Shown here: one piece after another, positions 1 through 64,000 of the stretch
How the letters are laid out: each line of letters opens with the position of its first letter
How positions within the stretch are numbered: the stretch's first letter is position 1
Assembly: GCA_041690395.1 (NCBI GenBank)
Contig: JAWLHJ010000006.1
Location: 294,530-358,529 of the forward strand
DNA: 64,000 bases
Direction of reading: 5' to 3'
Origin: Longimicrobiales bacterium
Lineage (GTDB): Bacteria > Gemmatimonadota > Gemmatimonadetes > Longimicrobiales > Gaopeijiaceae
Program-made: the position numbers and the translations under genes
Notes under the pieces: model-generated
What the model was told of the DNA's origin: nothing
Databases searched by the model: none
The model's input: only the letters and a program-made list of their open reading frames with translations

Positions 1-12
1 GGGATCAATCAA

Positions 13-1560
13 GTGGATTCGTTCGAGGACCTCGGGGTCACCCCCGAGCTCGTGGAGGCACTCTCCGCCGAAGGCATCGAGGTGCCCACCCCCCTCCAGG
101 AGGCGGCCATCCCGCTTCTTGGAAAGGGAAACAACCTGGTCATGGCCGCAGGCCCCGGCAGCGGCGTCCTGGCGGCATGGGCGGTGCCTTTGCTCGAGCG
201 GATCGCGACCGACGGCCCGGGGGCACGGATCGTCGTGCTCACCGCCGAACGCGACACCGCGGCCAGGCTTGCCGAATCGCTGGCCCGACTCTCGCGGGAT
301 ACCGGCCACGTGGTGGCGGCCCTGGGCGTGTCCTGGGCCCTCCCGGAGCGTGCCCACGTGCTGGTCGGCACTCCGGCCGATCTCCTCGCAGCGGTCCACG
401 CGGACGCGGTCTCGCTCGATGCCGTTGAGGCGTTGGTCCTCGATCAGGCACAGGCGATCGAGAGTCTCGGAGGACTCGATCCGCTCGAGGAGGTGCTGCA
501 GTTCCTTCCGGCCGGCGCGCAACGGGTCCTCAGCGCGTTGCCCGTGACTCCGGCTGTAGCGGACTTCGTCGAGCGCCACATGAAGCGCACGCTCACGGTG
601 CCGGGAGCGCACGATGCCCGCGGCACCCCCCAGCGAGGCGCCGTCCGCTACCGGGTCGTGCACGAGCCCGCGGAGGAGGCCCTCGCAGGGGTCGTCTCCG
701 AGCTCTTCGAGCAAGGGGCTCGGCACGTGCTGGTCTTCTGTCGCAGCGAGGATCGGGCCGCCGACGTCGGGGACCGACTGACCCTCCGGGGGTTCGTCGC
801 CGGTGCTCCGGGCGAGTCCGACGTGCCCGTCTGGCTTGGGGTCGACCCGTTGGAGGCACGGCAGGCGCTCGACGGGGCCGAGGGTGTGGTCGTCGTGAGC
901 GCCGACGTGCCGGCCGACCCGGACATGCTGGACCGGCGGCACGGAATCTCGGCGGAAGGTGTCGTCCTCACACTCACGCGCGAGGTCGCGCACCTGAAGG
1001 ACGTGACCCGACGCACGGGATACGGGCTGATCCCGTTCCCGGCCCCGAGCACGCGGGCAGCCTCGGCGTTCGACGACCTTCGCGCGATGCTCGAGGCCGC
1101 CATCGAATCAGAAGACGTCGAGACCTACCTGGTGGCGCTGAGCCCGCTCTTCGAGGAGCACGATCCGGCCGAGATCGCCGCGGCCGCCGTGGCACTCCTG
1201 CGACGGAAGACACCGGCCCAGCCCGCCGCGAGCCCCTCCCGCCCGGGCGCCTCGTCGTCACCCGCGACGACGCCCTCGTGGGCGAAGCTCTTCGTGAGCG
1301 TCGGTAGCCGGGACGGCCTCGTCCCTGGCGACCTCCTCGGCGCGGTGACGGGCGAAGCCGCCGTTCCGGGCGACACGGTCGGGCGTATCGACATCAAGGA
1401 GAGCCACACGCTCCTCGAGGTGCACGACACCGTCGCCCGTGACGTCATCAAGGCGCTCAACGGGATCACCATACGGGGCCGCGCCGTGCGCGTGGACTTC
1501 GACCGCCCACGGCGGGGCACCCCCGCGCCGGGCCGACGGAAGCCGCCGTCGCGCGGCTGA
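13..1560 (+). CDS. DEAD-box helicase-like protein with C-terminal DbpA RNA-binding domain; catalytic motifs degenerate
   Basis: Q motif SFEDLG..PTPLQEAAIP retained; motif I reads GSGVL, motif II DQAQ, motif III SAL; C-terminal LFVSVGSRDGLVPGDLLGAV..VGRIDI is DbpA-like. Confidence 0.85.
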   Translation: MDSFEDLGVTPELVEALSAEGIEVPTPLQEAAIPLLGKGNNLVMAAGPGSGVLAAWAVPLLERIATDGPGARIVVLTAERDTAARLAESLARLSRDTGHVVAALGVSWALPERAHVLVGTPADLLAAVHADAVSLDAVEALVLDQAQAIESLGGLDPLEEVLQFLPAGAQRVLSALPVTPAVADFVERHMKRTLTVPGAHDARGTPQRGAVRYRVVHEPAEEALAGVVSELFEQGARHVLVFCRSEDRAADVGDRLTLRGFVAGAPGESDVPVWLGVDPLEARQALDGAEGVVVVSADVPADPDMLDRRHGISAEGVVLTLTREVAHLKDVTRRTGYGLIPFPAPSTRAASAFDDLRAMLEAAIESEDVETYLVALSPLFEEHDPAEIAAAAVALLRRKTPAQPAASPSRPGASSSPATTPSWAKLFVSVGSRDGLVPGDLLGAVTGEAAVPGDTVGRIDIKESHTLLEVHDTVARDVIKALNGITIRGRAVRVDFDRPRRGTPAPGRRKPPSRG

Positions 1561-1606
1561 TCCACGGGGCGCGGGGGGAGTCACCCCGAAGCAGGCGGAT
1601 ACGACG

Positions 1607-1646
1607 AGAGGCCGGATCGCCAATGGCGACCCGGCCTCTTTCGTTT
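1607..1646 (+). terminator. intrinsic terminator-like hairpin between the convergent helicase-like gene and hup
   Basis: AGAGGCCGGATCGCCA-A-TGGCGACCCGGCCTCT stem (one mismatch) followed by TTCGTTT. Confidence 0.7.
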
Positions 1647-1709
1647 CAGCGGGCGGTGACGGTGCCGGACTCGGCCTTTACCGTGCCGACCGACCGCCAG
1701 CGCCGATGC

Positions 1710-1994
1710 CTACTGGATGGCGTCCTTCAGCCCCTTACCGGCGCGGAAGCCGGGGGTCTTGGTGGCCGCGATCTTGATCTGCTCACCGGTGCGCGGGTTA
1801 CGACCCATGCGCGCCTTCCGCTTCTTCGCCTCGAACGTGCCGAAGCCCGTGATCTGGATGCGGTTGCCCCGCTTGAGCTGCTTCGCGATCACACCGCTAT
1901 CCGGCGAAAAGAGGGCGTCGATGGCCCGCGAAGCGTCGGCCTTGGTCATGCCGGTACTGCTGGCAAGCTCGTCCACGAGTTCGGACTTGTTCAT
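1710..1994 (-). CDS. hup: HU family DNA-binding protein
   Basis: MNKSELV..., GFGTF, GRNPRTGE, FRAGKGLKDAI; GGAG upstream. Confidence 0.97.
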   Translation of the reverse strand: MNKSELVDELASSTGMTKADASRAIDALFSPDSGVIAKQLKRGNRIQITGFGTFEAKKRKARMGRNPRTGEQIKIAATKTPGFRAGKGLKDAIQ

Positions 1995-2144
1995 CTGGCA
2001 GCTCCTGTGACTGGAAGTAAAGAAGAGGTCGCGGCCGGAGCCGCCCTACGTCGGACCCTGAAGAGCACGCTCCGGGGAGTGGACGACCACTCGAAAAGCC
2101 GCTTGAATCAAGTGTTTCCGGGCCCGTCAGCCTGAGTACGACGA

Positions 2145-2173
2145 AGGGTAAGCGCGGCTTCCGAGAGCGTCAA
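2145..2173 (-). promoter_or_regulatory. putative sigma70-type promoter for hup
   Basis: TTGACG-N17-TACCCT on minus strand, about 150 nt upstream of the hup ATG. Confidence 0.5.
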
Positions 2174-2252
2174 GGGAACCGCTCGCCCCTTCGTCTGTCC
2201 GTTCTACAGGGCAATTAGCGTGCCGCGACGCCGGATTCCGGCGGTGCCGACT

Positions 2253-2450
2253 TCAGGCCGCGGCTTTATTGCGACTCTTCTTGAAGAGCGAATAGACGAA
2301 GAATCCGAGCGCCGCGATCAGAGCGAGCTTCACGGTCAGTGCGACCAGGCCGAACAGGAGCCCGAGCACCGGCAACAGCAGCGCGGCCACGAGCTTGAGG
2401 ATCACGAGGCTGGCTACACCCGCCACGGTCAAGGCGGCAAAGGTCTTCAT
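2253..2450 (-). CDS. small hydrophobic membrane protein (65 aa)
   Basis: almost entirely hydrophobic with basic C-terminal tail; GGAG before ATG. Confidence 0.75.
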   Translation of the reverse strand: MKTFAALTVAGVASLVILKLVAALLLPVLGLLFGLVALTVKLALIAALGFFVYSLFKKSRNKAAA

Positions 2451-2505
2451 GAAAGCTCCCTGGGGACGACGTGAATTTCGTACTTCACGTGTCCCTACGG
2501 CCCTG

Positions 2506-2542
2506 GGACCGAGCCGGTTTCACCGGAGCGAAGGCTCGGTCC
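2506..2542 (-). terminator. hairpin immediately downstream of infA
   Basis: GGACCGAGCC (2506-2515) / GGCTCGGTCC (2533-2542) perfect 10-bp inverted repeat; no clear U tract. Confidence 0.4.
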
Positions 2543-2757
2543 TACTTGTACCGGTACGTCACCCGACCCCGGGAGAGGTCGTACGGGGACATCTCGACCT
2601 TCACACGGTCACCTTCGAGGACGCGGATATAATTCTGCCGCATCTTACCCGACAGGTACGCCAGCACTTCGTGGTCGTTCTCGAGCGTGACCCGGAACGT
2701 CGCGTTCGGCAACACCTCGGTGACCGTGCCTTCGATCTCAATCGCGTCTTTCGCCAC
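2542..2757 (-). CDS. infA: translation initiation factor IF-1 (71 aa, GTG start)
   Basis: [57 protein letters not shown]; last 71 aa of the 354-aa ORF. Confidence 0.97.
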
Positions 2758-2911
2758 CGGTGTCCGTCGCTTGCGTTGGAGTCGTACTGGTCGGACCAAC
2801 TTTATCGTGCACGACCCGCCCGGGCAACGGTAGGGCTCGCGCTGAGTCGGGCGGTCCGCGATCATCGAAGAGTGGTCCCTCGCCTCCGCCTCCCCAGACC
2901 GGGATCGCCAC

Positions 2912-3160
2912 CTGGCCACCCACCGAGACACACCCGCCAGATATTCGGTTGCCGCCCGGAACGAGCTCGAGCGAGCGGTCCGGAAGGGCGCGCGCCCGGA
3001 CTGCCCGGAGTGCCGGACGCCGATGGACCAGCGCCGCGTTCCACCGCGCTCGGACGTCTCATACGTGCGTGATCGCGTCTGGCTCACCTGCCCGAGCTGC
3101 GGCCGTAGCCTCGTGGTCGATCGGGTCGGGCCGTCCCGACCCGACACCGGTCCGGCGTGA
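2912..3160 (+). CDS. small zinc-ribbon protein (CPEC...CPSC), absent from the ORF track; start uncertain (possible CTG)
   Basis: manual translation: ...[54 protein letters not shown]...*; frame open from 2846 to the stop at 3158-3160. Confidence 0.6.
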
Positions 3161-3276
3161 GGTCGGCTCGCCCGACACGGGCTCGAGCGGGAAGGAGGTG
3201 GCGCGTCGGCTGCCGGTTCCCGAAGTTCCCCCGAGATCGCCGCTTCGATCGTCCTGCAGCCCCAACCCCGGTCGTC

Positions 3277-4194
3277 ATGCTTCGCTCCGCGCTCACCACC
3301 CTGATGTTGGCCCTCGCTGTCACGATCCTCCCGTCGAACGGTGTCACGGCACAGGCCCGCACGCCCGGTCTCGGTCACGACGTTCCCACGTCGACCCGCG
3401 GAATGGCCTTGGGCGGCGCGTATATGATGGACGCCGACCATGCCGACGCGGTGTTCGTGCACCCGTCGCTGCTGCAGGGCGCCTCGGGGATGACGCTCGA
3501 CGTGCAGCGTTGGGGCTCCGCGTCCGGAGCCATGTCCGCGGCCGCGGCGACTTCCTGGTTCAACGGGAGCCTCGGGGTCGGCATTGGAGTCCAGGCGATG
3601 CAACACGGATTCGCCGCCGGCACCGGCAGCCGCGCCCTCGACCCGCTTTTCTCGTCGGCATCTCCCGGCGAGGACCCGGTGTCAGAGCGCGCTGCCGTGC
3701 TGGGCATCTCACGCACGTTCGGAGGCGTGGGCGACGTCGACTGGGGGTTGGCTGTGCGCCTCTCGGAGGAGCGCGTCGGCGTCGCGCGCCGGACGGACGT
3801 CGAAGTCCTCCTGGGCGCATCCCGCGAAGTGGGACCGGTCACGGTCGGCGTCACGTACCCGGACGTCGGCCGGAGCGTCTCGGATCTGGACATCGGTGTG
3901 GGAGCCTACGGCTGGGAGCTCGGTCCGCTCGACGTCGGGGTGAGCGGGCGGTTGGGCGGCTTCCACGACGAGGTGCGCGGCGGCGGGGGCCTCGAGGTGG
4001 GCTACTGGCCGGTGCGGGGTCGCACGTTCGTGGGGCGCCTGGGCGCCCAGGTCGTCCCGGACGGGAGCGACGCGAGCCCGTTCACGTTCGGCTTCGCCTT
4101 CTGGGGTGACGACCTCATCGTGGAATGGGCGTTCCAGCCCTTCGACGGCGCGCCGGAGTCCGGCACGCACCGCTTCTCCATCGGGTGGCGATAG
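3277..4194 (+). CDS. outer-membrane beta-barrel protein, PorV/PorQ-like
   Basis: signal peptide; [21 protein letters not shown] resembles the PorV/FadL-like N-terminal motif; C-terminal HRFSIGWR beta-signal. Confidence 0.65.
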
Positions 4195-4208
4195 CAGGCG
4201 GCGATCCC

Positions 4209-4391
4209 CGGGGACAACTGCACAATCGTGCAGGGCCGCCCAACCTCTGTGTCGCTTTGCCCCGCTGACCGGGGCAAAGTGCACGATCGCGGCCGTGCCT
4301 AGCGACGAATGAAGGTTTTTCCCCGCATAGCGGGGAAAAGTCACTATATGGCGCCGCAGGGATGCACGATTGTGCGGGTTGCCCCGCCGTG
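4209..4391. repeat. three tandem 61-bp units, each bounded by CGGGG...CCCCG inverted repeats
   Basis: CGGGG starts at 4209, 4270, 4331; junction hairpins 4255-4279 and 4317-4339; outer near-perfect inverted repeat 4209-4232 vs 4363-4386. Confidence 0.75.
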
Positions 4392-4457
4392 GCCGCCCCG
4401 GCCCGGGCCCGCCCGGCCGCGATCGCCCCTCCCTGCGCCCACCCGGCGGCCCTTCGG

Positions 4458-6434
4458 TCAGTGCCCCTCGACCCTGGCCGACAGGAAGGCCGGGTCGAGG
4501 CGGCTCAGGCCGATCTGGTCGAGCACGACCTCGCCGGCGGGCGAGCGGTCGAACACGAAGCGGATCTCGGCGAGCCGGCTCGGATCGAAGCCGGGCTCGT
4601 GGGCCGTGAAGTCCGAGAGCGGAATCGCGTACGTCTGCTGGATGATCTCCCAGTGCTCCTGGAAGCGTTCCCGCTCGAGGTCACGGCGGCGCATCACGTA
4701 CGTCTCGAGCGGCCGGCGGATCGCGCCGTACGCGCTCAGCGGCACGCTCGCGGTCCGACCGGCCGCGTCGGCCACCTCGATCGTGACGTCCACCGGGGGC
4801 GGGTCGTCCTCGTCGTCGTCCGGCGCATCGTCGGCGTCGGGCGACGCAGCCTCGTTCGCGCCCTGGTCGGCGTCCTCGGCGTCTTCCGGCGGATCCGGGA
4901 TCTCGTTGGTGGGAGCGAGCATGAACGTCAGCACGTGCTCATCGGTTACGTCCCAGCGCGCGCCCAGCCCCTCCGGGAGCTCGACGACGTAGCGGGCCGC
5001 GGACGAAGCATCGCCTCCCGGCCCGAACGTCCCCTCGGGCGTCGCCGCCTCGTCCGGCGAGCCGTAGCTCCACCCGACGAAGCCGACCTGGTTCTCCTGC
5101 GATGCCGAGGTGTTGTTGCGGTTGCTCGACCGGAGCAGAAGGTCGTCCTCGCTCCACGACGCGAGACCCTCGCCCCGGATCCGGACGCCCGGCTCGGTCC
5201 CGGACGTCACGTCGATATCCTCCTCGTAGGTGACCAGCGGCTGGAACGCGCTGGTCTCGAACCGCGTCACGTACATGGTGTTGGGCAGCCACTGTCCGAT
5301 CACCCGGTGATCCCGGAACATGGGTAGGTACCGCCGATCGTCCTTCAGCACGGTCTCGAGGAACGCGGACACGTACAGCTCGGCGAACCGTCGCTGGTCC
5401 TCGCCGGGCATGAGCGCCCTGAGGTCGAGGATGCGCGCGCTCCGGGGGCCGTTGTCGTTCGGGCCCCACACCGAGTTCCACTGCCCGTGATTCGCGCGGT
5501 ACACGTAGATCGCCGACTTGAAGTGGAAGTCGTCGGGGTCCGTGAAACGCAGCCGGTCGTAGATGCGGAGACCATGGAAGCTCGTCACGTCTCCATCGTG
5601 CGATCCGTGGAAGGTGAGGTAGCTGACGTCCTCGGTGACGACCTTCCGCCCGGTCGGGAGGTATTGGCCGTCGACCGGTGCGATGGAGATCATCCCGCGG
5701 ATGTCGTAGCCGAAGTCGAACTCGAGGGTCGCGTCGTCCGGATAGTAGTCCAACTCGTTGAAGGCCACGGCGTTGGCCACGGCCTCCCCACCCCGCGAAT
5801 GGCCGATGAGCGCGATGCGCTCCATGTCGACCAGCCCCTCGAACGGATTCCCGGCCTCCCGGTTGAAGCCCTCGAAGAGCTCGACGTGCTTGAGCAGGAA
5901 CCAGCCCCGGGCGTCGTTCTCCTGCTGGATGCCGCCGTTGATGAAGTTCTCGTCCACGCTGGCCAGGATGTAGCCGCGGCTCGCGAGCAGCTCCCCGAGA
6001 TAGTCGTAGCCGGGGTCGGAGAAGTCACGCATGTCGTGGTTGCCGTGCACGACCAGCACCAACGGGAACGGTCCGTCGCCGTCCGGATACCAGACGCGCG
6101 CGTTCAGCGGCATCGAGTCGGGGCTGAAGCCCCAGTAGTCGTTCCGCTCCTTCGCGCTGCTCCCGAGGTCGACCAGCTTCGACGCGTCGACGCTCGGCGT
6201 GGTGATCGTGACGGAGTCGCGGTACTCGGGCCGGTTCTTGTCGTTTCCGCTTCCGTAATAGAGCGTCCGGATGACGTAGGGGCCCCGTTGGCCGGGATCG
6301 GGAGCGTCGAGCACCTGCCTCGCGAGGACGCGGTCCGCGTCGCTGGGGACGAGCTCCAGGGCGGGCGCGCACGAGGCGGCCGCCACGGCGAGGGCGAGCA
6401 GGCTACTGGCCGGAAATCGTGTGTCGAGTCTCAT
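4458..6434 (-). CDS. lipoprotein alpha/beta hydrolase (chlorophyllase/cutinase-like fold)
   Basis: lipobox AAASC; PLVLVVHGNH, nucleophile elbow GHSRGG, HDGDV, ANHGQWN; acidic linker near C-terminus. Confidence 0.85.
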   Translation of the reverse strand: MRLDTRFPASSLLALAVAAASCAPALELVPSDADRVLARQVLDAPDPGQRGPYVIRTLYYGSGNDKNRPEYRDSVTITTPSVDASKLVDLGSSAKERNDYWGFSPDSMPLNARVWYPDGDGPFPLVLVVHGNHDMRDFSDPGYDYLGELLASRGYILASVDENFINGGIQQENDARGWFLLKHVELFEGFNREAGNPFEGLVDMERIALIGHSRGGEAVANAVAFNELDYYPDDATLEFDFGYDIRGMISIAPVDGQYLPTGRKVVTEDVSYLTFHGSHDGDVTSFHGLRIYDRLRFTDPDDFHFKSAIYVYRANHGQWNSVWGPNDNGPRSARILDLRALMPGEDQRRFAELYVSAFLETVLKDDRRYLPMFRDHRVIGQWLPNTMYVTRFETSAFQPLVTYEEDIDVTSGTEPGVRIRGEGLASWSEDDLLLRSSNRNNTSASQENQVGFVGWSYGSPDEAATPEGTFGPGGDASSAARYVVELPEGLGARWDVTDEHVLTFMLAPTNEIPDPPEDAEDADQGANEAASPDADDAPDDDEDDPPPVDVTIEVADAAGRTASVPLSAYGAIRRPLETYVMRRRDLERERFQEHWEIIQQTYAIPLSDFTAHEPGFDPSRLAEIRFVFDRSPAGEVVLDQIGLSRLDPAFLSARVEGH

Positions 6435-6552
6435 GCGCGGACACTATCCGCTCCGCTGGGCCGGGGCAATTCCGGGGTGACGGACCCGCGCGCGTGGGTT
6501 ACCGTTGAGCGCTGATCCCAGGGCGCGATCCTTCCACCGCACGGAGCCACCG

Positions 6553-7020
6553 ATGGCGAACCCCACCGTCACCTTCGAGACCAACCACGGCACGTTCAAG
6601 GCCGAGATGTTCGAGGACGTGGCCCCGGCCACCGCCGGCAACTTCCTGAAGCTGGCGCGCGACGGATTCTACGACGGCATCGTCTTCCACCGGGTCATCG
6701 AAGGATTCATGATCCAGGGCGGCGACCCGACGGGCACCGGTCGGGGCGGACCGGGCTACCAGATCGACGACGAGTTCGCGCCCGGTCTGAAGCACACCGA
6801 GGAAGGCACCTTCTCGATGGCGAACGCGGGGCCGAACACCGGCGGCTCCCAGTTCTTCATCACGCTGGCGGCGACCCCGTGGCTCGACGGGAAGCACGCC
6901 ATCTTCGGCAAGGTCGTCGAGGGGATGGACGTGGTGCGGAAGATCGGGAAGGTCGACACCGGCCCGATGGATCGCCCCCGCGAGGACGTCGTGATGGAGA
7001 AGGTCACCGTCGAGGAGTGA
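6553..7020 (+). CDS. cyclophilin-type peptidyl-prolyl cis-trans isomerase
   Basis: [47 protein letters not shown] before ATG 6553. Confidence 0.96.
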
Positions 7021-7039
7021 GTTCGACCGGCCTCGGGCC

Positions 7040-9343
7040 TCAGCGCGACGGGGGCAGGCGCCCGAACTCGTACTCCTTCGGCGGCTCGGCACCGAGCAGG
7101 TGCCGCACGAAGTAGTCCCACCGGCGCCGCATCATGTACGGCTCGTTGCCGAAGCCGTGACCCCGGTTCGGTAGCAGGATGAGATCGAAGTCTTTGTTGG
7201 CCGCGATCAGCGCATCGACGACGAGGAGCGTGTTGTACACGGGCACGTTCGTGTCCGATGTCCCGTGCGCGATCAGCAGCTTTCCCTCGAGGTTGTGCGC
7301 CTGGAGCTGGTTGGCCTGGTTGTCGTAGCTGGTGGTGCCGTCGGCATGCTCGACCAGGAGACCCTGCCACTTCTCGCCCCAGTCGTCCTCGTAGTTGCGG
7401 TTGTCGTGGTTGCCCGCCTGCGACACGGCGACGTCGTAGAAGCCCGGGTAACGGAAGATGGCACCCGCCGCGGCGTATCCGCCGCCCGAGTGTCCGAAGA
7501 TCCCGACGCGGTCGACGTCCATCCAGGGGTGCCGCGCGGCGAGCTCACGGATGCCGGCCACCTGATCCGGAAGACCGTTGTCGCCCATGTTCCCGTAGTA
7601 GGCCTCGTGGAACGTCTTCGACCGGCCGGGCGTGCCCATGGCGTCGAGCTCGACCACCACGAAGCCCAGCTCGGCGATGGCTTGGAGGTCGCGGTGCGCG
7701 GCCCGGAAGCTCCGGCTCCCCACGCTCCCGCTCTGCGGCCCCGGATAGAGGTAGTTCACGACGGGGTAGCGTCGGGTCTCGTCGAAGTCGGTCGGCCGAA
7801 ACAGGAGGCCGTGGAGGTCCGTCTCGCCGTCGCGCGCCTTCACCGTGAACGGCACCGGCGGCTGCCACCCCGCGGCTTCGAGTGCGGAGACATCGGCCTC
7901 CTCCAGCGCCAGGACGGCGCGACCATCACGGTCCCTCAGCGTCGTGACGGGAGGCGTCACCGGGGTGGACGCGGCGTCCACGAAATGCCGGCCGTCCGGT
8001 GAGAGCGAGACCTGGTGGTTCGCGCTGTCGGGCGTGAGGAGCGTCACGCTTCCGTCGTCGAGCCCGACCCGGTAGAGGTACTCGAAGTACGGGTCGCCCG
8101 GCTCACGTCCGTTCCCGACGAATGTGACCTCGCGCCGGTCCTCGTCCACGTGGAGGATCTCCTTCACGTTCCACGCACCCCGCGTCACCTGGCGCTCGAG
8201 ACGGCCACTGTCGGCGTCGTAGAGGTACAGGTGCCCCCAGTCGTCACGCTGCGAGAACCAGAGCACCTGGCCGGAGGCCGACAGGTACCTCCAGTTGCCG
8301 CCCGACTCGTAGAAGGTCTCCTCGACCTCCTCGAACAGGGCGCGGACCTCCCCGGTCGATGCGTCCGCGATCTTCACTTCGGCCCGCTTATGGTCCCGGG
8401 AGCTCGAGACGAAGGCGAGTCGCGTGCCGTCCTGGCTCCACTCCACGTCGGCGAAGGTGCCACCGCAGTAGACGTGGTCGCAGACCGTGGACCGGTGCTC
8501 GTCGGGAGCCATGTCGAGCGGGATGACCCTGTCGCCCTCCGGTCGATCCAGGTCGACCACGATCCGGTGGATCCGGAAGATCACCGAGTCCTCGGGCAGC
8601 GGATACCGCCACGCGTCGAGCTCGGGATGCCCGACGTTCGTGCTGGTGACGTACATCATGCCGACGCCCCGGGCGTCGTGCCGGAACGTCGCGATGCGCC
8701 GTGAATCGGGGGACCACTTCAGCACGGGCCGGTCGCCGCGCACCCAGCCCGCGTTGTTGGTGGCGTACCCGAAGTCCTCGGTGCCGTCGTCGGTGAGGCG
8801 CATCTCCTCGCCGGACGCGACGTCCCGCACCCAGAGATCGTGGTCCCGCCGGAAGGCGGCCCACCGCCCGTCCGGCGAAGCGACCTCGTCCGAGCCGACA
8901 GAGGGTGGGTTCGCGACCTCCGTACAGCGATAGCCGTCGAGGTCACACCGGAGCCAGCCGGAGTCACTCAGCCGCAGGTGGGCGACCGCGCCCTCGGGCT
9001 CGAACGCCGTCATGGGGATCGTGAGGGCGTCGTAGGCGCGCCCGGTCGCGGCCGACAACGCGGCGGCCATCCGCTGGTGGTCGAACGCCCGTTCCCGCGT
9101 CCGCCGCTCCGGGTCGACGACTACATGCTCGACACCGCCCTCGATGCGGTTGCCGTACCAGAAGCGACCGTCAGCCAGCCAGGTGGCGTCGACCTCGCCG
9201 CGGAGGACGAGTGGCTCGACGTGCTCGGAGAGGAAGCGCTCCGCACGGGCGTAGTCCTGCGCGGTCAGTCTCTCGGGCGCGGCCTGGGCGGACAGGGACG
9301 ACGCGGCCAGGCAGGCCACGAGGGCGAACGACGCACACCGCAT
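7040..9343 (-). CDS. S9 family peptidase with DPP IV N-terminal domain, exported
   Basis: signal peptide; GHSGGG, GTSDTNV and RGHG triad candidates; YPGPQ. Confidence 0.92.
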   Translation of the reverse strand: MRCASFALVACLAASSLSAQAAPERLTAQDYARAERFLSEHVEPLVLRGEVDATWLADGRFWYGNRIEGGVEHVVVDPERRTRERAFDHQRMAAALSAATGRAYDALTIPMTAFEPEGAVAHLRLSDSGWLRCDLDGYRCTEVANPPSVGSDEVASPDGRWAAFRRDHDLWVRDVASGEEMRLTDDGTEDFGYATNNAGWVRGDRPVLKWSPDSRRIATFRHDARGVGMMYVTSTNVGHPELDAWRYPLPEDSVIFRIHRIVVDLDRPEGDRVIPLDMAPDEHRSTVCDHVYCGGTFADVEWSQDGTRLAFVSSSRDHKRAEVKIADASTGEVRALFEEVEETFYESGGNWRYLSASGQVLWFSQRDDWGHLYLYDADSGRLERQVTRGAWNVKEILHVDEDRREVTFVGNGREPGDPYFEYLYRVGLDDGSVTLLTPDSANHQVSLSPDGRHFVDAASTPVTPPVTTLRDRDGRAVLALEEADVSALEAAGWQPPVPFTVKARDGETDLHGLLFRPTDFDETRRYPVVNYLYPGPQSGSVGSRSFRAAHRDLQAIAELGFVVVELDAMGTPGRSKTFHEAYYGNMGDNGLPDQVAGIRELAARHPWMDVDRVGIFGHSGGGYAAAGAIFRYPGFYDVAVSQAGNHDNRNYEDDWGEKWQGLLVEHADGTTSYDNQANQLQAHNLEGKLLIAHGTSDTNVPVYNTLLVVDALIAANKDFDLILLPNRGHGFGNEPYMMRRRWDYFVRHLLGAEPPKEYEFGRLPPSR

Positions 9344-9445
9344 ACGGGGTGACCTCCGAAAACGACGACGATCCGTGGACGAGCCCATCGCGGGCACGCA
9401 AGGAAGGTCGGACCGCTCCGCGAGACCGCGCAAGCGGGACCGGCG

Positions 9446-9814
9446 TCAGCGCCTGGCGCTCTCCTCACGGCCCCCGCGTCGCCCGGGCTCGTCGCCGCCG
9501 CGGAACATCTCCTCGAGCCGACCGACCAGGGAGTCCGAGCCGGCCTCGCTCGCACCGAAGAGCCCGTCCTCACCACCCTCGGCGTCCATGCGCTCGACCA
9601 CACCGTGGAGGTTGAGCCACGCGTCGAACCGCTCGCTGCCGCGCAGCACCGAGTAGAAGAGCCGGGGCCGCCTGCCGCGCCCCGCGATCAGGTCGATGAG
9701 CATCGCACCGATGGACACGTTGAAGACGAGGATGTCCTTCAGGCCGTCCAGAGCCAGCTTGAGCTGAAAGATCGCGAAGTCCCTGAAGGTGACTCCCCTG
9801 GATGCGACGGTCAT
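9446..9814 (-). CDS. hypothetical protein (122 aa)
   Basis: GGAG upstream; coding-like composition (RDFAIFQLKLALDGLKD). Confidence 0.7.
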   Translation of the reverse strand: MTVASRGVTFRDFAIFQLKLALDGLKDILVFNVSIGAMLIDLIAGRGRRPRLFYSVLRGSERFDAWLNLHGVVERMDAEGGEDGLFGASEAGSDSLVGRLEEMFRGGDEPGRRGGREESARR

Positions 9815-10010
9815 GGTGGTACAGCTCCCTGCGTTCGTGTTCGGGTCAGCGAATCGTCCGGGCTCTTGCCCGGCCCTTCACCGCACCCTACGAGTGAGCG
9901 GGAAGCCTGGATTCAAGACGACCCGTCGCGCCGGTCGACGCAGGAACCTTCCCCGAACGGGACCGTACGAGAAACTCCGCGCTTCACGCCTCTCACCGGA
10001 CGCCAGTCTC

Positions 10011-10877
10011 ATGACGCGTTTACTCCGAGCCGGCCTGGTGACGGGCCTTTCGCTCACGCTCGTGAGCGCTGAGCCGTCGGCCGTGCGCGGGACCGACGCG
10101 GCGGCTTCGGAGGGCGTCGGCGAGCTCGCCGGAAGCGCGCCGCGATCCGGAGCGCCGGCCGAGACCACGCGCCCTGTCTCCCGGGCGGCCGACTTCGAGC
10201 GCCCGGGCAGGCACGCCTTCTACTGGACGCGCGGTGCCTACTCGGACGGCGGAGGCGGCTGGGGTTGGGGGCGCCGGAACGCCTGGGCGACCGACTATCC
10301 GAAGAGCGACATCCAGTTCGTGACGGTCCTACAGCGCCTTGTCCGGCTCGACGTCTTCCAGGAGGAGAACGCCGTTCGGCTGGACGACCCGATCCTGCGA
10401 CACTTCCCCGTGCTCTACATGGTGGAGGTCGGTTACATGGACCTCGGCGACTCGGAGGTCGAGGCGCTCAGGGGCTTCCTCGATTCCGGCGGCTTCCTGA
10501 TCGTCGACGACTTCTGGGGTGCGCGCGAGTGGGCGGTGTTCGAGGACAACATCACGCGTGTGCTCCCCGACAAGCCCATCGTCGACTTGCCACTCGAGCA
10601 CCCCGTCTTCAGCGTCTTCTACGACATCGACGAGGTGAAGCAGGTGCCTGCGCGGGGACGTGGTGTCCGAGGCCGGCCCACCACGCAGTGCAGGGGCTGC
10701 GAGGCCACCGTCCGGGGCATCTTCGACGACGACGGGCGGCTGATGGTCATCATCAACTGGAACACCGACCTCGGCGACGCCTGGGAGTGGGCCGAAGACC
10801 CCTACTATCCCCTCGAGTACTCGACGTACGCCTATCAGATGGGCGCGAACATGATCGTCTACGCGATGAGCCACTGA
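10011..10877 (+). CDS. DUF4159-like protein, exported
   Basis: WATDYPKSD, LRGFLDSGGFLIVDDFWG, HPVFSVFYDI, NTDLGDAWE, MGANMIVYAMSH; N-terminal signal-like segment. Confidence 0.85.
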   Translation: MTRLLRAGLVTGLSLTLVSAEPSAVRGTDAAASEGVGELAGSAPRSGAPAETTRPVSRAADFERPGRHAFYWTRGAYSDGGGGWGWGRRNAWATDYPKSDIQFVTVLQRLVRLDVFQEENAVRLDDPILRHFPVLYMVEVGYMDLGDSEVEALRGFLDSGGFLIVDDFWGAREWAVFEDNITRVLPDKPIVDLPLEHPVFSVFYDIDEVKQVPARGRGVRGRPTTQCRGCEATVRGIFDDDGRLMVIINWNTDLGDAWEWAEDPYYPLEYSTYAYQMGANMIVYAMSH

Positions 10878-10905
10878 TGCGGGAGCTTCGATACGGTGGC
10901 CCACG

Positions 10906-13191
10906 ATGAGCAGTCTGTTCGAGCTCCTCTTCAAGTACCGCCCGCTCGTCTTCGAGCAGGGCGACTTCACGTTCGCCGCGCCTGGAAACGTACGCGTGAT
11001 GGTCCTGGTCGCCGCGCTGCTCGCCATCGGCGCGATCGGCACCTATGCGCTGGTCCGGGGCCGCAGCACGCCCACCGAGCGGGGCGTCATGGCCGGCCTC
11101 CGTGTCGGACTGGTGGGGCTCGTGGTCTTCGCGCTTCTGCAGCCGACGCTGGTCGTCTCGACCGTGGTTCCGCAGCAGAACTTCCTCGGGGTGCTGATCG
11201 ACGACTCACGCAGCATGGCGCTGGCCGACGCCGACGGCTCGCCGCGGAGCGACTTCGTGACGACGCAGCTGTCGGCCGGGGAGGGCACGCTCGTCGACGC
11301 CCTCTCGGAGCGCTTCGTCCTCCGCTACTTCCGCTTCTCGGACGTCGCGAGGCGCGTGGGTTCGCCGGCGGAGCTCGGGTACGCGGGCCCACGGACCGAC
11401 CTGGCGACCGCGCTCGACGCGGCCCGCCAGGAGCTGTCGGGTGTCCCTCTCTCGGGCCTCGTGGTCGTGACGGACGGCGCCGACACCGGCGACCGTCCCA
11501 TCACGGAGGCCCTGGTCCCTCTGCAGGCCGGCCGGATCCCGGTCTTCACGGTCGGGCTGGGCGAAGAGGTGATCCGCCCGGACATCGAGGTGGGCCGGGT
11601 GGAGCTTCCGCGCGCGATTCTGGCCGGCAGCACTGTGCTGGTCGATGTCATGGTGACCCAGCACGGCATGGGACGGTCGAGCGTCCCACTCATCGTCGAG
11701 GACGACCGGCGGATCCTGTCGGAGGAGTCGATCGAGCTCGGTCCCGACGGGGAGCCCGTCGTCGCCAGGGTCTCCTTCCAGCTCGAGGAGCCGGGCCCCC
11801 ACCGCGTCCGCTTCCGGATTCCGCCTCAGGAGGGGGAGCGGGTCGACCGGAACAACGCACGTGAGGTGCTCGTCGAGGTCCGCGGGGAGCGGGAGAAGAT
11901 CCTCTACTTCGAGGGCGAGCCCCGCTTCGAGGTGAAGTTCACACGCCGCGCCGTCGAGGAGGACGAGAACCTCCAGCTCGTCGTGCTCCAGCGGACCGCC
12001 GACAGCAAGTTCCTGCGCCTCGCCGTCAGCGACAGCACGGAGCTCCAGTACGGCTTCCCCACGAGCCGCGAGGAGCTCTACCGCTACCGGGCCCTCGTGC
12101 TCGGAAGCGTCGAAGCGTCGCACTTCACGTTCGACCAGCTCGCGATGATCGCCGACTTCGTGTCCGAGCGGGGCGGCGGACTGTTGTTTCTCGGGGGCCG
12201 TGACGCTTTCGCCGAGGGCGGCTGGGCCGGAACGCCGGTGGAAGCGGTCATGCCCGTGGTGCTCGACCAGCCGACCGGCGGGGCCGACGGTTTCTTCTCC
12301 GAGGTCTCGGTCGGGCCGACGCCGGCGGGGCTGGCGCACCCCACCGTCCAGCTCGACGCGCCGATCGAGGACGTGGCCGACCGGTGGAGCGCGCTGCCAC
12401 CGCTCACCATCGTGAACCGCCTCACCCGGACCAAGCCCGGTGCGACCACGCTCCTGACCGGAGCCTCGCCGGACCTGACGCCGGACCAGGTGGTGTTGGC
12501 GTTCCAGCGGTACGGGAGGGGGAAGGCCGCGGCGCTCACCGTGCAGGACTCCTGGCTCTGGCAGATGCACGCGGACGTGCCCGTGGAGGACCAGAGCCAC
12601 GAGGCGTTCTGGCAACAGATGCTCCGCTGGCTCGTGGACGGCGTGCCCACGCCGGTGGCGGCCACCGTGGCGCGGGAGCGCGTCGATCCGTCGTCGTCCG
12701 TTCGGATTTCGGCCGCGATCGCGGACTCGACGTACATCGAGGTCAACGACGCCTCGGTCACCGCTCGCGTGACGACGCCCACCGGAGCCATCGAGGAGAT
12801 CCCGCTCGGGTGGACGGTCGAGCGGGACGGCGACTACGCCGCGGAGCTGCGCCCGGTCGAGGAAGGCGACTACGAGGTGGAGATCATCGCGGAGCGCGAC
12901 GGTGTCCCGATGGGCTCGTCACGAACCTACTTCCGGGCGGGTCCGGGCGACGACGAGTTCTTCGGCGCCGGGCGCCGCACCGCGTTCCTCGAGCGGATCG
13001 CGACGGAGACCGGAGGACGGTCCTACACGCCCGCGACCGTCGCCTCGCTGCCCGAGGACATCGCGGTCACGGGCGCCGGGGTCACGCTCGTCGAGGAGCG
13101 CGACCTGTGGGACATGCCTGCGCTCTTCCTGCTGATCCTACTCCTCATGGGCGCCGAGTGGGGCTTCCGTCGCATACGGGGGCTCGTGTGA
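10906..13191 (+). CDS. membrane protein with vWA, Ig-like and class I glutamine-amidotransferase-like domains
   Basis: N-terminal TMs; MIDAS DDSRSM and VVVTDG; DFVSERGGGLLFLGG; QRYGRGK; C-terminal TM ending EWGFRR. Confidence 0.85.
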   Translation: MSSLFELLFKYRPLVFEQGDFTFAAPGNVRVMVLVAALLAIGAIGTYALVRGRSTPTERGVMAGLRVGLVGLVVFALLQPTLVVSTVVPQQNFLGVLIDDSRSMALADADGSPRSDFVTTQLSAGEGTLVDALSERFVLRYFRFSDVARRVGSPAELGYAGPRTDLATALDAARQELSGVPLSGLVVVTDGADTGDRPITEALVPLQAGRIPVFTVGLGEEVIRPDIEVGRVELPRAILAGSTVLVDVMVTQHGMGRSSVPLIVEDDRRILSEESIELGPDGEPVVARVSFQLEEPGPHRVRFRIPPQEGERVDRNNAREVLVEVRGEREKILYFEGEPRFEVKFTRRAVEEDENLQLVVLQRTADSKFLRLAVSDSTELQYGFPTSREELYRYRALVLGSVEASHFTFDQLAMIADFVSERGGGLLFLGGRDAFAEGGWAGTPVEAVMPVVLDQPTGGADGFFSEVSVGPTPAGLAHPTVQLDAPIEDVADRWSALPPLTIVNRLTRTKPGATTLLTGASPDLTPDQVVLAFQRYGRGKAAALTVQDSWLWQMHADVPVEDQSHEAFWQQMLRWLVDGVPTPVAATVARERVDPSSSVRISAAIADSTYIEVNDASVTARVTTPTGAIEEIPLGWTVERDGDYAAELRPVEEGDYEVEIIAERDGVPMGSSRTYFRAGPGDDEFFGAGRRTAFLERIATETGGRSYTPATVASLPEDIAVTGAGVTLVEERDLWDMPALFLLILLLMGAEWGFRRIRGLV

Positions 13192-14237
13192 GACGGCTGC
13201 GGCGAACCATCCGGACCGCATTGCTCCCCGGCGCGGCCGCGCTGGCCGTCCTGGCCGCCGCGCCCATCGCCCCGTCGGCGACCGCCTTCGAGCTCGAGGC
13301 GCAGGCGCGCACGCGAGCGCTGGTCGTGGTCGGGCTGGGCGGAACGACGGAATACCGGGAGCGCTTCAACGAACAGGCGCGCACGCTTCGGGAGGGTCTC
13401 GTCGAGCAGCACGGCCTCGACCCGGGCGACGTCGTCTACCTCGGCGAGCGAGTGGAGATCGATCCGGAGGTCATCTCGGACCGCGCCACGCGCGAGAACG
13501 TGCTCGGGGTGCTCGAGCGGTTCGCCGCCGCGTCGGACCCCGAGGACCGCGTGCTGGTGGTGCTGATCGGCCACGGGACGTCCGGCGCCGGGGGAGAAGC
13601 GTTCAACCTGCCCGGCCCGGACATCGGCCCCGACGATCTGGCCGAAGCTCTCGCCGCGTTCGGCTCGACGCCCGTCGCGTTCGTGCACACGGGAAGCGGT
13701 AGCGGCGCCTACCTGGAGCCGCTGGCGGGGCCCGACCGTATCGTGATCACGGCGACCCGAACCGGGCGCGAGTTGAACGCGACGCGCTTCGGAGAGCACT
13801 TCGTGGCGGCGCTGTCGGGCGAGGGCGCCGACATCGACCGGGACGGCCGGATCTCGCTGCTGGAGGCATACACGTACGCCCGTGACGAGGTCGCGCGGCA
13901 CTACGAGAGCGAGAACCAGATCCAGACCGAGCACGCGATGCTCGACGACGACGGAGACGGGAGCGGCACGCACGAGGCCGGCCCGGACACACCGGACGGA
14001 CGGCTCGCGAGCACGTTCGCGTTCGGAGGCCGCGTGCAGACGGACGCTCCCGAGACCGACGATCCCGAACTGGCCCGACTCTATGGGGAGCGCGCGGAGA
14101 TCCAGGGTCGCATCGAGGAGCTGAGGGCGCTGTCGGGATCGCTGGACGAGGACGTCTACCTCGCCCGGATGGAGGAGCTGCTGGTCGAGCTCGCGCTGAA
14201 GAACCGCGAGATCGCCGCAGCAGGAGGCGGGCGATGA
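13188..14237 (+). CDS. exported caspase/C13-fold protein with Ser at the catalytic Cys position
   Basis: GTG overlaps the upstream TGA; ATRENVL..DRVLVVLIGHGT..VAFVHTGSGSG..IVITAT..ADIDRDGRISLLEAY. Confidence 0.7.
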   Translation: MRRLRRTIRTALLPGAAALAVLAAAPIAPSATAFELEAQARTRALVVVGLGGTTEYRERFNEQARTLREGLVEQHGLDPGDVVYLGERVEIDPEVISDRATRENVLGVLERFAAASDPEDRVLVVLIGHGTSGAGGEAFNLPGPDIGPDDLAEALAAFGSTPVAFVHTGSGSGAYLEPLAGPDRIVITATRTGRELNATRFGEHFVAALSGEGADIDRDGRISLLEAYTYARDEVARHYESENQIQTEHAMLDDDGDGSGTHEAGPDTPDGRLASTFAFGGRVQTDAPETDDPELARLYGERAEIQGRIEELRALSGSLDEDVYLARMEELLVELALKNREIAAAGGGR

Positions 14238-16906
14238 GCGGCGCACGTCGGCGGTCCCCGCCCGGGCGGAGGACCACACGGATCGGCGGCGGGCTGGCGC
14301 TCGTTGCGGCGGTCCTCGCCTGGTTGCCGGCGACCGCCGGAGCACAGGCGACGTCGGACGCCAGGGCCGCACTCGACACCGGCGACTACGAGGAGGCGAT
14401 CGCGGGCTTCACGCGCGCGGTTCGCGCCGACCGGACGGCCACCGAGGCCCGGATCGGGCTCATGGAGGCGCTCCTCGCCACGGGCGAGTACGAGAGGGCC
14501 GTCGAGATCGGCGAGGATGCGCCGGCACCGTCCGCGGTCGGTTATCACCTCGGCGAGGCTCTGCTCGCGACGGGACGACGCGACGAGGCCGAGGCCGCCT
14601 TCGAGGGAACGGCCTCGACGGCAAATCGCTGGAGCCTCACCGCCGAGGCCGCGTTGGCGCGCTCGCACTTCGAGCGCGGCGCCATCGAAGAAGCCACGCG
14701 CCGCTTCGACCGCTTCATCGACGTCTACAACGCGTCGGCCGGCCGGCTGGGAGCGCTCGACCTCGTCGCCGTGGGTCACGCCGTCGCCTTCTTGGGGCGC
14801 GAGCGCCCCTCGATGTTCCAGGACGCCCTGCGCGCCTACGACGAAGCCGCGGACCGCGACCCGGCCGTCCTCGACGCCAGGGTCTCGGCGGGGGACCTCT
14901 TCCTGGCGAAGTATTCGAGCCCGGAAGCCAAGACGGAGTACGAAGCGGTCCTGTCCCGGAACCCGAACCATCCGGGCGCGCTCTTCGGCATGGCGCGGGC
15001 GCTCGAGTTCGACGGCTCCGCCGAGTCGGGGGATTACCTCCGGCGGCTCTTCGAGGTCAACCCGAACCACGTCGAGGCCCGGGCGCTCAGGGCTCGTCAG
15101 CTGCTTTCACGCGGCGACTGGGACGAGGCCCGGGCGGAGATCGAGCGGGCGCTGGCGGTGAACCCGCGCGCCCTCCCCGCGCTGACGGCGCTCGCGGGCC
15201 ATCACTTCGTGACGGGCGACGACGCCGCCTTCCGCGACGCCCGTGCCGAGGTGCTCGCCCACAACCCTCGCTACGCGGTCATGGATGCGACGCTCGCGGA
15301 GCTCGCGGTGCAGACCCGGCGCTACGCGGAGGCCGTCGAGCGCGCGGAGGCCGCGGTCGCGCTGGATTCCGCCGCCTGGGAGGCCTGGGGGCTCCTCGGC
15401 CTCAACCGCTTGCGCATCCGGGAGATCCCGGCCGGGCGCGAGGCGCTGGAGCGCGCCTTCGCGGGCGATCCGTTCAACCCGTGGTTCAAGAACACGCTCG
15501 ACCTGCTGGACACCTTCGAGCGGTTCGAGACCCGGGAGACCGAGCACTTCGAGCTCTTCGCGCGCGACGACGAGGCGGAGCTCCTCGCGACCTATCTGGC
15601 GCCCCTCGCGGAGGAAGCCTACGCGGCTCTCGCCGCCCGCTACGGCTACGAGCCCACGACGCCCATCCGGGTGGAGCTCTACCCGAGCCACGCCGACTTC
15701 TCGGTCCGCACCCTGGGTGAGGCCGGCCTCGGTGCCCTCGGTGTCAGCTTCGGCCCGGTCGTGGTCATGGACGCGCCCTCGGCACGCACCCTGGGCGAGT
15801 ACAACTGGGCGTCGGTCTTCTGGCACGAGTTGGCGCACTCGTTCCATCTGGGCATGACCGACCACCGGGTGCCGCGGTGGTTCTCGGAGGGGCTGGCGGT
15901 CCACGAGCAACGGAAGGCCCGTCCCGGGTGGGGACATCGTCCGACGCCCAGCTTCCTGACGGCGCTCCGTGACGGGCGCCTCAAGGCCGTGAGCGAGCTG
16001 AACGACGGCTTCATGCGTCCGGACTACCCGGAGCAGGTGGTACACTCCTACTACCAGGCTTCGCTCGTCTTCGAGCTCATCGAAGACCGGTGGGGCTTCG
16101 ACGCCATCCGGGCGATGCTCGACGGGCACCACCGCGGCGAGGAGCCGGAGGCGGTTCTCGAGGCAGTGCTCGGGATGTCCCCCGCTGACTTCGACGCACT
16201 CTTCGAGAGTCATCTGGACCAGCGCTTCGCGCGGGTGCTGCGGGGGCTCCCCGGCCCGGGAGCGCGCCCCGGCGCCGACGCGAGCCTGGCCGAGCACGAA
16301 GCGTTCGTGGCGTCGCGCCCGGACGATTTCGTCGCCCGCCTCGCTCTCGGGGCGCGCCTCGTCGAGGCCGGCCGCCTGGACGACGCCGAGCGGCATCTAC
16401 TCGCGGCCGCGGAGATCTTCCCCGAATACGTGGGCCCCGACGCGCCGCATGTACAGCTCGCGGCCGTCCATCGCCTGCGGGGGAACCCGGAACGGGCGGC
16501 GGAGAGCCTTGCCCTCCACGATGCCCTGGACGAAGCGAGCTATGCGACCCGCGTCGAGCGCGCGGAGCTGCTCCGGGACGTCGGACGCCCCGCCGAGGCC
16601 GCCGAGGCGCTCCAGGAGGCGGCGCTCGTCTGGCCGTACGAGATCGACCTCCACCGTGAGCTCGCCGACCTCCTCGCGGAGCTCGGTGACCACGAAGGAG
16701 AGGTGCTCGAGCGGCGGGCCGTCGTGGCCCTGCGGCCTACCGACCAGGCCGAAGCGTATTACCTACTGGCCAGGGCGGAGGCGAACGCCGGGGACGCCAC
16801 GTCCGCGCGCCGCTCGGTTCTCCGCGCGCTCGAAGTGGCGCCGAACTACGACGAGGCGCTCGAGCTGCTGCTGGAGCTCCGCGGAGGCGGGGGCGGCGAG
16901 CCATGA
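14234..16906 (+). CDS. TPR-repeat protein with central peptidase MA/gluzincin domain
   Basis: signal peptide; many TPR-like repeats (ALAVNP, ALEVAPN); HELAH plus PRWFSEGLA. Confidence 0.85.
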   Translation: MSGARRRSPPGRRTTRIGGGLALVAAVLAWLPATAGAQATSDARAALDTGDYEEAIAGFTRAVRADRTATEARIGLMEALLATGEYERAVEIGEDAPAPSAVGYHLGEALLATGRRDEAEAAFEGTASTANRWSLTAEAALARSHFERGAIEEATRRFDRFIDVYNASAGRLGALDLVAVGHAVAFLGRERPSMFQDALRAYDEAADRDPAVLDARVSAGDLFLAKYSSPEAKTEYEAVLSRNPNHPGALFGMARALEFDGSAESGDYLRRLFEVNPNHVEARALRARQLLSRGDWDEARAEIERALAVNPRALPALTALAGHHFVTGDDAAFRDARAEVLAHNPRYAVMDATLAELAVQTRRYAEAVERAEAAVALDSAAWEAWGLLGLNRLRIREIPAGREALERAFAGDPFNPWFKNTLDLLDTFERFETRETEHFELFARDDEAELLATYLAPLAEEAYAALAARYGYEPTTPIRVELYPSHADFSVRTLGEAGLGALGVSFGPVVVMDAPSARTLGEYNWASVFWHELAHSFHLGMTDHRVPRWFSEGLAVHEQRKARPGWGHRPTPSFLTALRDGRLKAVSELNDGFMRPDYPEQVVHSYYQASLVFELIEDRWGFDAIRAMLDGHHRGEEPEAVLEAVLGMSPADFDALFESHLDQRFARVLRGLPGPGARPGADASLAEHEAFVASRPDDFVARLALGARLVEAGRLDDAERHLLAAAEIFPEYVGPDAPHVQLAAVHRLRGNPERAAESLALHDALDEASYATRVERAELLRDVGRPAEAAEALQEAALVWPYEIDLHRELADLLAELGDHEGEVLERRAVVALRPTDQAEAYYLLARAEANAGDATSARRSVLRALEVAPNYDEALELLLELRGGGGGEP

Positions 16907-17757
16907 GCGGACTCGGACGGTACGGACTCGTGGCATGGGCGCTAGGTGGCGCGGCGGCGGTCGGCGCCGTTGCGGTCAGCGCGGGGGCGATCGGCGCGCT
17001 GACGCTCGGGCTCCCAAGCCCCGAGGCGGGGGTCGGGGCCGCGTCGTCGGCCCGCCACCAGGCACCCTCCGCCCCGCAGGAGATGACCATGCCCTACGAC
17101 GGCCGCCACCAGTTCGTGCGCATCCGATACGAGCCGCGGGGCCGCGGCGGGTTCGGGGGCTTCGGCCGCGGAGGTCGCGAGCCCATGTGGGCCCACGACT
17201 ACCCGAGGGCCGACCGCAACTTCCTCAAGATCATCGAGGAGACCACGCACCTCCGGACCCGCCCGGACGGGATGAGCGTCCTCACCGCCGACGACCCACG
17301 CCTCTTCCTGCACCCCGTGGCGTACATCGTCGAGGTCGGGGCTTGGGACCCGTCGGACGCCGAAGCGGAGGCCATGGGGGCGTACCTGAGCAAGGGCGGC
17401 TTCATCATCGTCGACGACTTTCGCGGCCGGTTCGCCCTCGACAATCTGGCGTACCAGGTCGACCGGATGCTCCCCGGGAGCCGGCTGATGCCGCTCCCGC
17501 CGGACCACCGGATCTTCGACTCGTTCTTCCGCATCATCCCCGACCAGGTCATTCCGCCCTACGGGAACGAGCCGCCGGTGTGGCTCGCGGTCTACGAGAA
17601 CAACGACCCGAGCCGCCGCATCCAGATGGTCGTGAACTACAACAACGACATCGGCGACTACTGGGAGTTCAGCGATTACGGATACTACCCGATAGACCTC
17701 TCGAACGAAGCGTACAAGCTCGGCGTCAACTACGTGGTGTACGCCTACACGAACTGA
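16903..17757 (+). CDS. DUF4159-like protein (second paralogue)
   Basis: WAHDYPRAD, YLSKGGFIIVDDF, HRIFDSFF, NNDIGDYWE, LGVNYVVYAYT. Confidence 0.85.
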   Translation: MSGLGRYGLVAWALGGAAAVGAVAVSAGAIGALTLGLPSPEAGVGAASSARHQAPSAPQEMTMPYDGRHQFVRIRYEPRGRGGFGGFGRGGREPMWAHDYPRADRNFLKIIEETTHLRTRPDGMSVLTADDPRLFLHPVAYIVEVGAWDPSDAEAEAMGAYLSKGGFIIVDDFRGRFALDNLAYQVDRMLPGSRLMPLPPDHRIFDSFFRIIPDQVIPPYGNEPPVWLAVYENNDPSRRIQMVVNYNNDIGDYWEFSDYGYYPIDLSNEAYKLGVNYVVYAYTN

Positions 17758-17819
17758 CCCCGCGGACCGCACGGATCACCCACCGGCCCCACGGGGCCCC
17801 ACACGAAACGGAGACAGCC

Positions 17820-18860
17820 TTGACCGACGACGCGATCGGAACGCTCACCATCGAGGACGCGGACGACGTCGCCCTGGCCGACCGCCTGAAGCGCGGCCGC
17901 GAAGAGGTCATCGGCGAGCTCAGGAAGCTCATCATCGGGCAGGAGGAGGTCATCGAGCAGGTGCTCCTGACCCTCTTCGTGGGCGGCAACAGCCTCCTCA
18001 TGGGCGTTCCCGGGCTGGCCAAGACGCTGCTCATCCATACCGTGGCCCAGGTGCTCGACCTGAGATTCTCGCGCATCCAGTTCACGCCGGACCTCATGCC
18101 GTCCGACATCACGGGCACCGACATCATCCAGGAAGACGCGCAGACGGGACGCCGCGAGATGGTCTTCGCGCCGGGCCCGGTCTTCGCGAACATCGTCCTC
18201 GCCGACGAGATCAACCGGACGCCGCCCAAGACGCAGGCCGCGCTGCTCGAGGCGATGCAGGAACACCGCGTGACCGTCCAGGGACGCACCTACACGCTCG
18301 AAGAGCCGTTCTACGTCTTCGCGACCCAGAACCCCATCGAGCTGGAAGGCACGTACCCCCTCCCCGAAGCGCAGCTCGACCGCTTCATGTTCGAGATCGT
18401 CATCGAGCATCTCTCCGAGGAGGAGGAGCTCGAGGTAGTGAGGACCACCACCGGGATCCTCGACCCGAAGTTCGGCCATGCGATCACCGGTCCGGACCTC
18501 GTCGCCTTCCAGAAGCTCGTGCGCCGGGTGCCGGTCTCCGACTCCGTTCTGCGATACGCGGTCGGGCTCACCCGGGCCAGCCGCCCGTCGCCGAACGGCG
18601 AGACCCCGGACTTCGTCAAGAAGTGGATCGCCTATGGAGCCTCCGTCCGGGCCGCGCAGTACCTGGTCCTCGGGGCCAAGGCCCGCGCGCTGACGCAGGG
18701 CCGCTACCACGTGACCTTCGAGGACATCCGCGCGCTCGCGCACCCCGTGCTGCGGCACCGGGTGCTCACCAACTTCCACGCCGAGTCGGAAGGCCGGACC
18801 TCCGGGGAGCTCATCGACATGCTCCTGGAAGCCGTGCCTGTCCCGTCCTCGGGCATGTAG
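17820..18860 (+). CDS. MoxR family AAA+ ATPase (TTG start)
   Basis: GVPGLAKT, RIQFTPDLMPSDITG, ADEINRTPPKTQAALLEAM, ATQNPIELEGTYPLPEAQLDRF; GGAGA before TTG. Confidence 0.95.
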   Translation: MTDDAIGTLTIEDADDVALADRLKRGREEVIGELRKLIIGQEEVIEQVLLTLFVGGNSLLMGVPGLAKTLLIHTVAQVLDLRFSRIQFTPDLMPSDITGTDIIQEDAQTGRREMVFAPGPVFANIVLADEINRTPPKTQAALLEAMQEHRVTVQGRTYTLEEPFYVFATQNPIELEGTYPLPEAQLDRFMFEIVIEHLSEEEELEVVRTTTGILDPKFGHAITGPDLVAFQKLVRRVPVSDSVLRYAVGLTRASRPSPNGETPDFVKKWIAYGASVRAAQYLVLGAKARALTQGRYHVTFEDIRALAHPVLRHRVLTNFHAESEGRTSGELIDMLLEAVPVPSSGM

Positions 18861-18868
18861 GAGGACCG

Positions 18869-19786
18869 GTGACGGCCAGAGCTCGGACCGCCGGAGGCGG
18901 CGCCAGGTTCCTCGACCCGGGCGTGCTCGCCCGTATCGGAAACCTGGAGCTCCTCGCGCGCACCGTGGTGGACGGGTTCCTGACGGGGCTACACCGCTCG
19001 CCCTACCTCGGCTTCAGCACCGACTTCGCCGAGCACCGCGCGTACATGCCGGGCGACGACGTGCGGCGGATCGACTGGCGGCTCTTCGCGCGTACCGACC
19101 GGCATTACATCAAGCTCTTCGAGGCGGAGACGAACGCGAACGTCTCCATCCTCCTCGACGTCTCGCGGTCCATGAGCTACGGCAGCCACGAGGTCACGAA
19201 GCTCGACTACGGCCGCTACCTGGCCGCGTGCCTGGGATATCTGTCCAACCGGCAGCGCGACCGGGTCGGGCTGGTCACCTTCGACCACGAGCTCGTCGAG
19301 TACCTCCCGCCATCCATGCGGACCCCGGACACCATGCTCCACCTCCTGGACCGCGTGGATCCGGGCCGCCCCGGCGAGCTCGCCCCACCGCTGCTCCGGG
19401 CCACCGAGCTTCTCGGCCGGAAGGGGATCGTCATGCTCGTGTCCGACCTCTACGAGAATCCCGAGGACGTGCTCGCGGCGGTGGGTCCACTGCGCGCGCG
19501 CGGCCACGACGTCATCGTCTTCCACGTGCTCGACCCGATGGAGCTCGAGTTCTCGTTCGAGGGCGCCTCGGGCTTCGAGGATCTCGAGACGGGTGAGCAG
19601 ATCCCGGTCGTGCCGGAGCGGGTGAAGGCCGGGTACCGCCGGCTCATGGACGAGCACCTCGAAACGCTCGCGAAGCGCTTCAGCGACAACCGGATCGACT
19701 ACCTGCTGCTCGACAGCTCGAAGCCGCTCGACGACGCGCTCTTCCGGTACCTGTTGGCCCGTGAGCGCATGAGGACGGCGAGATGA
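18869..19786 (+). CDS. DUF58 domain protein
   Basis: GLHRSP..STDFAEHRAYMPGDDVRRIDW, DVSRSM, LVSDLY; GGAGG before GTG. Confidence 0.93.
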   Translation: MTARARTAGGGARFLDPGVLARIGNLELLARTVVDGFLTGLHRSPYLGFSTDFAEHRAYMPGDDVRRIDWRLFARTDRHYIKLFEAETNANVSILLDVSRSMSYGSHEVTKLDYGRYLAACLGYLSNRQRDRVGLVTFDHELVEYLPPSMRTPDTMLHLLDRVDPGRPGELAPPLLRATELLGRKGIVMLVSDLYENPEDVLAAVGPLRARGHDVIVFHVLDPMELEFSFEGASGFEDLETGEQIPVVPERVKAGYRRLMDEHLETLAKRFSDNRIDYLLLDSSKPLDDALFRYLLARERMRTAR

Positions 19787-21906
19787 GCTTCCTCGTTCCG
19801 CTCTTCCTCATCGGGCTCGCGGGGGTGGCGATCCCCATCGCGATCCACCTCACGCGGCGCCAGCGCCGGAACGTAGTGCGCTTTCCGTCGCTCATGTTCC
19901 TGGAGAAGATCCCCTACCAGGAGCAACGACGCCGCCGGGTCCAGCACTGGTTCCTGCTCCTTCTGCGGGCGCTAGCGCTCGCGCTGATCGTGTTCGCCTT
20001 CGCGCGTCCGTTCCTGGACCGTTCCGACCTCGTGGCCGGCACCGCGACCGGACCCCGTGAGGTCGTGCTCCTCGTGGACCGGTCGTACAGCATGGAGATC
20101 GGTGACCGGCTGGAGCGCGCCCGCGCCGAGACCGCGGACGTGTTGGCCGGCATGGGACCCCTCGACCGCGCCAGCCTGGTGGCCTTCGACCGGAACGCTA
20201 CCGTCCTCGTGCGGTCCACCACCGACCGTGCGCGGCTTCTGTCCGTGCTCGACACGGTCGTCGCCGGCTCGGACGTGACGCGCTTCGGGCCAGCGCTCCG
20301 CGTGGCGCAGACGATCCTCGAGGAGTCGGAGCTCCCGAACGGAGCGGTCTATCTGCTGAGCGACTTCCAGCGCACGGGGTGGGCGGCCGACGAGGGTGTG
20401 GGTCTTCCGGCGGGCTCGGAGTTCGTGCCGGTCGCGCTGGGGGACGCGGCACCGGAGAACGTCCAGATCGCGGGGCTCTCGCTGCCGCGCTCCGTCGATG
20501 CGGGGCGGGAGCGGGTGACGCCCACGGTCCGGCTCGTCCGCCGCGGAGGCTCGGAGCCGATCGAGGTGCCTGTCACGCTGGAGATCGACGGCCAGCCCAT
20601 CGGGACCGAGACGGTCGAGCTGGGCGGCGAGGGGGCCGCGACCGCCGTCTTCCCGCCCGTGACCGTATCGCGTCCACACACGCGGGGCACGGTCCTTATC
20701 CCCACGGATGCCGTGCCGGCCGACGACCGGAGGCACTTCGTCCTCTCGCCGGGATCGGTGCTACCCATCCGGGTCGTGGGCGCGCCCGGCGGCGGCGAGG
20801 ACCCGAACCTCTATCTGGAGCGGGCACTAGGCATCAGCCAGGACGGCCGGTTCGAAGTCACGGCCCGCCGCGGGAACGGGCTCGCGGCTTCGGATACCGA
20901 AGGCGTCTCGGTTCTGGTCCTGAACGACGTCCGTATCGACGGGGGCGCGGCCGAGCGGCTGCGCGCCTTCGTGGAAGAGGGGGGTGGGCTGCTGGTCGCC
21001 ATGGGTGAGAACGCGGCCTGGCCGGCGTCGGCGCTCGACCTTCTTCCGGGAGCTCCCGGCGCGCCCCGCGACCGCGAGGCCGGTCGCGGGGCCCGGCTCG
21101 GGCAGCTCGCCTACGACCACCCGATCTTCGAGGCCTTTTCCGGGCCACGGAGCGGGGACTTCGGCAACGCCCGCTTCTTCAGGGCCCGCGACGTCACGGT
21201 GTCGGACTCGGCCCAGGTCCTCGCCCGCTTCGACGACGGATCGGTGGCGCTGGCCGAACGGACCCTCGGGCGCGGACGGGTCCTCCTCTGGACTTCGACG
21301 CTCGACGGGTTCTGGAACGACCTGGCGCTGCAGCCGGTCTACCTCCCCTTCGTCCACCGGATCGCCGAGCATCTCGCGGGACGGACCGAGGCGCAGCAGG
21401 CGTTCACCGTCGGGCAGGTCCTCGACCTCGCCGACCCGCGGGCGCTCGAGGCCGCCGGCCTGGTCTCGTCCGCGGCGGAGGGACTGACCGAGGGTGCCGA
21501 GCAGGTCGCGCTCACTCCCTCCGGAGCGGGCGTGCGCATCCCGGCCGATGCCGAAACCCGCTACCTGACGCTGACCGAGCGGGGCTTCTACACGATCCGT
21601 CCACCGGGCGCCGAGCCGGACCGGCCGTTCGTCGTCGCGGTCAACGTCGATGTGGAGGAGTCGGATCTCGAGCGGATCGAGCCCGACGACGTCGCGCTGC
21701 AGGTGCGGGCGGTGACGTCGTCGGCCGAGGGAGACGGGAGTCGGCCCGCCGGGGCGGAAATGCTGGTCCGGGAGGATCAAGAGCGCAGGCAGTCGCTCTG
21801 GCGTTGGATCCTCGCGGCGGCACTCGGACTACTCATCATGGAGACGGTGCTCTCCAATTGGGTGTCACGGAGAAGCACGATGGCGTCCCGCACGACCGAG
21901 GCATAA
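19783..21906 (+). CDS. BatA-domain / vWA membrane protein with GATase-like domain
   Basis: PIAIHL..FPSLMFL..LLLLRALALALIVFAFARP; DRSYSM, YLLSDF; LRAFVEEGGGLLV; C-terminal TM. Confidence 0.9.
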   Translation: MSFLVPLFLIGLAGVAIPIAIHLTRRQRRNVVRFPSLMFLEKIPYQEQRRRRVQHWFLLLLRALALALIVFAFARPFLDRSDLVAGTATGPREVVLLVDRSYSMEIGDRLERARAETADVLAGMGPLDRASLVAFDRNATVLVRSTTDRARLLSVLDTVVAGSDVTRFGPALRVAQTILEESELPNGAVYLLSDFQRTGWAADEGVGLPAGSEFVPVALGDAAPENVQIAGLSLPRSVDAGRERVTPTVRLVRRGGSEPIEVPVTLEIDGQPIGTETVELGGEGAATAVFPPVTVSRPHTRGTVLIPTDAVPADDRRHFVLSPGSVLPIRVVGAPGGGEDPNLYLERALGISQDGRFEVTARRGNGLAASDTEGVSVLVLNDVRIDGGAAERLRAFVEEGGGLLVAMGENAAWPASALDLLPGAPGAPRDREAGRGARLGQLAYDHPIFEAFSGPRSGDFGNARFFRARDVTVSDSAQVLARFDDGSVALAERTLGRGRVLLWTSTLDGFWNDLALQPVYLPFVHRIAEHLAGRTEAQQAFTVGQVLDLADPRALEAAGLVSSAAEGLTEGAEQVALTPSGAGVRIPADAETRYLTLTERGFYTIRPPGAEPDRPFVVAVNVDVEESDLERIEPDDVALQVRAVTSSAEGDGSRPAGAEMLVREDQERRQSLWRWILAAALGLLIMETVLSNWVSRRSTMASRTTEA

Positions 21907-21939
21907 GCTTCAAGTAGCGACCACGAGAGAGGCACGGAC

Positions 21940-24900
21940 ATGACGGATTCAGAGAGGAACGTCGCGGACAGGAAGCTCGAGAGGCTCGTCCGCGGTGTGC
22001 GCGCCCGATGGAAGCTCCGCCTCGTCCTCCGCGGCCTGGCGTGGACCGCCGGCCTCTCCCTCATGGTCCTGCTGGGGTCGGCGGTCGTGCTCGAGCAGGC
22101 CCGCTTCTCCGAAGACGCGCTACTCTGGCTGCGGATCGTGACCTGGGGCACGCTCGCGCTCACCTTCGTCCTGCTCGTCGTGCGACCTCTCCTTCGGCCG
22201 GTCACCGACAGCCAGGTCGCGCTCTATCTCGAGGAGCACGAGCCGTCGCTCGAGCACGCCGTGGTGAGCGCGCTGGAGGCGTCCCGGGCCACGGGCTTCT
22301 CGCCGGCACTGACCGGGCGCGTCCTCGAGCACGCGCTCGAACGGGCGGAGTCCGTGCAGAACGGCCGCCGCATCGAGCAGTCGGCGCTCTACCGGTTCGG
22401 CGGTGCGCTGACCGGGATCGTCGTCGCGGGGCTCGTCTTCGCGCTGCTCGGGCCGACCTCTGTGCGATACGGCGTGAGCGCGCTCCTGTCGCCGACCCGT
22501 GACGCGGCCGAGGTGAACCCCTACGCCGTCCTCGTCGAACCCGGTGACGCCGCGATCGCACGCGGCTCCGACCTCGTGGTGAAGGCGTCACTCCGTGGCT
22601 TCGAAACAGGCGAGGTCTCGATCTTCACGAGCTCGGGCGAGGAGGCCGCCTTCAGACGCCTGAGCATGCTTCCCGACGACGCCGGTGCCTTCGAGGTCAT
22701 GCTCCTCGGCGTCGACCAGGAGACCCGCTACTTCGTCGAGGCTTCGGGCGTCCGGTCGCCCACGTTCACGATCGAGGTCGCCGAGCTCCCCTACGTCGGA
22801 GAGCTCGACCTCACGTATCACTTCCCCGCCTACACCGGTCTCTCCCCGCGGGTCGTCGAAGGCGGCGGCGACGTCGCCGCCCTCGCGGGCACCGAGGTCG
22901 AGCTCCGCATCTCACCGACCATCGCGACGCCCGGGGGGCAGCTTCTCGTGGACGGGGAGCCGGCCGGAGCGCTGGAGCTCGCGGAGGATGGCACGTTGAC
23001 CACCCGGTTCACCGTGGAGCGTCCCGGGCTGTACGCCATCGAGCTCGCCCGTGCGAACGGCGACCTCGTCCCGGCGTCGCCCGAGTACGCCATCGACGTC
23101 CTGGAGGACCTGGAGCCGTCCATCCGCTTCACGCGCCCGGGCCGCGACATGCCTGCCTCGCCCATCGAGGAGGTCTACCTCGAGATGGAGGCGATCGACG
23201 ACTACGGCATCGGCGATGTGCGGCTCGTGTACTCCGTGAACGGAGGCCCTGAGGATACCGTGGCGGTCTTCGGCACGTCCGGCGCTCCGCTCGCGGAGGT
23301 GTCCGCGGGGCACACCCTCTATCTCGAGGAGTGGATGCTGGAGCCGGGCGATCTCGTCTCGTACTACGCGCTCGTCCGTGACAACCGCGGCCTCGGCACG
23401 CGCCGTGTCGTGGCCAGCGACATGTTCTTCCTCAACGTGCGTCCGTTCGAGCGGGCTTACCGCGAGGCGGAACAGCAGGGCGGTGGCGGCCAGGGTGGCG
23501 GCCAGCAGCCCGGCGCCGAGACCGCGCTCTCGGAGATGCAGCGGCAGATCATTTCGGCGACCTTCAACCTGATCCGCCAGCGGGACAGCTACACGCCCGA
23601 CGAGTTCGCCGAGAACGTGGTGAGCGTCGCGCTGGCGCAGGAGCGTCTGCGCGGCCAGGTGCAGACACTTCTCGAGCGGATGGGCAACAGGGGTCTGAAC
23701 GAGATCGATCCTGGATTCCGGGATGTCTCGGCGGTCCTGCCGCAGGCCTCGGAGGCGATGACCCGGGCTCAGGAGCGGCTCGACGAGCAGGAGCTCCAGG
23801 AGGCGATCCCCGCCGAGCAGGAGGCGCTCCGATTCCTGCAGCAAGCCGAGGAGACGTACGAGCGGTACGTCACCCAGCAGGAGCAGGGCGGTGGGGGCGG
23901 AGGCGGAGGGGGCAGCCCCGCCGCCGACGACCTGGCCGACCTGTTCGAGCTGGAGCTCGACAAGCTCCAGAACCAGTACGAGACCGTTCGGCGGGGTCAG
24001 CAGCAGCAGGCGGACGCCCAGGTCGACGAGCTCCTCGAGCAGCTTCAGGAGCTCGCGCGCAGGCAGGAGCAGGAGGCCGAGCGGCAGCGGCGGCGCGCCC
24101 AGGCCGGCGCACAGGGAACGCCGGGCGCGGGCGCGTCCCAGCGGAACCTCGCCGACGAGACCGAAGAGGCCGCCCGGCAGCTCGAGCGGCTCGCCCGTGA
24201 GCGCTCCGACGCCCGGCTCCAGGAGACCGCCCGTGCCATGCAGGAAGCGGCCGAGGCCATGCGGCGGTCCGCATCCGAAGGGGGGAACTCCGCGTCCGCG
24301 GGTGCCGGCGAGGCGCTCCGGCGGCTGGAAGACGCGCGTGAGTCCCTGGAGGACTCCCGCGCGGGGCGGGCCGGTCGCGACGCGCAGGACGCCTTGCGGC
24401 GGGTCGACGAGCTCCAGCGACAGCAGCGGGACGTTCAGAGCGACGTGCGCGAGCTCCCGGCGTCGGGGCCGGACCGCCGTGAGGCGATCGACCAGCTCCG
24501 CGAGCGGAAGAATCAGATGACCGAGGCCGTGCGCCAGCTCGAGCAGGATCTCGACCAGGCGGCGAGCTCCGCGCAGGCCGAGAACCCTCAGGCAGCACGG
24601 CGCTTGCAGGAAGGCGCCAACCGGATCCGCGAGAACAGCCTGAAGGAGAAGCTCCAGTACTCACGCGGAACCATCGAGCAGTGGGATCCCCAATCGGCGC
24701 TTACTCTCGAGCTCGGCATCGAGGGCGACCTCCAGGCGCTCCGGGACGAGCTCGAGGGCGCGCTCGAGGCCGCCGGCAGCAGGGAGCGGAATCCGCTCAC
24801 TGAAGCATTGGACGAGACCCGGGAGCTCGTGCGCGGAATGGAGGCGATGCAGCGCCGTCTCACCGAATCGCCCAACCAGGAGCGAGGCGGCTCCGGGGAG

Positions 24901-25521
24901 CCCGGGGAGGAGGGCGAGCCTGGCGCCGAGGGTCAGCCCGGTGCCGAGGGCCAGGAGGGTCGGCCCGGCGAGGGAGGCCAGCCCGGCCAGGAGGGTCAGC
25001 AAGGTGCGTCCGGTGAGCAGGCCGGAAGTGGCCAGCAAGGCGCGGAGCAGGGCGGCGGAAGCGGTGGCGGCGGCGGCCCCGAGCGAGGACTCAGGCCGAG
25101 CGGCGGACCCGACGAGGTCGGCCCCTGGAGCGGTGGCGGCCCCACCGGCGGGAGCCCGCGGACCTATTCACCGGAGGAGATCCGGCAGTACCGGAACGAG
25201 CTCCAGGAGCGGGCGGGACAGGTGCGCGACCTGCGCGACCAACTCCGGGAGGCGGGTCGCCCGGCCGAGGACCTCCAGGCCGTCCTGGAAGCGATGGAAC
25301 GGCTGGCCAGCGAGGGGGCGTTCGATGATCCGACGCAGGCGGCGCAACTCCAAGCCGACGCCGTGGACGCGCTCAAGCGTCTGGAGTTCGGGCTACGCCG
25401 CGAGGTCGAGGGCGAGGTGCCGCAGCGTGGCACGCTGACCGGCTCGGACGACGTGCCGGAGGGCTATCGCGCGCTGGTGGAGGAGTATTACCGGACGCTG
25501 GCGCGGGGCGGAGGATCCTAG
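21940..25521 (+). CDS. large DUF4175-like membrane-anchored protein (Ig-like domains, long coiled coil, Gly-X-Y tract)
   Basis: 3 N-terminal TMs, beta-rich middle (AIDDYGI), Q/E/R-rich helical region, C-terminal VPEGYRALVEEYYRTLA. Confidence 0.8.
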   Translation: MTDSERNVADRKLERLVRGVRARWKLRLVLRGLAWTAGLSLMVLLGSAVVLEQARFSEDALLWLRIVTWGTLALTFVLLVVRPLLRPVTDSQVALYLEEHEPSLEHAVVSALEASRATGFSPALTGRVLEHALERAESVQNGRRIEQSALYRFGGALTGIVVAGLVFALLGPTSVRYGVSALLSPTRDAAEVNPYAVLVEPGDAAIARGSDLVVKASLRGFETGEVSIFTSSGEEAAFRRLSMLPDDAGAFEVMLLGVDQETRYFVEASGVRSPTFTIEVAELPYVGELDLTYHFPAYTGLSPRVVEGGGDVAALAGTEVELRISPTIATPGGQLLVDGEPAGALELAEDGTLTTRFTVERPGLYAIELARANGDLVPASPEYAIDVLEDLEPSIRFTRPGRDMPASPIEEVYLEMEAIDDYGIGDVRLVYSVNGGPEDTVAVFGTSGAPLAEVSAGHTLYLEEWMLEPGDLVSYYALVRDNRGLGTRRVVASDMFFLNVRPFERAYREAEQQGGGGQGGGQQPGAETALSEMQRQIISATFNLIRQRDSYTPDEFAENVVSVALAQERLRGQVQTLLERMGNRGLNEIDPGFRDVSAVLPQASEAMTRAQERLDEQELQEAIPAEQEALRFLQQAEETYERYVTQQEQGGGGGGGGGSPAADDLADLFELELDKLQNQYETVRRGQQQQADAQVDELLEQLQELARRQEQEAERQRRRAQAGAQGTPGAGASQRNLADETEEAARQLERLARERSDARLQETARAMQEAAEAMRRSASEGGNSASAGAGEALRRLEDARESLEDSRAGRAGRDAQDALRRVDELQRQQRDVQSDVRELPASGPDRREAIDQLRERKNQMTEAVRQLEQDLDQAASSAQAENPQAARRLQEGANRIRENSLKEKLQYSRGTIEQWDPQSALTLELGIEGDLQALRDELEGALEAAGSRERNPLTEALDETRELVRGMEAMQRRLTESPNQERGGSGEPGEEGEPGAEGQPGAEGQEGRPGEGGQPGQEGQQGASGEQAGSGQQGAEQGGGSGGGGGPERGLRPSGGPDEVGPWSGGGPTGGSPRTYSPEEIRQYRNELQERAGQVRDLRDQLREAGRPAEDLQAVLEAMERLASEGAFDDPTQAAQLQADAVDALKRLEFGLRREVEGEVPQRGTLTGSDDVPEGYRALVEEYYRTLARGGGS

Positions 25522-25548
25522 CGACCAGAGCCCGACGGGCTGTGGTCG
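25522..25548. terminator. hairpin between convergent genes at the end of the MoxR operon
   Basis: CGACCAGAGCCC-GAC-GGGCTGTGGTCG stem with one mismatch. Confidence 0.45.
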
Positions 25549-25554
25549 GCGCGG

Positions 25555-25941
25555 TCAGCCCGGCTTGGTCCCGTTGAGGACCTCACGGACCTTGTCGCGC
25601 AGGCCGGCCACCGTGAACGGCTTCGAGATGTAGTTCACCTCGGCCACGCGAATCCCCTGCAGGAGCACCTCGTCTTCGGTGTAGCCGGACATGAAGAGGA
25701 GCGAAGTGCCGGGATGCAGCTCACGAAAGCGCTCACCGAGCTCTCTCCCACCGAGCCCCGGCATGACCACGTCGGTCAGGAGCAGGTCGATCGTTCCGTC
25801 GTGCTCGTCCGCGATGCGGAGCGCTTCCTCCCCGCCGAGCGCCTCGAGGATCTCGTAACCGTCACGGCGAAGGACCTTGCTCGCGACCCTCAGGACGGAA
25901 GGCTCGTCGTCGACGACGAGAACCGTCTTTGCGGCGCTCAT
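25555..25941 (-). CDS. single-domain response regulator
   Basis: TVLVVDDEP, LLLTDVVMPG, FMSGY, SKPFT; GGAGG before ATG. Confidence 0.93.
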   Translation of the reverse strand: MSAAKTVLVVDDEPSVLRVASKVLRRDGYEILEALGGEEALRIADEHDGTIDLLLTDVVMPGLGGRELGERFRELHPGTSLLFMSGYTEDEVLLQGIRVAEVNYISKPFTVAGLRDKVREVLNGTKPG

Positions 25942-26181
25942 GGCTCCTCCTTTGGATCCGAGGGCGTGATCGGTGGCGGAAACCCGCTCCGGCCCGCCCG
26001 AACCGCGAGGCGGACAGAACGACGAGACAGAAAGAATATGTATCAAATCTTCGTCCCGAATGCCATGGCCCCCTGGATCCCACCGCGTACGCGCCTTCCG
26101 CGGCGACCTGTTAAATTCCCGCCTCTTCTGGCCGGCCGACCGTAGCGCCGGAATCTTCGACCCACACCCCGATGGCGAGCC

Positions 26182-27864
26182 ATGTCCGGACCGCAGTTCA
26201 TCTACCACATGCACCGGGTCTCCAAGATCGTGCCCCCGAAGCGGGAAATCCTGAAGGACATCAGCATCTCCTTCTATCCCGGGGCCAAGATCGGCGTCGT
26301 CGGCCCGAACGGTTCCGGCAAGAGCTCGCTGCTCCGGATCATGGCAGGGCTCGACACCGACATCCAGGGGGAGGCGTGGGCCGCGAAGGGGACCCGCATC
26401 GGATATCTGGCGCAGGAGCCCGAGCTCGACGAGTCGCTCGACGTCCGGGGCAACGTGGAGGAGGCCGTCCGTGACACCCGAGCCCTCCTCAGCCGCTTCG
26501 ACGAAGTCAATCTCGCCTTCGGCGAGGTGACCGACGACGAGGCGATGAACGCGCTCATCGAAGAGCAGGCCAAGCTTCAGGACCGCATCGACGCCTCCGG
26601 AGCCTGGGACCTCGACCGCAAGATCGAGATCGCCATGGATGCGCTCCGCCTCCCTCCCGGAGACGCGGACGTCTCGACGCTGTCGGGTGGAGAGCGCCGC
26701 AGGGTGGCCCTGTGCAGGGTGCTCCTGGAGCAGCCGGACATGCTCCTCCTCGACGAGCCGACCAACCACCTGGACGCCGAATCCGTCGCCTGGCTCGAGC
26801 ACCATCTCGCGGCCTTCCCGGGCACGATCGTGGCCATCACCCACGACCGCTACTTCCTGGACAACGTGGCGGAATGGATCCTGGAGCTGGACCGCGGACA
26901 GGGCATCCCGTGGAAGGGGAACTACTCGTCCTGGTTGGAGCAGAAGCGGGAGCGCCTCCGGATCGAGGAGAAGCAGGAGTCGGCCCGGCAGCGGACCCTC
27001 GAAAACGAGCTCGAGTGGGTGCGGATGTCCCCCCGCGCCCGGCACGCGAAGGCCAAGGCGCGCATCAGCGCCTACGAGGAGCTGCTCGCGAAGGACGAGC
27101 GCGAGCAGGTGCGGACCGCGGAGATCCTGATCCCCAAGGGACCGAGGCTCGGCGACGTGGTGATCCGTGCGGATCACATCCAGAAGGGCTACGGCGAAAA
27201 GCTCCTGATCGACGACCTGTCCTTCGACGTCCCGCCGGGCGCGATCGTCGGCATCATCGGTCCGAACGGAGCGGGTAAGACCACGCTCTTCCGCATGATC
27301 GTCGGCGACGAGTCGCCGGACGCCGGCACGATGGAGGTCGGGCAGACGGTCAAGCTCTCGTACGTCGATCAGTCGCGCTCCGAGCTCGACCCGAACAAGA
27401 CGGTGTTCGACGAGGTCAGTGGGGGGCAGGACGTGCTCCACTTCGGCCGGGCGGAAGTCAACCCGCGGGCCTACCTTTCCTGGTTCAACTTCCGAGGCGC
27501 GGACCAGCAGAAAAAGGTCGGCGTCCTGTCGGGAGGCGAGCGGAACCGGCTGCATCTGGCCAAGCTCCTCAAGTCGGGAGGAAACGTGATGCTCCTCGAC
27601 GAGCCCACGAACGACCTTGACGTCGACACGTTGCGAGCCCTCGAGAACGCGATCCTCGACTTCGCGGGATCGGTTCTGGTGATCTCCCACGATCGCTGGT
27701 TCCTGGACCGGGTCGCGACCCACATCCTGGCGTTCGAGGGGAACTCCCGCGTCGTATGGTTCGAGGGGAACTACCAGGAGTACGAGGACGACAAAAAAGC
27801 CCGCCTGGGCGACGAGGCCGATCGGCCCCACCGTATCCGCTACAGGAAGCTCGTCAGGGATTGA
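26182..27864 (+). CDS. ettA: energy-dependent translational throttle protein EttA (ABC-F)
   Basis: ILKDISISFYPGAKIGVVGPNGSGKS, two ABC cassettes, ELEWVRMSPRARHAK, C-terminal PHRIRYRKL. Confidence 0.95.
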   Translation: MSGPQFIYHMHRVSKIVPPKREILKDISISFYPGAKIGVVGPNGSGKSSLLRIMAGLDTDIQGEAWAAKGTRIGYLAQEPELDESLDVRGNVEEAVRDTRALLSRFDEVNLAFGEVTDDEAMNALIEEQAKLQDRIDASGAWDLDRKIEIAMDALRLPPGDADVSTLSGGERRRVALCRVLLEQPDMLLLDEPTNHLDAESVAWLEHHLAAFPGTIVAITHDRYFLDNVAEWILELDRGQGIPWKGNYSSWLEQKRERLRIEEKQESARQRTLENELEWVRMSPRARHAKAKARISAYEELLAKDEREQVRTAEILIPKGPRLGDVVIRADHIQKGYGEKLLIDDLSFDVPPGAIVGIIGPNGAGKTTLFRMIVGDESPDAGTMEVGQTVKLSYVDQSRSELDPNKTVFDEVSGGQDVLHFGRAEVNPRAYLSWFNFRGADQQKKVGVLSGGERNRLHLAKLLKSGGNVMLLDEPTNDLDVDTLRALENAILDFAGSVLVISHDRWFLDRVATHILAFEGNSRVVWFEGNYQEYEDDKKARLGDEADRPHRIRYRKLVRD

Positions 27865-28355
27865 TGGCCGAGGACACCAGCAGCCAGGAAGAACGTGACC
27901 GGCTGATCGCCGAGGCCCTCGCGCATGCGGAGGCCCGAGACGCGCTCTATCGCCCGCCGACTGAGATCCTGCCGTCGGGTCGTTGGCGGGGCGCGTTGGC
28001 CCTGGTGCTGCTCGTCCTCTCCGGAATCCTCGCGGCCGCCCCGCCGAGCTGGCTCAGGGGGGCGCCCAGACCCTCGGTGTCCGACCAGGAGCGAGCCCTC
28101 GGTGTCCGGGTCGCGCTGGAGCTCCAAGCCGAGCAGATCGACGCGTTCCGCCAACGAACCCAGCGACTTCCCGCGGATCTGACCGAGCTCCCGGCCGCAC
28201 TGCCCGGAATCCGCTTCGTGCGCTCGGACGACCGTCTTTACCAGCTGGTCGGCTACGGTCCGGACCGCCGCCCCGTCGTGCTGGAGTCGATCCGTCCGGG
28301 CCCGGACGCACGCGAGGCGGCCTCCGCGTTCCTGGCCCGCGTGGACGGGTCATGA
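27864..28355 (+). CDS. single-TM protein with pseudopilin (GspG)-like C-terminal features
   Basis: ATG overlaps the ettA stop; TM followed by IDAFRQRTQRLPADLTEL and YQLVGYGPD. Confidence 0.6.
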   Translation: MAEDTSSQEERDRLIAEALAHAEARDALYRPPTEILPSGRWRGALALVLLVLSGILAAAPPSWLRGAPRPSVSDQERALGVRVALELQAEQIDAFRQRTQRLPADLTELPAALPGIRFVRSDDRLYQLVGYGPDRRPVVLESIRPGPDAREAASAFLARVDGS

Positions 28356-28888
28356 CGACGGGGGGACGAGCCGGTGGTACGTTCGGCAATGTGCTGCTCG
28401 TGATCGCTACGCTGTCCCTGCTCGCGGCCGTCATGTACCCGGCGGCGCGGGAGCGCGCGTTCGACGAGCGGATCGAGGCCATCGTGTCGGACATCGAGCT
28501 CGTGCGGGGCACCGTGGAAGACGTGCGGGAAGAGACGGGCAGCTGGCCCCCCAGCTCGGCCATCGCGGGCCTCGTCCCCGGTCTCCTGTCGCCGGGCGAG
28601 GCCATCGGAAGCTCTTTGGGGCGGGGACTGGAGTGGCGCCGACTGGAGTCCGTCGAGGTGCCCCCTCCCCCGGAGGGTGTGGAGGACTCCGTTCCGGAAG
28701 AGGACGACGAGCTGGGCCAGGAGGCCCCGACGCCCGAGCCGACGTTCTTCCATCGAGGAGCGCTCTCACTGCACACGACGGACGAGGAGGTCATCGGCGC
28801 GTTGCTGGACCGCTACCCGGAGTCGTTCGTGCACGACGGAGTCTGGACGCTACTCCTCCCCCGGGTGGCCGTCCCGCCCACACCGTGA
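28352..28888 (+). CDS. type IV pilin-like protein with degenerate prepilin cleavage motif
   Basis: RAG-GTFGNVLLVIATLSLLAAVMYP followed by a helix ending ETGSWP. Confidence 0.65.
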   Translation: MTTGGRAGGTFGNVLLVIATLSLLAAVMYPAARERAFDERIEAIVSDIELVRGTVEDVREETGSWPPSSAIAGLVPGLLSPGEAIGSSLGRGLEWRRLESVEVPPPPEGVEDSVPEEDDELGQEAPTPEPTFFHRGALSLHTTDEEVIGALLDRYPESFVHDGVWTLLLPRVAVPPTP

Positions 28889-28946
28889 CCTTGGGCGGGG
28901 AAACCGACACATTACCGGTCCGTCCCAACCGAGAACCACGCGAGAC

Positions 28947-31900
28947 ATGATCCGTATCCAGCGCAGGCCGGAAGTCGACTTCCAGGAAGTCCTGGGCGCG
29001 ATGCGCCAGTACTTCGATCTGGATGGCACGCTCTCGGCCCTCCCGGGCGAGCGCGACCAGAACTACCTGCTCGAGACCGACGACGGACGCAGCTACGTCG
29101 TGAAGGTCAGCTCGCCCGAGGAACCGGACCCGATTCTCCGTTTCGAGACCGAGATGCTGGTGAAGTTGGCCGCGGAGACCGACGGGCTGGTCCCGGGCGT
29201 GCACCCGGCGAAATCCGGCGAGAACCTGGTCGAGTTCGAGGACGCGCAGGGTAAGAGCCACCGCATGCGGGTGGTCGACTTCCTCCCCGGCACGCTGCTC
29301 GCCAACGCGCGCCCGAGGACGGAGCCCCTGCTCTACGACTTCGGCCGGCGGGTCGCCGAGCTCGTGAGCGCGCTCGGGGGATACCCCGACCATCCGCCCG
29401 CGCGGTTCAACTTCGACTGGGCGCTCGGAAGCGCGGGCAGCGTCATGGAGCGCTGCCTGGACCTGTTCGACGGAGAGCAGCGGCAGCTCATCGAGAGCGT
29501 GCACCGGTCCTTCGACGAGCGCGGCCACGACTTCCTCGGCCTCGGCTCCCAGATCATCCACGGGGACATCAACGACCACAACGTGTTGGTCTCCGACCCC
29601 GACGGTACCCGGCGCTACGTCACCGGCTTCATCGATTTCGGCGACGCGCACTCCGCACCCCGGGTCTTCGACCTCGCGATCGCCATCGCGTACGCGACGC
29701 TCGGAACGTCGGATCCGGTCACCGCGGCCGCCACCATCGTGCGTGGCTTCAACGACGCGACGCCACTGCTCGAAGCGGAGATCGACGTGATCTTCACGCT
29801 GGCACGCGCCAGGCTCGGCCAGAGCGTCAGCGTAGCCGCGTGGAAGCGGAGTCAGGGCGAGGCCCTCGACGACTCCCACTTCGTGTCGGAGGCACCCGCG
29901 TGGGACCTCCTCCGGCGGCTCGACGGCCTCCCCGACAAGTTCCTCCGCGGGGTACTGCGCGACGCGTGCGGGCAGTCGGCCAACGTGCGCACGCCCTACC
30001 TCATGGAGTGGCTCGCGAAGCAGGAGTGCGAGCCGGTCATGGATATCCCGGAGGAGGACGGCGCGCTGGTCGCGCTCGACCTCGCGGTCGACAGCCCCTA
30101 CGTGGACGGACACGACACCGACGACACGGCCCTCTTCCAGACGCGCATCTCGAGGATGATCGCCGACGCCGGCGCGTCGATCGGAGTCGGTCGCTACCTG
30201 GAGCCCCGGGCGTTCTACCTGACCGACGCGTTCGCCGGGCGAGAGGGCGATCCACGCGAGCGGAGGACGGTGCACCTCGGCATCGACCTCTTCACACACG
30301 AGGGGACCGATATCCGGGCGCCGCTGGCCGGTAAGGTGCGCGCCATCGAGAACAACTCGGCCCGCCTCGACTACGGCCCCACGGTGGTCCTCGAGCACCA
30401 GTCCCCGCACGGCCGGTTCTGGACCCTCTACGGACACCTCTCGATGGAGTCGATCGATTCCCTCGAGATCGGTCGCGAGATCCGGGCCGGCGAGCAGTTC
30501 GCCCGTCTCGGCGGGCCGCCCGAGAACGGGGACTGGCCGCCGCACCTCCACTTCCAGATCGTCACGCACTTTCTGGGACACGGAGGTGATTTCCCGGGCG
30601 TGGCGCTGCCGCGCGAGCGGAGCGTGTGGGCGTCGTTCTCACCCGATCCGAACGTCATCCTCGGCCTTCCGGTGGACGCGACTTACCAGGAGCCGGAGGA
30701 CCTCGCCGAACGGCGCTCACGCGCGCTCCCGGCCAATCTCTCCCTCTCCTACGCTTCTCCCATCCACGTGGTGCGGGGCCGGGGCACGCGGCTCTACGAC
30801 CCGCTCGGGCGTGCGTACCTCGACTGCGTGAACAACGTCGCGCACGTCGGACACGAGCACCCCGAGGTCGTCCGCGCGGGACAGCGCCAGATGGCCGTGC
30901 TCAACACGAACACGCGTTATCTCCACGAGAAGGTCGTCGAATACGCGGAGCGCCTCGCCGCCCTCCTACCGGACCCGCTCTCCTGCTGCTTCTTCGTGAA
31001 CTCCGGGAGCGAGGCGAACGAGCTGGCGCTCCGCATGGCCCGCGCCCACACGAACGGCTCGGGCGTGGTCGCGCTCGAGGGTGGCTACCATGGGCATACG
31101 CAGACGCTCATCGACGTGAGTCACTACAAGTTCGCCAGCCCCGGCGGCATGGGGGCTCCGCCATGGGTCCGGGTCGCCCCCGCCCCGGACGAGTACCGCG
31201 GCCGCTACGGCCGTAGCATGCCGGATCGCGCGGCCCGCTACGCCGGCCACGTGAAGGAGGCCCTGGCGGAGCTCCGCGGCGCGTCCATCACGCCGTCGGC
31301 GTTCATCGCCGAGACGTTCCTCTCGTGCGGCGGCCAGATCGAGCCACCTCAGGGCTACCTCGCCGCGGCGTACGCGCACGCCCGCAGCTTCGGCGCCGTC
31401 TGTATCGCGGACGAGATCCAGACCGGCTTCGGGCGCATCGGGAGCGACTTCTGGTCGTTCGAGTCGCAGGATGTGGTGCCCGACATCGTCACCCTCGGCA
31501 AGCCGGTCGGGAACGGCCACCCGATCGGGGTGGTCGTCACGACACCCGAGATCGCCGAATCGTTCGACAACGGCATGGAGTTCTTCAGCACCTTCGGCGG
31601 GAATCCCGTCTCGGCCGCGATCGGGCTCGCGGTCCTCGACGTCCTCGAGGCGGAGCGGCTGCAGGACCGCGCCGCGGTGCTCGGCGGGACCCTCAAGGGC
31701 TCGCTGGCCTCGCTGGCCATGAGGCACGAGGTCGTGGGCGACATCCGCGGCCGGGGGCTCTTCCTGGGGATCGAGCTCGTTTCCGACCGGGGATCGAGGC
31801 GGCCGGCGCCGGACATCGCCCGCTACGTGATCGACCGCATGGCGGACCGCGGCGTCCTCCTGGGAGCCGACGGGCCGGCGCACAACGTCCTCAAGATCAA

Positions 31901-32021
31901 GCCGCCGATGCCGTTCACGGAGGAGGACGGAGAGAGGCTGGTCGAGGAGCTCGACCGCGTGCTCGCCGAGGACGCCGTCCTCTGGATGGCGGAGCACGCG
32001 CCGGCAGACGACGGCGCTTGA
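28947..32021 (+). CDS. fusion of APH/hydroxylysine-kinase-like phosphotransferase, M23 peptidase domain and class III PLP aminotransferase/phospho-lyase
   Basis: GERDQNY, HGDINDHN, IDFGD; HLGIDL, PHLHFQ; YLDCVNNVAHVGH, ADEIQTGFGR, TLGKPVGNG, LKIKPP. Confidence 0.9.
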   Translation: MIRIQRRPEVDFQEVLGAMRQYFDLDGTLSALPGERDQNYLLETDDGRSYVVKVSSPEEPDPILRFETEMLVKLAAETDGLVPGVHPAKSGENLVEFEDAQGKSHRMRVVDFLPGTLLANARPRTEPLLYDFGRRVAELVSALGGYPDHPPARFNFDWALGSAGSVMERCLDLFDGEQRQLIESVHRSFDERGHDFLGLGSQIIHGDINDHNVLVSDPDGTRRYVTGFIDFGDAHSAPRVFDLAIAIAYATLGTSDPVTAAATIVRGFNDATPLLEAEIDVIFTLARARLGQSVSVAAWKRSQGEALDDSHFVSEAPAWDLLRRLDGLPDKFLRGVLRDACGQSANVRTPYLMEWLAKQECEPVMDIPEEDGALVALDLAVDSPYVDGHDTDDTALFQTRISRMIADAGASIGVGRYLEPRAFYLTDAFAGREGDPRERRTVHLGIDLFTHEGTDIRAPLAGKVRAIENNSARLDYGPTVVLEHQSPHGRFWTLYGHLSMESIDSLEIGREIRAGEQFARLGGPPENGDWPPHLHFQIVTHFLGHGGDFPGVALPRERSVWASFSPDPNVILGLPVDATYQEPEDLAERRSRALPANLSLSYASPIHVVRGRGTRLYDPLGRAYLDCVNNVAHVGHEHPEVVRAGQRQMAVLNTNTRYLHEKVVEYAERLAALLPDPLSCCFFVNSGSEANELALRMARAHTNGSGVVALEGGYHGHTQTLIDVSHYKFASPGGMGAPPWVRVAPAPDEYRGRYGRSMPDRAARYAGHVKEALAELRGASITPSAFIAETFLSCGGQIEPPQGYLAAAYAHARSFGAVCIADEIQTGFGRIGSDFWSFESQDVVPDIVTLGKPVGNGHPIGVVVTTPEIAESFDNGMEFFSTFGGNPVSAAIGLAVLDVLEAERLQDRAAVLGGTLKGSLASLAMRHEVVGDIRGRGLFLGIELVSDRGSRRPAPDIARYVIDRMADRGVLLGADGPAHNVLKIKPPMPFTEEDGERLVEELDRVLAEDAVLWMAEHAPADDGA

Positions 32022-32037
32022 CCGCTCCGGGCCCGCG

Positions 32038-33261
32038 TCACGAGGGGCCCTGGACCACCTCGAGCAGACGCTCCCTCACGAGCCCGTCGACGCTCATCCG
32101 GAGCGTGTACGCTCCTGGCGCGACCAGGACGTCATCCCGCGTGCCCACCGCGTCGCGCCCGCCCGCTTCCTCCTGCCCATCCGTGGCTCCCGTCTCGAGC
32201 GGGACGGACAGATCCCAGGTGAGCCGGTGCACACCGGCTCGCGCTCCCGGCAGACGACGGCCCTCGTCGTCGCGTCCGCCCGCGGCGAGCGTCGTTAGCA
32301 CGCTTCCCTCCCCGTCGAGCACCTCGACTCGGACGCTCCCGACGAACGACGGGAGGAGATAGTCGACGTACACCACGGTCCGGTCGTCGAGGTGGACGGG
32401 CGCAGGCGCGAAGAGGTACGGCTCGCCGGACATCAAGCCCTCCATCACGTACCTGAGCGGAGCGATGTCGTCCAGCACGAAGCGCCCATGCTCGCGTGTG
32501 TCGACCACGAGGTCGCGTCCGGTGATCGACAACGCGGTCACATCCGCTTCCGGCATCCCCAGGGAGAGGCGGTCCCAGGCGAGCGCGCCGTTGAAGGACA
32601 CGTAGACCCCGAGGCGTGACCCGACGAAGAGAAGGTCGGGGTTCTCGGGATCCTCGGCGAAGGCGCTCACGGGCTCGTCGTCGGGAAAGCCCGACCCCGC
32701 ACCGGTGACGACGTCGTAATCGGATCCGTACCCCTCGTAGCGGATCAGCAGCGGCACGGGGGGAACGTCCGCAGGGGTGCCCGCGACTACGTAGGCGGTT
32801 CCCCCGTCGTGGGCCGACGCGACCAGCGCTCGAACGAAGGTGCCGTCCGGCGACGGACCGATGAGCGTTTCCCAGGACAGGCCGCCGTCCCTCGTGAGAT
32901 GAAGCGACCCGTCGCGCCCGCCGGCCCAGAGCAAGCCCGGCTCGAGCGGGCTCTCGGCGACCGCGGCGAGCCCTCCGGGGGCGAGTGTCGGGCTGATCGC
33001 CGTCCAGCTCCCGCCACCGTCCATCGATCGGTGCACGGCGCCGTCCACCCGGTACCGGAGCGACGGATCGTGGGGCGACACGATCTCGGCGGGCCCTTCG
33101 CCGGACCCGGCGGCGTCACCGGCCTCCGTCCCAGCGGAGGCCCTGAACGCGATCCCCTGGTACACCTGGTCCAGCCGCGAGGAGCGGTCCTGGGCTTCGA
33201 CAGCGGCCGGCGGCAGGGTCAGCAGCACGCCCAGAATCACGGAACCCCGCCACCTCCTCAT
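32038..33261 (-). CDS. exported Asp-box (BNR)/VPS10-like beta-propeller protein, shortened
   Basis: signal peptide; SMDGGGSW, TRDGGLSW, EDPENPDLLFVGS; C-terminal GVHRLTWDL..PGAYTLR. Confidence 0.75.
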   Translation of the reverse strand: MRRWRGSVILGVLLTLPPAAVEAQDRSSRLDQVYQGIAFRASAGTEAGDAAGSGEGPAEIVSPHDPSLRYRVDGAVHRSMDGGGSWTAISPTLAPGGLAAVAESPLEPGLLWAGGRDGSLHLTRDGGLSWETLIGPSPDGTFVRALVASAHDGGTAYVVAGTPADVPPVPLLIRYEGYGSDYDVVTGAGSGFPDDEPVSAFAEDPENPDLLFVGSRLGVYVSFNGALAWDRLSLGMPEADVTALSITGRDLVVDTREHGRFVLDDIAPLRYVMEGLMSGEPYLFAPAPVHLDDRTVVYVDYLLPSFVGSVRVEVLDGEGSVLTTLAAGGRDDEGRRLPGARAGVHRLTWDLSVPLETGATDGQEEAGGRDAVGTRDDVLVAPGAYTLRMSVDGLVRERLLEVVQGPS

Positions 33262-33941
33262 TCCATCGCCCCCACCCATTCGGAGAACGTCCGGCACGCC
33301 TCGTCGAGCACCTCGTCGTCGGTGCGGCCCGAGCGCTTCAACACGTGGAAGCCGTGGTCGGCGCCCTCCAGGACGTGCAGCGTCGGGCGGGGCGAGACAT
33401 CGTCCAGCAGGGGCTCCATGAGCTCGAGGTTGGCCAGCTTGTCACGCGTACCTTGCAGGAAGAGCATGGGCAGCCCGACGCTCGCGAGGTGCGCCCCGCG
33501 CTCGACCGATTCACGTCCTGCGGGGTGGAGCGGGAAGCCGAAGAAGGCGAGGCCGACCACGCCCGGGAGCGGCTCCGCCGAGGCCGCGGTCGACGTCATG
33601 CGTCCGCCCATCGACTTCCCGCCGGCGATCAAGGGTACGCCGGGCACCCGGATCCCTGCCTCCAGCACCGCGGCCCGGACGGTCTCGACGAGCACCGGCG
33701 GTCGGTCGGGGGCCTTCCGACCTGCCTCCATGTACGGGAACTGGTACCGTAGCGTCGTCACGCCGAGGCCGGCCAGGCGCCGCGCCACGCTCTCCATGAA
33801 TGCGTGCCGCATGCCCGCCCCTGCTCCGTGCGCGAAGACGAAGGCCGCTCGTGGCTTCCCGCGCGCGCGGGTGAGCAGAGCCGTGACCGGCCCCTTGTCG
33901 CCCGCCTCGAGCGTCAGCTCGCTCCCGTCGGCCCCGGCCAT
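33258..33941 (-). CDS. alpha/beta hydrolase (dienelactone hydrolase / KANL3-Tex30-like)
   Basis: FAHGAGAGM, GGKSMGGR, QGTRDKL, GADHGF. Confidence 0.9.
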   Translation of the reverse strand: MAGADGSELTLEAGDKGPVTALLTRARGKPRAAFVFAHGAGAGMRHAFMESVARRLAGLGVTTLRYQFPYMEAGRKAPDRPPVLVETVRAAVLEAGIRVPGVPLIAGGKSMGGRMTSTAASAEPLPGVVGLAFFGFPLHPAGRESVERGAHLASVGLPMLFLQGTRDKLANLELMEPLLDDVSPRPTLHVLEGADHGFHVLKRSGRTDDEVLDEACRTFSEWVGAME

Positions 33942-33954
33942 CCCTGACCCGCGG

Positions 33955-34626
33955 TCAGCGTCCGAGGCCGATCCGGAACCCCAGGCTCAGGATGGGCCAG
34001 AGGTCGATGTACGTCGGGAGATCGTTCTCGAAATTGGTCTCCTCCTGGTCGAGCCGGTCCCGGAACTCGGGCTCATTGGACAGCGTTCCGCCCGACGCAT
34101 CGAGCGACACCCGCGTCTGCTCCTGGAAGGCGAGACCGAGATCGAGGGTCAAGCCGAAGCCGCTCGACGTGTGCTTTCCGAAGCCGATGAGCACGTAGGG
34201 CGCGCGCTCACCGTTGTCGAGCGTTCCCGTCAGCGTCCCGATCTGCTCGGGGGTGAACTCCTGCCCCCCGATGTCCTGCGGCGTCGTGGGCGTGGCCGAC
34301 AGCAGCACGTCGTCCGACCTGAACAGGTAGCCGGCGCCGATCCGCATCGCGCCCGTGAGATAGAGGTCCACGCCCAGGTTGTACCAGGTGCGCGGCAGCT
34401 CCAGCGTCAGGTCGATGTCGTCGATCGTCCCGGTGATCTCGAACGGGAGAACGCCTACGCCCCCGCGAACCACCAACCTCTCGCCGAGGGCCAGCCCCGC
34501 GTCGGCGCCGAGCCCGAGGCTGCCTCCGCGCGCGGCCACGCCGATCTGCGCCGCACCGGGCCGCGGGAGCACGCCCAACGCGACGAGTCCGGCGACCACC
34601 ACCACCCACTTCGACGTTCCACGCAT
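33955..34626 (-). CDS. outer-membrane beta-barrel protein
   Basis: signal peptide, GSLGLG, APYVLIGFG, C-terminal PILSLGFRI beta strand. Confidence 0.75.
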   Translation of the reverse strand: MRGTSKWVVVVAGLVALGVLPRPGAAQIGVAARGGSLGLGADAGLALGERLVVRGGVGVLPFEITGTIDDIDLTLELPRTWYNLGVDLYLTGAMRIGAGYLFRSDDVLLSATPTTPQDIGGQEFTPEQIGTLTGTLDNGERAPYVLIGFGKHTSSGFGLTLDLGLAFQEQTRVSLDASGGTLSNEPEFRDRLDQEETNFENDLPTYIDLWPILSLGFRIGLGR

Positions 34627-34633
34627 GAAATGA

Positions 34634-35452
34634 TCAATCCGTCTTGTAGAGATGCACGTCTCGCTGGGGGAACGGAATCGAGCAGCCGGCCGCCTCGAGA
34701 TTCTCCTTGAGCGCTCGGGTCAGGTCCCACCGGGTCGCCCAGTAGTCCGAGGTACCGACCCACGGACGGACCACCAGGTTCACCGACGAGTCACCCAACT
34801 CATGTACCGCCACGACCGGCTCGGGGTCCTCGAGCACCCTGGGGTCGGCCGAGATGACGTCCAGGCAGGTCCGGACCGCGACCCCCAGATCGTCGTCGTA
34901 TCCGACACCCATCACGAGGTCGATGCGGCGGGTGTCGTTCGCCGAGTAGTTCTGCATCGTCTGTCCGAACACATGGGAGTTCGGGATGCGGATCTCGACG
35001 TTGTCGGGCGTTGCCAGGACGGTCGAGAAGATTCCGACGGCCTTCACGGTTCCGGACTCTCCGCCGATCTCGACGAAGTTCCCGATGTCGAAAGGCCGGA
35101 AGGTCAGCAGCATCACGCCGGCCGAGAAATTCGAGAAGGTGTCCTGGAAGGCCAGGGCGATGGCAAGCCCGGCGGCGCCCAGTACCGCCACGAACGACGT
35201 CGTCGAGACACCGAGGGTGTTCACCGCCGCGATCGCCACGACGGCGATGAGGAGCACGTACGTCACGCCCGTCAGGAAGGGCGCGAGCATCGGGTCGACG
35301 TTGCTGCGTCCGAGCGCGCGCTGCGTGACGCTCCTGGCCCAACGCGCCAGAAGGAGCCCGATGAGGAACACCGCCAGCGCTCCGAGCACGCGGGGCGTCC
35401 ACGCGGCGACGACGGAGGAGGCGTTCTGCAGGAGGGCTTCGAAGTCGATCAT
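34634..35452 (-). CDS. mscS: small-conductance mechanosensitive channel
   Basis: AVLGAAGLAIALAFQDTFSNF, RPFDIG, IPNS, IPFPQRDVH. Confidence 0.93.
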   Translation of the reverse strand: MIDFEALLQNASSVVAAWTPRVLGALAVFLIGLLLARWARSVTQRALGRSNVDPMLAPFLTGVTYVLLIAVVAIAAVNTLGVSTTSFVAVLGAAGLAIALAFQDTFSNFSAGVMLLTFRPFDIGNFVEIGGESGTVKAVGIFSTVLATPDNVEIRIPNSHVFGQTMQNYSANDTRRIDLVMGVGYDDDLGVAVRTCLDVISADPRVLEDPEPVVAVHELGDSSVNLVVRPWVGTSDYWATRWDLTRALKENLEAAGCSIPFPQRDVHLYKTD

Positions 35453-35551
35453 CGGGGTCCTCGGCTCGGCGGAGTAACGTCCTGGATGCCCCGGAAGCTG
35501 CGCCCAGGCGCCGCATCACGCCACCCGCGGCGGGCGGCGCCGCCCGCCCGG

Positions 35552-37750
35552 CTATCCCGCGAACAACCTCCAGATCTGTGCCACGAGGAAGCAGACGGTC
35601 ACGCCCATGACGACCGGCATGAACGTCGCGACCGCGGTCCACTTCGCGCTCCTCGTCTCCTTGTAGATCGTGTAGATCGTCGTGGAGCACGGGTTATGGA
35701 GGAGGCTGAAGAGCATCAGGTTCACGGCGGTGAGTAGCGTCCAACCCCCCGAGCGGAGGAGCTCCCCGGTCTCGTCGACCGAGTCGAGCTCGAACATGAC
35801 GCCCGCACCCTGCCCGCCGTCCATGCCCCCTGTGAGCACCGTGAGCATCAGGATGGTCGGGATGACGATCTCGTTCGCCGGGATCGCCACGACGTAGGCC
35901 AGGAGAATCACTCCGTTCAGGCCGATGATCATGCCGACCGGATCGAGGCCGTCCACGATCGCCGCGGCGAGGCTCGTGTCGCCGAAGGGGATGTTCGAGA
36001 GGAGCCAGATCACCGCGCCCGCCGGGACCGCGAACATGACCGCCCTCCAGAGCACGATCAGCGTGCGGTCGATGACCGACGTGTAGAGCGTCTGGAGGAT
36101 CCGCGGCGGACGGTACGGAGGGAGCTCGAGGCTGAAGCTGGACGCCTCGCCGCGGAGCACCGTCCGGGACAGGAACCATGACGAGAGGAACATCATGAGG
36201 ACGCCGAGCAGCGCGATGGCGACCACCGCGGCCGCGCTCACCACGCCCCCGAGCACGCCAGGCGCGAGCGCGCCGATGAAGATGGACGCGATGAGGATCT
36301 GGGTCGGCCACCGGCCGTTGCAGAGCGAGAAGTTGTTCGTGATGATCGCGATGAGCCGCTCGCGCGGGCTGTCGATGACGCGCGTGGACACGACGCCGGC
36401 CGCGTTGCAGCCGAAGCCCATGCACATGGTGAGGGCCTGCTTGCCGTGCGCCCCGGCCTTCCGGAAGAGCGCGTCCAGGTTGAACGCGACCCGCGGCAGA
36501 TATCCGAAGTCCTCCAGCAGCGTGAAGAGCGGAAAGAAGATCGCCATGGGCGGCAGCATCACGCTCACAACCCACGCCGTCGACAGGTAGACTCCGTCCA
36601 CGAGCAGTCCGTCGAGCCACCAGGGCAGGGAAGCCGCGGCCGCCAGCCCCTTGAGCAACGGATGCACCGTGTCCACCAGGAGGTCGGCGAGCATGGACGA
36701 CGGCACGTTCGAGCCGGCGATCGTCAGCCAGAACACGATGGCCAACATCGCGAGCATCAGAGGAAAGCCCCAGACGCGGCTGGTCAGGAGCCGGTCGAGC
36801 TTCCGGTCGAACGCGAAGCCGGCCTTCTTGAGCCCGCCCAGGCGCACGCGTTCGGAGATCTCCTCGGCCGCGTGGTAGGCACGTTCCGTGACGCGGTCGT
36901 GGAAGTCCGGGGGGAGGTCCCAGCGAAGCCGGCTCGCGGCCTCCAATACCCGCTCTCTCTCGAAGTCGGGCGGTAGAGGTGTCTCGACCCCGCGCTCGTC
37001 TCCCACGCGCCCCAGCTCCCCCGACCGGACCGCTTCACGCACCGCTTCGTCCGCGTTGAGGAGGCGGAGCGCCACCCAGCGGGTGTTCGGAAGCCCGGGA
37101 TAGGCGTCGTCGATCACATCCGAGAGCTCGGACACCGCGCGCTCGACGGTCGGGGCGTGCTCACCGATCCGGTACGGCTGGTTGCGACGGGCTCCCGTGG
37201 CGACGCGGTGCGCGGCTTCGAGAAGGTCGTCGACGCCCACGCCCTCCCGGGCGATCCCGGGAACGACCGGCACGCCCAGCTCCTCCTCGAGCCGCTTCGC
37301 GTCGATCCCGATGCCGTGCCGCCGGGCCTCGTCGATGAGGTTGAGGAAGACGACGACCCGGTCCGTGATCTCGAGGATCTGGATGACCAGGTTCAGGTTC
37401 CGCTCGAGGCGGGTCGCGTCGACGACGACCACGGTCACGTCGGGGCGACCGAAGAGGATGAAGTCGCGGGCGACCTCTTCGTCGACGCTGCCGGCCTGGA
37501 GCGAGTAGGTGCCCGGGAGGTCGACGACCTTCACGCGGCTCCCCTCGTGCGCGAACACCCCCTCGGCCCGGACCACCGTCTTACCGGGCCAGTTGCCCGT
37601 GTGCTGCCTGAGCCCCGTGAGCCGGTTGAAGACGGTGCTCTTCCCGACGTTGGGGTTCCCGGCCAGCGCCACCAGGTAGTCCCACCGGTCCGGGCTGAGG
37701 CCGAGCCGGACGAGGTTCCGCCTCCTGTGATGCTCGGTCGCGGTGCTCAA
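35552..37750 (-). CDS. feoB: FeoB family divalent metal transporter (TTG start overlapping upstream stop)
   Basis: GNPNVGKS, GNWPGKTV, DLPGTYSL, GFGCN, ELPPY. Confidence 0.95.
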   Translation of the reverse strand: MSTATEHHRRRNLVRLGLSPDRWDYLVALAGNPNVGKSTVFNRLTGLRQHTGNWPGKTVVRAEGVFAHEGSRVKVVDLPGTYSLQAGSVDEEVARDFILFGRPDVTVVVVDATRLERNLNLVIQILEITDRVVVFLNLIDEARRHGIGIDAKRLEEELGVPVVPGIAREGVGVDDLLEAAHRVATGARRNQPYRIGEHAPTVERAVSELSDVIDDAYPGLPNTRWVALRLLNADEAVREAVRSGELGRVGDERGVETPLPPDFERERVLEAASRLRWDLPPDFHDRVTERAYHAAEEISERVRLGGLKKAGFAFDRKLDRLLTSRVWGFPLMLAMLAIVFWLTIAGSNVPSSMLADLLVDTVHPLLKGLAAAASLPWWLDGLLVDGVYLSTAWVVSVMLPPMAIFFPLFTLLEDFGYLPRVAFNLDALFRKAGAHGKQALTMCMGFGCNAAGVVSTRVIDSPRERLIAIITNNFSLCNGRWPTQILIASIFIGALAPGVLGGVVSAAAVVAIALLGVLMMFLSSWFLSRTVLRGEASSFSLELPPYRPPRILQTLYTSVIDRTLIVLWRAVMFAVPAGAVIWLLSNIPFGDTSLAAAIVDGLDPVGMIIGLNGVILLAYVVAIPANEIVIPTILMLTVLTGGMDGGQGAGVMFELDSVDETGELLRSGGWTLLTAVNLMLFSLLHNPCSTTIYTIYKETRSAKWTAVATFMPVVMGVTVCFLVAQIWRLFAG

Positions 37751-38790
37751 GCCGCTCCCTCCTCGGCCGCTTCATCCGACGGAGCGATACGGATCCATTC
37801 GGCCTGCTCGCCGCGCAGGGCAATCAGCGCACCGCGGATCCGATAGGCCACCGGGTCACCGAAGGCGCTCGCCAACTCCGCCGTGATGCGTGCTCCTCGC
37901 ACGATCCCGAGGTCCAGCAGCCTGCGGCGCTGAGCCCCGCGGCAGGCGGGAGACAGCTCCAGCACGACACCCGCCATGCCGGGCGAGAGGTCGCGGAGGG
38001 TGTGCACCGGTCGGTCGACGTCGTCGCCCTCGTCGAGCCGGCGAACGGTGACGTTTCTGGCCGTCAGCGCGGGCAGATTCCACGTACGGCCGCCGGCGCG
38101 AAGACGCACGGCGCTCGGCGTGCGCTCGATCACCTCCAGGCGGGACCCCAGGGCGAGTCCTTCCTCGAGCAACGCCTCGTACAGCTCACGCGGCTCGTCC
38201 TCGAGATGGATGATCTCGACCGCGGTCCCCGGCTCCACCGAAGCGAGCGTCGTGTCGTCCATGGCCGGGAGTTGGCCGGACGACGTGGGAATCGGGTCTC
38301 CGTGGGGGTCCCACCGCGGATGCCCGAGGCGGGCGGCCAGACGTTCGGTCTCCTCGGGGCTCAACGTGTGCTCCACGTGCTCCGCCTCCGCGTGCCACTC
38401 GGACGGCGGGACGCTCGTGCGGTCCGCCAGGTAGCGCTCCCAGAGGCGGTGCGTCCGCACGAGCTGGAGAGCGGAGGCACGGCCCTCGTCCGTGAGGGCC
38501 GGGCCGTCCGGGCCCGACCGGACGAGCTCCAGCTCGGAGAGCCTCCCGAGCAGGTCGGCGGCCTTCCCGGTCGATACCCCGAGCTGCCCAGCGACGCTCT
38601 CCAGGGAACACGCGCGCCCGACGCTCTCGCACGTATAGACGTGCTTCAGGGCATCCTCCACGAGAACGCGCTCACTGGTGCGCGCGACCCTGGCGACGCG
38701 TGCCGCGATCCCCTTCCGCGGCCAGAAGACCAGGGCTGCGATTACGACGAGCGCACCGAACAGCGCGAGGGCGAGGGTCGGACCGATCAC
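37747..38790 (-). CDS. DtxR/MntR family metal-dependent regulator with N-terminal TM helix and two FeoA domains
   Basis: hydrophobic N-terminus; VEDALK, HRLWERYL, EAEHVEH, DPHGDPIP; two SH3/FeoA-like domains (RRRLLDLG..GDPVAYRIRG..ALR). Confidence 0.88.
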   Translation of the reverse strand: MIGPTLALALFGALVVIAALVFWPRKGIAARVARVARTSERVLVEDALKHVYTCESVGRACSLESVAGQLGVSTGKAADLLGRLSELELVRSGPDGPALTDEGRASALQLVRTHRLWERYLADRTSVPPSEWHAEAEHVEHTLSPEETERLAARLGHPRWDPHGDPIPTSSGQLPAMDDTTLASVEPGTAVEIIHLEDEPRELYEALLEEGLALGSRLEVIERTPSAVRLRAGGRTWNLPALTARNVTVRRLDEGDDVDRPVHTLRDLSPGMAGVVLELSPACRGAQRRRLLDLGIVRGARITAELASAFGDPVAYRIRGALIALRGEQAEWIRIAPSDEAAEEGAA

Positions 38791-38837
38791 GAGGCGAGGC
38801 CTCCCGCCTCAGTGCTCGCCAAGACTCCAAGAGAGTA

Positions 38838-38853
38838 TTTAGGCATACCTAAA
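38838..38853. promoter_or_regulatory. candidate DtxR/MntR-family operator
   Basis: AT-rich palindrome TTTAGG-CATA-CCTAAA 48 nt upstream of the regulator start, overlapping a possible TTGACG-N17-CAGGTT promoter (minus strand, 38852-38880). Confidence 0.7.
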
Positions 38854-39015
38854 CCTGGGGCCCAACAGACCGGTCGTCAAGCACCCGGGTGCCCGCGGCC
38901 CCGCTTGCCGTGCGACCTCCGCCGGGCGAACATCCTGCCGTGCCCGTCCCAGCCCGATCGGCTCGGCCCGTGGCGCCGGTCGCGCGTTCATCTCCAGCGT
39001 TCAACTCGCCTCGGT

Positions 39016-39657
39016 TTGACCTACTTCCTGGCCGCCCTGTTCGCTCCCGTCGTCGGAGCGCTCCTGTACCGCACGCTGCACGGCCGTAATCGAGCCGTAC
39101 GGCTGGTGGACGGCTTCGTGTACGTCGCCGTCCCATCGCTGGTCGCCGTCCAGATCCTCCCCGACGTCATCGCGGAGCGGGCTCCGCTCCTGCTCGTGGT
39201 CGTGGCCGCAGGCGCGTTCCTGCCGACCGTCTTCGAGCTCGCGTCGCGATCGGTGTCCCACCACGCGGACGACCTGGCCATCGTGGTGACCCTCGCCGGC
39301 CTCGTCTTCCACGAGTTGCTCGAGGGGGCGGCGCTGGCTCCCACCGGCGAGCCGGTCGAGCCCGCATTCGCGTGGGCCGTGATCCTGCACCGGGTGCCCG
39401 TGGGGCTGATCCTCTGGTGGCTGGTTCGCCCCCGACACGGGATTCCGATGGCCTCCGCGGCGGTCGGGGCCCTCGTGCTCGCGACGCTCGTCGGCGGACT
39501 GGTCGGCCTGGAGCTGTCGGGTCCCATCCACGGGGAGGGATTTCACTACTTCGAGGCCTTCGTCTCCGGCACGCTCCTACACGTCGTCTTCCACCAGGGG
39601 CGGCACGATCACGACCATGGCGACGGTCACGCCCATACCGACCACCATCATCACTGA
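39016..39657 (+). CDS. ZIP-like metal permease domain with His-rich tail; start uncertain
   Basis: multiple TMs; FHELLEG and AVILHRVPVG metal motifs; C-terminal HDHDHGDGHAHTDHHHH. Confidence 0.7.
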   Translation: MTYFLAALFAPVVGALLYRTLHGRNRAVRLVDGFVYVAVPSLVAVQILPDVIAERAPLLLVVVAAGAFLPTVFELASRSVSHHADDLAIVVTLAGLVFHELLEGAALAPTGEPVEPAFAWAVILHRVPVGLILWWLVRPRHGIPMASAAVGALVLATLVGGLVGLELSGPIHGEGFHYFEAFVSGTLLHVVFHQGRHDHDHGDGHAHTDHHHH

Positions 39658-39676
39658 ACCCGAGAGGAACCCGCCC

Positions 39677-40288
39677 ATGAGCGCCCAGAACCACCGCGAC
39701 CCGCGCCCGACCTCCGCCGCCGCGGGCCTCGCCCGCCCTCTCCTCACCCTCGTGCTGCCGTTCCTGGCCGGCGCGCTGGTCGTCCTGTCGGCGCCCGAAC
39801 GGCTCGAGGCCCAGAGCGGCGCGACCACTGGTCCGGTCGTGCATGCCGGCGGCGCGGTATTTCCGGTGGATCCCGATTTCGAGACACCCCTCGACATCGA
39901 CTACCGGGTCGCCTTCGACATTGCCGAAGGCGGCGACACCGAGCGGGTGAGCACGTCCCTCAACACGGTCGCGCGCTACCTGAACATGCACGCGCGGGCC
40001 GGCGTGCCCCGGGAACGGCTCGGCGCGGCCGTCATCATCCACGGCACGGCGGTCATGGACGCCCTGGGCCCGGACGCCTACCGCGCGCGGGCCGGCGGCC
40101 CGAATCCGAACCAGGCGCTCCTCCAGGAGCTACTCGACGCCGGAACCCGCGTGATCGTCTGCGGCCAGAGCGCTGCCTCGCGGGGCTTCGCCGCCTCCGA
40201 GCTCGCGGACGGCGTGGAGCTCGCGCTGTCGGCCATGACCGCCTTCGTCGCCCTCCAGCGGGACGGGTACCTCGTAAACCCCTGGTAG
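39677..40288 (+). CDS. DsrE family protein with signal peptide
   Basis: VARYLNMH, IIHG, VIVCGQS, ALSAMTA; GAGG before ATG. Confidence 0.8.
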   Translation: MSAQNHRDPRPTSAAAGLARPLLTLVLPFLAGALVVLSAPERLEAQSGATTGPVVHAGGAVFPVDPDFETPLDIDYRVAFDIAEGGDTERVSTSLNTVARYLNMHARAGVPRERLGAAVIIHGTAVMDALGPDAYRARAGGPNPNQALLQELLDAGTRVIVCGQSAASRGFAASELADGVELALSAMTAFVALQRDGYLVNPW

Positions 40289-40335
40289 TAGGCAACTTGC
40301 AGGGACCCTGACGACAGTCCCCCGGCCGTCGCGAC

Positions 40336-40364
40336 TTGCGAGCGGGCCGAACAGGACGTAATCT
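40336..40364 (+). promoter_or_regulatory. putative sigma70-type promoter for gltBD
   Basis: TTGCGA-N17-TAATCT about 75 nt upstream of ATG 40438. Confidence 0.45.
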
Positions 40365-40437
40365 CCTCATCCCCGCCGAAAGAACGCCCGGCAATCCTGC
40401 CGGGACGTTTCCCAGTAGTGATTTGGAGTTTGCTCGC

Positions 40438-43400
40438 ATGCGAGACGAAAGCAGGCGGGGCGCGTCCGTGCGTCCGTATACCGGGGCTGTCCCACGAGTC
40501 GGCCGAAGTCAGTTCCTCCCTTCCGAGCACGGTCTCTACGACCCCCGGAACGAGCACGACGCGTGTGGCATCGGGTTCGTGGCCAATATTCACGGGGCGA
40601 AGAGCCACGACATCGTCGAGCAGGCGCTCCAGATTCTCATCAACCTGAACCACCGCGGGGCGGTGGGCGCCGACCCGACCATGGGCGACGGCGCGGGCAT
40701 CCTCATCCAGACGCCCCACGCCCTCTTCACCGAAGTCGCCCCCCAAGCGGGCATCGATCTCCCCGAGCCCGGTAGCTACGCCGCCGCGAACGTCTTCCTG
40801 CCCCGCGACGCGACGCTGCGCGCCCGGTGCGAGGAGATTCTCGAGGCGCACGTGGCCGCCGAGGGACAGACGGTGCTCGGCTGGCGCGACGTGCCGGTCG
40901 ACCAGAGCGTCCTCAGCGACACCGTGCGGGAGACCGAGCCGGTCATCCGCCAGCTCTTCGTGGGCCGGGGCGCCATGTTCCAGGGCGATCAGGACGCCTT
41001 CGACCGCAAGCTGTTCGTCATCCGACGACAGGCCGAGATCGAGGTCGCGAAGCTCCCCGACGAAGCGGCCGGGGACTTCTACGTCTGCACCCTCTCCACG
41101 CGAGTCATGGGCTACAAGGGGATGCTGCTCGCCGAGGACGTCGGTCCCTACTACGACGACCTCGGTGACCCGCGCCTGGAGAGCTGCCTCGCGCTGGTAC
41201 ACCAGCGCTTCAGCACCAATACCTTTCCGAGCTGGAGTCTGGCGCAGCCGTTCCGTCTGATCTGCCACAACGGGGAGATCAACACGCTCCGCGGCAACCT
41301 GAACTGGATGAACGCGCGCCGCGCGGCGATGCGCTCCACGGTGCTCGGCGACGACCTCGAGAAGCTCTGGCCACTCATCCGCGAGGGACAGTCCGACTCG
41401 GCGGGGCTCGACAACGCGCTCGAGCTCCTGGTCCGCGGCGGCTACTCACTCGCCCACGCCATGATGATGCTGATTCCCGAGGCTTGGGAGCACAACAAGC
41501 TCATGGACCCCAGGCGGCGCGCGTTCTACGAGTACCACGCCGCACTCATGGAGCCCTGGGACGGCCCCGCCTCGATCGCGTTCACCGACGGCCGTCAGGT
41601 GGGTGCCACGCTGGACCGCAACGGCCTCCGTCCGTCGCGGTACGTCGTGACCGACGACGGCATGGTCGTGCTCTCGTCCGAGGCGGGCGTCCTCCCGATT
41701 CCCGAGGAGAAGATCGTCAGGAAGTGGCGCCTCCAGCCCGGGAAGATGCTCCTCATCGACACCGAGCAGGGCCGCATCATCGACGACGAGGAGATCAAGG
41801 CGGATCTCGCGTCCGCGCACCCGTACCAGGAGATCCTGGACCGCACCCAGGTCATGGTCGAAGACCTGCCCGAATGCGCCCCGGAGCACCCCACCGTCGA
41901 GGTCCCGCTGCTCGACCGGCAGCAGGCGTTCGGCTACACGCAGGAGGCGCTCAAGCTGCTCCTCGCGTCGATGGCGTCGGAGGGGCAGGAGGCGACCGGA
42001 TCGATGGGCAACGACACGCCCATCGCGGCCATGTCCGACCGGCCCAAGCTCCTCTTCTCGTACTTCCGGCAGCGCTTCGCACAGGTCACGAACCCGGCCA
42101 TCGACTCCATCCGCGAGTCGCTGGTCATGAGCCTCGTGTCCATGATCGGGCCCCGGCCGAACCTGCTGGAGCTCGACGACGTCGACTCGCACATGCGGCT
42201 CGAGGCGGAGCACCCGATCCTGACGAACACCGACCTCGACAAGATCCGCTGCATCTCGAAGTTCGCGGGCGGTCGGTTCCAGGCGGTCACGCTCGACACG
42301 ACCTACCCGGTCGAGGACGGGCCCGAAGGCATGCGCACCGCCGTCGAAGCACTCTGTGAGCGGGCGGAGGCCGCGGTCGTCGAGGGCGACAACATCATCG
42401 TCCTTTCGGACCGACGGGTCTCACCCGACAGGGTCGCCATCCCCTCCGTCCTCGCGACGGCGGCGGTGCACCACCACCTCATCCGGAAGGGGCTCCGCAC
42501 GCTGGTCGGCCTGGTCGTCGAGACCGGCGAGGCCCATGAGGTGCACCATCTGGCCGTGCTCGGCGGTTACGGTGCGGAGGGCATCAACCCGTACCTGGCC
42601 TTCGAAACGCTCACCGACATGGTCGAGCGCGGTGACCTCCCGGAGTCGGTGGACGTCGAGACCGCTCACCACAACTACGTGAAGGCCGCCTGCAAGGGGC
42701 TGCTCAAGGTGATGTCCAAGATGGGCATCTCCACGTTCCAGTCCTACTGCGGGGCTCAGGTCTTCGACGCGCTGGGCCTGAAGCGGTCGTTCGTCGACCG
42801 GTACTTCTACGGCACGCCCACGGCCATCGAAGGGATCGGCCTCGGCGAGGTGGCCGAGGAGACGTGCCGCCGCCACCGGGACGCGTTCGGCGCGTCTCCG
42901 GTGCTCCAGCACGCCCTCGATCCCGGTGGCGAGCATCAGTACCGGATCCGCGGGGAGCGTCACTACTGGACGCCCGAGTCCATCGCCGCGCTCCAGCACG
43001 CCGTCCGCGGCGACGCGCAGGACCGCTACCGGGAGTTCTCCCGGATCGTGGACGACCAGGCCGAGCGGCTGATGAGCCCACGCGGCCTGTTCGAGCTGCG
43101 GCCCGCGGGCGAGCCGGTACCCCTCGACGAGGTGGAGCCGGCGGTCGAGATCGTGAAGCGGTTCTCGACCGGCGCTATGTCGTTCGGCTCGATCTCGAGG
43201 GAGGCGCACACCACGTTGGCCGTGGCGATGAACCGCATCGGCGGGAAGTCGAACAGCGGCGAGGGGGGCGAGGAGCCGGACCGCTTCCTTCGGCTCGACA
43301 GCGGCGACTCGATGAACTCGGCCATCAAGCAGGTGGCTTCGGGACGCTTCGGTGTCACGACCGAGTACCTGTCGAGCGCCGATGTCATGCAGATCAAGGT

Positions 43401-45180
43401 GGCGCAGGGTGCCAAGCCCGGAGAGGGCGGCCAGCTCCCGGGCTTCAAGGTGGACGAGACCATCGCGAGGGTGCGCCATTCGACGCCCGGCGTGGGCCTG
43501 ATCTCACCGCCGCCCCATCACGACATCTACTCCATCGAGGATCTGGCGCAGCTCATCTTCGATCTGAAGAACGTGAACCCGCGCGCGCTGGTCAGCGTCA
43601 AGCTCGTGTCGGAGATCGGTGTCGGGACCGTCGCGGCCGGCGTGTCCAAGGCGCATTCGGACCGGATCACCATCGCCGGCCACGACGGCGGGACCGGCGC
43701 GAGCCCCCGGACTTCGATCCACCATGCGGGCTCTCCGTGGGAGATCGGCCTTGCCGAGACCCAGCAGACGCTCGTCATGAACCGTCTGCGCGGGCGTGTC
43801 GCCGTACAGGTGGACGGGGGGCTTCGCACCGGCCGGGACGTGGTCATCGGGGCGCTCCTCGGCGCCGACGAGTTCGGCTTCGCCACCGCGCCGCTCGTGG
43901 CCTCCGGCTGCATCATGATGAGGAAGTGCCACCTCAACACCTGCCCGGTCGGCATCGCCACGCAGAACCCGGAGCTGCGCAAGCGCTTCACCGGGCTCCC
44001 CGAGCACGTCATCAACTACTTCTTCTTCATCGCCGAAGAGGTGCGCGAGATCATGGCGGAGCTCGGCTTCCGCACCTTCGACGAGATGATCGGCCGGTCC
44101 GACCGGCTCGACACGCGCCGAACGGTCGCCCACTACAAGGCGCACGGTCTCGACCTCACACGGTTGCTCCAGCGTGCCGAGGAGGAGCCCGGCGTCGCGA
44201 TCCATCACACGGAGGAGCAGCAGCACGACATCGACGATGTCATGGACCGGGCGCTCATGCTCGAGGCGGCGCCCGCGCTCGAACACGGCACGCCGGTCCG
44301 GATCGCGCGCCCCATCCGGAACACGGACCGCACCACCGGCGCCATGCTCTCCGGTGAGGTCGCGCGCGGCTACGGCCACGCCGGACTCCCCGACGAGACC
44401 ATCCACATCGCGCTGACGGGCAACGCCGGCCAGAGCTTCGGCGCATGGCTCGCCCACGGTGTCACCCTCGAGCTCGCGGGCGACGCGAACGACTACGTCG
44501 GCAAGGGGCTCTCGGGGGGGCGGATCATCGTGTATCCGCAGGACCGAGCGCGCATCGTCCCGGAGGAGAGCATGATCGTCGGGAACGTCGTGCTGTACGG
44601 CGCGATCTCGGGCGAAGCCTACTTCCGGGGGGTCGCCGCCGAGCGGTTCGCTGTGCGGAACTCGGGGGCCTGGACGGTCGTCGAGGGCGTCGGCGATCAC
44701 GGCTGCGAATACATGACGGGCGGCGTGGTGGTCGTCCTCGGGGCCACGGGCCGCAACTTCGCGGCCGGCATGTCCGGAGGCATCGCCTACGTGCTGGACG
44801 AAGCCGGGGACTTCAGCCTGAAGGTCAACCCCGAGATGGTCGAGCTCGAGCACCTCGAGGACGACCGGAGCCCCGAGGCGCGGGCAGCCGACGACCTGCC
44901 CGACGCGCCGCTCTCGGAGGTCGCCCGCGACATGCTCGGACAGGACGCGTCACGACTGCGCCGGCTCCTCCAGCGCCACGCGCGCTTCACGGGCAGCGCG
45001 AGGGCGAAGGAGATCCTCGAGCGGTGGGACGAGGCGCTTCCGCGGTTCGTGAAAGTCATGCCCACGGACTACCGCAGGGCACTCACGAAGCTGGTCCACG
45101 CCGCCCCGGCGGCGCACGAGCCGGACGTCATACGCAAGCGCGGACGGAAGCCCGCGGTGGGGAGCTACCAGAATGGGTAA
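40438..45180 (+). CDS. gltB: glutamate synthase large subunit
   Basis: EHDACGIGF (Ntn Cys), [40 protein letters not shown]. Confidence 0.97.
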
Positions 45181-46588
45181 GGTCACGGGGTTCCTGGAGA
45201 TCGCCAGCAAGCGGCCGCAGTACCGCCCGGTCGAGGAGCGGGTGCGCCACTACCGGGAGTTCACGGAGCCGCTGCCCACGGAGGAGATCGCACTCCAGGG
45301 CGCGCGCTGCATGGACTGCGGGATCCCGTTCTGCCACCAGGGATGTCCGGTGAACAACATCATCCCGGACTGGAACGACCTCGTCTTCCGCGATCGGTGG
45401 CGGGAGGCCGTGGAGGTCCTGCACTCGACGAACAACTTCCCCGAGTTCACCGGGCGCATCTGTCCGGCACCGTGCGAGGCGTCGTGCACGCTGAACATCC
45501 ACGACGACCCGGTGACCATCAAATCCATCGAGGTGGCGATCATCGACCGGGCCTGGGAGGAGGGCTGGGTCCGGCCGCTCGTGGCCGAAAAGCGCACCGG
45601 CCGCACGGTCGCCATCGTCGGATCGGGGCCGGCCGGCCTGGCTTGCGCCCAACAGCTCGCCCGGGCCGGGCACGACGTGACCGTGTTCGAGCGGAACGCC
45701 ACGGTGGGCGGGCTGCTCCGCTACGGCATCCCCGATTTCAAGATGGAGAAGCGGCACATCGACCGCCGTCTGGAGCAGATGGAGGCCGAGGGCGTCGTCT
45801 TCACCACCGGATGCGAGATCGGCGTGGACCTCCCGGCCTCCAGGCTCGTCGAGGAGTTCGACGCCGTGGTGCTCACGGGTGGGGCCGAGCGGCCGCGTGA
45901 CTTGGAGGTGCCCGGCCGCGGGCTCGACGGCGTGCACTTCGCGATGGATTTCCTGACGCAGCAGAACCGCCGGGTCGCCGGCGAGCCGGTGGGTGCGGAG
46001 GACATCCTGGCGACGGACAAGCACGTCGTGGTCATCGGCGGTGGAGACACCGGATCCGACTGCATCGGGACGTCGTGGCGCCAGGGGGCCAAGTCGGTCA
46101 CGCAGCTCGAGATCATGCCGCGCCCGCCCCAGAAGGAGGACAAGGGCACGACCTGGCCCGAGTGGCCCCTGAAGCTGCGGACGTCGTCCTCACAGGAGGA
46201 GGGCGGCGAGCGGGACTGGAGCGTCGCGACGGAGCGGTTCTCCGGGGTCGACGGCCGCGTGACGACCCTCCACGGCGTGCGCCTCACGCCGAAGATGCAG
46301 CGCATCGAGGGAACCGAGTTCGAGCTCCGAGCGGATCTCGTGCTGCTTGCGATGGGCTTCGTGCACCCGGTCCAGGAGGGGATGCTCGAGCAGCTCGGCG
46401 TCGCGTTCGACAAGCGGGGCAACGTGGCCGCGGACACCGAGGCCTACCGGACCAGCGTGGGCAAGGTCTTCGCCGCGGGCGACATGCGGCGGGGTCAGTC
46501 GTTGGTGGTGTGGGCGATCCGGGAAGGGCGGCAGTGCGCGCGGGCGGTGGACGCGTTCCTGATGGGGGCGAGCGACCTGCCGCGGTAG
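45173..46588 (+). CDS. gltD: glutamate synthase small subunit
   Basis: [46 protein letters not shown]. Confidence 0.97.
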
Positions 46589-46690
46589 GTTCGCCGCCGG
46601 CTCGAGGCTCGGGATAACCAAGCGATGAACAAATCCGGCAGTTGACGGGCGCCACCGTCCAGCGGATCCCGGAGGAAGAGCCCTCGCCCA

Positions 46691-46873
46691 GGTGGCGCAA
46701 ACATGACATGGTCGCCGTCGCTGGGGCGGCGGCGTCATTCTTCCGCCACATGTGGCGGCTGAGGTCACGTGCCGACGCGAGGCTCAAACGCGCGCGGCTT
46801 GTTTCCGCCACATGTGGCGGTCAACGTGACGCGCCGCTCCGCGCCGTCGTCACGGTGGGGGATTGTTGCCACC
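46691..46873. repeat. three tandem 60-62-bp units bounded by GTGGCG...(C)GCCAC inverted repeats
   Basis: perfect palindrome CCGCCACATGTGGCGG at 46743-46758 and 46805-46820; half-sites GTGGCG at 46692 and GCCAC at 46868. Confidence 0.7.
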
Positions 46874-46916
46874 CTTCACCATGGGGGAGCCATCGCTCCG
46901 GGATGCTCGTGATGCC

Positions 46917-48323
46917 CTAGCCCCCCGTGAGTTCGGCCAGCGCCTCCCGGTCCAATAGCTCCCCCTTCGTCACCACGGCTTCGACGGCGCGGGTGTTCCG
47001 GATGTCCGCGAGCGGGTCGGCGGACAGGAGCACGAGGTCGGCGACACGCCCGGCCTCGACCGTGCCCATCTCGCCCTCGAGCCCGAAGAACTCGGCGGGG
47101 CGCACCGTGGCGGCACGGAGCGCATCCCGCGGGCTCAGTCCCGCCCGCACCAGCATCTCGAGCTCGCTGTGGAGGCTGTAGCCGGGCACGGCGTACCCGA
47201 TGGGGGTGTCGGTGCCGGCCCCGATCGGCACCCCGGCCTCGTGCAGCATGCCCACGAAATCGAGGCTCCACTGTCCGTGGGTGACGTCGCGCGTCGGCCC
47301 GTCACCCGCCTCGGCCAACGCCTCTCTCCACGGCGCCGCGGCCTCTTCCGGTATCCGGTCCAGCGCCGCGGGGAAATCGTCGCGGTCGAACGGCGAGACG
47401 ATCCCCATGGAGTTCAGCCGTAGCGTCGGGACCTGGATGGTCGACGAGAGGGCCGTCGCGAGCTCGGCGCAGCGCGCGGGGTCGGCGCTCTCGATGGCCG
47501 GCACGCGGTGCATGGTGTGCAGCCGTGACCTCAGGGCTGCCCCGGCAGGGTCGTCGTGGGCGTCGAGGATGGCGCGACGCTCCGCGAGCATCGCCTCGGC
47601 ATCGGCGGCACAGTCCATCTCCAGGTTCCTGAGATGCTCGAGCGAGTGCACGCGTGGCCCGACGTCCCGCGCCAGCATGGAGAGCGGCACGTGCCCGTCG
47701 ATGGGGAGCCCGTGCTCGCCCGCCGCCTCCACCAACGCCTCGAACACCTCCGGCGAGACGAGCTCGTAGATCTTGACGAAGTCGACGCCCGCCTCGGCCA
47801 GGCGCGCCACGTTCGCCCGGGCCATCTCGGGATCGGGGTTCGCGATACCCAGCAACGGGTTGTTCACGCCGTCGTACACCACCGCCTCGCCGTCGAGCAG
47901 CGGGCCCGCGAAGAACACCCGCGGCGCGGGTCCGTCGCCCGAGCGCAGCCGCTCCACCACCGGGAGCATGGCCTCGAGCGGCCCACCCGTGTCCCGGACG
48001 CTCGTCACCCCGTGCGCGAGGAAGAGCCCCGCCATGGCGTTCGTGAACCGCTCGTCGTACGTGAAGTGGACATGGAAGTCCCAGAGGCCCGGAATCAGGA
48101 AGCGTCCGGTCCCGTCGACCACGCGGGCCGCGCCGGACGGCTCCCCGGCGTCCGTCACGGAGACGATCCGCCCGTCGTCCACGACCACGGTCCGGCCGGG
48201 GAGGGCGCCCTGTTCGGCGTCCACCACGGTCACGTTCTCGATGGCGAGATCCGCGGCGGGCTCCGGGGCGCCGCAAGCGGCGCACAGAAGGAACACGACG
48301 AGCATGGGGGCTGAGCGACGCAT
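46917..48323 (-). CDS. amidohydrolase family lipoprotein
   Basis: lipobox-like LCAAC; PGLWDFHVH, FVKIY, DGH, EH, AGTD, GRVADLVLL. Confidence 0.9.
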   Translation of the reverse strand: MRRSAPMLVVFLLCAACGAPEPAADLAIENVTVVDAEQGALPGRTVVVDDGRIVSVTDAGEPSGAARVVDGTGRFLIPGLWDFHVHFTYDERFTNAMAGLFLAHGVTSVRDTGGPLEAMLPVVERLRSGDGPAPRVFFAGPLLDGEAVVYDGVNNPLLGIANPDPEMARANVARLAEAGVDFVKIYELVSPEVFEALVEAAGEHGLPIDGHVPLSMLARDVGPRVHSLEHLRNLEMDCAADAEAMLAERRAILDAHDDPAGAALRSRLHTMHRVPAIESADPARCAELATALSSTIQVPTLRLNSMGIVSPFDRDDFPAALDRIPEEAAAPWREALAEAGDGPTRDVTHGQWSLDFVGMLHEAGVPIGAGTDTPIGYAVPGYSLHSELEMLVRAGLSPRDALRAATVRPAEFFGLEGEMGTVEAGRVADLVLLSADPLADIRNTRAVEAVVTKGELLDREALAELTGG

Positions 48324-48541
48324 CGGCGACTCCGGGATGTGCGGGGTGGACGGCGTGTGGCCGACGGTAGGCCGCGGATGTCGTGACGGCAAGCGAGGGC
48401 CCGCCACGAGCCGAGACCTCGGGAAGAGTGGTCACACACGTGGCCCGTTGCGCGGAGCGTATCCGGACTCGACACTAAACTGGCGCCCGCGCCCCTCCGG
48501 GTTCCGGGCGCGCGAACCGTAGGCTCGGACCGGGAGACACC

Positions 48542-49735
48542 ATGGGTGAGGACAGGAAGTTCACGCGGCGGCACTTCGTCGGCGGCGCGGCAGCCGCGCT
48601 CGGCGCGCTCGGCATCTCGCCCGGCTCGGTCCTCGCGGAAGGGGCCCCGCGCCGCAGGCCGACGGTCCCTCGGCTCCCGGCGCTCGAGCAGGAGCGCGAC
48701 GACTACGACGCCCTCGCGAAGATCAACTTCAACGAGAACCCCTACGGCCCGTCCGAGAAGGTCATGGAGGCCATGCAGTTCGCCTTCAAGTACTCCATGC
48801 GCTACGGCTATCCGGACGGGGGCATCACCCAGGCGATCGCGGACCACCACGGGGTCGCCCGGGAGAACGTGCTCCTCGGTGCCGGGTCTGGGGAGATTCT
48901 CGAAGTGGTCGGGCTCACCTACCTCGACGCCGACAAGATGGTGGTCGGCGTGGAGCCGTCGTACGGCTCGGTCTACAGCCACGCCAGCGGCATCGACGCC
49001 GAGGCGCTCCTGTTACCGCTCGAGCCCGATCACACGCAGAACATCGGCCGCATGATCGACGCCACGCGCCGGAACGCCCGCGACGTCGGCTTCGTGTATC
49101 TCTGCAACCCGAACAATCCCACCGGCCTGCCCGTGAGCGCGTCCGACGTGCGCGACCTGCTCGACGGCATTCCGGAAGACATCCCCGTGCTCATCGACGA
49201 GGCGTACCATCACTTCGTGGAGGATGCCGGATATGCCACCTCGATCCCACACGTGCTCGAGGGACGCCGCGTCATCGTCGCACGCACGTTTTCCAAGATC
49301 TACGGGATGGCCGCGATGCGGCTCGGCTACGCCATCGCACCGGCGGACATGGTGCGCCGCATGCAGGCCTACAGCACCGGGAGCACGAACGCGCTGGTGA
49401 AGTGGGGTGGCGCCGCCGCGCTGGCCGACACCGAGTCCGAGCAGTGGGTTCGTGAGACCACGCTCCGACTGCGGAAGCGGACCACCCGGCAGCTCGAGGA
49501 CTTCGGCTACGAGGTGATCCCCTCCGACTGCAACTTCTTCATGGTGGACATGCGTAGGCCGGTGCAGGAGGTGTCGCGGGCCTTCCGCGAGCGCGATATC
49601 CTGGTCGGCCGCCCGTTCCCGCCCATGCTCGAGCACCTCAGGGTGTCGGTGGGCACGGAGGAGGAGATGGACCGCTTCCTCGAGGCGTTCGAGGACCTTT
49701 TCGTGACGCGGACGTCTTCCCGCTCGGGCCGGTAA
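48542..49735 (+). CDS. HisC-like class I/II PLP aminotransferase with Tat signal peptide
   Basis: FTRRHFVGG twin-arginine; NENPYGP, CNPNNPTG, DEAY, RTFSKIYGMAAMRLGY. Confidence 0.88.
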   Translation: MGEDRKFTRRHFVGGAAAALGALGISPGSVLAEGAPRRRPTVPRLPALEQERDDYDALAKINFNENPYGPSEKVMEAMQFAFKYSMRYGYPDGGITQAIADHHGVARENVLLGAGSGEILEVVGLTYLDADKMVVGVEPSYGSVYSHASGIDAEALLLPLEPDHTQNIGRMIDATRRNARDVGFVYLCNPNNPTGLPVSASDVRDLLDGIPEDIPVLIDEAYHHFVEDAGYATSIPHVLEGRRVIVARTFSKIYGMAAMRLGYAIAPADMVRRMQAYSTGSTNALVKWGGAAALADTESEQWVRETTLRLRKRTTRQLEDFGYEVIPSDCNFFMVDMRRPVQEVSRAFRERDILVGRPFPPMLEHLRVSVGTEEEMDRFLEAFEDLFVTRTSSRSGR

Positions 49736-49914
49736 AGTCGGGCGTGGCCACGCCGGAGGGAGAAGGGCGCTCCGGAGGCTCGCGGACCCATCGGGCGGAT
49801 AATCGGTAATTCCTGGGCGCGCGTCCGCTTCGGCGGTCGCGCGCTCGGTTGTCTGTCAGGACCCCGGCGGGGCTCGCCGAGGGTGATCGATCGTTCAAGA
49901 CGAGAGGTAGTCGG

Positions 49915-52278
49915 ATGAAGAGGACGGGACGTTGTCTGTTGCTCGCGCTGGCTGCGGTCTGGGCCGCACCGGTAGGCGCGCAGTCGTTTGGGAACTCGGT
50001 CACGGTCGGCGACGGCGAGGTGTTCGTCGGTGAGCCCACGCACGAGATGCGTCCGGGGCTGCTCTACGTCTTCCGTCCGGACGCGTCCGGCGAGTGGACG
50101 CAAGCGCAGCGCCTCGAGGCGTCGGACGGCACGCCCGGCGACCGCTTCGGCATCCGCTCGTTCATCCACGGTGACGAGCTCTACGTGTCCGCCACGCGCA
50201 TCGACGGGGGCACCGGCGCCGTCTATCAGTTCCGGAAGAACGGGAACGACTGGGTCGAGGCCGGCCGGCTCGTGACCGACGACCGCTCGCCCGCCGACAG
50301 CCTCGGCAGCGGACTCGCCGTCCAGGACGACTGGGCCATGGTCGGCACCATCGGGCAGAACGGTGGCCGCGGGGCGGTCTACGCGTTCCGCCGTGACGGC
50401 GACGGTTGGGCGCAGCACTCGAAGATCGCGCCGAGCGACCTCCAGGCCGCCGCCCGCTTCGGGAGCACGGTCGCTCTGTACGACGACTGGGCGCTCGTGG
50501 GCGCCCCGGCCAGCGCCGACCAGCAGGGCGCCGTCTATGCGTTCCGCTACAACGCCGCGAACGACAGCTGGCAGGCCCGCGGACGCCTCCAGGCGCCGGG
50601 CCTCCAGGCCCAGACCGCCATGGGGAGCGACATCGCGCTCCACGACGGCGTCGCCCTCGTCACCGCGCCGGGCTTCCTCCAGGGGATGGGCACGGTATTC
50701 GCCTACCAGCTCACCGACGACGCCTGGGAGCTGACGGCCATGCTGTCGCCGTTCCAGATGGAGCCGGGCGGCCAGTTCGGCTCGTCGCTGAGCTTCGACG
50801 GCACGACGGCGTTCATCGGGTCGCCGGGCGCGTCGTCCGGCGAGGGCCGGGTGTACGCCTTCCAGCGTGGAGACGACGGCGACTGGTCGGTCGCGCGCCG
50901 TGTCGGCACCGAGGGGCTCACCTCCCAGGACTTCTTCGCGGCGACGGTCGACATGTCGGGTGACGTGGCGGTCGCCGCTTCGCTCGGCGAGGACTACGGA
51001 GCCGGCGCGGCCTATGTGCTCGAGCGCTCGGGCGACGCCTGGCAGACGGCGAGCCGCATCACGGGCGAAGTGATCGGCATGGCTGCCGTCACCGGTGACG
51101 AGGTGCAGTGCTCCGAGGACGGCGATGCCGTCGGCTTCGAATGCTCGTCGGTCGACCTGGTGTCGTTCCTCCCGCTCGGCGAGATGGGGGCGAACCGCGG
51201 CGTGCGCGCGAACGACGTCTGGGGATGGACGGACCCCGAGACGGGGCGCGAGGTCGCCCTCGTGGGCATGACCGACCAGACCGTCTTCGTCGACGTCAGC
51301 AACCCGGGCAACCCGGTCTACCTCGGCCGTCTGCCGAAGACCGAGGAGGCCAACGGCTCGACCTGGCGTGACATGAAGGTCTACTCGGATCACATGTACG
51401 TCGTGTCCGACGGCGCGGGACCGCACGGCATGCAGGTCTTCGACCTCACGCGGCTCCGGGGGCTCGACGGTTCCGACCCGCAGACGTTCGAGGTCGACGC
51501 GCTCTACGACCGCATCAACAGCGCGCACAACATCGTGATCAACGAGGAGACCGGCTTCGCCTACGCGGTCGGCGCGAGCGCCGGCGGCGAGACGTGCGGC
51601 GGCGGCCTTCACATGATCGACATCCGGAGCCCGAAGGAGCCGACGTTCGCCGGCTGCTTCCAGGACACCTCGACCGGCCGTCAGCGGACCGGCTACTCGC
51701 ACGACGCCCAGTGCGTGGTCTACCGCGGTCCCGACGAGGACCATCAGGGCAAGGAGATCTGCTTCGGCTCGAACGAGACCGCGCTCTCCATCGCCGACGT
51801 CAGCGACAAGGCGAACCCGGTGGCGCTCTCGACCGCCACCTACCCGAACGTCGCCTACTCCCACCAGGGATGGGTCTCGGAGGACCACGCCTGGTTCTTC
51901 ATGAACGACGAGCTCGACGAGACCGGCGGCGGCGTTCCGAACACCCGGACGCTGGTGTGGGACATCTCGGACCTGGACGACCCGATCCTCGCGAACGAGT
52001 ACTTCCACGAGACCCGGGCCATCGACCATAACCTGTACGTGCTCGGGAACACGATGTACCAGTCGAACTACACGAGCGGCCTCCGGGTCCTCGACGTGTC
52101 CGACCCGGCGAACCCGCAGCCCGTGGGCCACTTCGACACCGTCCCTTACGGGGGTGACCAGGCCGAGTTCAACGGCTCCTGGTCGAACTACCCCTACTTC
52201 GAGAGCGGCGTCGTCATCGTCACGAGCCAGCGGGAGGGCCTCTTCCTGGTCCGGTACCGCCCGCGCTCGGTGTCCTGA
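49915..52278 (+). CDS. choice-of-anchor B family protein with N-terminal FG-GAP-like repeats
   Basis: signal peptide; FGS.V..GAP repeats; NDVWGWTDP, WRDMK, SAHNI, YSHDAQC, HQGW, DELDE, DHNLY, GSWSNYPYF. Confidence 0.88.
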   Translation: MKRTGRCLLLALAAVWAAPVGAQSFGNSVTVGDGEVFVGEPTHEMRPGLLYVFRPDASGEWTQAQRLEASDGTPGDRFGIRSFIHGDELYVSATRIDGGTGAVYQFRKNGNDWVEAGRLVTDDRSPADSLGSGLAVQDDWAMVGTIGQNGGRGAVYAFRRDGDGWAQHSKIAPSDLQAAARFGSTVALYDDWALVGAPASADQQGAVYAFRYNAANDSWQARGRLQAPGLQAQTAMGSDIALHDGVALVTAPGFLQGMGTVFAYQLTDDAWELTAMLSPFQMEPGGQFGSSLSFDGTTAFIGSPGASSGEGRVYAFQRGDDGDWSVARRVGTEGLTSQDFFAATVDMSGDVAVAASLGEDYGAGAAYVLERSGDAWQTASRITGEVIGMAAVTGDEVQCSEDGDAVGFECSSVDLVSFLPLGEMGANRGVRANDVWGWTDPETGREVALVGMTDQTVFVDVSNPGNPVYLGRLPKTEEANGSTWRDMKVYSDHMYVVSDGAGPHGMQVFDLTRLRGLDGSDPQTFEVDALYDRINSAHNIVINEETGFAYAVGASAGGETCGGGLHMIDIRSPKEPTFAGCFQDTSTGRQRTGYSHDAQCVVYRGPDEDHQGKEICFGSNETALSIADVSDKANPVALSTATYPNVAYSHQGWVSEDHAWFFMNDELDETGGGVPNTRTLVWDISDLDDPILANEYFHETRAIDHNLYVLGNTMYQSNYTSGLRVLDVSDPANPQPVGHFDTVPYGGDQAEFNGSWSNYPYFESGVVIVTSQREGLFLVRYRPRSVS

Positions 52279-52283
52279 CGAGG

Positions 52284-54164
52284 ATGGCGGAGCCAGTGCG
52301 TAGCACGCAGGACACGCACAGGAGGATGAGGGGGGGAGCGTCGCCGTTCGCGGCGGCGCTCCTTTCGTCGCTCGTGCTCCTTGCGGGATGCGCGGGTGGC
52401 GCCGGCGAGACGGCCGGGCCGAGTCCGGCCTCCGGGTCGGAAGGCGGCTTCACGTACGACGTGGCTCCGTTCACCGTCGTCGGCGAGGACGGGACCCCGT
52501 ATGAGCACCCGTTCCTCGGGGGATACAACCTCCCCCGACCCCAGCTCGTGGACATCGACGGGGACGGAGACCTGGACCTCTTCGTGCAGGAGGAGTCGGG
52601 CAAGGTCGTGTTCTTCGAGCACGTCCATGACGGGCAGCCGCGCTTCCAGTGGCGCACGAACGAGTACCGCGGCCTCGACATCGGCGAATGGTTCCGGTTC
52701 GTCGACTTCGACGGGGACAGCGTTCCCGACCTGCTCGCGGAGCGCCCCTACAGCTACGTGCGGTACTACCGGAACGTCGGTACCGCCGCCGAGCCCCGCT
52801 TCGAGGCGGGCGCGGACAGCCTGCGGGACGCCTCGGGCACGGCGATCTTCTCGGATCGGCAGAACATCCCGAACGCCATCGACATCGACTGCAACGGGCG
52901 CATCGACCTCATGGTCGGACGGTTGACCGGGACCATCACGCGGTATCAGGAGATCGCGATGGGCGAGGACGGAGCCCCGCGCTTCGAGCTCGTGACCGAC
53001 CGGTTCGAGGACATCGAGATCGTCGCGCAGTTCGGGAGCATGCATGGCGCGAACACCATGGCGTTCGGGGACATCGACGGCGACGGCGACAACGACCTCT
53101 TCTGGGGAGACTTCTTCGAGGCGGGTATCCTGCTTCTGGAGAACACCGGGACCTGCCAGTCCCCGTCGTACCGGAGCACGCCCCGGCCCTTCCCGCTCGA
53201 CGATCCGCTCCTCACCAGCGGCTACAACGCGCCTACGGTCGGCGACGTGGACGGAGACGGGCTCCCGGACCTGGTCGTGGGGGTGCTCGGCGGCGCGTTC
53301 AACCCCAACTCGACCAGCATCGACAACCTGCACTATCTCCGGCAGCGCCCGGACGGCACGTTCGACCACGTCACCTCGCGCCTCGTCTCGATGATCGACG
53401 TCGGCAGCGAGAGCATGCCGGTGCTCATCGACATCGACGGAGACGGAGACCTGGACCTCCTGATCGGCAACAAGATCGACCAGGACGACACTCAGAACGG
53501 GAGCCTCACGGTCTACCTGAACGAGGGGACCCCGACGAACCCGAGCTTCCGCCATTTCGGCCGCCTCGATGTGGGCGGTGGCTACCACCCATCCCCGGCC
53601 TTCGGGGACCTGAACGGCGACGGGCTACCGGACGTCGTGCTGGGCACCTGGTCGGACGAGCTCCGGCTCCTCCTCAACGACGGCACCGACCCGCTGACGC
53701 TGACGGTGACCGATTCCGTCATCGCACGGATCCCGAGGGGCCGCAACACGACCCCGACGCTGGGCGACCTCGACGGCGACGGCGACCTCGACCTCCTCGT
53801 GGGCGAGAGCTCGGGGACCATCAATTACTTCGAGAATGTCGGCACGCCCCTGACTCCCGAGTTCGAGCTCGTGACCGAGAACTTCGCGGACATCGAGGTG
53901 GGCCGCCGGAGCGTGCCTCTGCTGCACGACCTGGACGGGGACGGGCTGCTCGACCTGCTGGTCGGGTCCGAAGAGGACGGCGTGCTCGTCTTCCGGAATG
54001 TCGGAACCCGAACCGAACCCGAGTTCGTCCCCGACGGATCGCTACCGGTACCGATCCACGGCCTGGCGGCGCCGGCGCTGGGCGACGTCGACGGCGACGG
54101 CGTGGACGACCTGATGCTCGGGGGGATCGGCGGCGGCTTGCTGTTCTACCGGGGAGGGCGGTGA
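52284..54164 (+). CDS. FG-GAP/VCBS repeat lipoprotein; start may be 52326
   Basis: lipobox LLAGC; about ten DxDGDG-type Ca-binding motifs. Confidence 0.88.
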   Translation: MAEPVRSTQDTHRRMRGGASPFAAALLSSLVLLAGCAGGAGETAGPSPASGSEGGFTYDVAPFTVVGEDGTPYEHPFLGGYNLPRPQLVDIDGDGDLDLFVQEESGKVVFFEHVHDGQPRFQWRTNEYRGLDIGEWFRFVDFDGDSVPDLLAERPYSYVRYYRNVGTAAEPRFEAGADSLRDASGTAIFSDRQNIPNAIDIDCNGRIDLMVGRLTGTITRYQEIAMGEDGAPRFELVTDRFEDIEIVAQFGSMHGANTMAFGDIDGDGDNDLFWGDFFEAGILLLENTGTCQSPSYRSTPRPFPLDDPLLTSGYNAPTVGDVDGDGLPDLVVGVLGGAFNPNSTSIDNLHYLRQRPDGTFDHVTSRLVSMIDVGSESMPVLIDIDGDGDLDLLIGNKIDQDDTQNGSLTVYLNEGTPTNPSFRHFGRLDVGGGYHPSPAFGDLNGDGLPDVVLGTWSDELRLLLNDGTDPLTLTVTDSVIARIPRGRNTTPTLGDLDGDGDLDLLVGESSGTINYFENVGTPLTPEFELVTENFADIEVGRRSVPLLHDLDGDGLLDLLVGSEEDGVLVFRNVGTRTEPEFVPDGSLPVPIHGLAAPALGDVDGDGVDDLMLGGIGGGLLFYRGGR

Positions 54165-55114
54165 CCTCCGGGTCCGCCCCCACGTCGCTCCCGCCTCCCG
54201 CTTCCCCGTCCATCGGCTTCGTCGACGCGGGGCGGCTCGGCGCCAGCCTCGCCAAAGCGCTCGGGCGAGCCGGCTTCCCGGTCGTCGCGGTGAGCAAGCG
54301 CGATCGCGCGGCCGCCGTCTCGCTGGCCGCTCGGATCGGTGGGGCCGGGCTCGGCGCCGACACACCCGGTACCGACACGCTCGGTACGGACGACCCGGCG
54401 GAAGTCGTGGGCGCGGCCGACGTCGTCTTCCTCACCTGCGTCGACGACCGGATCGGCGAGCTCGCCCGCACGCTCCCCTTCCGCCGGGACCAGGTGGTGC
54501 TGCACTGCTCGGGGGCGACCCCCGTCTCCGTGCTGGACCCCGCCACCGAAGCCGGCGCCGTCACCGGCGGCTTCCACCCGCTCCAGACCTTCCCGGACGG
54601 GAACGCGGAGGATCGCTTCCGCGGCGTGACGTTCGGTGTCGAGTCCGACGACGCGAGCCTCCTCGCGTGGCTCGAAAACCTGGCCGCCCGGCTCGGCGGG
54701 ACGTCGGTCCGGCTCGACGCGGCGTCGCGGCCCCTCTACCACGCATCCGCCGTCATGGTGGGGCCGCTCACGAGCGCGCTGGCCGGACTCGCTGGAGAGT
54801 TGTGGCAGGCGCTGGGCGTGGACCGTGAGACCGGTGTGCGCGCTCTCGCCCCGCTTCTCGAGGCGACGGCGCGGCACGTGGGCGAGCACGGGATACCGGC
54901 CGCGCTGACGGGTCCCTACGCCCGGGGCGACGTGGGACCGGTTCGGTCCCATGTCGAGGCGCTGGGGTCCTTTCGTCCGGAAACGCTGCGTGCGTACGCC
55001 GCGCTGGCCCTCGCGCAGCTTCCTATCGCGGCGGAGCGTGGCAACATTCCTGAAGATCGGATGCGCGAGCTCCGCACGCTCCTCGAAGAAGCGCTCGCCG
55101 CAACCCGGTCCTGA
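54161..55114 (+). CDS. Rossmann-like + DUF2520 protein (PanG-type ketopantoate reductase candidate)
   Basis: GTG overlaps the upstream stop; AGRLG, HCSGA, HPLQTF, YHASAV, LTGPYARGD; directly upstream of panB. Confidence 0.85.
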   Translation: MTSGSAPTSLPPPASPSIGFVDAGRLGASLAKALGRAGFPVVAVSKRDRAAAVSLAARIGGAGLGADTPGTDTLGTDDPAEVVGAADVVFLTCVDDRIGELARTLPFRRDQVVLHCSGATPVSVLDPATEAGAVTGGFHPLQTFPDGNAEDRFRGVTFGVESDDASLLAWLENLAARLGGTSVRLDAASRPLYHASAVMVGPLTSALAGLAGELWQALGVDRETGVRALAPLLEATARHVGEHGIPAALTGPYARGDVGPVRSHVEALGSFRPETLRAYAALALAQLPIAAERGNIPEDRMRELRTLLEEALAATRS

Positions 55115-55165
55115 CGACGGCCCCGAGCGGGGCCCCGGTCGCGAATCCCCACAGGGAAAATCGAT

Positions 55166-56023
55166 TTGTCCCCCCAACGAACCACGCTCCGCGACGTACG
55201 ACGGCTCCTCGATTCGGGCACCCCGATTCCGATGGTGACGGCCTACGACTATACCTCGGCGCTCCTCGCGGACCGCGCGGGCATCCCGATGATCCTGGTC
55301 GGCGACAGCATGGCGCAGACGATGCTCGGCTTCGAGGACACGCTGCCCGTCACCGTCGACGACATGGTGCGGCACACGGCCGCGGTGGTCCGTGGCACCG
55401 AGAAGGCGTTCGTCGTGGCGGACATGCCCTTCATGAGCTATCAAGCGAGCACCGCGGACGCGCTGAGGAACGCCGGTCGGTTGCTGAAGGAGGGCGGCGC
55501 CCAGGCCGTGAAGCTCGAAGGCGGCGGCGCCGCCGCGATCGAGACGGTACGGGCTCTGGTCGACGCAGGCGTCGCGGCGATGGGACATCTCGGACTCACA
55601 CCGCAGTCGGTCCATCAGCTCGGCGGTTACGGCGTCCAGGGGAAGACGTCGGCGGCTGCGAGCGCGCTGATCGACGCCGCCATGGAGCTCGAGAAGGCGG
55701 GCGCGTTCGCGCTCGTGCTCGAGCTCGTGCCCGCGGAGCTCGCGAGGGAGGTATCCGAGCGACTCACCATTCCCACCATCGGGATCGGCGCCGGCGCGGG
55801 CTGCGACGGCCAGGTTCAGGTATGGCACGACCTCCTCGGCCTGTCCGTGGACTTCACCCCCCGACACGCGGCCAAATACGCGGAAGTCGGCGCCACCGTG
55901 CTCGACGCGCTGCGCCGTTGGGCGGACGACGTCCGCGCCCGGCGCTTTCCGACGGACGCCGAGACCTCGCACCTGAAAGAGCCCCTGGATCTCGGGTCGA
56001 AGACCCTCACGCCGCCCGACTGA
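55166..56023 (+). CDS. panB: 3-methyl-2-oxobutanoate hydroxymethyltransferase
   Basis: TAYDY, LVGDSM, ADMPFMSY, KLEGG, GHLGLTPQS, GIGAG..DGQVQVWHDLLG. Confidence 0.96.
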   Translation: MSPQRTTLRDVRRLLDSGTPIPMVTAYDYTSALLADRAGIPMILVGDSMAQTMLGFEDTLPVTVDDMVRHTAAVVRGTEKAFVVADMPFMSYQASTADALRNAGRLLKEGGAQAVKLEGGGAAAIETVRALVDAGVAAMGHLGLTPQSVHQLGGYGVQGKTSAAASALIDAAMELEKAGAFALVLELVPAELAREVSERLTIPTIGIGAGAGCDGQVQVWHDLLGLSVDFTPRHAAKYAEVGATVLDALRRWADDVRARRFPTDAETSHLKEPLDLGSKTLTPPD

Positions 56024-56024
56024 C

Positions 56025-56858
56025 ATGCGCTTCGTCACCACGGTCGACGAGATGCGACGGGCCCGAGCCGAGCTCCCCGGACCCGTGGCCATGATGGCCA
56101 CCCTCGGCGGCATGCACGCGGGCCACGAGGCACTCCTGGAGCGGGCCGGCGTCGAAGGGGACTCGGTCGTCGCGTCGCTCTTCCTCAACCCCACGCAGTT
56201 CGACGATCCGTCCGACCTCGAGCGGTATCCCGCGGACCGTGCAGCGGACCTGGAGATCTTCGCCCGGCACGGCGTCGACGTCGTGTTCGCTCCGACGGTC
56301 GAGGAGATGTATCCGGACGGCGCGTCGACGACGGTCGACCCGGGACCGATCGCCACCGTCCTCGAAGGGGCGCATCGCGCGGGGCACTTCAAGGGCGTGG
56401 CGACGGTCGTCACCAAGATCCTCACCGTCATACGCCCGGACGTCGCCGTGTGGGGCGCCAAGGACGCGCAGCAGAACGTCGTCATCCGGCGCGTCGCGCT
56501 CGACCTGAGAATGTCCGTGCGACACGTCGTAGTTCCGACCGTGAGGGCTCCCGACGGCCTGGCCCTCAGCTCCAGGAACCGCCACCTGTCGGACACCGAG
56601 CGGGCCCAGGCCACGTGGCTGTATGAAGGGCTGTGTCGGGCGGTCGCGCTGTGGGAAGAGGGTGAGCGGAAGGCGGACGCGCTGAGAGAAATCGTGGAAG
56701 AGACGCTGGCACGGCGCGACCGCGTCGCGGTGGAGTACGTGAGCCTCGCGGACCCGGACAGTCTCGCCGAGCTCGAGGAGGGCCGTCCGGGTGCCCTCTT
56801 GAGCCTCGCCGCCCGAGTCGGAGGGACCCGCCTCATCGACAATGTCACGCTGCCGTAA
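56025..56858 (+). CDS. panC: pantoate--beta-alanine ligase
   Basis: TLGGMHAGH, NPTQF, RAGHFKGV, KDAQQ, DGLALSSRN, RLIDN. Confidence 0.95.
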   Translation: MRFVTTVDEMRRARAELPGPVAMMATLGGMHAGHEALLERAGVEGDSVVASLFLNPTQFDDPSDLERYPADRAADLEIFARHGVDVVFAPTVEEMYPDGASTTVDPGPIATVLEGAHRAGHFKGVATVVTKILTVIRPDVAVWGAKDAQQNVVIRRVALDLRMSVRHVVVPTVRAPDGLALSSRNRHLSDTERAQATWLYEGLCRAVALWEEGERKADALREIVEETLARRDRVAVEYVSLADPDSLAELEEGRPGALLSLAARVGGTRLIDNVTLP

Positions 56859-57010
56859 CGGGTCCGTGCCAATGTGACCCGCACGCTTTGCGACGAGTGG
56901 TCCTCGGGCCCTCGGAGCCAGGGAGCTTTGCCACGCGAGGCGGCGCGGGATATCATGAAGCCATCGAACAGTTCGCGAGCGCGCATCCCCCCCCTCGAAG
57001 TGCGGCCGCA

Positions 57011-58249
57011 GTGACCCCTGAATCATTCCTGGCCCTGACGGCCCGGAACCCGAACCCGTCTTTCCTCCTCACGCAGGAGGGCGTCGTGCTGGCGGCCAAC
57101 GGCAGCGGATCGGCGGTGCTGGGGTGCACGAGCCTGTGCCGCGGTGAGGGCATCCAGCTGGCTCGATACCTCGAGGGGACGGCCGATGCCTCTTCAGCCG
57201 CCGCATTTCCTGAGCTGATGCGTGCGTGGGCCTCCGCGGGCCTCCCGCTGAGCCGACCCGTTCGCTTCCGCCCGCCCGACGGCCGCGTCGTACAATGCAG
57301 AGCCGAAGGGCTCGCCGTCACGAGCCCGACCGCCGAGGGGCTTCCCCGCGTGCTCTTGCATCTCGTGCCGGCCGTGGGGAATGGGGCGCTCTCTCCGCAC
57401 GTGGATCCGCGTGGACAGGCGTCGCCGCCGACCACGAGGCTGGGCACGTCGGAGGCCACGGACCCGACCGCAGCCGCTCCCCAAGCACTGGCCGCGCCCC
57501 CCGCCACTCCCGCCGAGTCCCCCGCCACGAAGCCGGTCGGCAAGATGGAGGCGATGGGGAACCTGGCCGCGGGGATCGCGCACGACTTCAACAACCTCCT
57601 CACCGTCATGAAGGTCGAGGTCGAGCTGGTCCTCGAGGACGACAGCGTGCCGGCGCTCGCGGTCGACTCCCTGCTTTCCGCGCACGCCGCGATGCTCAGG
57701 GCCGAATCGTTGGTCGATGGCCTCCTGGCGTTCTCACGCCGTCAGCTCGTCCACACCGCCCAGACCGATCTCGGAGGGCTTCTGGAGCAGGCCATCCCGC
57801 GGGCTCGGGCGATCCTGGGCGACACGGAGCTCGTCGTCGAGCGGACGACCGAACCCCTCCCCCTCCTCGTCGACGCCGAGCAGATGGAGATCGTGCTCCT
57901 CGCGCTCGTCCGGAACGCCATGGAAGCGTCGGATGACGGGAGCCAGATCGCGATCCGCACACGCCGGGAGACGCTCGACGACACCTTCGTGGAGGAGAAC
58001 GAGGGATCGCGGCAGGGCGAGTACGCGGTGCTCGAGGTGGAGGATCACGGCACCGGGATCTCGCCGGATGTGGAGGAGCGCATGTTCGAGCCGTTCTTCA
58101 CCACCAAGGGCCGGGGATACGGCCGCGGGCTCGGGCTCGCGCAGGCCTTCGGCATCGTGAAGATGCTCGGAGGCTACCTGAAGGTCGTGACGTCGGTCGG
58201 CGAAGGCTCGCGCTTCATCGTGTACCTGCCCCTGCACGACGACTCCTGA
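57011..58249 (+). CDS. PAS-like sensor histidine kinase without receiver domain; start uncertain
   Basis: LAAGIAHDFNNLLT, LVRNAMEA, EDHGTGI, FEPFFTTK, GRGLGL. Confidence 0.88.
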   Translation: MTPESFLALTARNPNPSFLLTQEGVVLAANGSGSAVLGCTSLCRGEGIQLARYLEGTADASSAAAFPELMRAWASAGLPLSRPVRFRPPDGRVVQCRAEGLAVTSPTAEGLPRVLLHLVPAVGNGALSPHVDPRGQASPPTTRLGTSEATDPTAAAPQALAAPPATPAESPATKPVGKMEAMGNLAAGIAHDFNNLLTVMKVEVELVLEDDSVPALAVDSLLSAHAAMLRAESLVDGLLAFSRRQLVHTAQTDLGGLLEQAIPRARAILGDTELVVERTTEPLPLLVDAEQMEIVLLALVRNAMEASDDGSQIAIRTRRETLDDTFVEENEGSRQGEYAVLEVEDHGTGISPDVEERMFEPFFTTKGRGYGRGLGLAQAFGIVKMLGGYLKVVTSVGEGSRFIVYLPLHDDS

Positions 58250-58295
58250 CCCACCCTCCGACGCGTGGCCGCCACGCTCCCGGAGGCCCGAACCC

Positions 58296-59144
58296 TCACC
58301 CCATGTGCTCGACCAGCAGCTCGTGGAGCGCCTCGGGGTCGTCCGCGTTGACCCAGTGACCACCGCTCACACGGTGGAGCCGCACCCGTCCCCCGGTCGC
58401 TTCGCCGGCCCGCTCCACCCGCCCGCAGGACGCCTCGTCCAGAACGCTCGACTCCGCCGCCTTGATCACGTGGATAACCGAAGAGCCCGGCGGGCTCTCG
58501 ACCACCGGCCAGGCATCCGTCTCGAAGAAGTCACGTAGCAGCGCCTCCATGCCATCGGCGTCGAGCCGCCAGACGAGCTCGTCTCCGCCGCTCGTCGGCA
58601 CGAGATTGGTCGCCATCCACTGCGCGACCGGCTTCGGAAAACCGGACTCCTGGACGGCGGCGATGCCCGCCGCGCGGTCCTCGAATGGTCCCGGATTCCG
58701 GCGGAGCACCTCCAGCATGGTCCAGGCACTCCCGTCGGGCTCCCGCTCGGACGGCGTGGAGTCGACCACCCACAACCGTTCCGGAACGGGCACCGGACCC
58801 GTCCCTCTCCGGGAGAGTGCGGCGTCACGCAAGTACACGAGCGCGACCTTGCCGCCGAACGAATGCCCGAGCACCGCGTCGGCCGTGATCCCTGTGTGCT
58901 CGACGAGACGCTTCAGATCGTCGGCGCACGCCTCGAGGGTGTGCGGCGGCGCGAACCCCATCGAGTCCCCGTGGAGCCGGAGGTCGACGAGCATCGCGCC
59001 CCACTCCGGACGCGCACGCACGAACCGGCGTGCGACCGAGGCCCAGTTGCGGCCCGCGCCGTAGATGCCGTGGAGTACGAACAGCCAGCGCTCGGGCTCG
59101 GCGTCGGGAGCGGTGATGCGGTCGTGCGCGAGGATCGGGGACAT
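58296..59144 (-). CDS. alpha/beta hydrolase (YbfF/ABHD11-like)
   Basis: LHGIYGAGRNW, DLRLHG, GHSFGGKV, GHWV. Confidence 0.9.
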   Translation of the reverse strand: MSPILAHDRITAPDAEPERWLFVLHGIYGAGRNWASVARRFVRARPEWGAMLVDLRLHGDSMGFAPPHTLEACADDLKRLVEHTGITADAVLGHSFGGKVALVYLRDAALSRRGTGPVPVPERLWVVDSTPSEREPDGSAWTMLEVLRRNPGPFEDRAAGIAAVQESGFPKPVAQWMATNLVPTSGGDELVWRLDADGMEALLRDFFETDAWPVVESPPGSSVIHVIKAAESSVLDEASCGRVERAGEATGGRVRLHRVSGGHWVNADDPEALHELLVEHMG

Positions 59145-59361
59145 GCGGCTCGTGAGCGGGGGACGGCCCGGCGGCCGACCGGTTCGGCCCGGGCGCCCGC
59201 AAGGTGCCTGAACCGAACCGGCGAATCAATCGGGCCGCACCGGCGGGCGTCGAATCGGAGCCGCCGGACTCCTCCACGTGGCGGACGAGTCGCCGCTACT
59301 GCGTTCTAAGGGGTACACCGCGCCCCGTGGGGACACACGTCCGAACACCGGCTCACCGATC

Positions 59362-62109
59362 ATGGTCCATCAGCTCCGCCATCTCCGTCACCCGGCCTCC
59401 GCCATCCTGCTTTCGTGCGTCTTCCTCAACGCGTGCGGCAGCGACGACCCCACCCGGACCGAACCTCGGCACTCGGTCGCGGTCTCGGTTGCCACGACTG
59501 GAGAGGACCCGGACCCGGACGGATACACGATCCGTCTGGGGGCCGACGAGCGCGAGGTGGGCCCGTCGGGCTCGGTCTCCTTCGACAACCTGCCCCCGGG
59601 CTCGTACGAGGTGATCCTGGATGGGATCGCGGCCAATTGCAGCGCCGAGGACGGACCGAGCGCGACCGTCACCGTGACGGAAACGGGTGGCGGCGCGGTG
59701 AGCTTCGGCGTCGTCTGCGCCTCCATTCTCGAGACCGGCACGTTCGCGGTGGTCCAGTGTCCCGGACTGTCGGTGCCGGTCGGCTCGGCCCGGCCCATGA
59801 CCCTGCTCGAGATCGGCACGCTACCGCCGAGCTTCGAGCCCCCGCTCTTCGCCCATGCTCTTTGGGAAGGAGGTGGAACGTCCGAGGTCGCGATGTCGTT
59901 CGTCCATCGTTCCGACGACGGGTCGGTGACGATGGTCGTGCCTTATCACCCGTCGGGCGATCTCGACGGTGGCAACGTGACCCTGCGGGTCGGCGCGGAC
60001 CTCGATGCGTGCCCGGCCATCGATTTCGAGATCGATCCCCTGCCGGAGGCTCCGGGTGAACTCACGGCCACGGTCGATCTCATGCAGGAGGTGATCGAGC
60101 GGCAGGCCGCCCTCGTGGGCGTCACGGTGGCCGAGCTCCAGGCTCTCGATGGCTCGGAGACCCTGGCCGCTCCGTTACTCCCGCTCCTGGTCGCGCAGAG
60201 CGTCGTCGATCACCCCGCGAATCCGAACTCCCTCAGGGCGGTCGCGGAAGGGACCGCACCCGCGCTCGGCGGCACGCCCCCGTCCTTCGTGGACCGGATG
60301 CTCGCGGGAATCAGCTTTCGGGAGTCGCTGGAGGCGGCTCTTGCCGCCATCGATGCGGAAGCGGCCGGTGCTCCGCAGGGGCCCGCCCGCACCGACGCGT
60401 TGGACTGCCTGGCACTCACGATCGAGACCGCCTCGCTGCTGAACGATTGCATGACCCTGGCCAACTCGGCCGCCTTCCATATGGACGGGGCCTTGGGTCA
60501 GGCGATGTCGGACGTCGGTACGGTGGTGGGTGCCGCCGGTAACGTGAACCATCCCGGCCTCCAGGTGGGCGCGTTCGTGACCGGGGGACTCATCTGGGCC
60601 CTCCAGAAGCTCCAGGAGGGAACCGCCAACCTCCTGCCCTCGCATTTCACGGGCATGGGCCTCGAGGCCACGCCGATGTCGTTCCTCGAAGACGACACCG
60701 TGTCCGGGGAATGGACGGTCGACGTCCGCGCGGCCAGCAGGGGGTGGGAGCTCGATCAGGCCGTCCTGGAGGCACTCGGCCAGATCGGAGGCGGGCTCGG
60801 TGCCTACGACGCGTGGCTCAATCGATTCATGGACACCCAGTTCGCGGTCGACCTCGCCGGCTTCGTCACGGGTGAAGTGGTGTCCAACGCCGTCGGTGCG
60901 AGTGGCGGCGCCGGGCTCATCGAGATTCCAGTCCAGTCGTTCGGGCCCGTGGACATCTCCGACGAAGAGTGGAGCGACCGGACCTTGGCCCCTGACGCCT
61001 CGGTGGCCATGACCTCACACAATGGGTACGAGCCGCGCCGGCGAGGCACGTCCACGCTCGTCGTCCGGTCCAAGGACGGGCTCTTCGGGTTTCAACAGAT
61101 CGACGACAACGTCGAGCTCACCGTTCAGACGCTGCAGATCGAGATCGCGCCGGACGAAGTGGTGCTCGCCCCCGGGCAGGAGACCACGCTCACCGTGACC
61201 GTCATCGGCTCGGCCTTCCCACACATGGTCGAGATCGATCCGACCACGGAAGCGGATCTGCTCGGGTCGGCCACGCTCATCCTCGGGGCGGACAGCGTCC
61301 ACACGATCCACTACACGGCGCCCGACGAGCCCTTGAACGAGGTGGATCTACTGGTCGTGCGTCATACGGCGGAGACCGGAGCGCTCGGGCACAGCGGGGA
61401 GGAGCGCAAGGAGACGGCCACCATCCGCCTCGCGTCGTTCGAGATCGCGACGCCCCCGGAATGCCTCGAGGTGGGGTCCCCTCCGCTCCAGATCGACCTG
61501 AACCCACCGCTCGGCGGCGGCCTCGAGCTCGTCTGGAGCGCATCGGCGGGCGAGATCACGCAGGACGGCCTGTTCACGCCGCCCGACGAGCCGGCTCAGG
61601 TGGTGATTCGCGTGGCCCTAGCCGACGACCCCACCGTGTTCGACGAGCTCACGCTTCCGGTCGGTGGGTGCTCGTGTCAGATCTCGGTCTCCCTGGATGG
61701 GAGCGCAGGCTCGCCGACGTCCGCCCAGTTCACGCTCACGCCGTCGCTGGATGAAGTCATCGTGGTCGGCTGGGGCGGGATGGAAGGCTCCGGCAACATT
61801 GGTTTCGGCACCGACCCCTACAACCCGGAAAACCTTCCGGTCGGCGCGACGGGCGCGTTCGACGGCCAGGGCTCCGGGAGCGTGGGATTCGTCGGATTCA
61901 TCAATCCCGACGACCTGGATGACCCGACGATCCCTCCCCTCATGGTCTCCGTGACCGAGAACGACGGGAACGTCTTCGAAGGCTCGGTGTCGGGCCAGGT
62001 CGCCAGACTGGGCGACGCGGAAACGATCTTGAGCTTCAACATGACGTTCCGTATCGAGGCGGACCCCACGTGGAGCACCGAGACCGTGAAGATGTGCCGG
62101 ATCGACTAG
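59362..62109 (+). CDS. large acidic lipoprotein with Ig-like segments, function unknown
   Basis: lipobox FLNAC; TTGEDPDPDGY..LPPGSYEV..AANC module; WSASAGEITQDGLFTPP Ig-like motif. Confidence 0.75.
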   Translation: MVHQLRHLRHPASAILLSCVFLNACGSDDPTRTEPRHSVAVSVATTGEDPDPDGYTIRLGADEREVGPSGSVSFDNLPPGSYEVILDGIAANCSAEDGPSATVTVTETGGGAVSFGVVCASILETGTFAVVQCPGLSVPVGSARPMTLLEIGTLPPSFEPPLFAHALWEGGGTSEVAMSFVHRSDDGSVTMVVPYHPSGDLDGGNVTLRVGADLDACPAIDFEIDPLPEAPGELTATVDLMQEVIERQAALVGVTVAELQALDGSETLAAPLLPLLVAQSVVDHPANPNSLRAVAEGTAPALGGTPPSFVDRMLAGISFRESLEAALAAIDAEAAGAPQGPARTDALDCLALTIETASLLNDCMTLANSAAFHMDGALGQAMSDVGTVVGAAGNVNHPGLQVGAFVTGGLIWALQKLQEGTANLLPSHFTGMGLEATPMSFLEDDTVSGEWTVDVRAASRGWELDQAVLEALGQIGGGLGAYDAWLNRFMDTQFAVDLAGFVTGEVVSNAVGASGGAGLIEIPVQSFGPVDISDEEWSDRTLAPDASVAMTSHNGYEPRRRGTSTLVVRSKDGLFGFQQIDDNVELTVQTLQIEIAPDEVVLAPGQETTLTVTVIGSAFPHMVEIDPTTEADLLGSATLILGADSVHTIHYTAPDEPLNEVDLLVVRHTAETGALGHSGEERKETATIRLASFEIATPPECLEVGSPPLQIDLNPPLGGGLELVWSASAGEITQDGLFTPPDEPAQVVIRVALADDPTVFDELTLPVGGCSCQISVSLDGSAGSPTSAQFTLTPSLDEVIVVGWGGMEGSGNIGFGTDPYNPENLPVGATGAFDGQGSGSVGFVGFINPDDLDDPTIPPLMVSVTENDGNVFEGSVSGQVARLGDAETILSFNMTFRIEADPTWSTETVKMCRID

Positions 62110-62156
62110 CCCTGCCAGACGAGCAGCCCGTGGCAGGGACCACGGGCTGCTCCCCT

Positions 62157-64000
62157 TCACTCCGATCGCAGCGCCGACTGCGGATCGACCGCGCTGGCCC
62201 GGCGGGCCGGCAGCCAACACGCGAACGCGGCGACTCCGACCAGCACGCATGTGACCGCCGCGTAGGTCAGCGGATCGCGGGCCGACACGTCGTAGAGGAG
62301 GCTCGACAGGACCCGCCCCGTCAGCAGCGCTCCCGACAGGCCGACCACGACCGCCACGGCCACGAGTCCCATCCCCTGGCGAACGACCAGACCGACAATG
62401 CCGCCGCGCTCGGCACCCAGCGCGAGCCGGATCCCGATCTCCCTGGTGCGTTGCTGCACCTGGTAGGAAAGCACGCCGTAGATCCCGATGGCCGCCAGGG
62501 CCAGCGCGACCCCCGCGAAGACCAGCTGCAGGAAGAGGTTGAACCGCTCCGCGGCCATCGAGCTCCGCACCGTCTCCCGCACCGTGGTTTCGCCGTATAC
62601 CGGCAGGTCCGGATCGAGCGCCCTCACCTCGGTGCGGACGGCTCCCACGAGCGTCTCCGGCTCCAGCTCCGTCCTGGCGAGAACGCTCATGCCGCGTACC
62701 GGAAACCAGGTCCGTGGCGTCTGCTCGTGCAGGAGATACAGGTGTGCCCGCGGCTCGGTCTGGAGCTGTTCCTGCCGGACCGACCCGACGACGCCCACGA
62801 CGCGGGCGTACTCCGGAGCGCCAAACTGACGCACCATCGCGCCGAGAGCCGCTGACGGCTCGCCGAAGAACCGGCGGGCGAACGGCTCGTCAACCACAGC
62901 GACGACCTCCGAGGTCTCATCGTCGGTGTCGTCGAACGCGCGACCGACCAGGAGAGGGATACCCATGGTCTCGAAGTAGCCGGTCGACACGACCTGGATG
63001 TCGGAATTCAACGGGGGGTCGTCGGGGTTCGACGGTCGCCCCTCGAACTCGATGTCGTTGGGAGGGAGGCTGCCCGTCAGGGGCGGCGTGCGCACGAGGC
63101 CCGCTGACGCCACGCCCGGTATCCCCTCGACTCGCGACAGCAGGTCGGAGTAGAAACGGGTGACGTCGCTCGGTTCCGGATAACTGTTCGTCGGTATGCT
63201 CAGCGAGGCCGAGAGGACCGCGTCAGCACTGAACCCCGGATCGATCCGCGTCAGATTGCCGAAGCTCCGCAGGAGCAGCCCGCCCCCGATCAGGAGCATG
63301 ACGGCCAGCGCCGTTTGCCCGACGACGAGCACCCCGCGGAGCCGGAAGCGCTCCTTGCCGGCCGTGCCCCCCCGTCCGCCGCCGCTGTGGAGGGCGGCGC
63401 GAAGGTCAGTTCGGAGCGCCCGGAACGCCGGAGCCAGGCCGAACAGTAGGCCACTCAGGAGGGTGGCTCCCGCCGTGAATGCGAGCACGGTCCCGTCGAG
63501 CCCGACCCCGTCCAGCCGGGGGATATCCGCCGGCGCGAGCGCGATGAGCGAAGTCAGGCCGAAGCGTGCGACGACCAGTCCCGCGGCTCCCCCGAGCAGC
63601 GCGAGAACGAGGCTCTCCGTCACGAGCTGCCGCACGATCCGGCCCCGTCCCGCTCCCATCGCGGAGCGCACGGAGATCTCCCGCGCGCGGCCCTCGGCTC
63701 GCACCAGCAGGAGATTCGCCACGTTCGCGCAGGCGATGAGGAGCACCAGCCCGACCGCGCCGAGCAGAACGAGCAGGGAGGTCCGGACGTCACCCACGAC
63801 ATCGGCTTGGAGCGGCCTCAGGAAGGCGGGATGCGCCGTCGTATTCCAGCTGTGACCCAGAGTATGGTCGGCCCCCCACCCCTCGACGAGACGTTCCAGC
63901 TCGAGCGTGGCCGCCTCCAGCGTCACACCCGGCGCGAGCCGCCCCAGGATCCGCGCGAAGTGGCTCGAACGACTGGGCGGATCGGCCGTATCGATACCCG
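62157..64000 (-). CDS. ADOP-family duplicated ABC permease (MacB/FtsX domains), 5' end beyond window
   Basis: LLIACANVANLLL, REISVRSAMGA, RTREIGIRLALGA, PARRASAVDP; frame open to the window edge. Confidence 0.93.
   Translation of the reverse strand, partial: GIDTADPPSRSSHFARILGRLAPGVTLEAATLELERLVEGWGADHTLGHSWNTTAHPAFLRPLQADVVGDVRTSLLVLLGAVGLVLLIACANVANLLLVRAEGRAREISVRSAMGAGRGRIVRQLVTESLVLALLGGAAGLVVARFGLTSLIALAPADIPRLDGVGLDGTVLAFTAGATLLSGLLFGLAPAFRALRTDLRAALHSGGGRGGTAGKERFRLRGVLVVGQTALAVMLLIGGGLLLRSFGNLTRIDPGFSADAVLSASLSIPTNSYPEPSDVTRFYSDLLSRVEGIPGVASAGLVRTPPLTGSLPPNDIEFEGRPSNPDDPPLNSDIQVVSTGYFETMGIPLLVGRAFDDTDDETSEVVAVVDEPFARRFFGEPSAALGAMVRQFGAPEYARVVGVVGSVRQEQLQTEPRAHLYLLHEQTPRTWFPVRGMSVLARTELEPETLVGAVRTEVRALDPDLPVYGETTVRETVRSSMAAERFNLFLQLVFAGVALALAAIGIYGVLSYQVQQRTREIGIRLALGAERGGIVGLVVRQGMGLVAVAVVVGLSGALLTGRVLSSLLYDVSARDPLTYAAVTCVLVGVAAFACWLPARRASAVDPQSALRSE

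Follow-up and report, generated by a model that had tools for sequence, protein, structure and literature searches.

The nine co-oriented genes G1 to G9 of the window, i.e., the whole stretch of 64,000 nucleotides that was analysed, constitute an enlarged variant of the Bat/RL3499-type operons and not a categorically new system. By analogy with MxaRSACKL of methylotrophs, we tentatively favor the reading that they encode a trans-inner-membrane remodelling or maturation machine powered by MoxR and DUF58, with the predicted zinc peptidase G4 as its client or effector. All nine open reading frames are located on the + strand at 10011..25521, where the original prediction had placed them. Of its gene assignments (DUF4159, vWA-GATase-like, caspase-fold, TPR-gluzincin, DUF4159, MoxR, DUF58, BatA-vWA-GATase-like, DUF4175-like), Pfam matched DUF4159 twice, TPRs, AAA_3, DUF58, BatA with VWA_2, and DUF4175, and structure models supported the folds of G2 and G3:

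10011..10877, + strand: G1, DUF4159 protein, predicted exported, accessory (Pfam E 2e-44; relative of PDB 4i66, E 4e-20)
10906..13191, + strand: G2, TM hairpin, predicted split vWA domain with inserted Ig, GATase1-like and Ig domains, C-terminal TM (AF2 pLDDT 87.6)
13188..14237, + strand: G3, predicted exported protein of caspase/legumain fold, probable pseudo-protease, with C-terminal helical hairpin (Foldseek, HMM)
14234..16906, + strand: G4, predicted gluzincin zinc peptidase with TPRs on both sides, predicted exported (TPRs by Pfam; Peptidase_MA_2 at E 6e-4, below its cut-off)
16903..17757, + strand: G5, second DUF4159 protein, predicted exported, accessory (Pfam E 1e-39; 34% identical to G1)
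17820..18860, + strand: G6, MoxR AAA+ ATPase, predicted cytoplasmic (Pfam AAA_3 E 1e-61, AAA_lid_2)
18869..19786, + strand: G7, DUF58 vWA protein, predicted cytoplasmic MoxR adaptor (Pfam DUF58 E 7e-46; DxSxS and D193 retained; Gly169 at the Thr position of MIDAS)
19783..21906, + strand: G8, BatA N-terminal TM hairpin, Arg-rich FPSLMFL loop (predicted cytoplasmic), vWA, Ig, GATase-like, Ig, C-terminal TM (Pfam BatA E 5e-21, VWA_2, DUF4350; TIGR02226)
21940..25521, + strand: G9, DUF4175-like protein, three TMs at the N-terminus, a domain predicted cytoplasmic (82-152) and a large body predicted periplasmic (Pfam E 2e-15; TM scan; positive-inside counts)

As had been claimed, neighboring genes overlap by 4 nt at 13188 (GTGA) and at 14234, 16903 and 19783 (ATGA); the remaining gaps within the operon measure 28, 62, 8 and 33 nt. 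G3 and G7 start with GTG and G6 with TTG. With the nearest in-frame start codon taken as the start, the four overlaps recurred among relatives at 62/67, 64/70, 53/62 and 35/60 junctions, respectively. An apparent DUF58-BatA fusion in locus L056 turned out to be an out-of-frame overlap. No sigma-70-like promoter was found at the operon, and the terminator search yielded a single terminator-like match, residing inside G9, which is fewer than in shuffled sequences. One soil metatranscriptome shared 9% of words and gave, at 85% likeness, short contigs only, most of them at most 90-95% alike and the longest listed of about 520 nt.

Seven genes (G2-G4 and G6-G9) followed the same order in every informative locus anchored on the peptidase gene G4. 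Where the flanks were long enough, these loci contained G2 in 72/72, G3 in 77/77, G6 in 66/66, G7 in 64/64, G8 in 63/63 and G9 in 60/60 cases. The seven-gene set was found together in many Gemmatimonadota and Acidobacteriota, the gene order being kept across two phyla far above chance. The predicted conserved neighborhood thus holds for the peptidase and caspase-fold genes, as G3 and G4 stayed with the MoxR core in all informative G4-anchored loci, and has to be narrowed for the DUF4159 genes. G1 was adjacent in 56/66 G4-anchored loci, but in only 3/20 phylum-sampled Gemmatimonadota loci, and G5 in 66/70 and 13/20, respectively; both genes are accessory. Among 121 Gemmatimonadota genomes, G2 and G3 occurred in an identical set of 40, of which 39 also possessed G9, while approximately two thirds of the sampled genomes were devoid of the cluster. 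Split clusters were observed in two genomes (G083 and G090), in which G1-G3 lie 20-150 kb away from G4-G9, and G4 was displaced in genomes G184 and G211. In 2/20 Acidobacteriota loci, G4 was missing from the locus and the other eight genes were retained. The cultured Gemmatirosa kalamazoonensis harbors G2-G9 in order on plasmid NZ_CP007129.1. One copy of the cluster resides on a 1.1-Mb plasmid. The genome of the window contains a second core of the same type adjoining TldD/TldE, a different metallopeptidase. Literature searches, largely confined to freely accessible papers, disclosed no paper on the nine-gene operon.

Bat operons and the bat loci of spirochaetes (Borrelia bb0170-0176, Leptospira batABD) share with the operon MoxR, DUF58, a BatA TM hairpin with periplasmic vWA domain, a second TM-anchored vWA paralogue and a TPR protein. 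Here, the MoxR, DUF58 and BatA genes are adjacent and G2 represents the BatB-like paralogue; neither BatD nor an SH3-bearing BatE was matched by Pfam or NCBIfam in the nine proteins at E 0.01. Compared to Bat operons, the Ig-GATase-like-Ig inserts, DUF4175, the two DUF4159 proteins, the pseudo-caspase and the gluzincin are extras. The RL3499-RL3502 (cmd) operon of Rhizobium leguminosarum reportedly encodes MoxR, DUF58, BatA combined with DUF4159, and a GATase-like membrane protein, and to go by the title of the paper, it is said to be linked to envelope and morphology defects. Compared to this composition, DUF4159 stands alone here, with G3, G4 and a DUF4175 gene inside the operon as additions. 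For RL3501, a table records a growth defect on TY (PMC4255674).

Other MoxR systems are less similar in composition. In methylotrophs, MxaR-S-A-C-K-L comprise a MoxR ATPase and the vWA proteins MxaS, C and L, and all are required for Ca2+ loading of a periplasmic metalloenzyme, since deletion of mxaR, S, A, C, K or L led to periplasmic methanol dehydrogenase without Ca2+ (PMC12276312). A methanol dehydrogenase gene was not present among the nine genes or the flanking genes scanned. MxaRSACKL serves as a comparison of how the machine may work, the likeness being considered at the level of the MoxR/vWA class. In NorQ/NorD and CbbQ/CbbO, a MoxR hexamer and one vWA adaptor remodel the target, NorQ/NorD acting via MIDAS on acidic residues of a membrane protein (PMC9976466). 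Those systems act wholly from the cytoplasm and possess a complete MIDAS; in the operon, the cytoplasmic MIDAS is devoid of Thr, and another two, both complete, are predicted to lie outside. A common MoxR-vWA core with membrane or peptidase partners also occurs in the MoxR-vWA-transglutaminase-like (YebA) operons, Arc2 of P. aeruginosa and actinobacterial Esr, but the partner genes differ, as TGL, kinase, FHA and beta-propeller are missing here. Of the traits of MoxR-vWA-beta-propeller/Esr systems (beta-propeller sensor, kinase/FHA, toxin effectors), none was found in the operon.

Export signals were judged from hydropathy alone (threshold 19 residues). Most of what had been claimed on signal and TM segments was upheld: MoxR and DUF58 are predicted inside (hydrophobic N-termini in 2/61 and 0/65 sequences, respectively), and the vWA, peptidase and DUF4159 domains outside. 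The exception is G1 of the window, which falls below the threshold; of its orthologues, 47/55 pass once the threshold is shortened and the start chosen leniently. Neither a Tat nor a lipobox consensus was found in G1, G3, G4 and G5, and no outer-membrane protein was identified in the operon. As these data gave no sign of a reach to the outer membrane, the label 'trans-envelope' was abandoned in favor of the safer term 'trans-inner-membrane'.

The two membrane-anchored vWA proteins G2 and G8 are full-length paralogues (hhalign 99.7%, E 5e-27). G2 gave no informative Pfam match, and its features were located with the help of the structure model:

11200..11214, + strand: MIDAS motif DxSxS of G2 (D99-S103), completed by T164 and D190 (DxSxS, T/S164 and D190 in 69/69 each)
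12973..13074, + strand: residues 690-723 of G2, distant C-terminal piece that would close the vWA fold directly before the C-terminal TM (vWA match ranges end at 709-726; helices 692-701 and 712-718)

In VIA, the vWA matches of G2 span residues 89-724 with approximately 150-180 aligned residues, the match to BatB (3ibs) showing a Z of 18.7 and an rmsd of 3.4 over 179 residues. According to the model, the vWA domain is predicted to be split around the Ig-GATase-like-Ig insert and tethered to the membrane at both ends. The GATase-like fold of the insert was recognized in G2 by structure match (residues 330-581, Z 22.1 to 3rht and 22.0 to 2gk3) and in G8 by profile alignment. Since the nucleophile-elbow Cys of class I glutamine amidotransferases is missing from the elbow columns of all 69 G2 and 61 G8 sequences, both domains look like scaffolds. 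The top Foldseek matches of G2 were chains of the oligosaccharyltransferase complex (E 1e-9, TM 0.32-0.35), which we take to be the non-catalytic OST48/Wbp1; as such chains were absent among the best 50 VIA matches, this likeness was regarded as one of architecture only. DUF4159 belongs to the class I glutamine-amidotransferase-like clan (PMC4702930); its hhalign comparison with G2 was not significant (0.3%), and an Atlas search with G1 returned nothing usable outside DUF4159. G8 exhibits the full MIDAS (D99/S101/S103/T166/D194) in 61/61 sequences. Its predicted cytoplasmic loop contains on average 9.4 K+R and no conserved acidic residue. For the BatA-type protein BB0173, a periplasmic vWA domain has been demonstrated (PMC5700661).

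On the cytoplasmic side, G6 carries Walker A, Walker B, sensor-1 and Arg-finger motifs and scored 38.6 bits with bpMoxR as against 206.9 with AAA_3. Three intact DxSxS motifs had been predicted, and these are indeed invariant in G2 (69/69), G7 (66/66) and G8 (61/61), the window included. The MIDAS of G7 is nevertheless incomplete, because its Thr position is occupied by Gly in 64/66 close loci (G16/S9/T7/A1 across 33 wider loci). As the mutation T534V abolishes the function of NorD (PMC9976466), the absence of this Thr in the DUF58 proteins of the clade weakens the case for a classical MIDAS grip at the docking step. A candidate site for docking was discerned in G9:

22231..22242, + strand: acidic patch E98-E99-x-E101 in a predicted cytoplasmic loop of G9, candidate DUF58/MoxR docking site (acidic in 100%, 100% and 98% of 54 sequences)

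In a wider set, E98 was kept in 28/33 and E99 in 30/33 sequences. Self-BLAST revealed no internal repeat in G9, and its Atlas look-alikes (0.93-0.94) were unnamed or DUF4175 at 13% of members.

The original prediction also named two protease-fold proteins. The caspase fold of G3 was supported by its model, and G4 shows the zinc-site motif of gluzincins; only G4 looks catalytic. The relevant sites are:

13572..13574, + strand: His129 of G3, position of the clan-CD catalytic His (77/77, 40/40, 150/150)
13695..13697, + strand: Ser170 of G3 at the catalytic Cys position (S 123, P 17, A 7, T 2, N 1, C 0 among 150 representatives)
13830..13865, + strand: predicted EF-hand-like Ca2+-binding loop of G3, D215-E226 (strict pattern 125/150)
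15824..15889, + strand: HExxH (531-535) and third zinc ligand E552 of G4 (H531, E532, H535 and E552 in 74/74 and 33/33)

With a single-sequence model of G3 (pLDDT 66), Foldseek matched metacaspases, caspases and legumain (best E 1e-4; 23 matches at E <= 0.001), and in the HMM comparison its GHG motif aligned to metacaspase-4 (E 0.0013); Peptidase_C13 remained below the cut-off (16.6 vs 22.8 bits), and a PDB sequence search with G3 alone gave no match. Position 170, which we take to be that of the nucleophile, was placed by the register of the metacaspase/legumain motif and not by superposition. A Cys was never encountered there (0/150, 0/77, 0/40), S or T being present in 77/77 close loci. Within the loop, D215 (150/150), D/N217 (150/150), D/N219 (149/150) and E226 (149/149) are nearly invariant. 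The invariant His, the replacement of the nucleophile Cys by Ser, Pro or Ala and the EF-hand-like loop indicate that G3 is probably a pseudo-protease. It resembles the pseudo-metacaspase TbMCA4 in its caspase fold, the retained His and the Ser in place of Cys (PMC3220528), but is bacterial and predicted exported, tolerates Pro and Ala at the site and has the EF-hand-like loop and helical hairpin. No longer fused form of G3 was found among 7991 candidates, which is weak evidence. Two longer representatives (P0173 and P0246) go on into sequence resembling TPRs, perhaps as artefacts of read-through. G4 alone in the operon looks like an active protease, its catalytic site being predicted intact. 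Besides the zinc site, Y606 is kept in 74/74 sequences. Peptidase_MA_2 scored below the cut-off (20.1 vs 32.4 bits), a PDB sequence search with the peptidase region gave no match, and a search with the G4 profile disclosed solely TPR proteins among the best 60 matches listed.

In the maturation machine that we tentatively propose, the force would come from MoxR in the cytoplasm and DUF58, its predicted adaptor: their pull on G8/G9 would enable the vWA domains of G2 and G8, predicted periplasmic, to remodel or mature exported clients. As in NorQ/NorD, one DUF58 would be bound by a MoxR hexamer, and this assembly may dock at the conserved BatA loop that G8 is predicted to expose to the cytoplasm, at the acidic patch of G9, or at both. 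The paralogues G2 and G8, whose structure, topology and pairing are predicted, would form a pseudo-symmetric pair with a complete MIDAS in each. According to the model of G2, the final helices of its vWA domain pass directly into the C-terminal TM helix, so that movement in the membrane could switch the MIDAS grip on an acidic residue of the client. G3 may serve as a Ca2+-binding and peptide-binding pseudo-protease adaptor, and G4 would be either a dedicated client for metal-loading/activation or an effector trimming what is held; the DUF4159 proteins may be optional partners or clients. The second core, beside TldD/TldE, fits the idea that the enzyme can be exchanged, whether as client or as effector. 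Counting against maturation are the DUF58 MIDAS without Thr, the G8 loop without a conserved acidic residue, the split and rearranged clusters, the many Gemmatimonadota genomes lacking the cluster and the fact that deletion of batABD in Leptospira biflexa caused no phenotype (PMC3557215).

The same anatomy suits ATP-coupled periplasmic proteolysis or quality control nearly as well. Exported proteins would then be caught by the vWA pair together with G3 and the TPRs and be cut by G4 as a permanent part of the machine, and MoxR would reset the trap. This reading, which is near the original prediction, is possible but doubtful. The invariant catalytic residues of G4, its translational coupling to G3 (64/70) and the TldD/E genes adjoining the paralogous core are in line with it, and a degradation system of MoxR, vWA and a transglutaminase-like peptidase has been proposed (PMC3495828). 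However, the peptidase domain is cytoplasmic in that proposal, whereas the membrane would separate the predicted exported G4 from the ATPase. Moreover, threading of the target is not assumed for NorQ-type MoxRs (PMC9976466), and the two Acidobacteriota loci from which G4 alone has moved away speak against a permanent subunit.

It is unlikely that the periplasmic modules sense a foreign ligand or damage to the envelope and report this via G8/G9 to MoxR/DUF58, as in Esr or an Arc2-like defence. MoxR-vWA pairs do relay surface signals in Esr (PMC13622651) and confer protection against a toxin in Arc2 (PMC8926400), and the patchy, all-or-none distribution and the copy on the 1.1-Mb plasmid would fit, but Pfam revealed no kinase, FHA, regulator or beta-propeller gene in the operon. 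Unlike the sensors of conflict systems, the exported parts do not diversify, 103 positions of G4 and 149 of G2 being conserved at >=97%. That the genes are merely co-regulated envelope genes whose products share no complex is very improbable; splits and relocations occur, but order and translational coupling are kept in two phyla and co-occurrence is all-or-none. Hardly to be expected is an active Ser/His peptidase or transamidase G3 in a machine ligating or anchoring proteins, loosely like GPI transamidase, since the ever-present His129, the prevalence of Ser (123/150; S or T throughout the close loci) and a GPI transamidase chain at Foldseek rank 39 are opposed by Pro, Ala or Asn at the site in 25/150, by the inactivity of TbMCA4 despite His and Ser, and by the lack, as of 2011, of any known caspase-fold enzyme with a Ser nucleophile (PMC3220528).

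MoxR-DUF58-BatA operons are widespread and tied to envelope, stress and enzyme-maturation phenotypes. For the maturation machine, the operon offers handles at the residue level, namely E98/E99 of G9, the FPSLMFL loop of G8, the two complete predicted periplasmic MIDAS sites, E532 of G4 and the Ca2+ loop of G3. A bolder and rather unlikely version is that G2 and G8 work as a bacterial integrin-like inside-out switch, in which MoxR would pull via the membrane on the doubly tethered split vWA domains and toggle periplasmic MIDAS sites that, together with the Ca2+-binding pseudo-caspase, metal-load or activate exported enzymes. If true, such a switch would provide a general mechanism for MoxR-DUF58-BatA operons as a class, with Bat, cmd and MxaRSACKL among them.

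The operon on the plus strand (window 10011..25521) is real and a variant of an already known kind. Nine ORFs, 4-nt overlaps at 13188, 14234, 16903 and 19783 and three DxSxS motifs, all claimed by the original prediction, could be read from the sequence. The remaining intergenic gaps measure 28, 62, 8 and 33 nt; the upstream gene is divergently oriented, 660 nt separate the operon from the start of a downstream ABC-F gene, and the GC content (68-72%) is similar to that of the remainder of the window. G1-G9 were annotated by Pfam and NCBIfam searches.

Pfam/NCBIfam matches of the nine genes (window 10011..25521, plus strand, in gene order)
G1: DUF4159
G2 (TM-vWA-GATase-like): no informative match in Pfam or NCBIfam
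G3 (caspase-fold): Peptidase_C13, below threshold
G4: TPR; Peptidase_MA_2 below threshold
G5: DUF4159
G6 (MoxR ATPase): AAA_3
G7: DUF58
G8: BatA/VWA_2/DUF4350
G9: DUF4175

Close relatives bearing names are Gemmatimonadota, Longimicrobiales among them. The genes upstream of the operon (window 4458-9433) specify an alpha/beta hydrolase that is predicted to be exported, a cyclophilin and a DPP-IV-like S9 peptidase; at one fetched locus (L119) an S9 peptidase is also present 3′ of it. Window 28947-32021 contains a three-domain fusion (aminoglycoside-phosphotransferase-like, peptidase M23, class-III aminotransferase).

To the conservation of the gene set, a G4-anchored scan of GTDB genomes contributed at least 581 relatives, the best 80 loci of which were retained. 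At those with sufficient flank, which are kin and include two from one isolate, G2 (72/72), G3 (77/77), G6 (66/66), G7 (64/64), G8 (63/63) and G9 (60/60) were always co-inherited, G1 in 56/66 and G5 in 66/70. Gene order was constant except for two loci with G1 inverted and downstream. Of 121 evenly drawn Gemmatimonadota genomes, counted from match tables, 40 had a strong G2 match (one a contig-edge fragment) and six more a weak, partial one. The same 40 genomes harbored G3 immediately 3′ of G2, and 39 of them the G9 N-terminus, with one additional weak match each; about 80 of the 121 gave no match to G2, G3 or the G9 N-terminus with the queries used. Within the Acidobacteriota (phylum taken from a Vicinamibacteria genome), 22 of 101 genomes contained G3. 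Twenty Gemmatimonadota loci (out of 40) and twenty Acidobacteriota loci (out of 23) were inspected; all seven of G2-G4 and G6-G9 were present at 16 and 12 of them, respectively. Incomplete loci lay at contig ends (L106, L111, L127) or carried IS1595 after G7 (L123). In two genomes (G083, G090) the cluster was split into G1-G3 and G4-G9, in two others (G184, G211) G4 was relocated, and four fetched loci were arranged as 9-2-3, 2-3 or 4-3. The Acidobacteriota loci L129, L131, L132 and L133 exhibited a second arrangement (G9-G2-G3 or G4-G3) with a divergent G3, in which Phe follows the S-x-S motif; genome G184 combines the two arrangements with a single G4, located close to the second. In Gemmatirosa kalamazoonensis, G2-G9 keep their order and lie on a plasmid. 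In the Gemmatimonadota fetched set G1 was adjacent in 3/20 and G5 in 13/20. Since the linkage of G3 and G4 was kept while G1 and G5 were often absent, the proposed conservation beside the MoxR core held for the two protease-fold genes, whereas the DUF4159 genes are accessory.

The core (MoxR-DUF58-BatA) is of the Bat/RL3499-3502 kind, judged by what we take to be the composition of the RL3499-3502 operon. The literature search, covering main texts outside subscription journals, found no publication on the nine-gene form. A CenR table of Rhodobacter lists a MoxR and a TIGR02302 gene among its entries (PMC9275681).

Judged from hydropathy alone, with a leniently chosen G1 start codon, the N-terminus contains a hydrophobic segment in G2 (54/54), G3 (51/67), G4 (57/69), G5 (49/62) and G1 (47/55), compared with 2/61 for MoxR and 0/65 for DUF58. 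Positive-inside counts predict that the hairpin loops and C-tails of G2 and G8 as well as the N-terminus and residues 82-152 of G9 are cytoplasmic, the large domains lying outside. The predicted position of the G2/G8 vWA domains agrees with that of Borrelia BB0173, whose vWA was mapped experimentally to the periplasm (PMC5700661). The predicted cytoplasmic domain of G9 is acidic at E98, E99 and E146 in 54/54 sequences (wider set: E98 28/33, E99 30/33).

In the G2 structure model (50-sequence alignment, pLDDT 87.6, pTM 0.71) residues 330-581 match GATase1-like proteins (3rht, Z 22.1, rmsd 2.7, 214 aligned; 2gk3, Z 22.0). Matches to vWA domains range over about 89-723, yet only about 150-180 residues are aligned (BatB 3ibs, Z 18.7). 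We read this as a vWA domain probably split by an Ig-GATase-like-Ig insertion; residues about 690-723 would complete the fold and in the model appear to continue, through a single strand, into the C-terminal TM helix. The top three Foldseek matches were oligosaccharyltransferase chains (E about 1e-9, TM 0.32-0.35, rmsd 14), presumably OST48/Wbp1, which were absent from the 50 VIA rows for this model. G2 and G8 are paralogs (636 columns, 99.7%, E 5e-27); both possess a complete DxSxS-T-D MIDAS, the elbow Cys of the GATase-like domain was found in neither sequence, and an FPSLMFL loop exists in G8 only. DUF58 kept DxSxS and D193, with Gly at the MIDAS Thr position in 64/66 sequences (G16/S9/T7/A1 in 33 wider ones), a replacement that speaks against a classical MIDAS grip.

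The integrin I-domain is activated by pulling on its last helix, which offers an analogy for the machine proposed here. The gene content, the co-inheritance, the conserved residues and the paralogy were observed directly, folds and topology are predictions, and every interaction is inferred. We tentatively favor over all rivals that the products may form a trans-inner-membrane remodelling/maturation machine, because of two precedents. MxaRSACKL, every member of which is required to load Ca2+ into methanol dehydrogenase, is the best one for a MoxR/vWA set working on a periplasmic protein (PMC12276312), while in NorQ/NorD a MoxR hexamer uses one vWA adaptor to act on a membrane protein at its acidic residues, and the target is not threaded (PMC9976466). 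The incomplete DUF58 MIDAS, the split clusters in some genomes and the absence of a phenotype in Leptospira bat deletions (PMC3557215) count against it.

In G4, H531, E532, H535 and E552 are invariant (74/74 and 33/33), as is Y606 (74/74); this intact gluzincin site, flanked by TPR arrays, suggests peptidase activity. ATP-coupled proteolysis (cf. PMC3495828) is a possible but rather unlikely function of the operon, sensing or defence (cf. PMC13622651, PMC8926400) an improbable one, and it is very doubtful that the products form no complex.

The G3 model (single sequence, pLDDT 66) matches metacaspases, caspases and legumain, and its profile aligned the GHG with metacaspase-4. His129 is invariant (77/77, 40/40, 150/150). 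The nucleophile position, which we assigned from the metacaspase/legumain motif, is occupied by S/T in all 77 close sequences; among the best 150 of 1189 representatives (E <= 1e-30) it is S123, P17, A7, T2, N1 and never C. An EF-hand-like loop (D215-E226) follows the strict pattern in 125/150 and a second loop is rich in Asp in 94/150. Owing to the P, A and N residues, G3 was downgraded as a Ser-His enzyme; TbMCA4, with His and Ser, is inactive (PMC3220528). An active Ser-caspase ligase is the least probable reading.

DUF4159 proteins have invariant W, D-D, D, W, N and Y residues in common, match the uncharacterised structure 4i66 and were placed in a glutamine-amidotransferase-like clan on structural grounds (PMC4702930). 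Those compared here usually terminate in a conserved His (MSH/MTH), G5 of the window (16903-17757) in YTN. Out of 14 well-known control genomes only Caulobacter vibrioides contains DUF4159, so that the related alphaproteobacterial operon could be studied there in a tractable host.

Further MoxR/DUF4159 clusters reside in the same genome.

Related clusters in the genome of the window
L093:5165-16246 (G000:C4 about 19.2-30.2 kb): MoxR, DUF58, BatA, 1005-aa membrane protein fused to DUF4159, G2-like GATase-like membrane protein, TldD, TldE
L094:4578-11651 (minus strand): MoxR-less module of DUF4159, 1126-aa G9-like protein, 588-aa TPR protein, 422-aa exported protein (no Pfam match)
L095:6768-9660: lone DUF58-BatA pair, 5′ of mfd and two SurA-like genes
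L096:6962-8128: lone MoxR, about 60 kb from the L095 pair
L097:6991-8061 (minus strand): stand-alone DUF4159 gene, 51% identity to G1; a Na/Ca exchanger gene lies close by
L098:6770-10693 (minus strand): DUF4129, unknown, MoxR, DUF58; a further MoxR operon type, its layout presumably resembling Arc2

The L095 pair and the L096 MoxR might supply the halves that the L094 module lacks. The second core, with TldD/TldE, indicates that the enzyme adjoining MoxR-DUF58-BatA varies.
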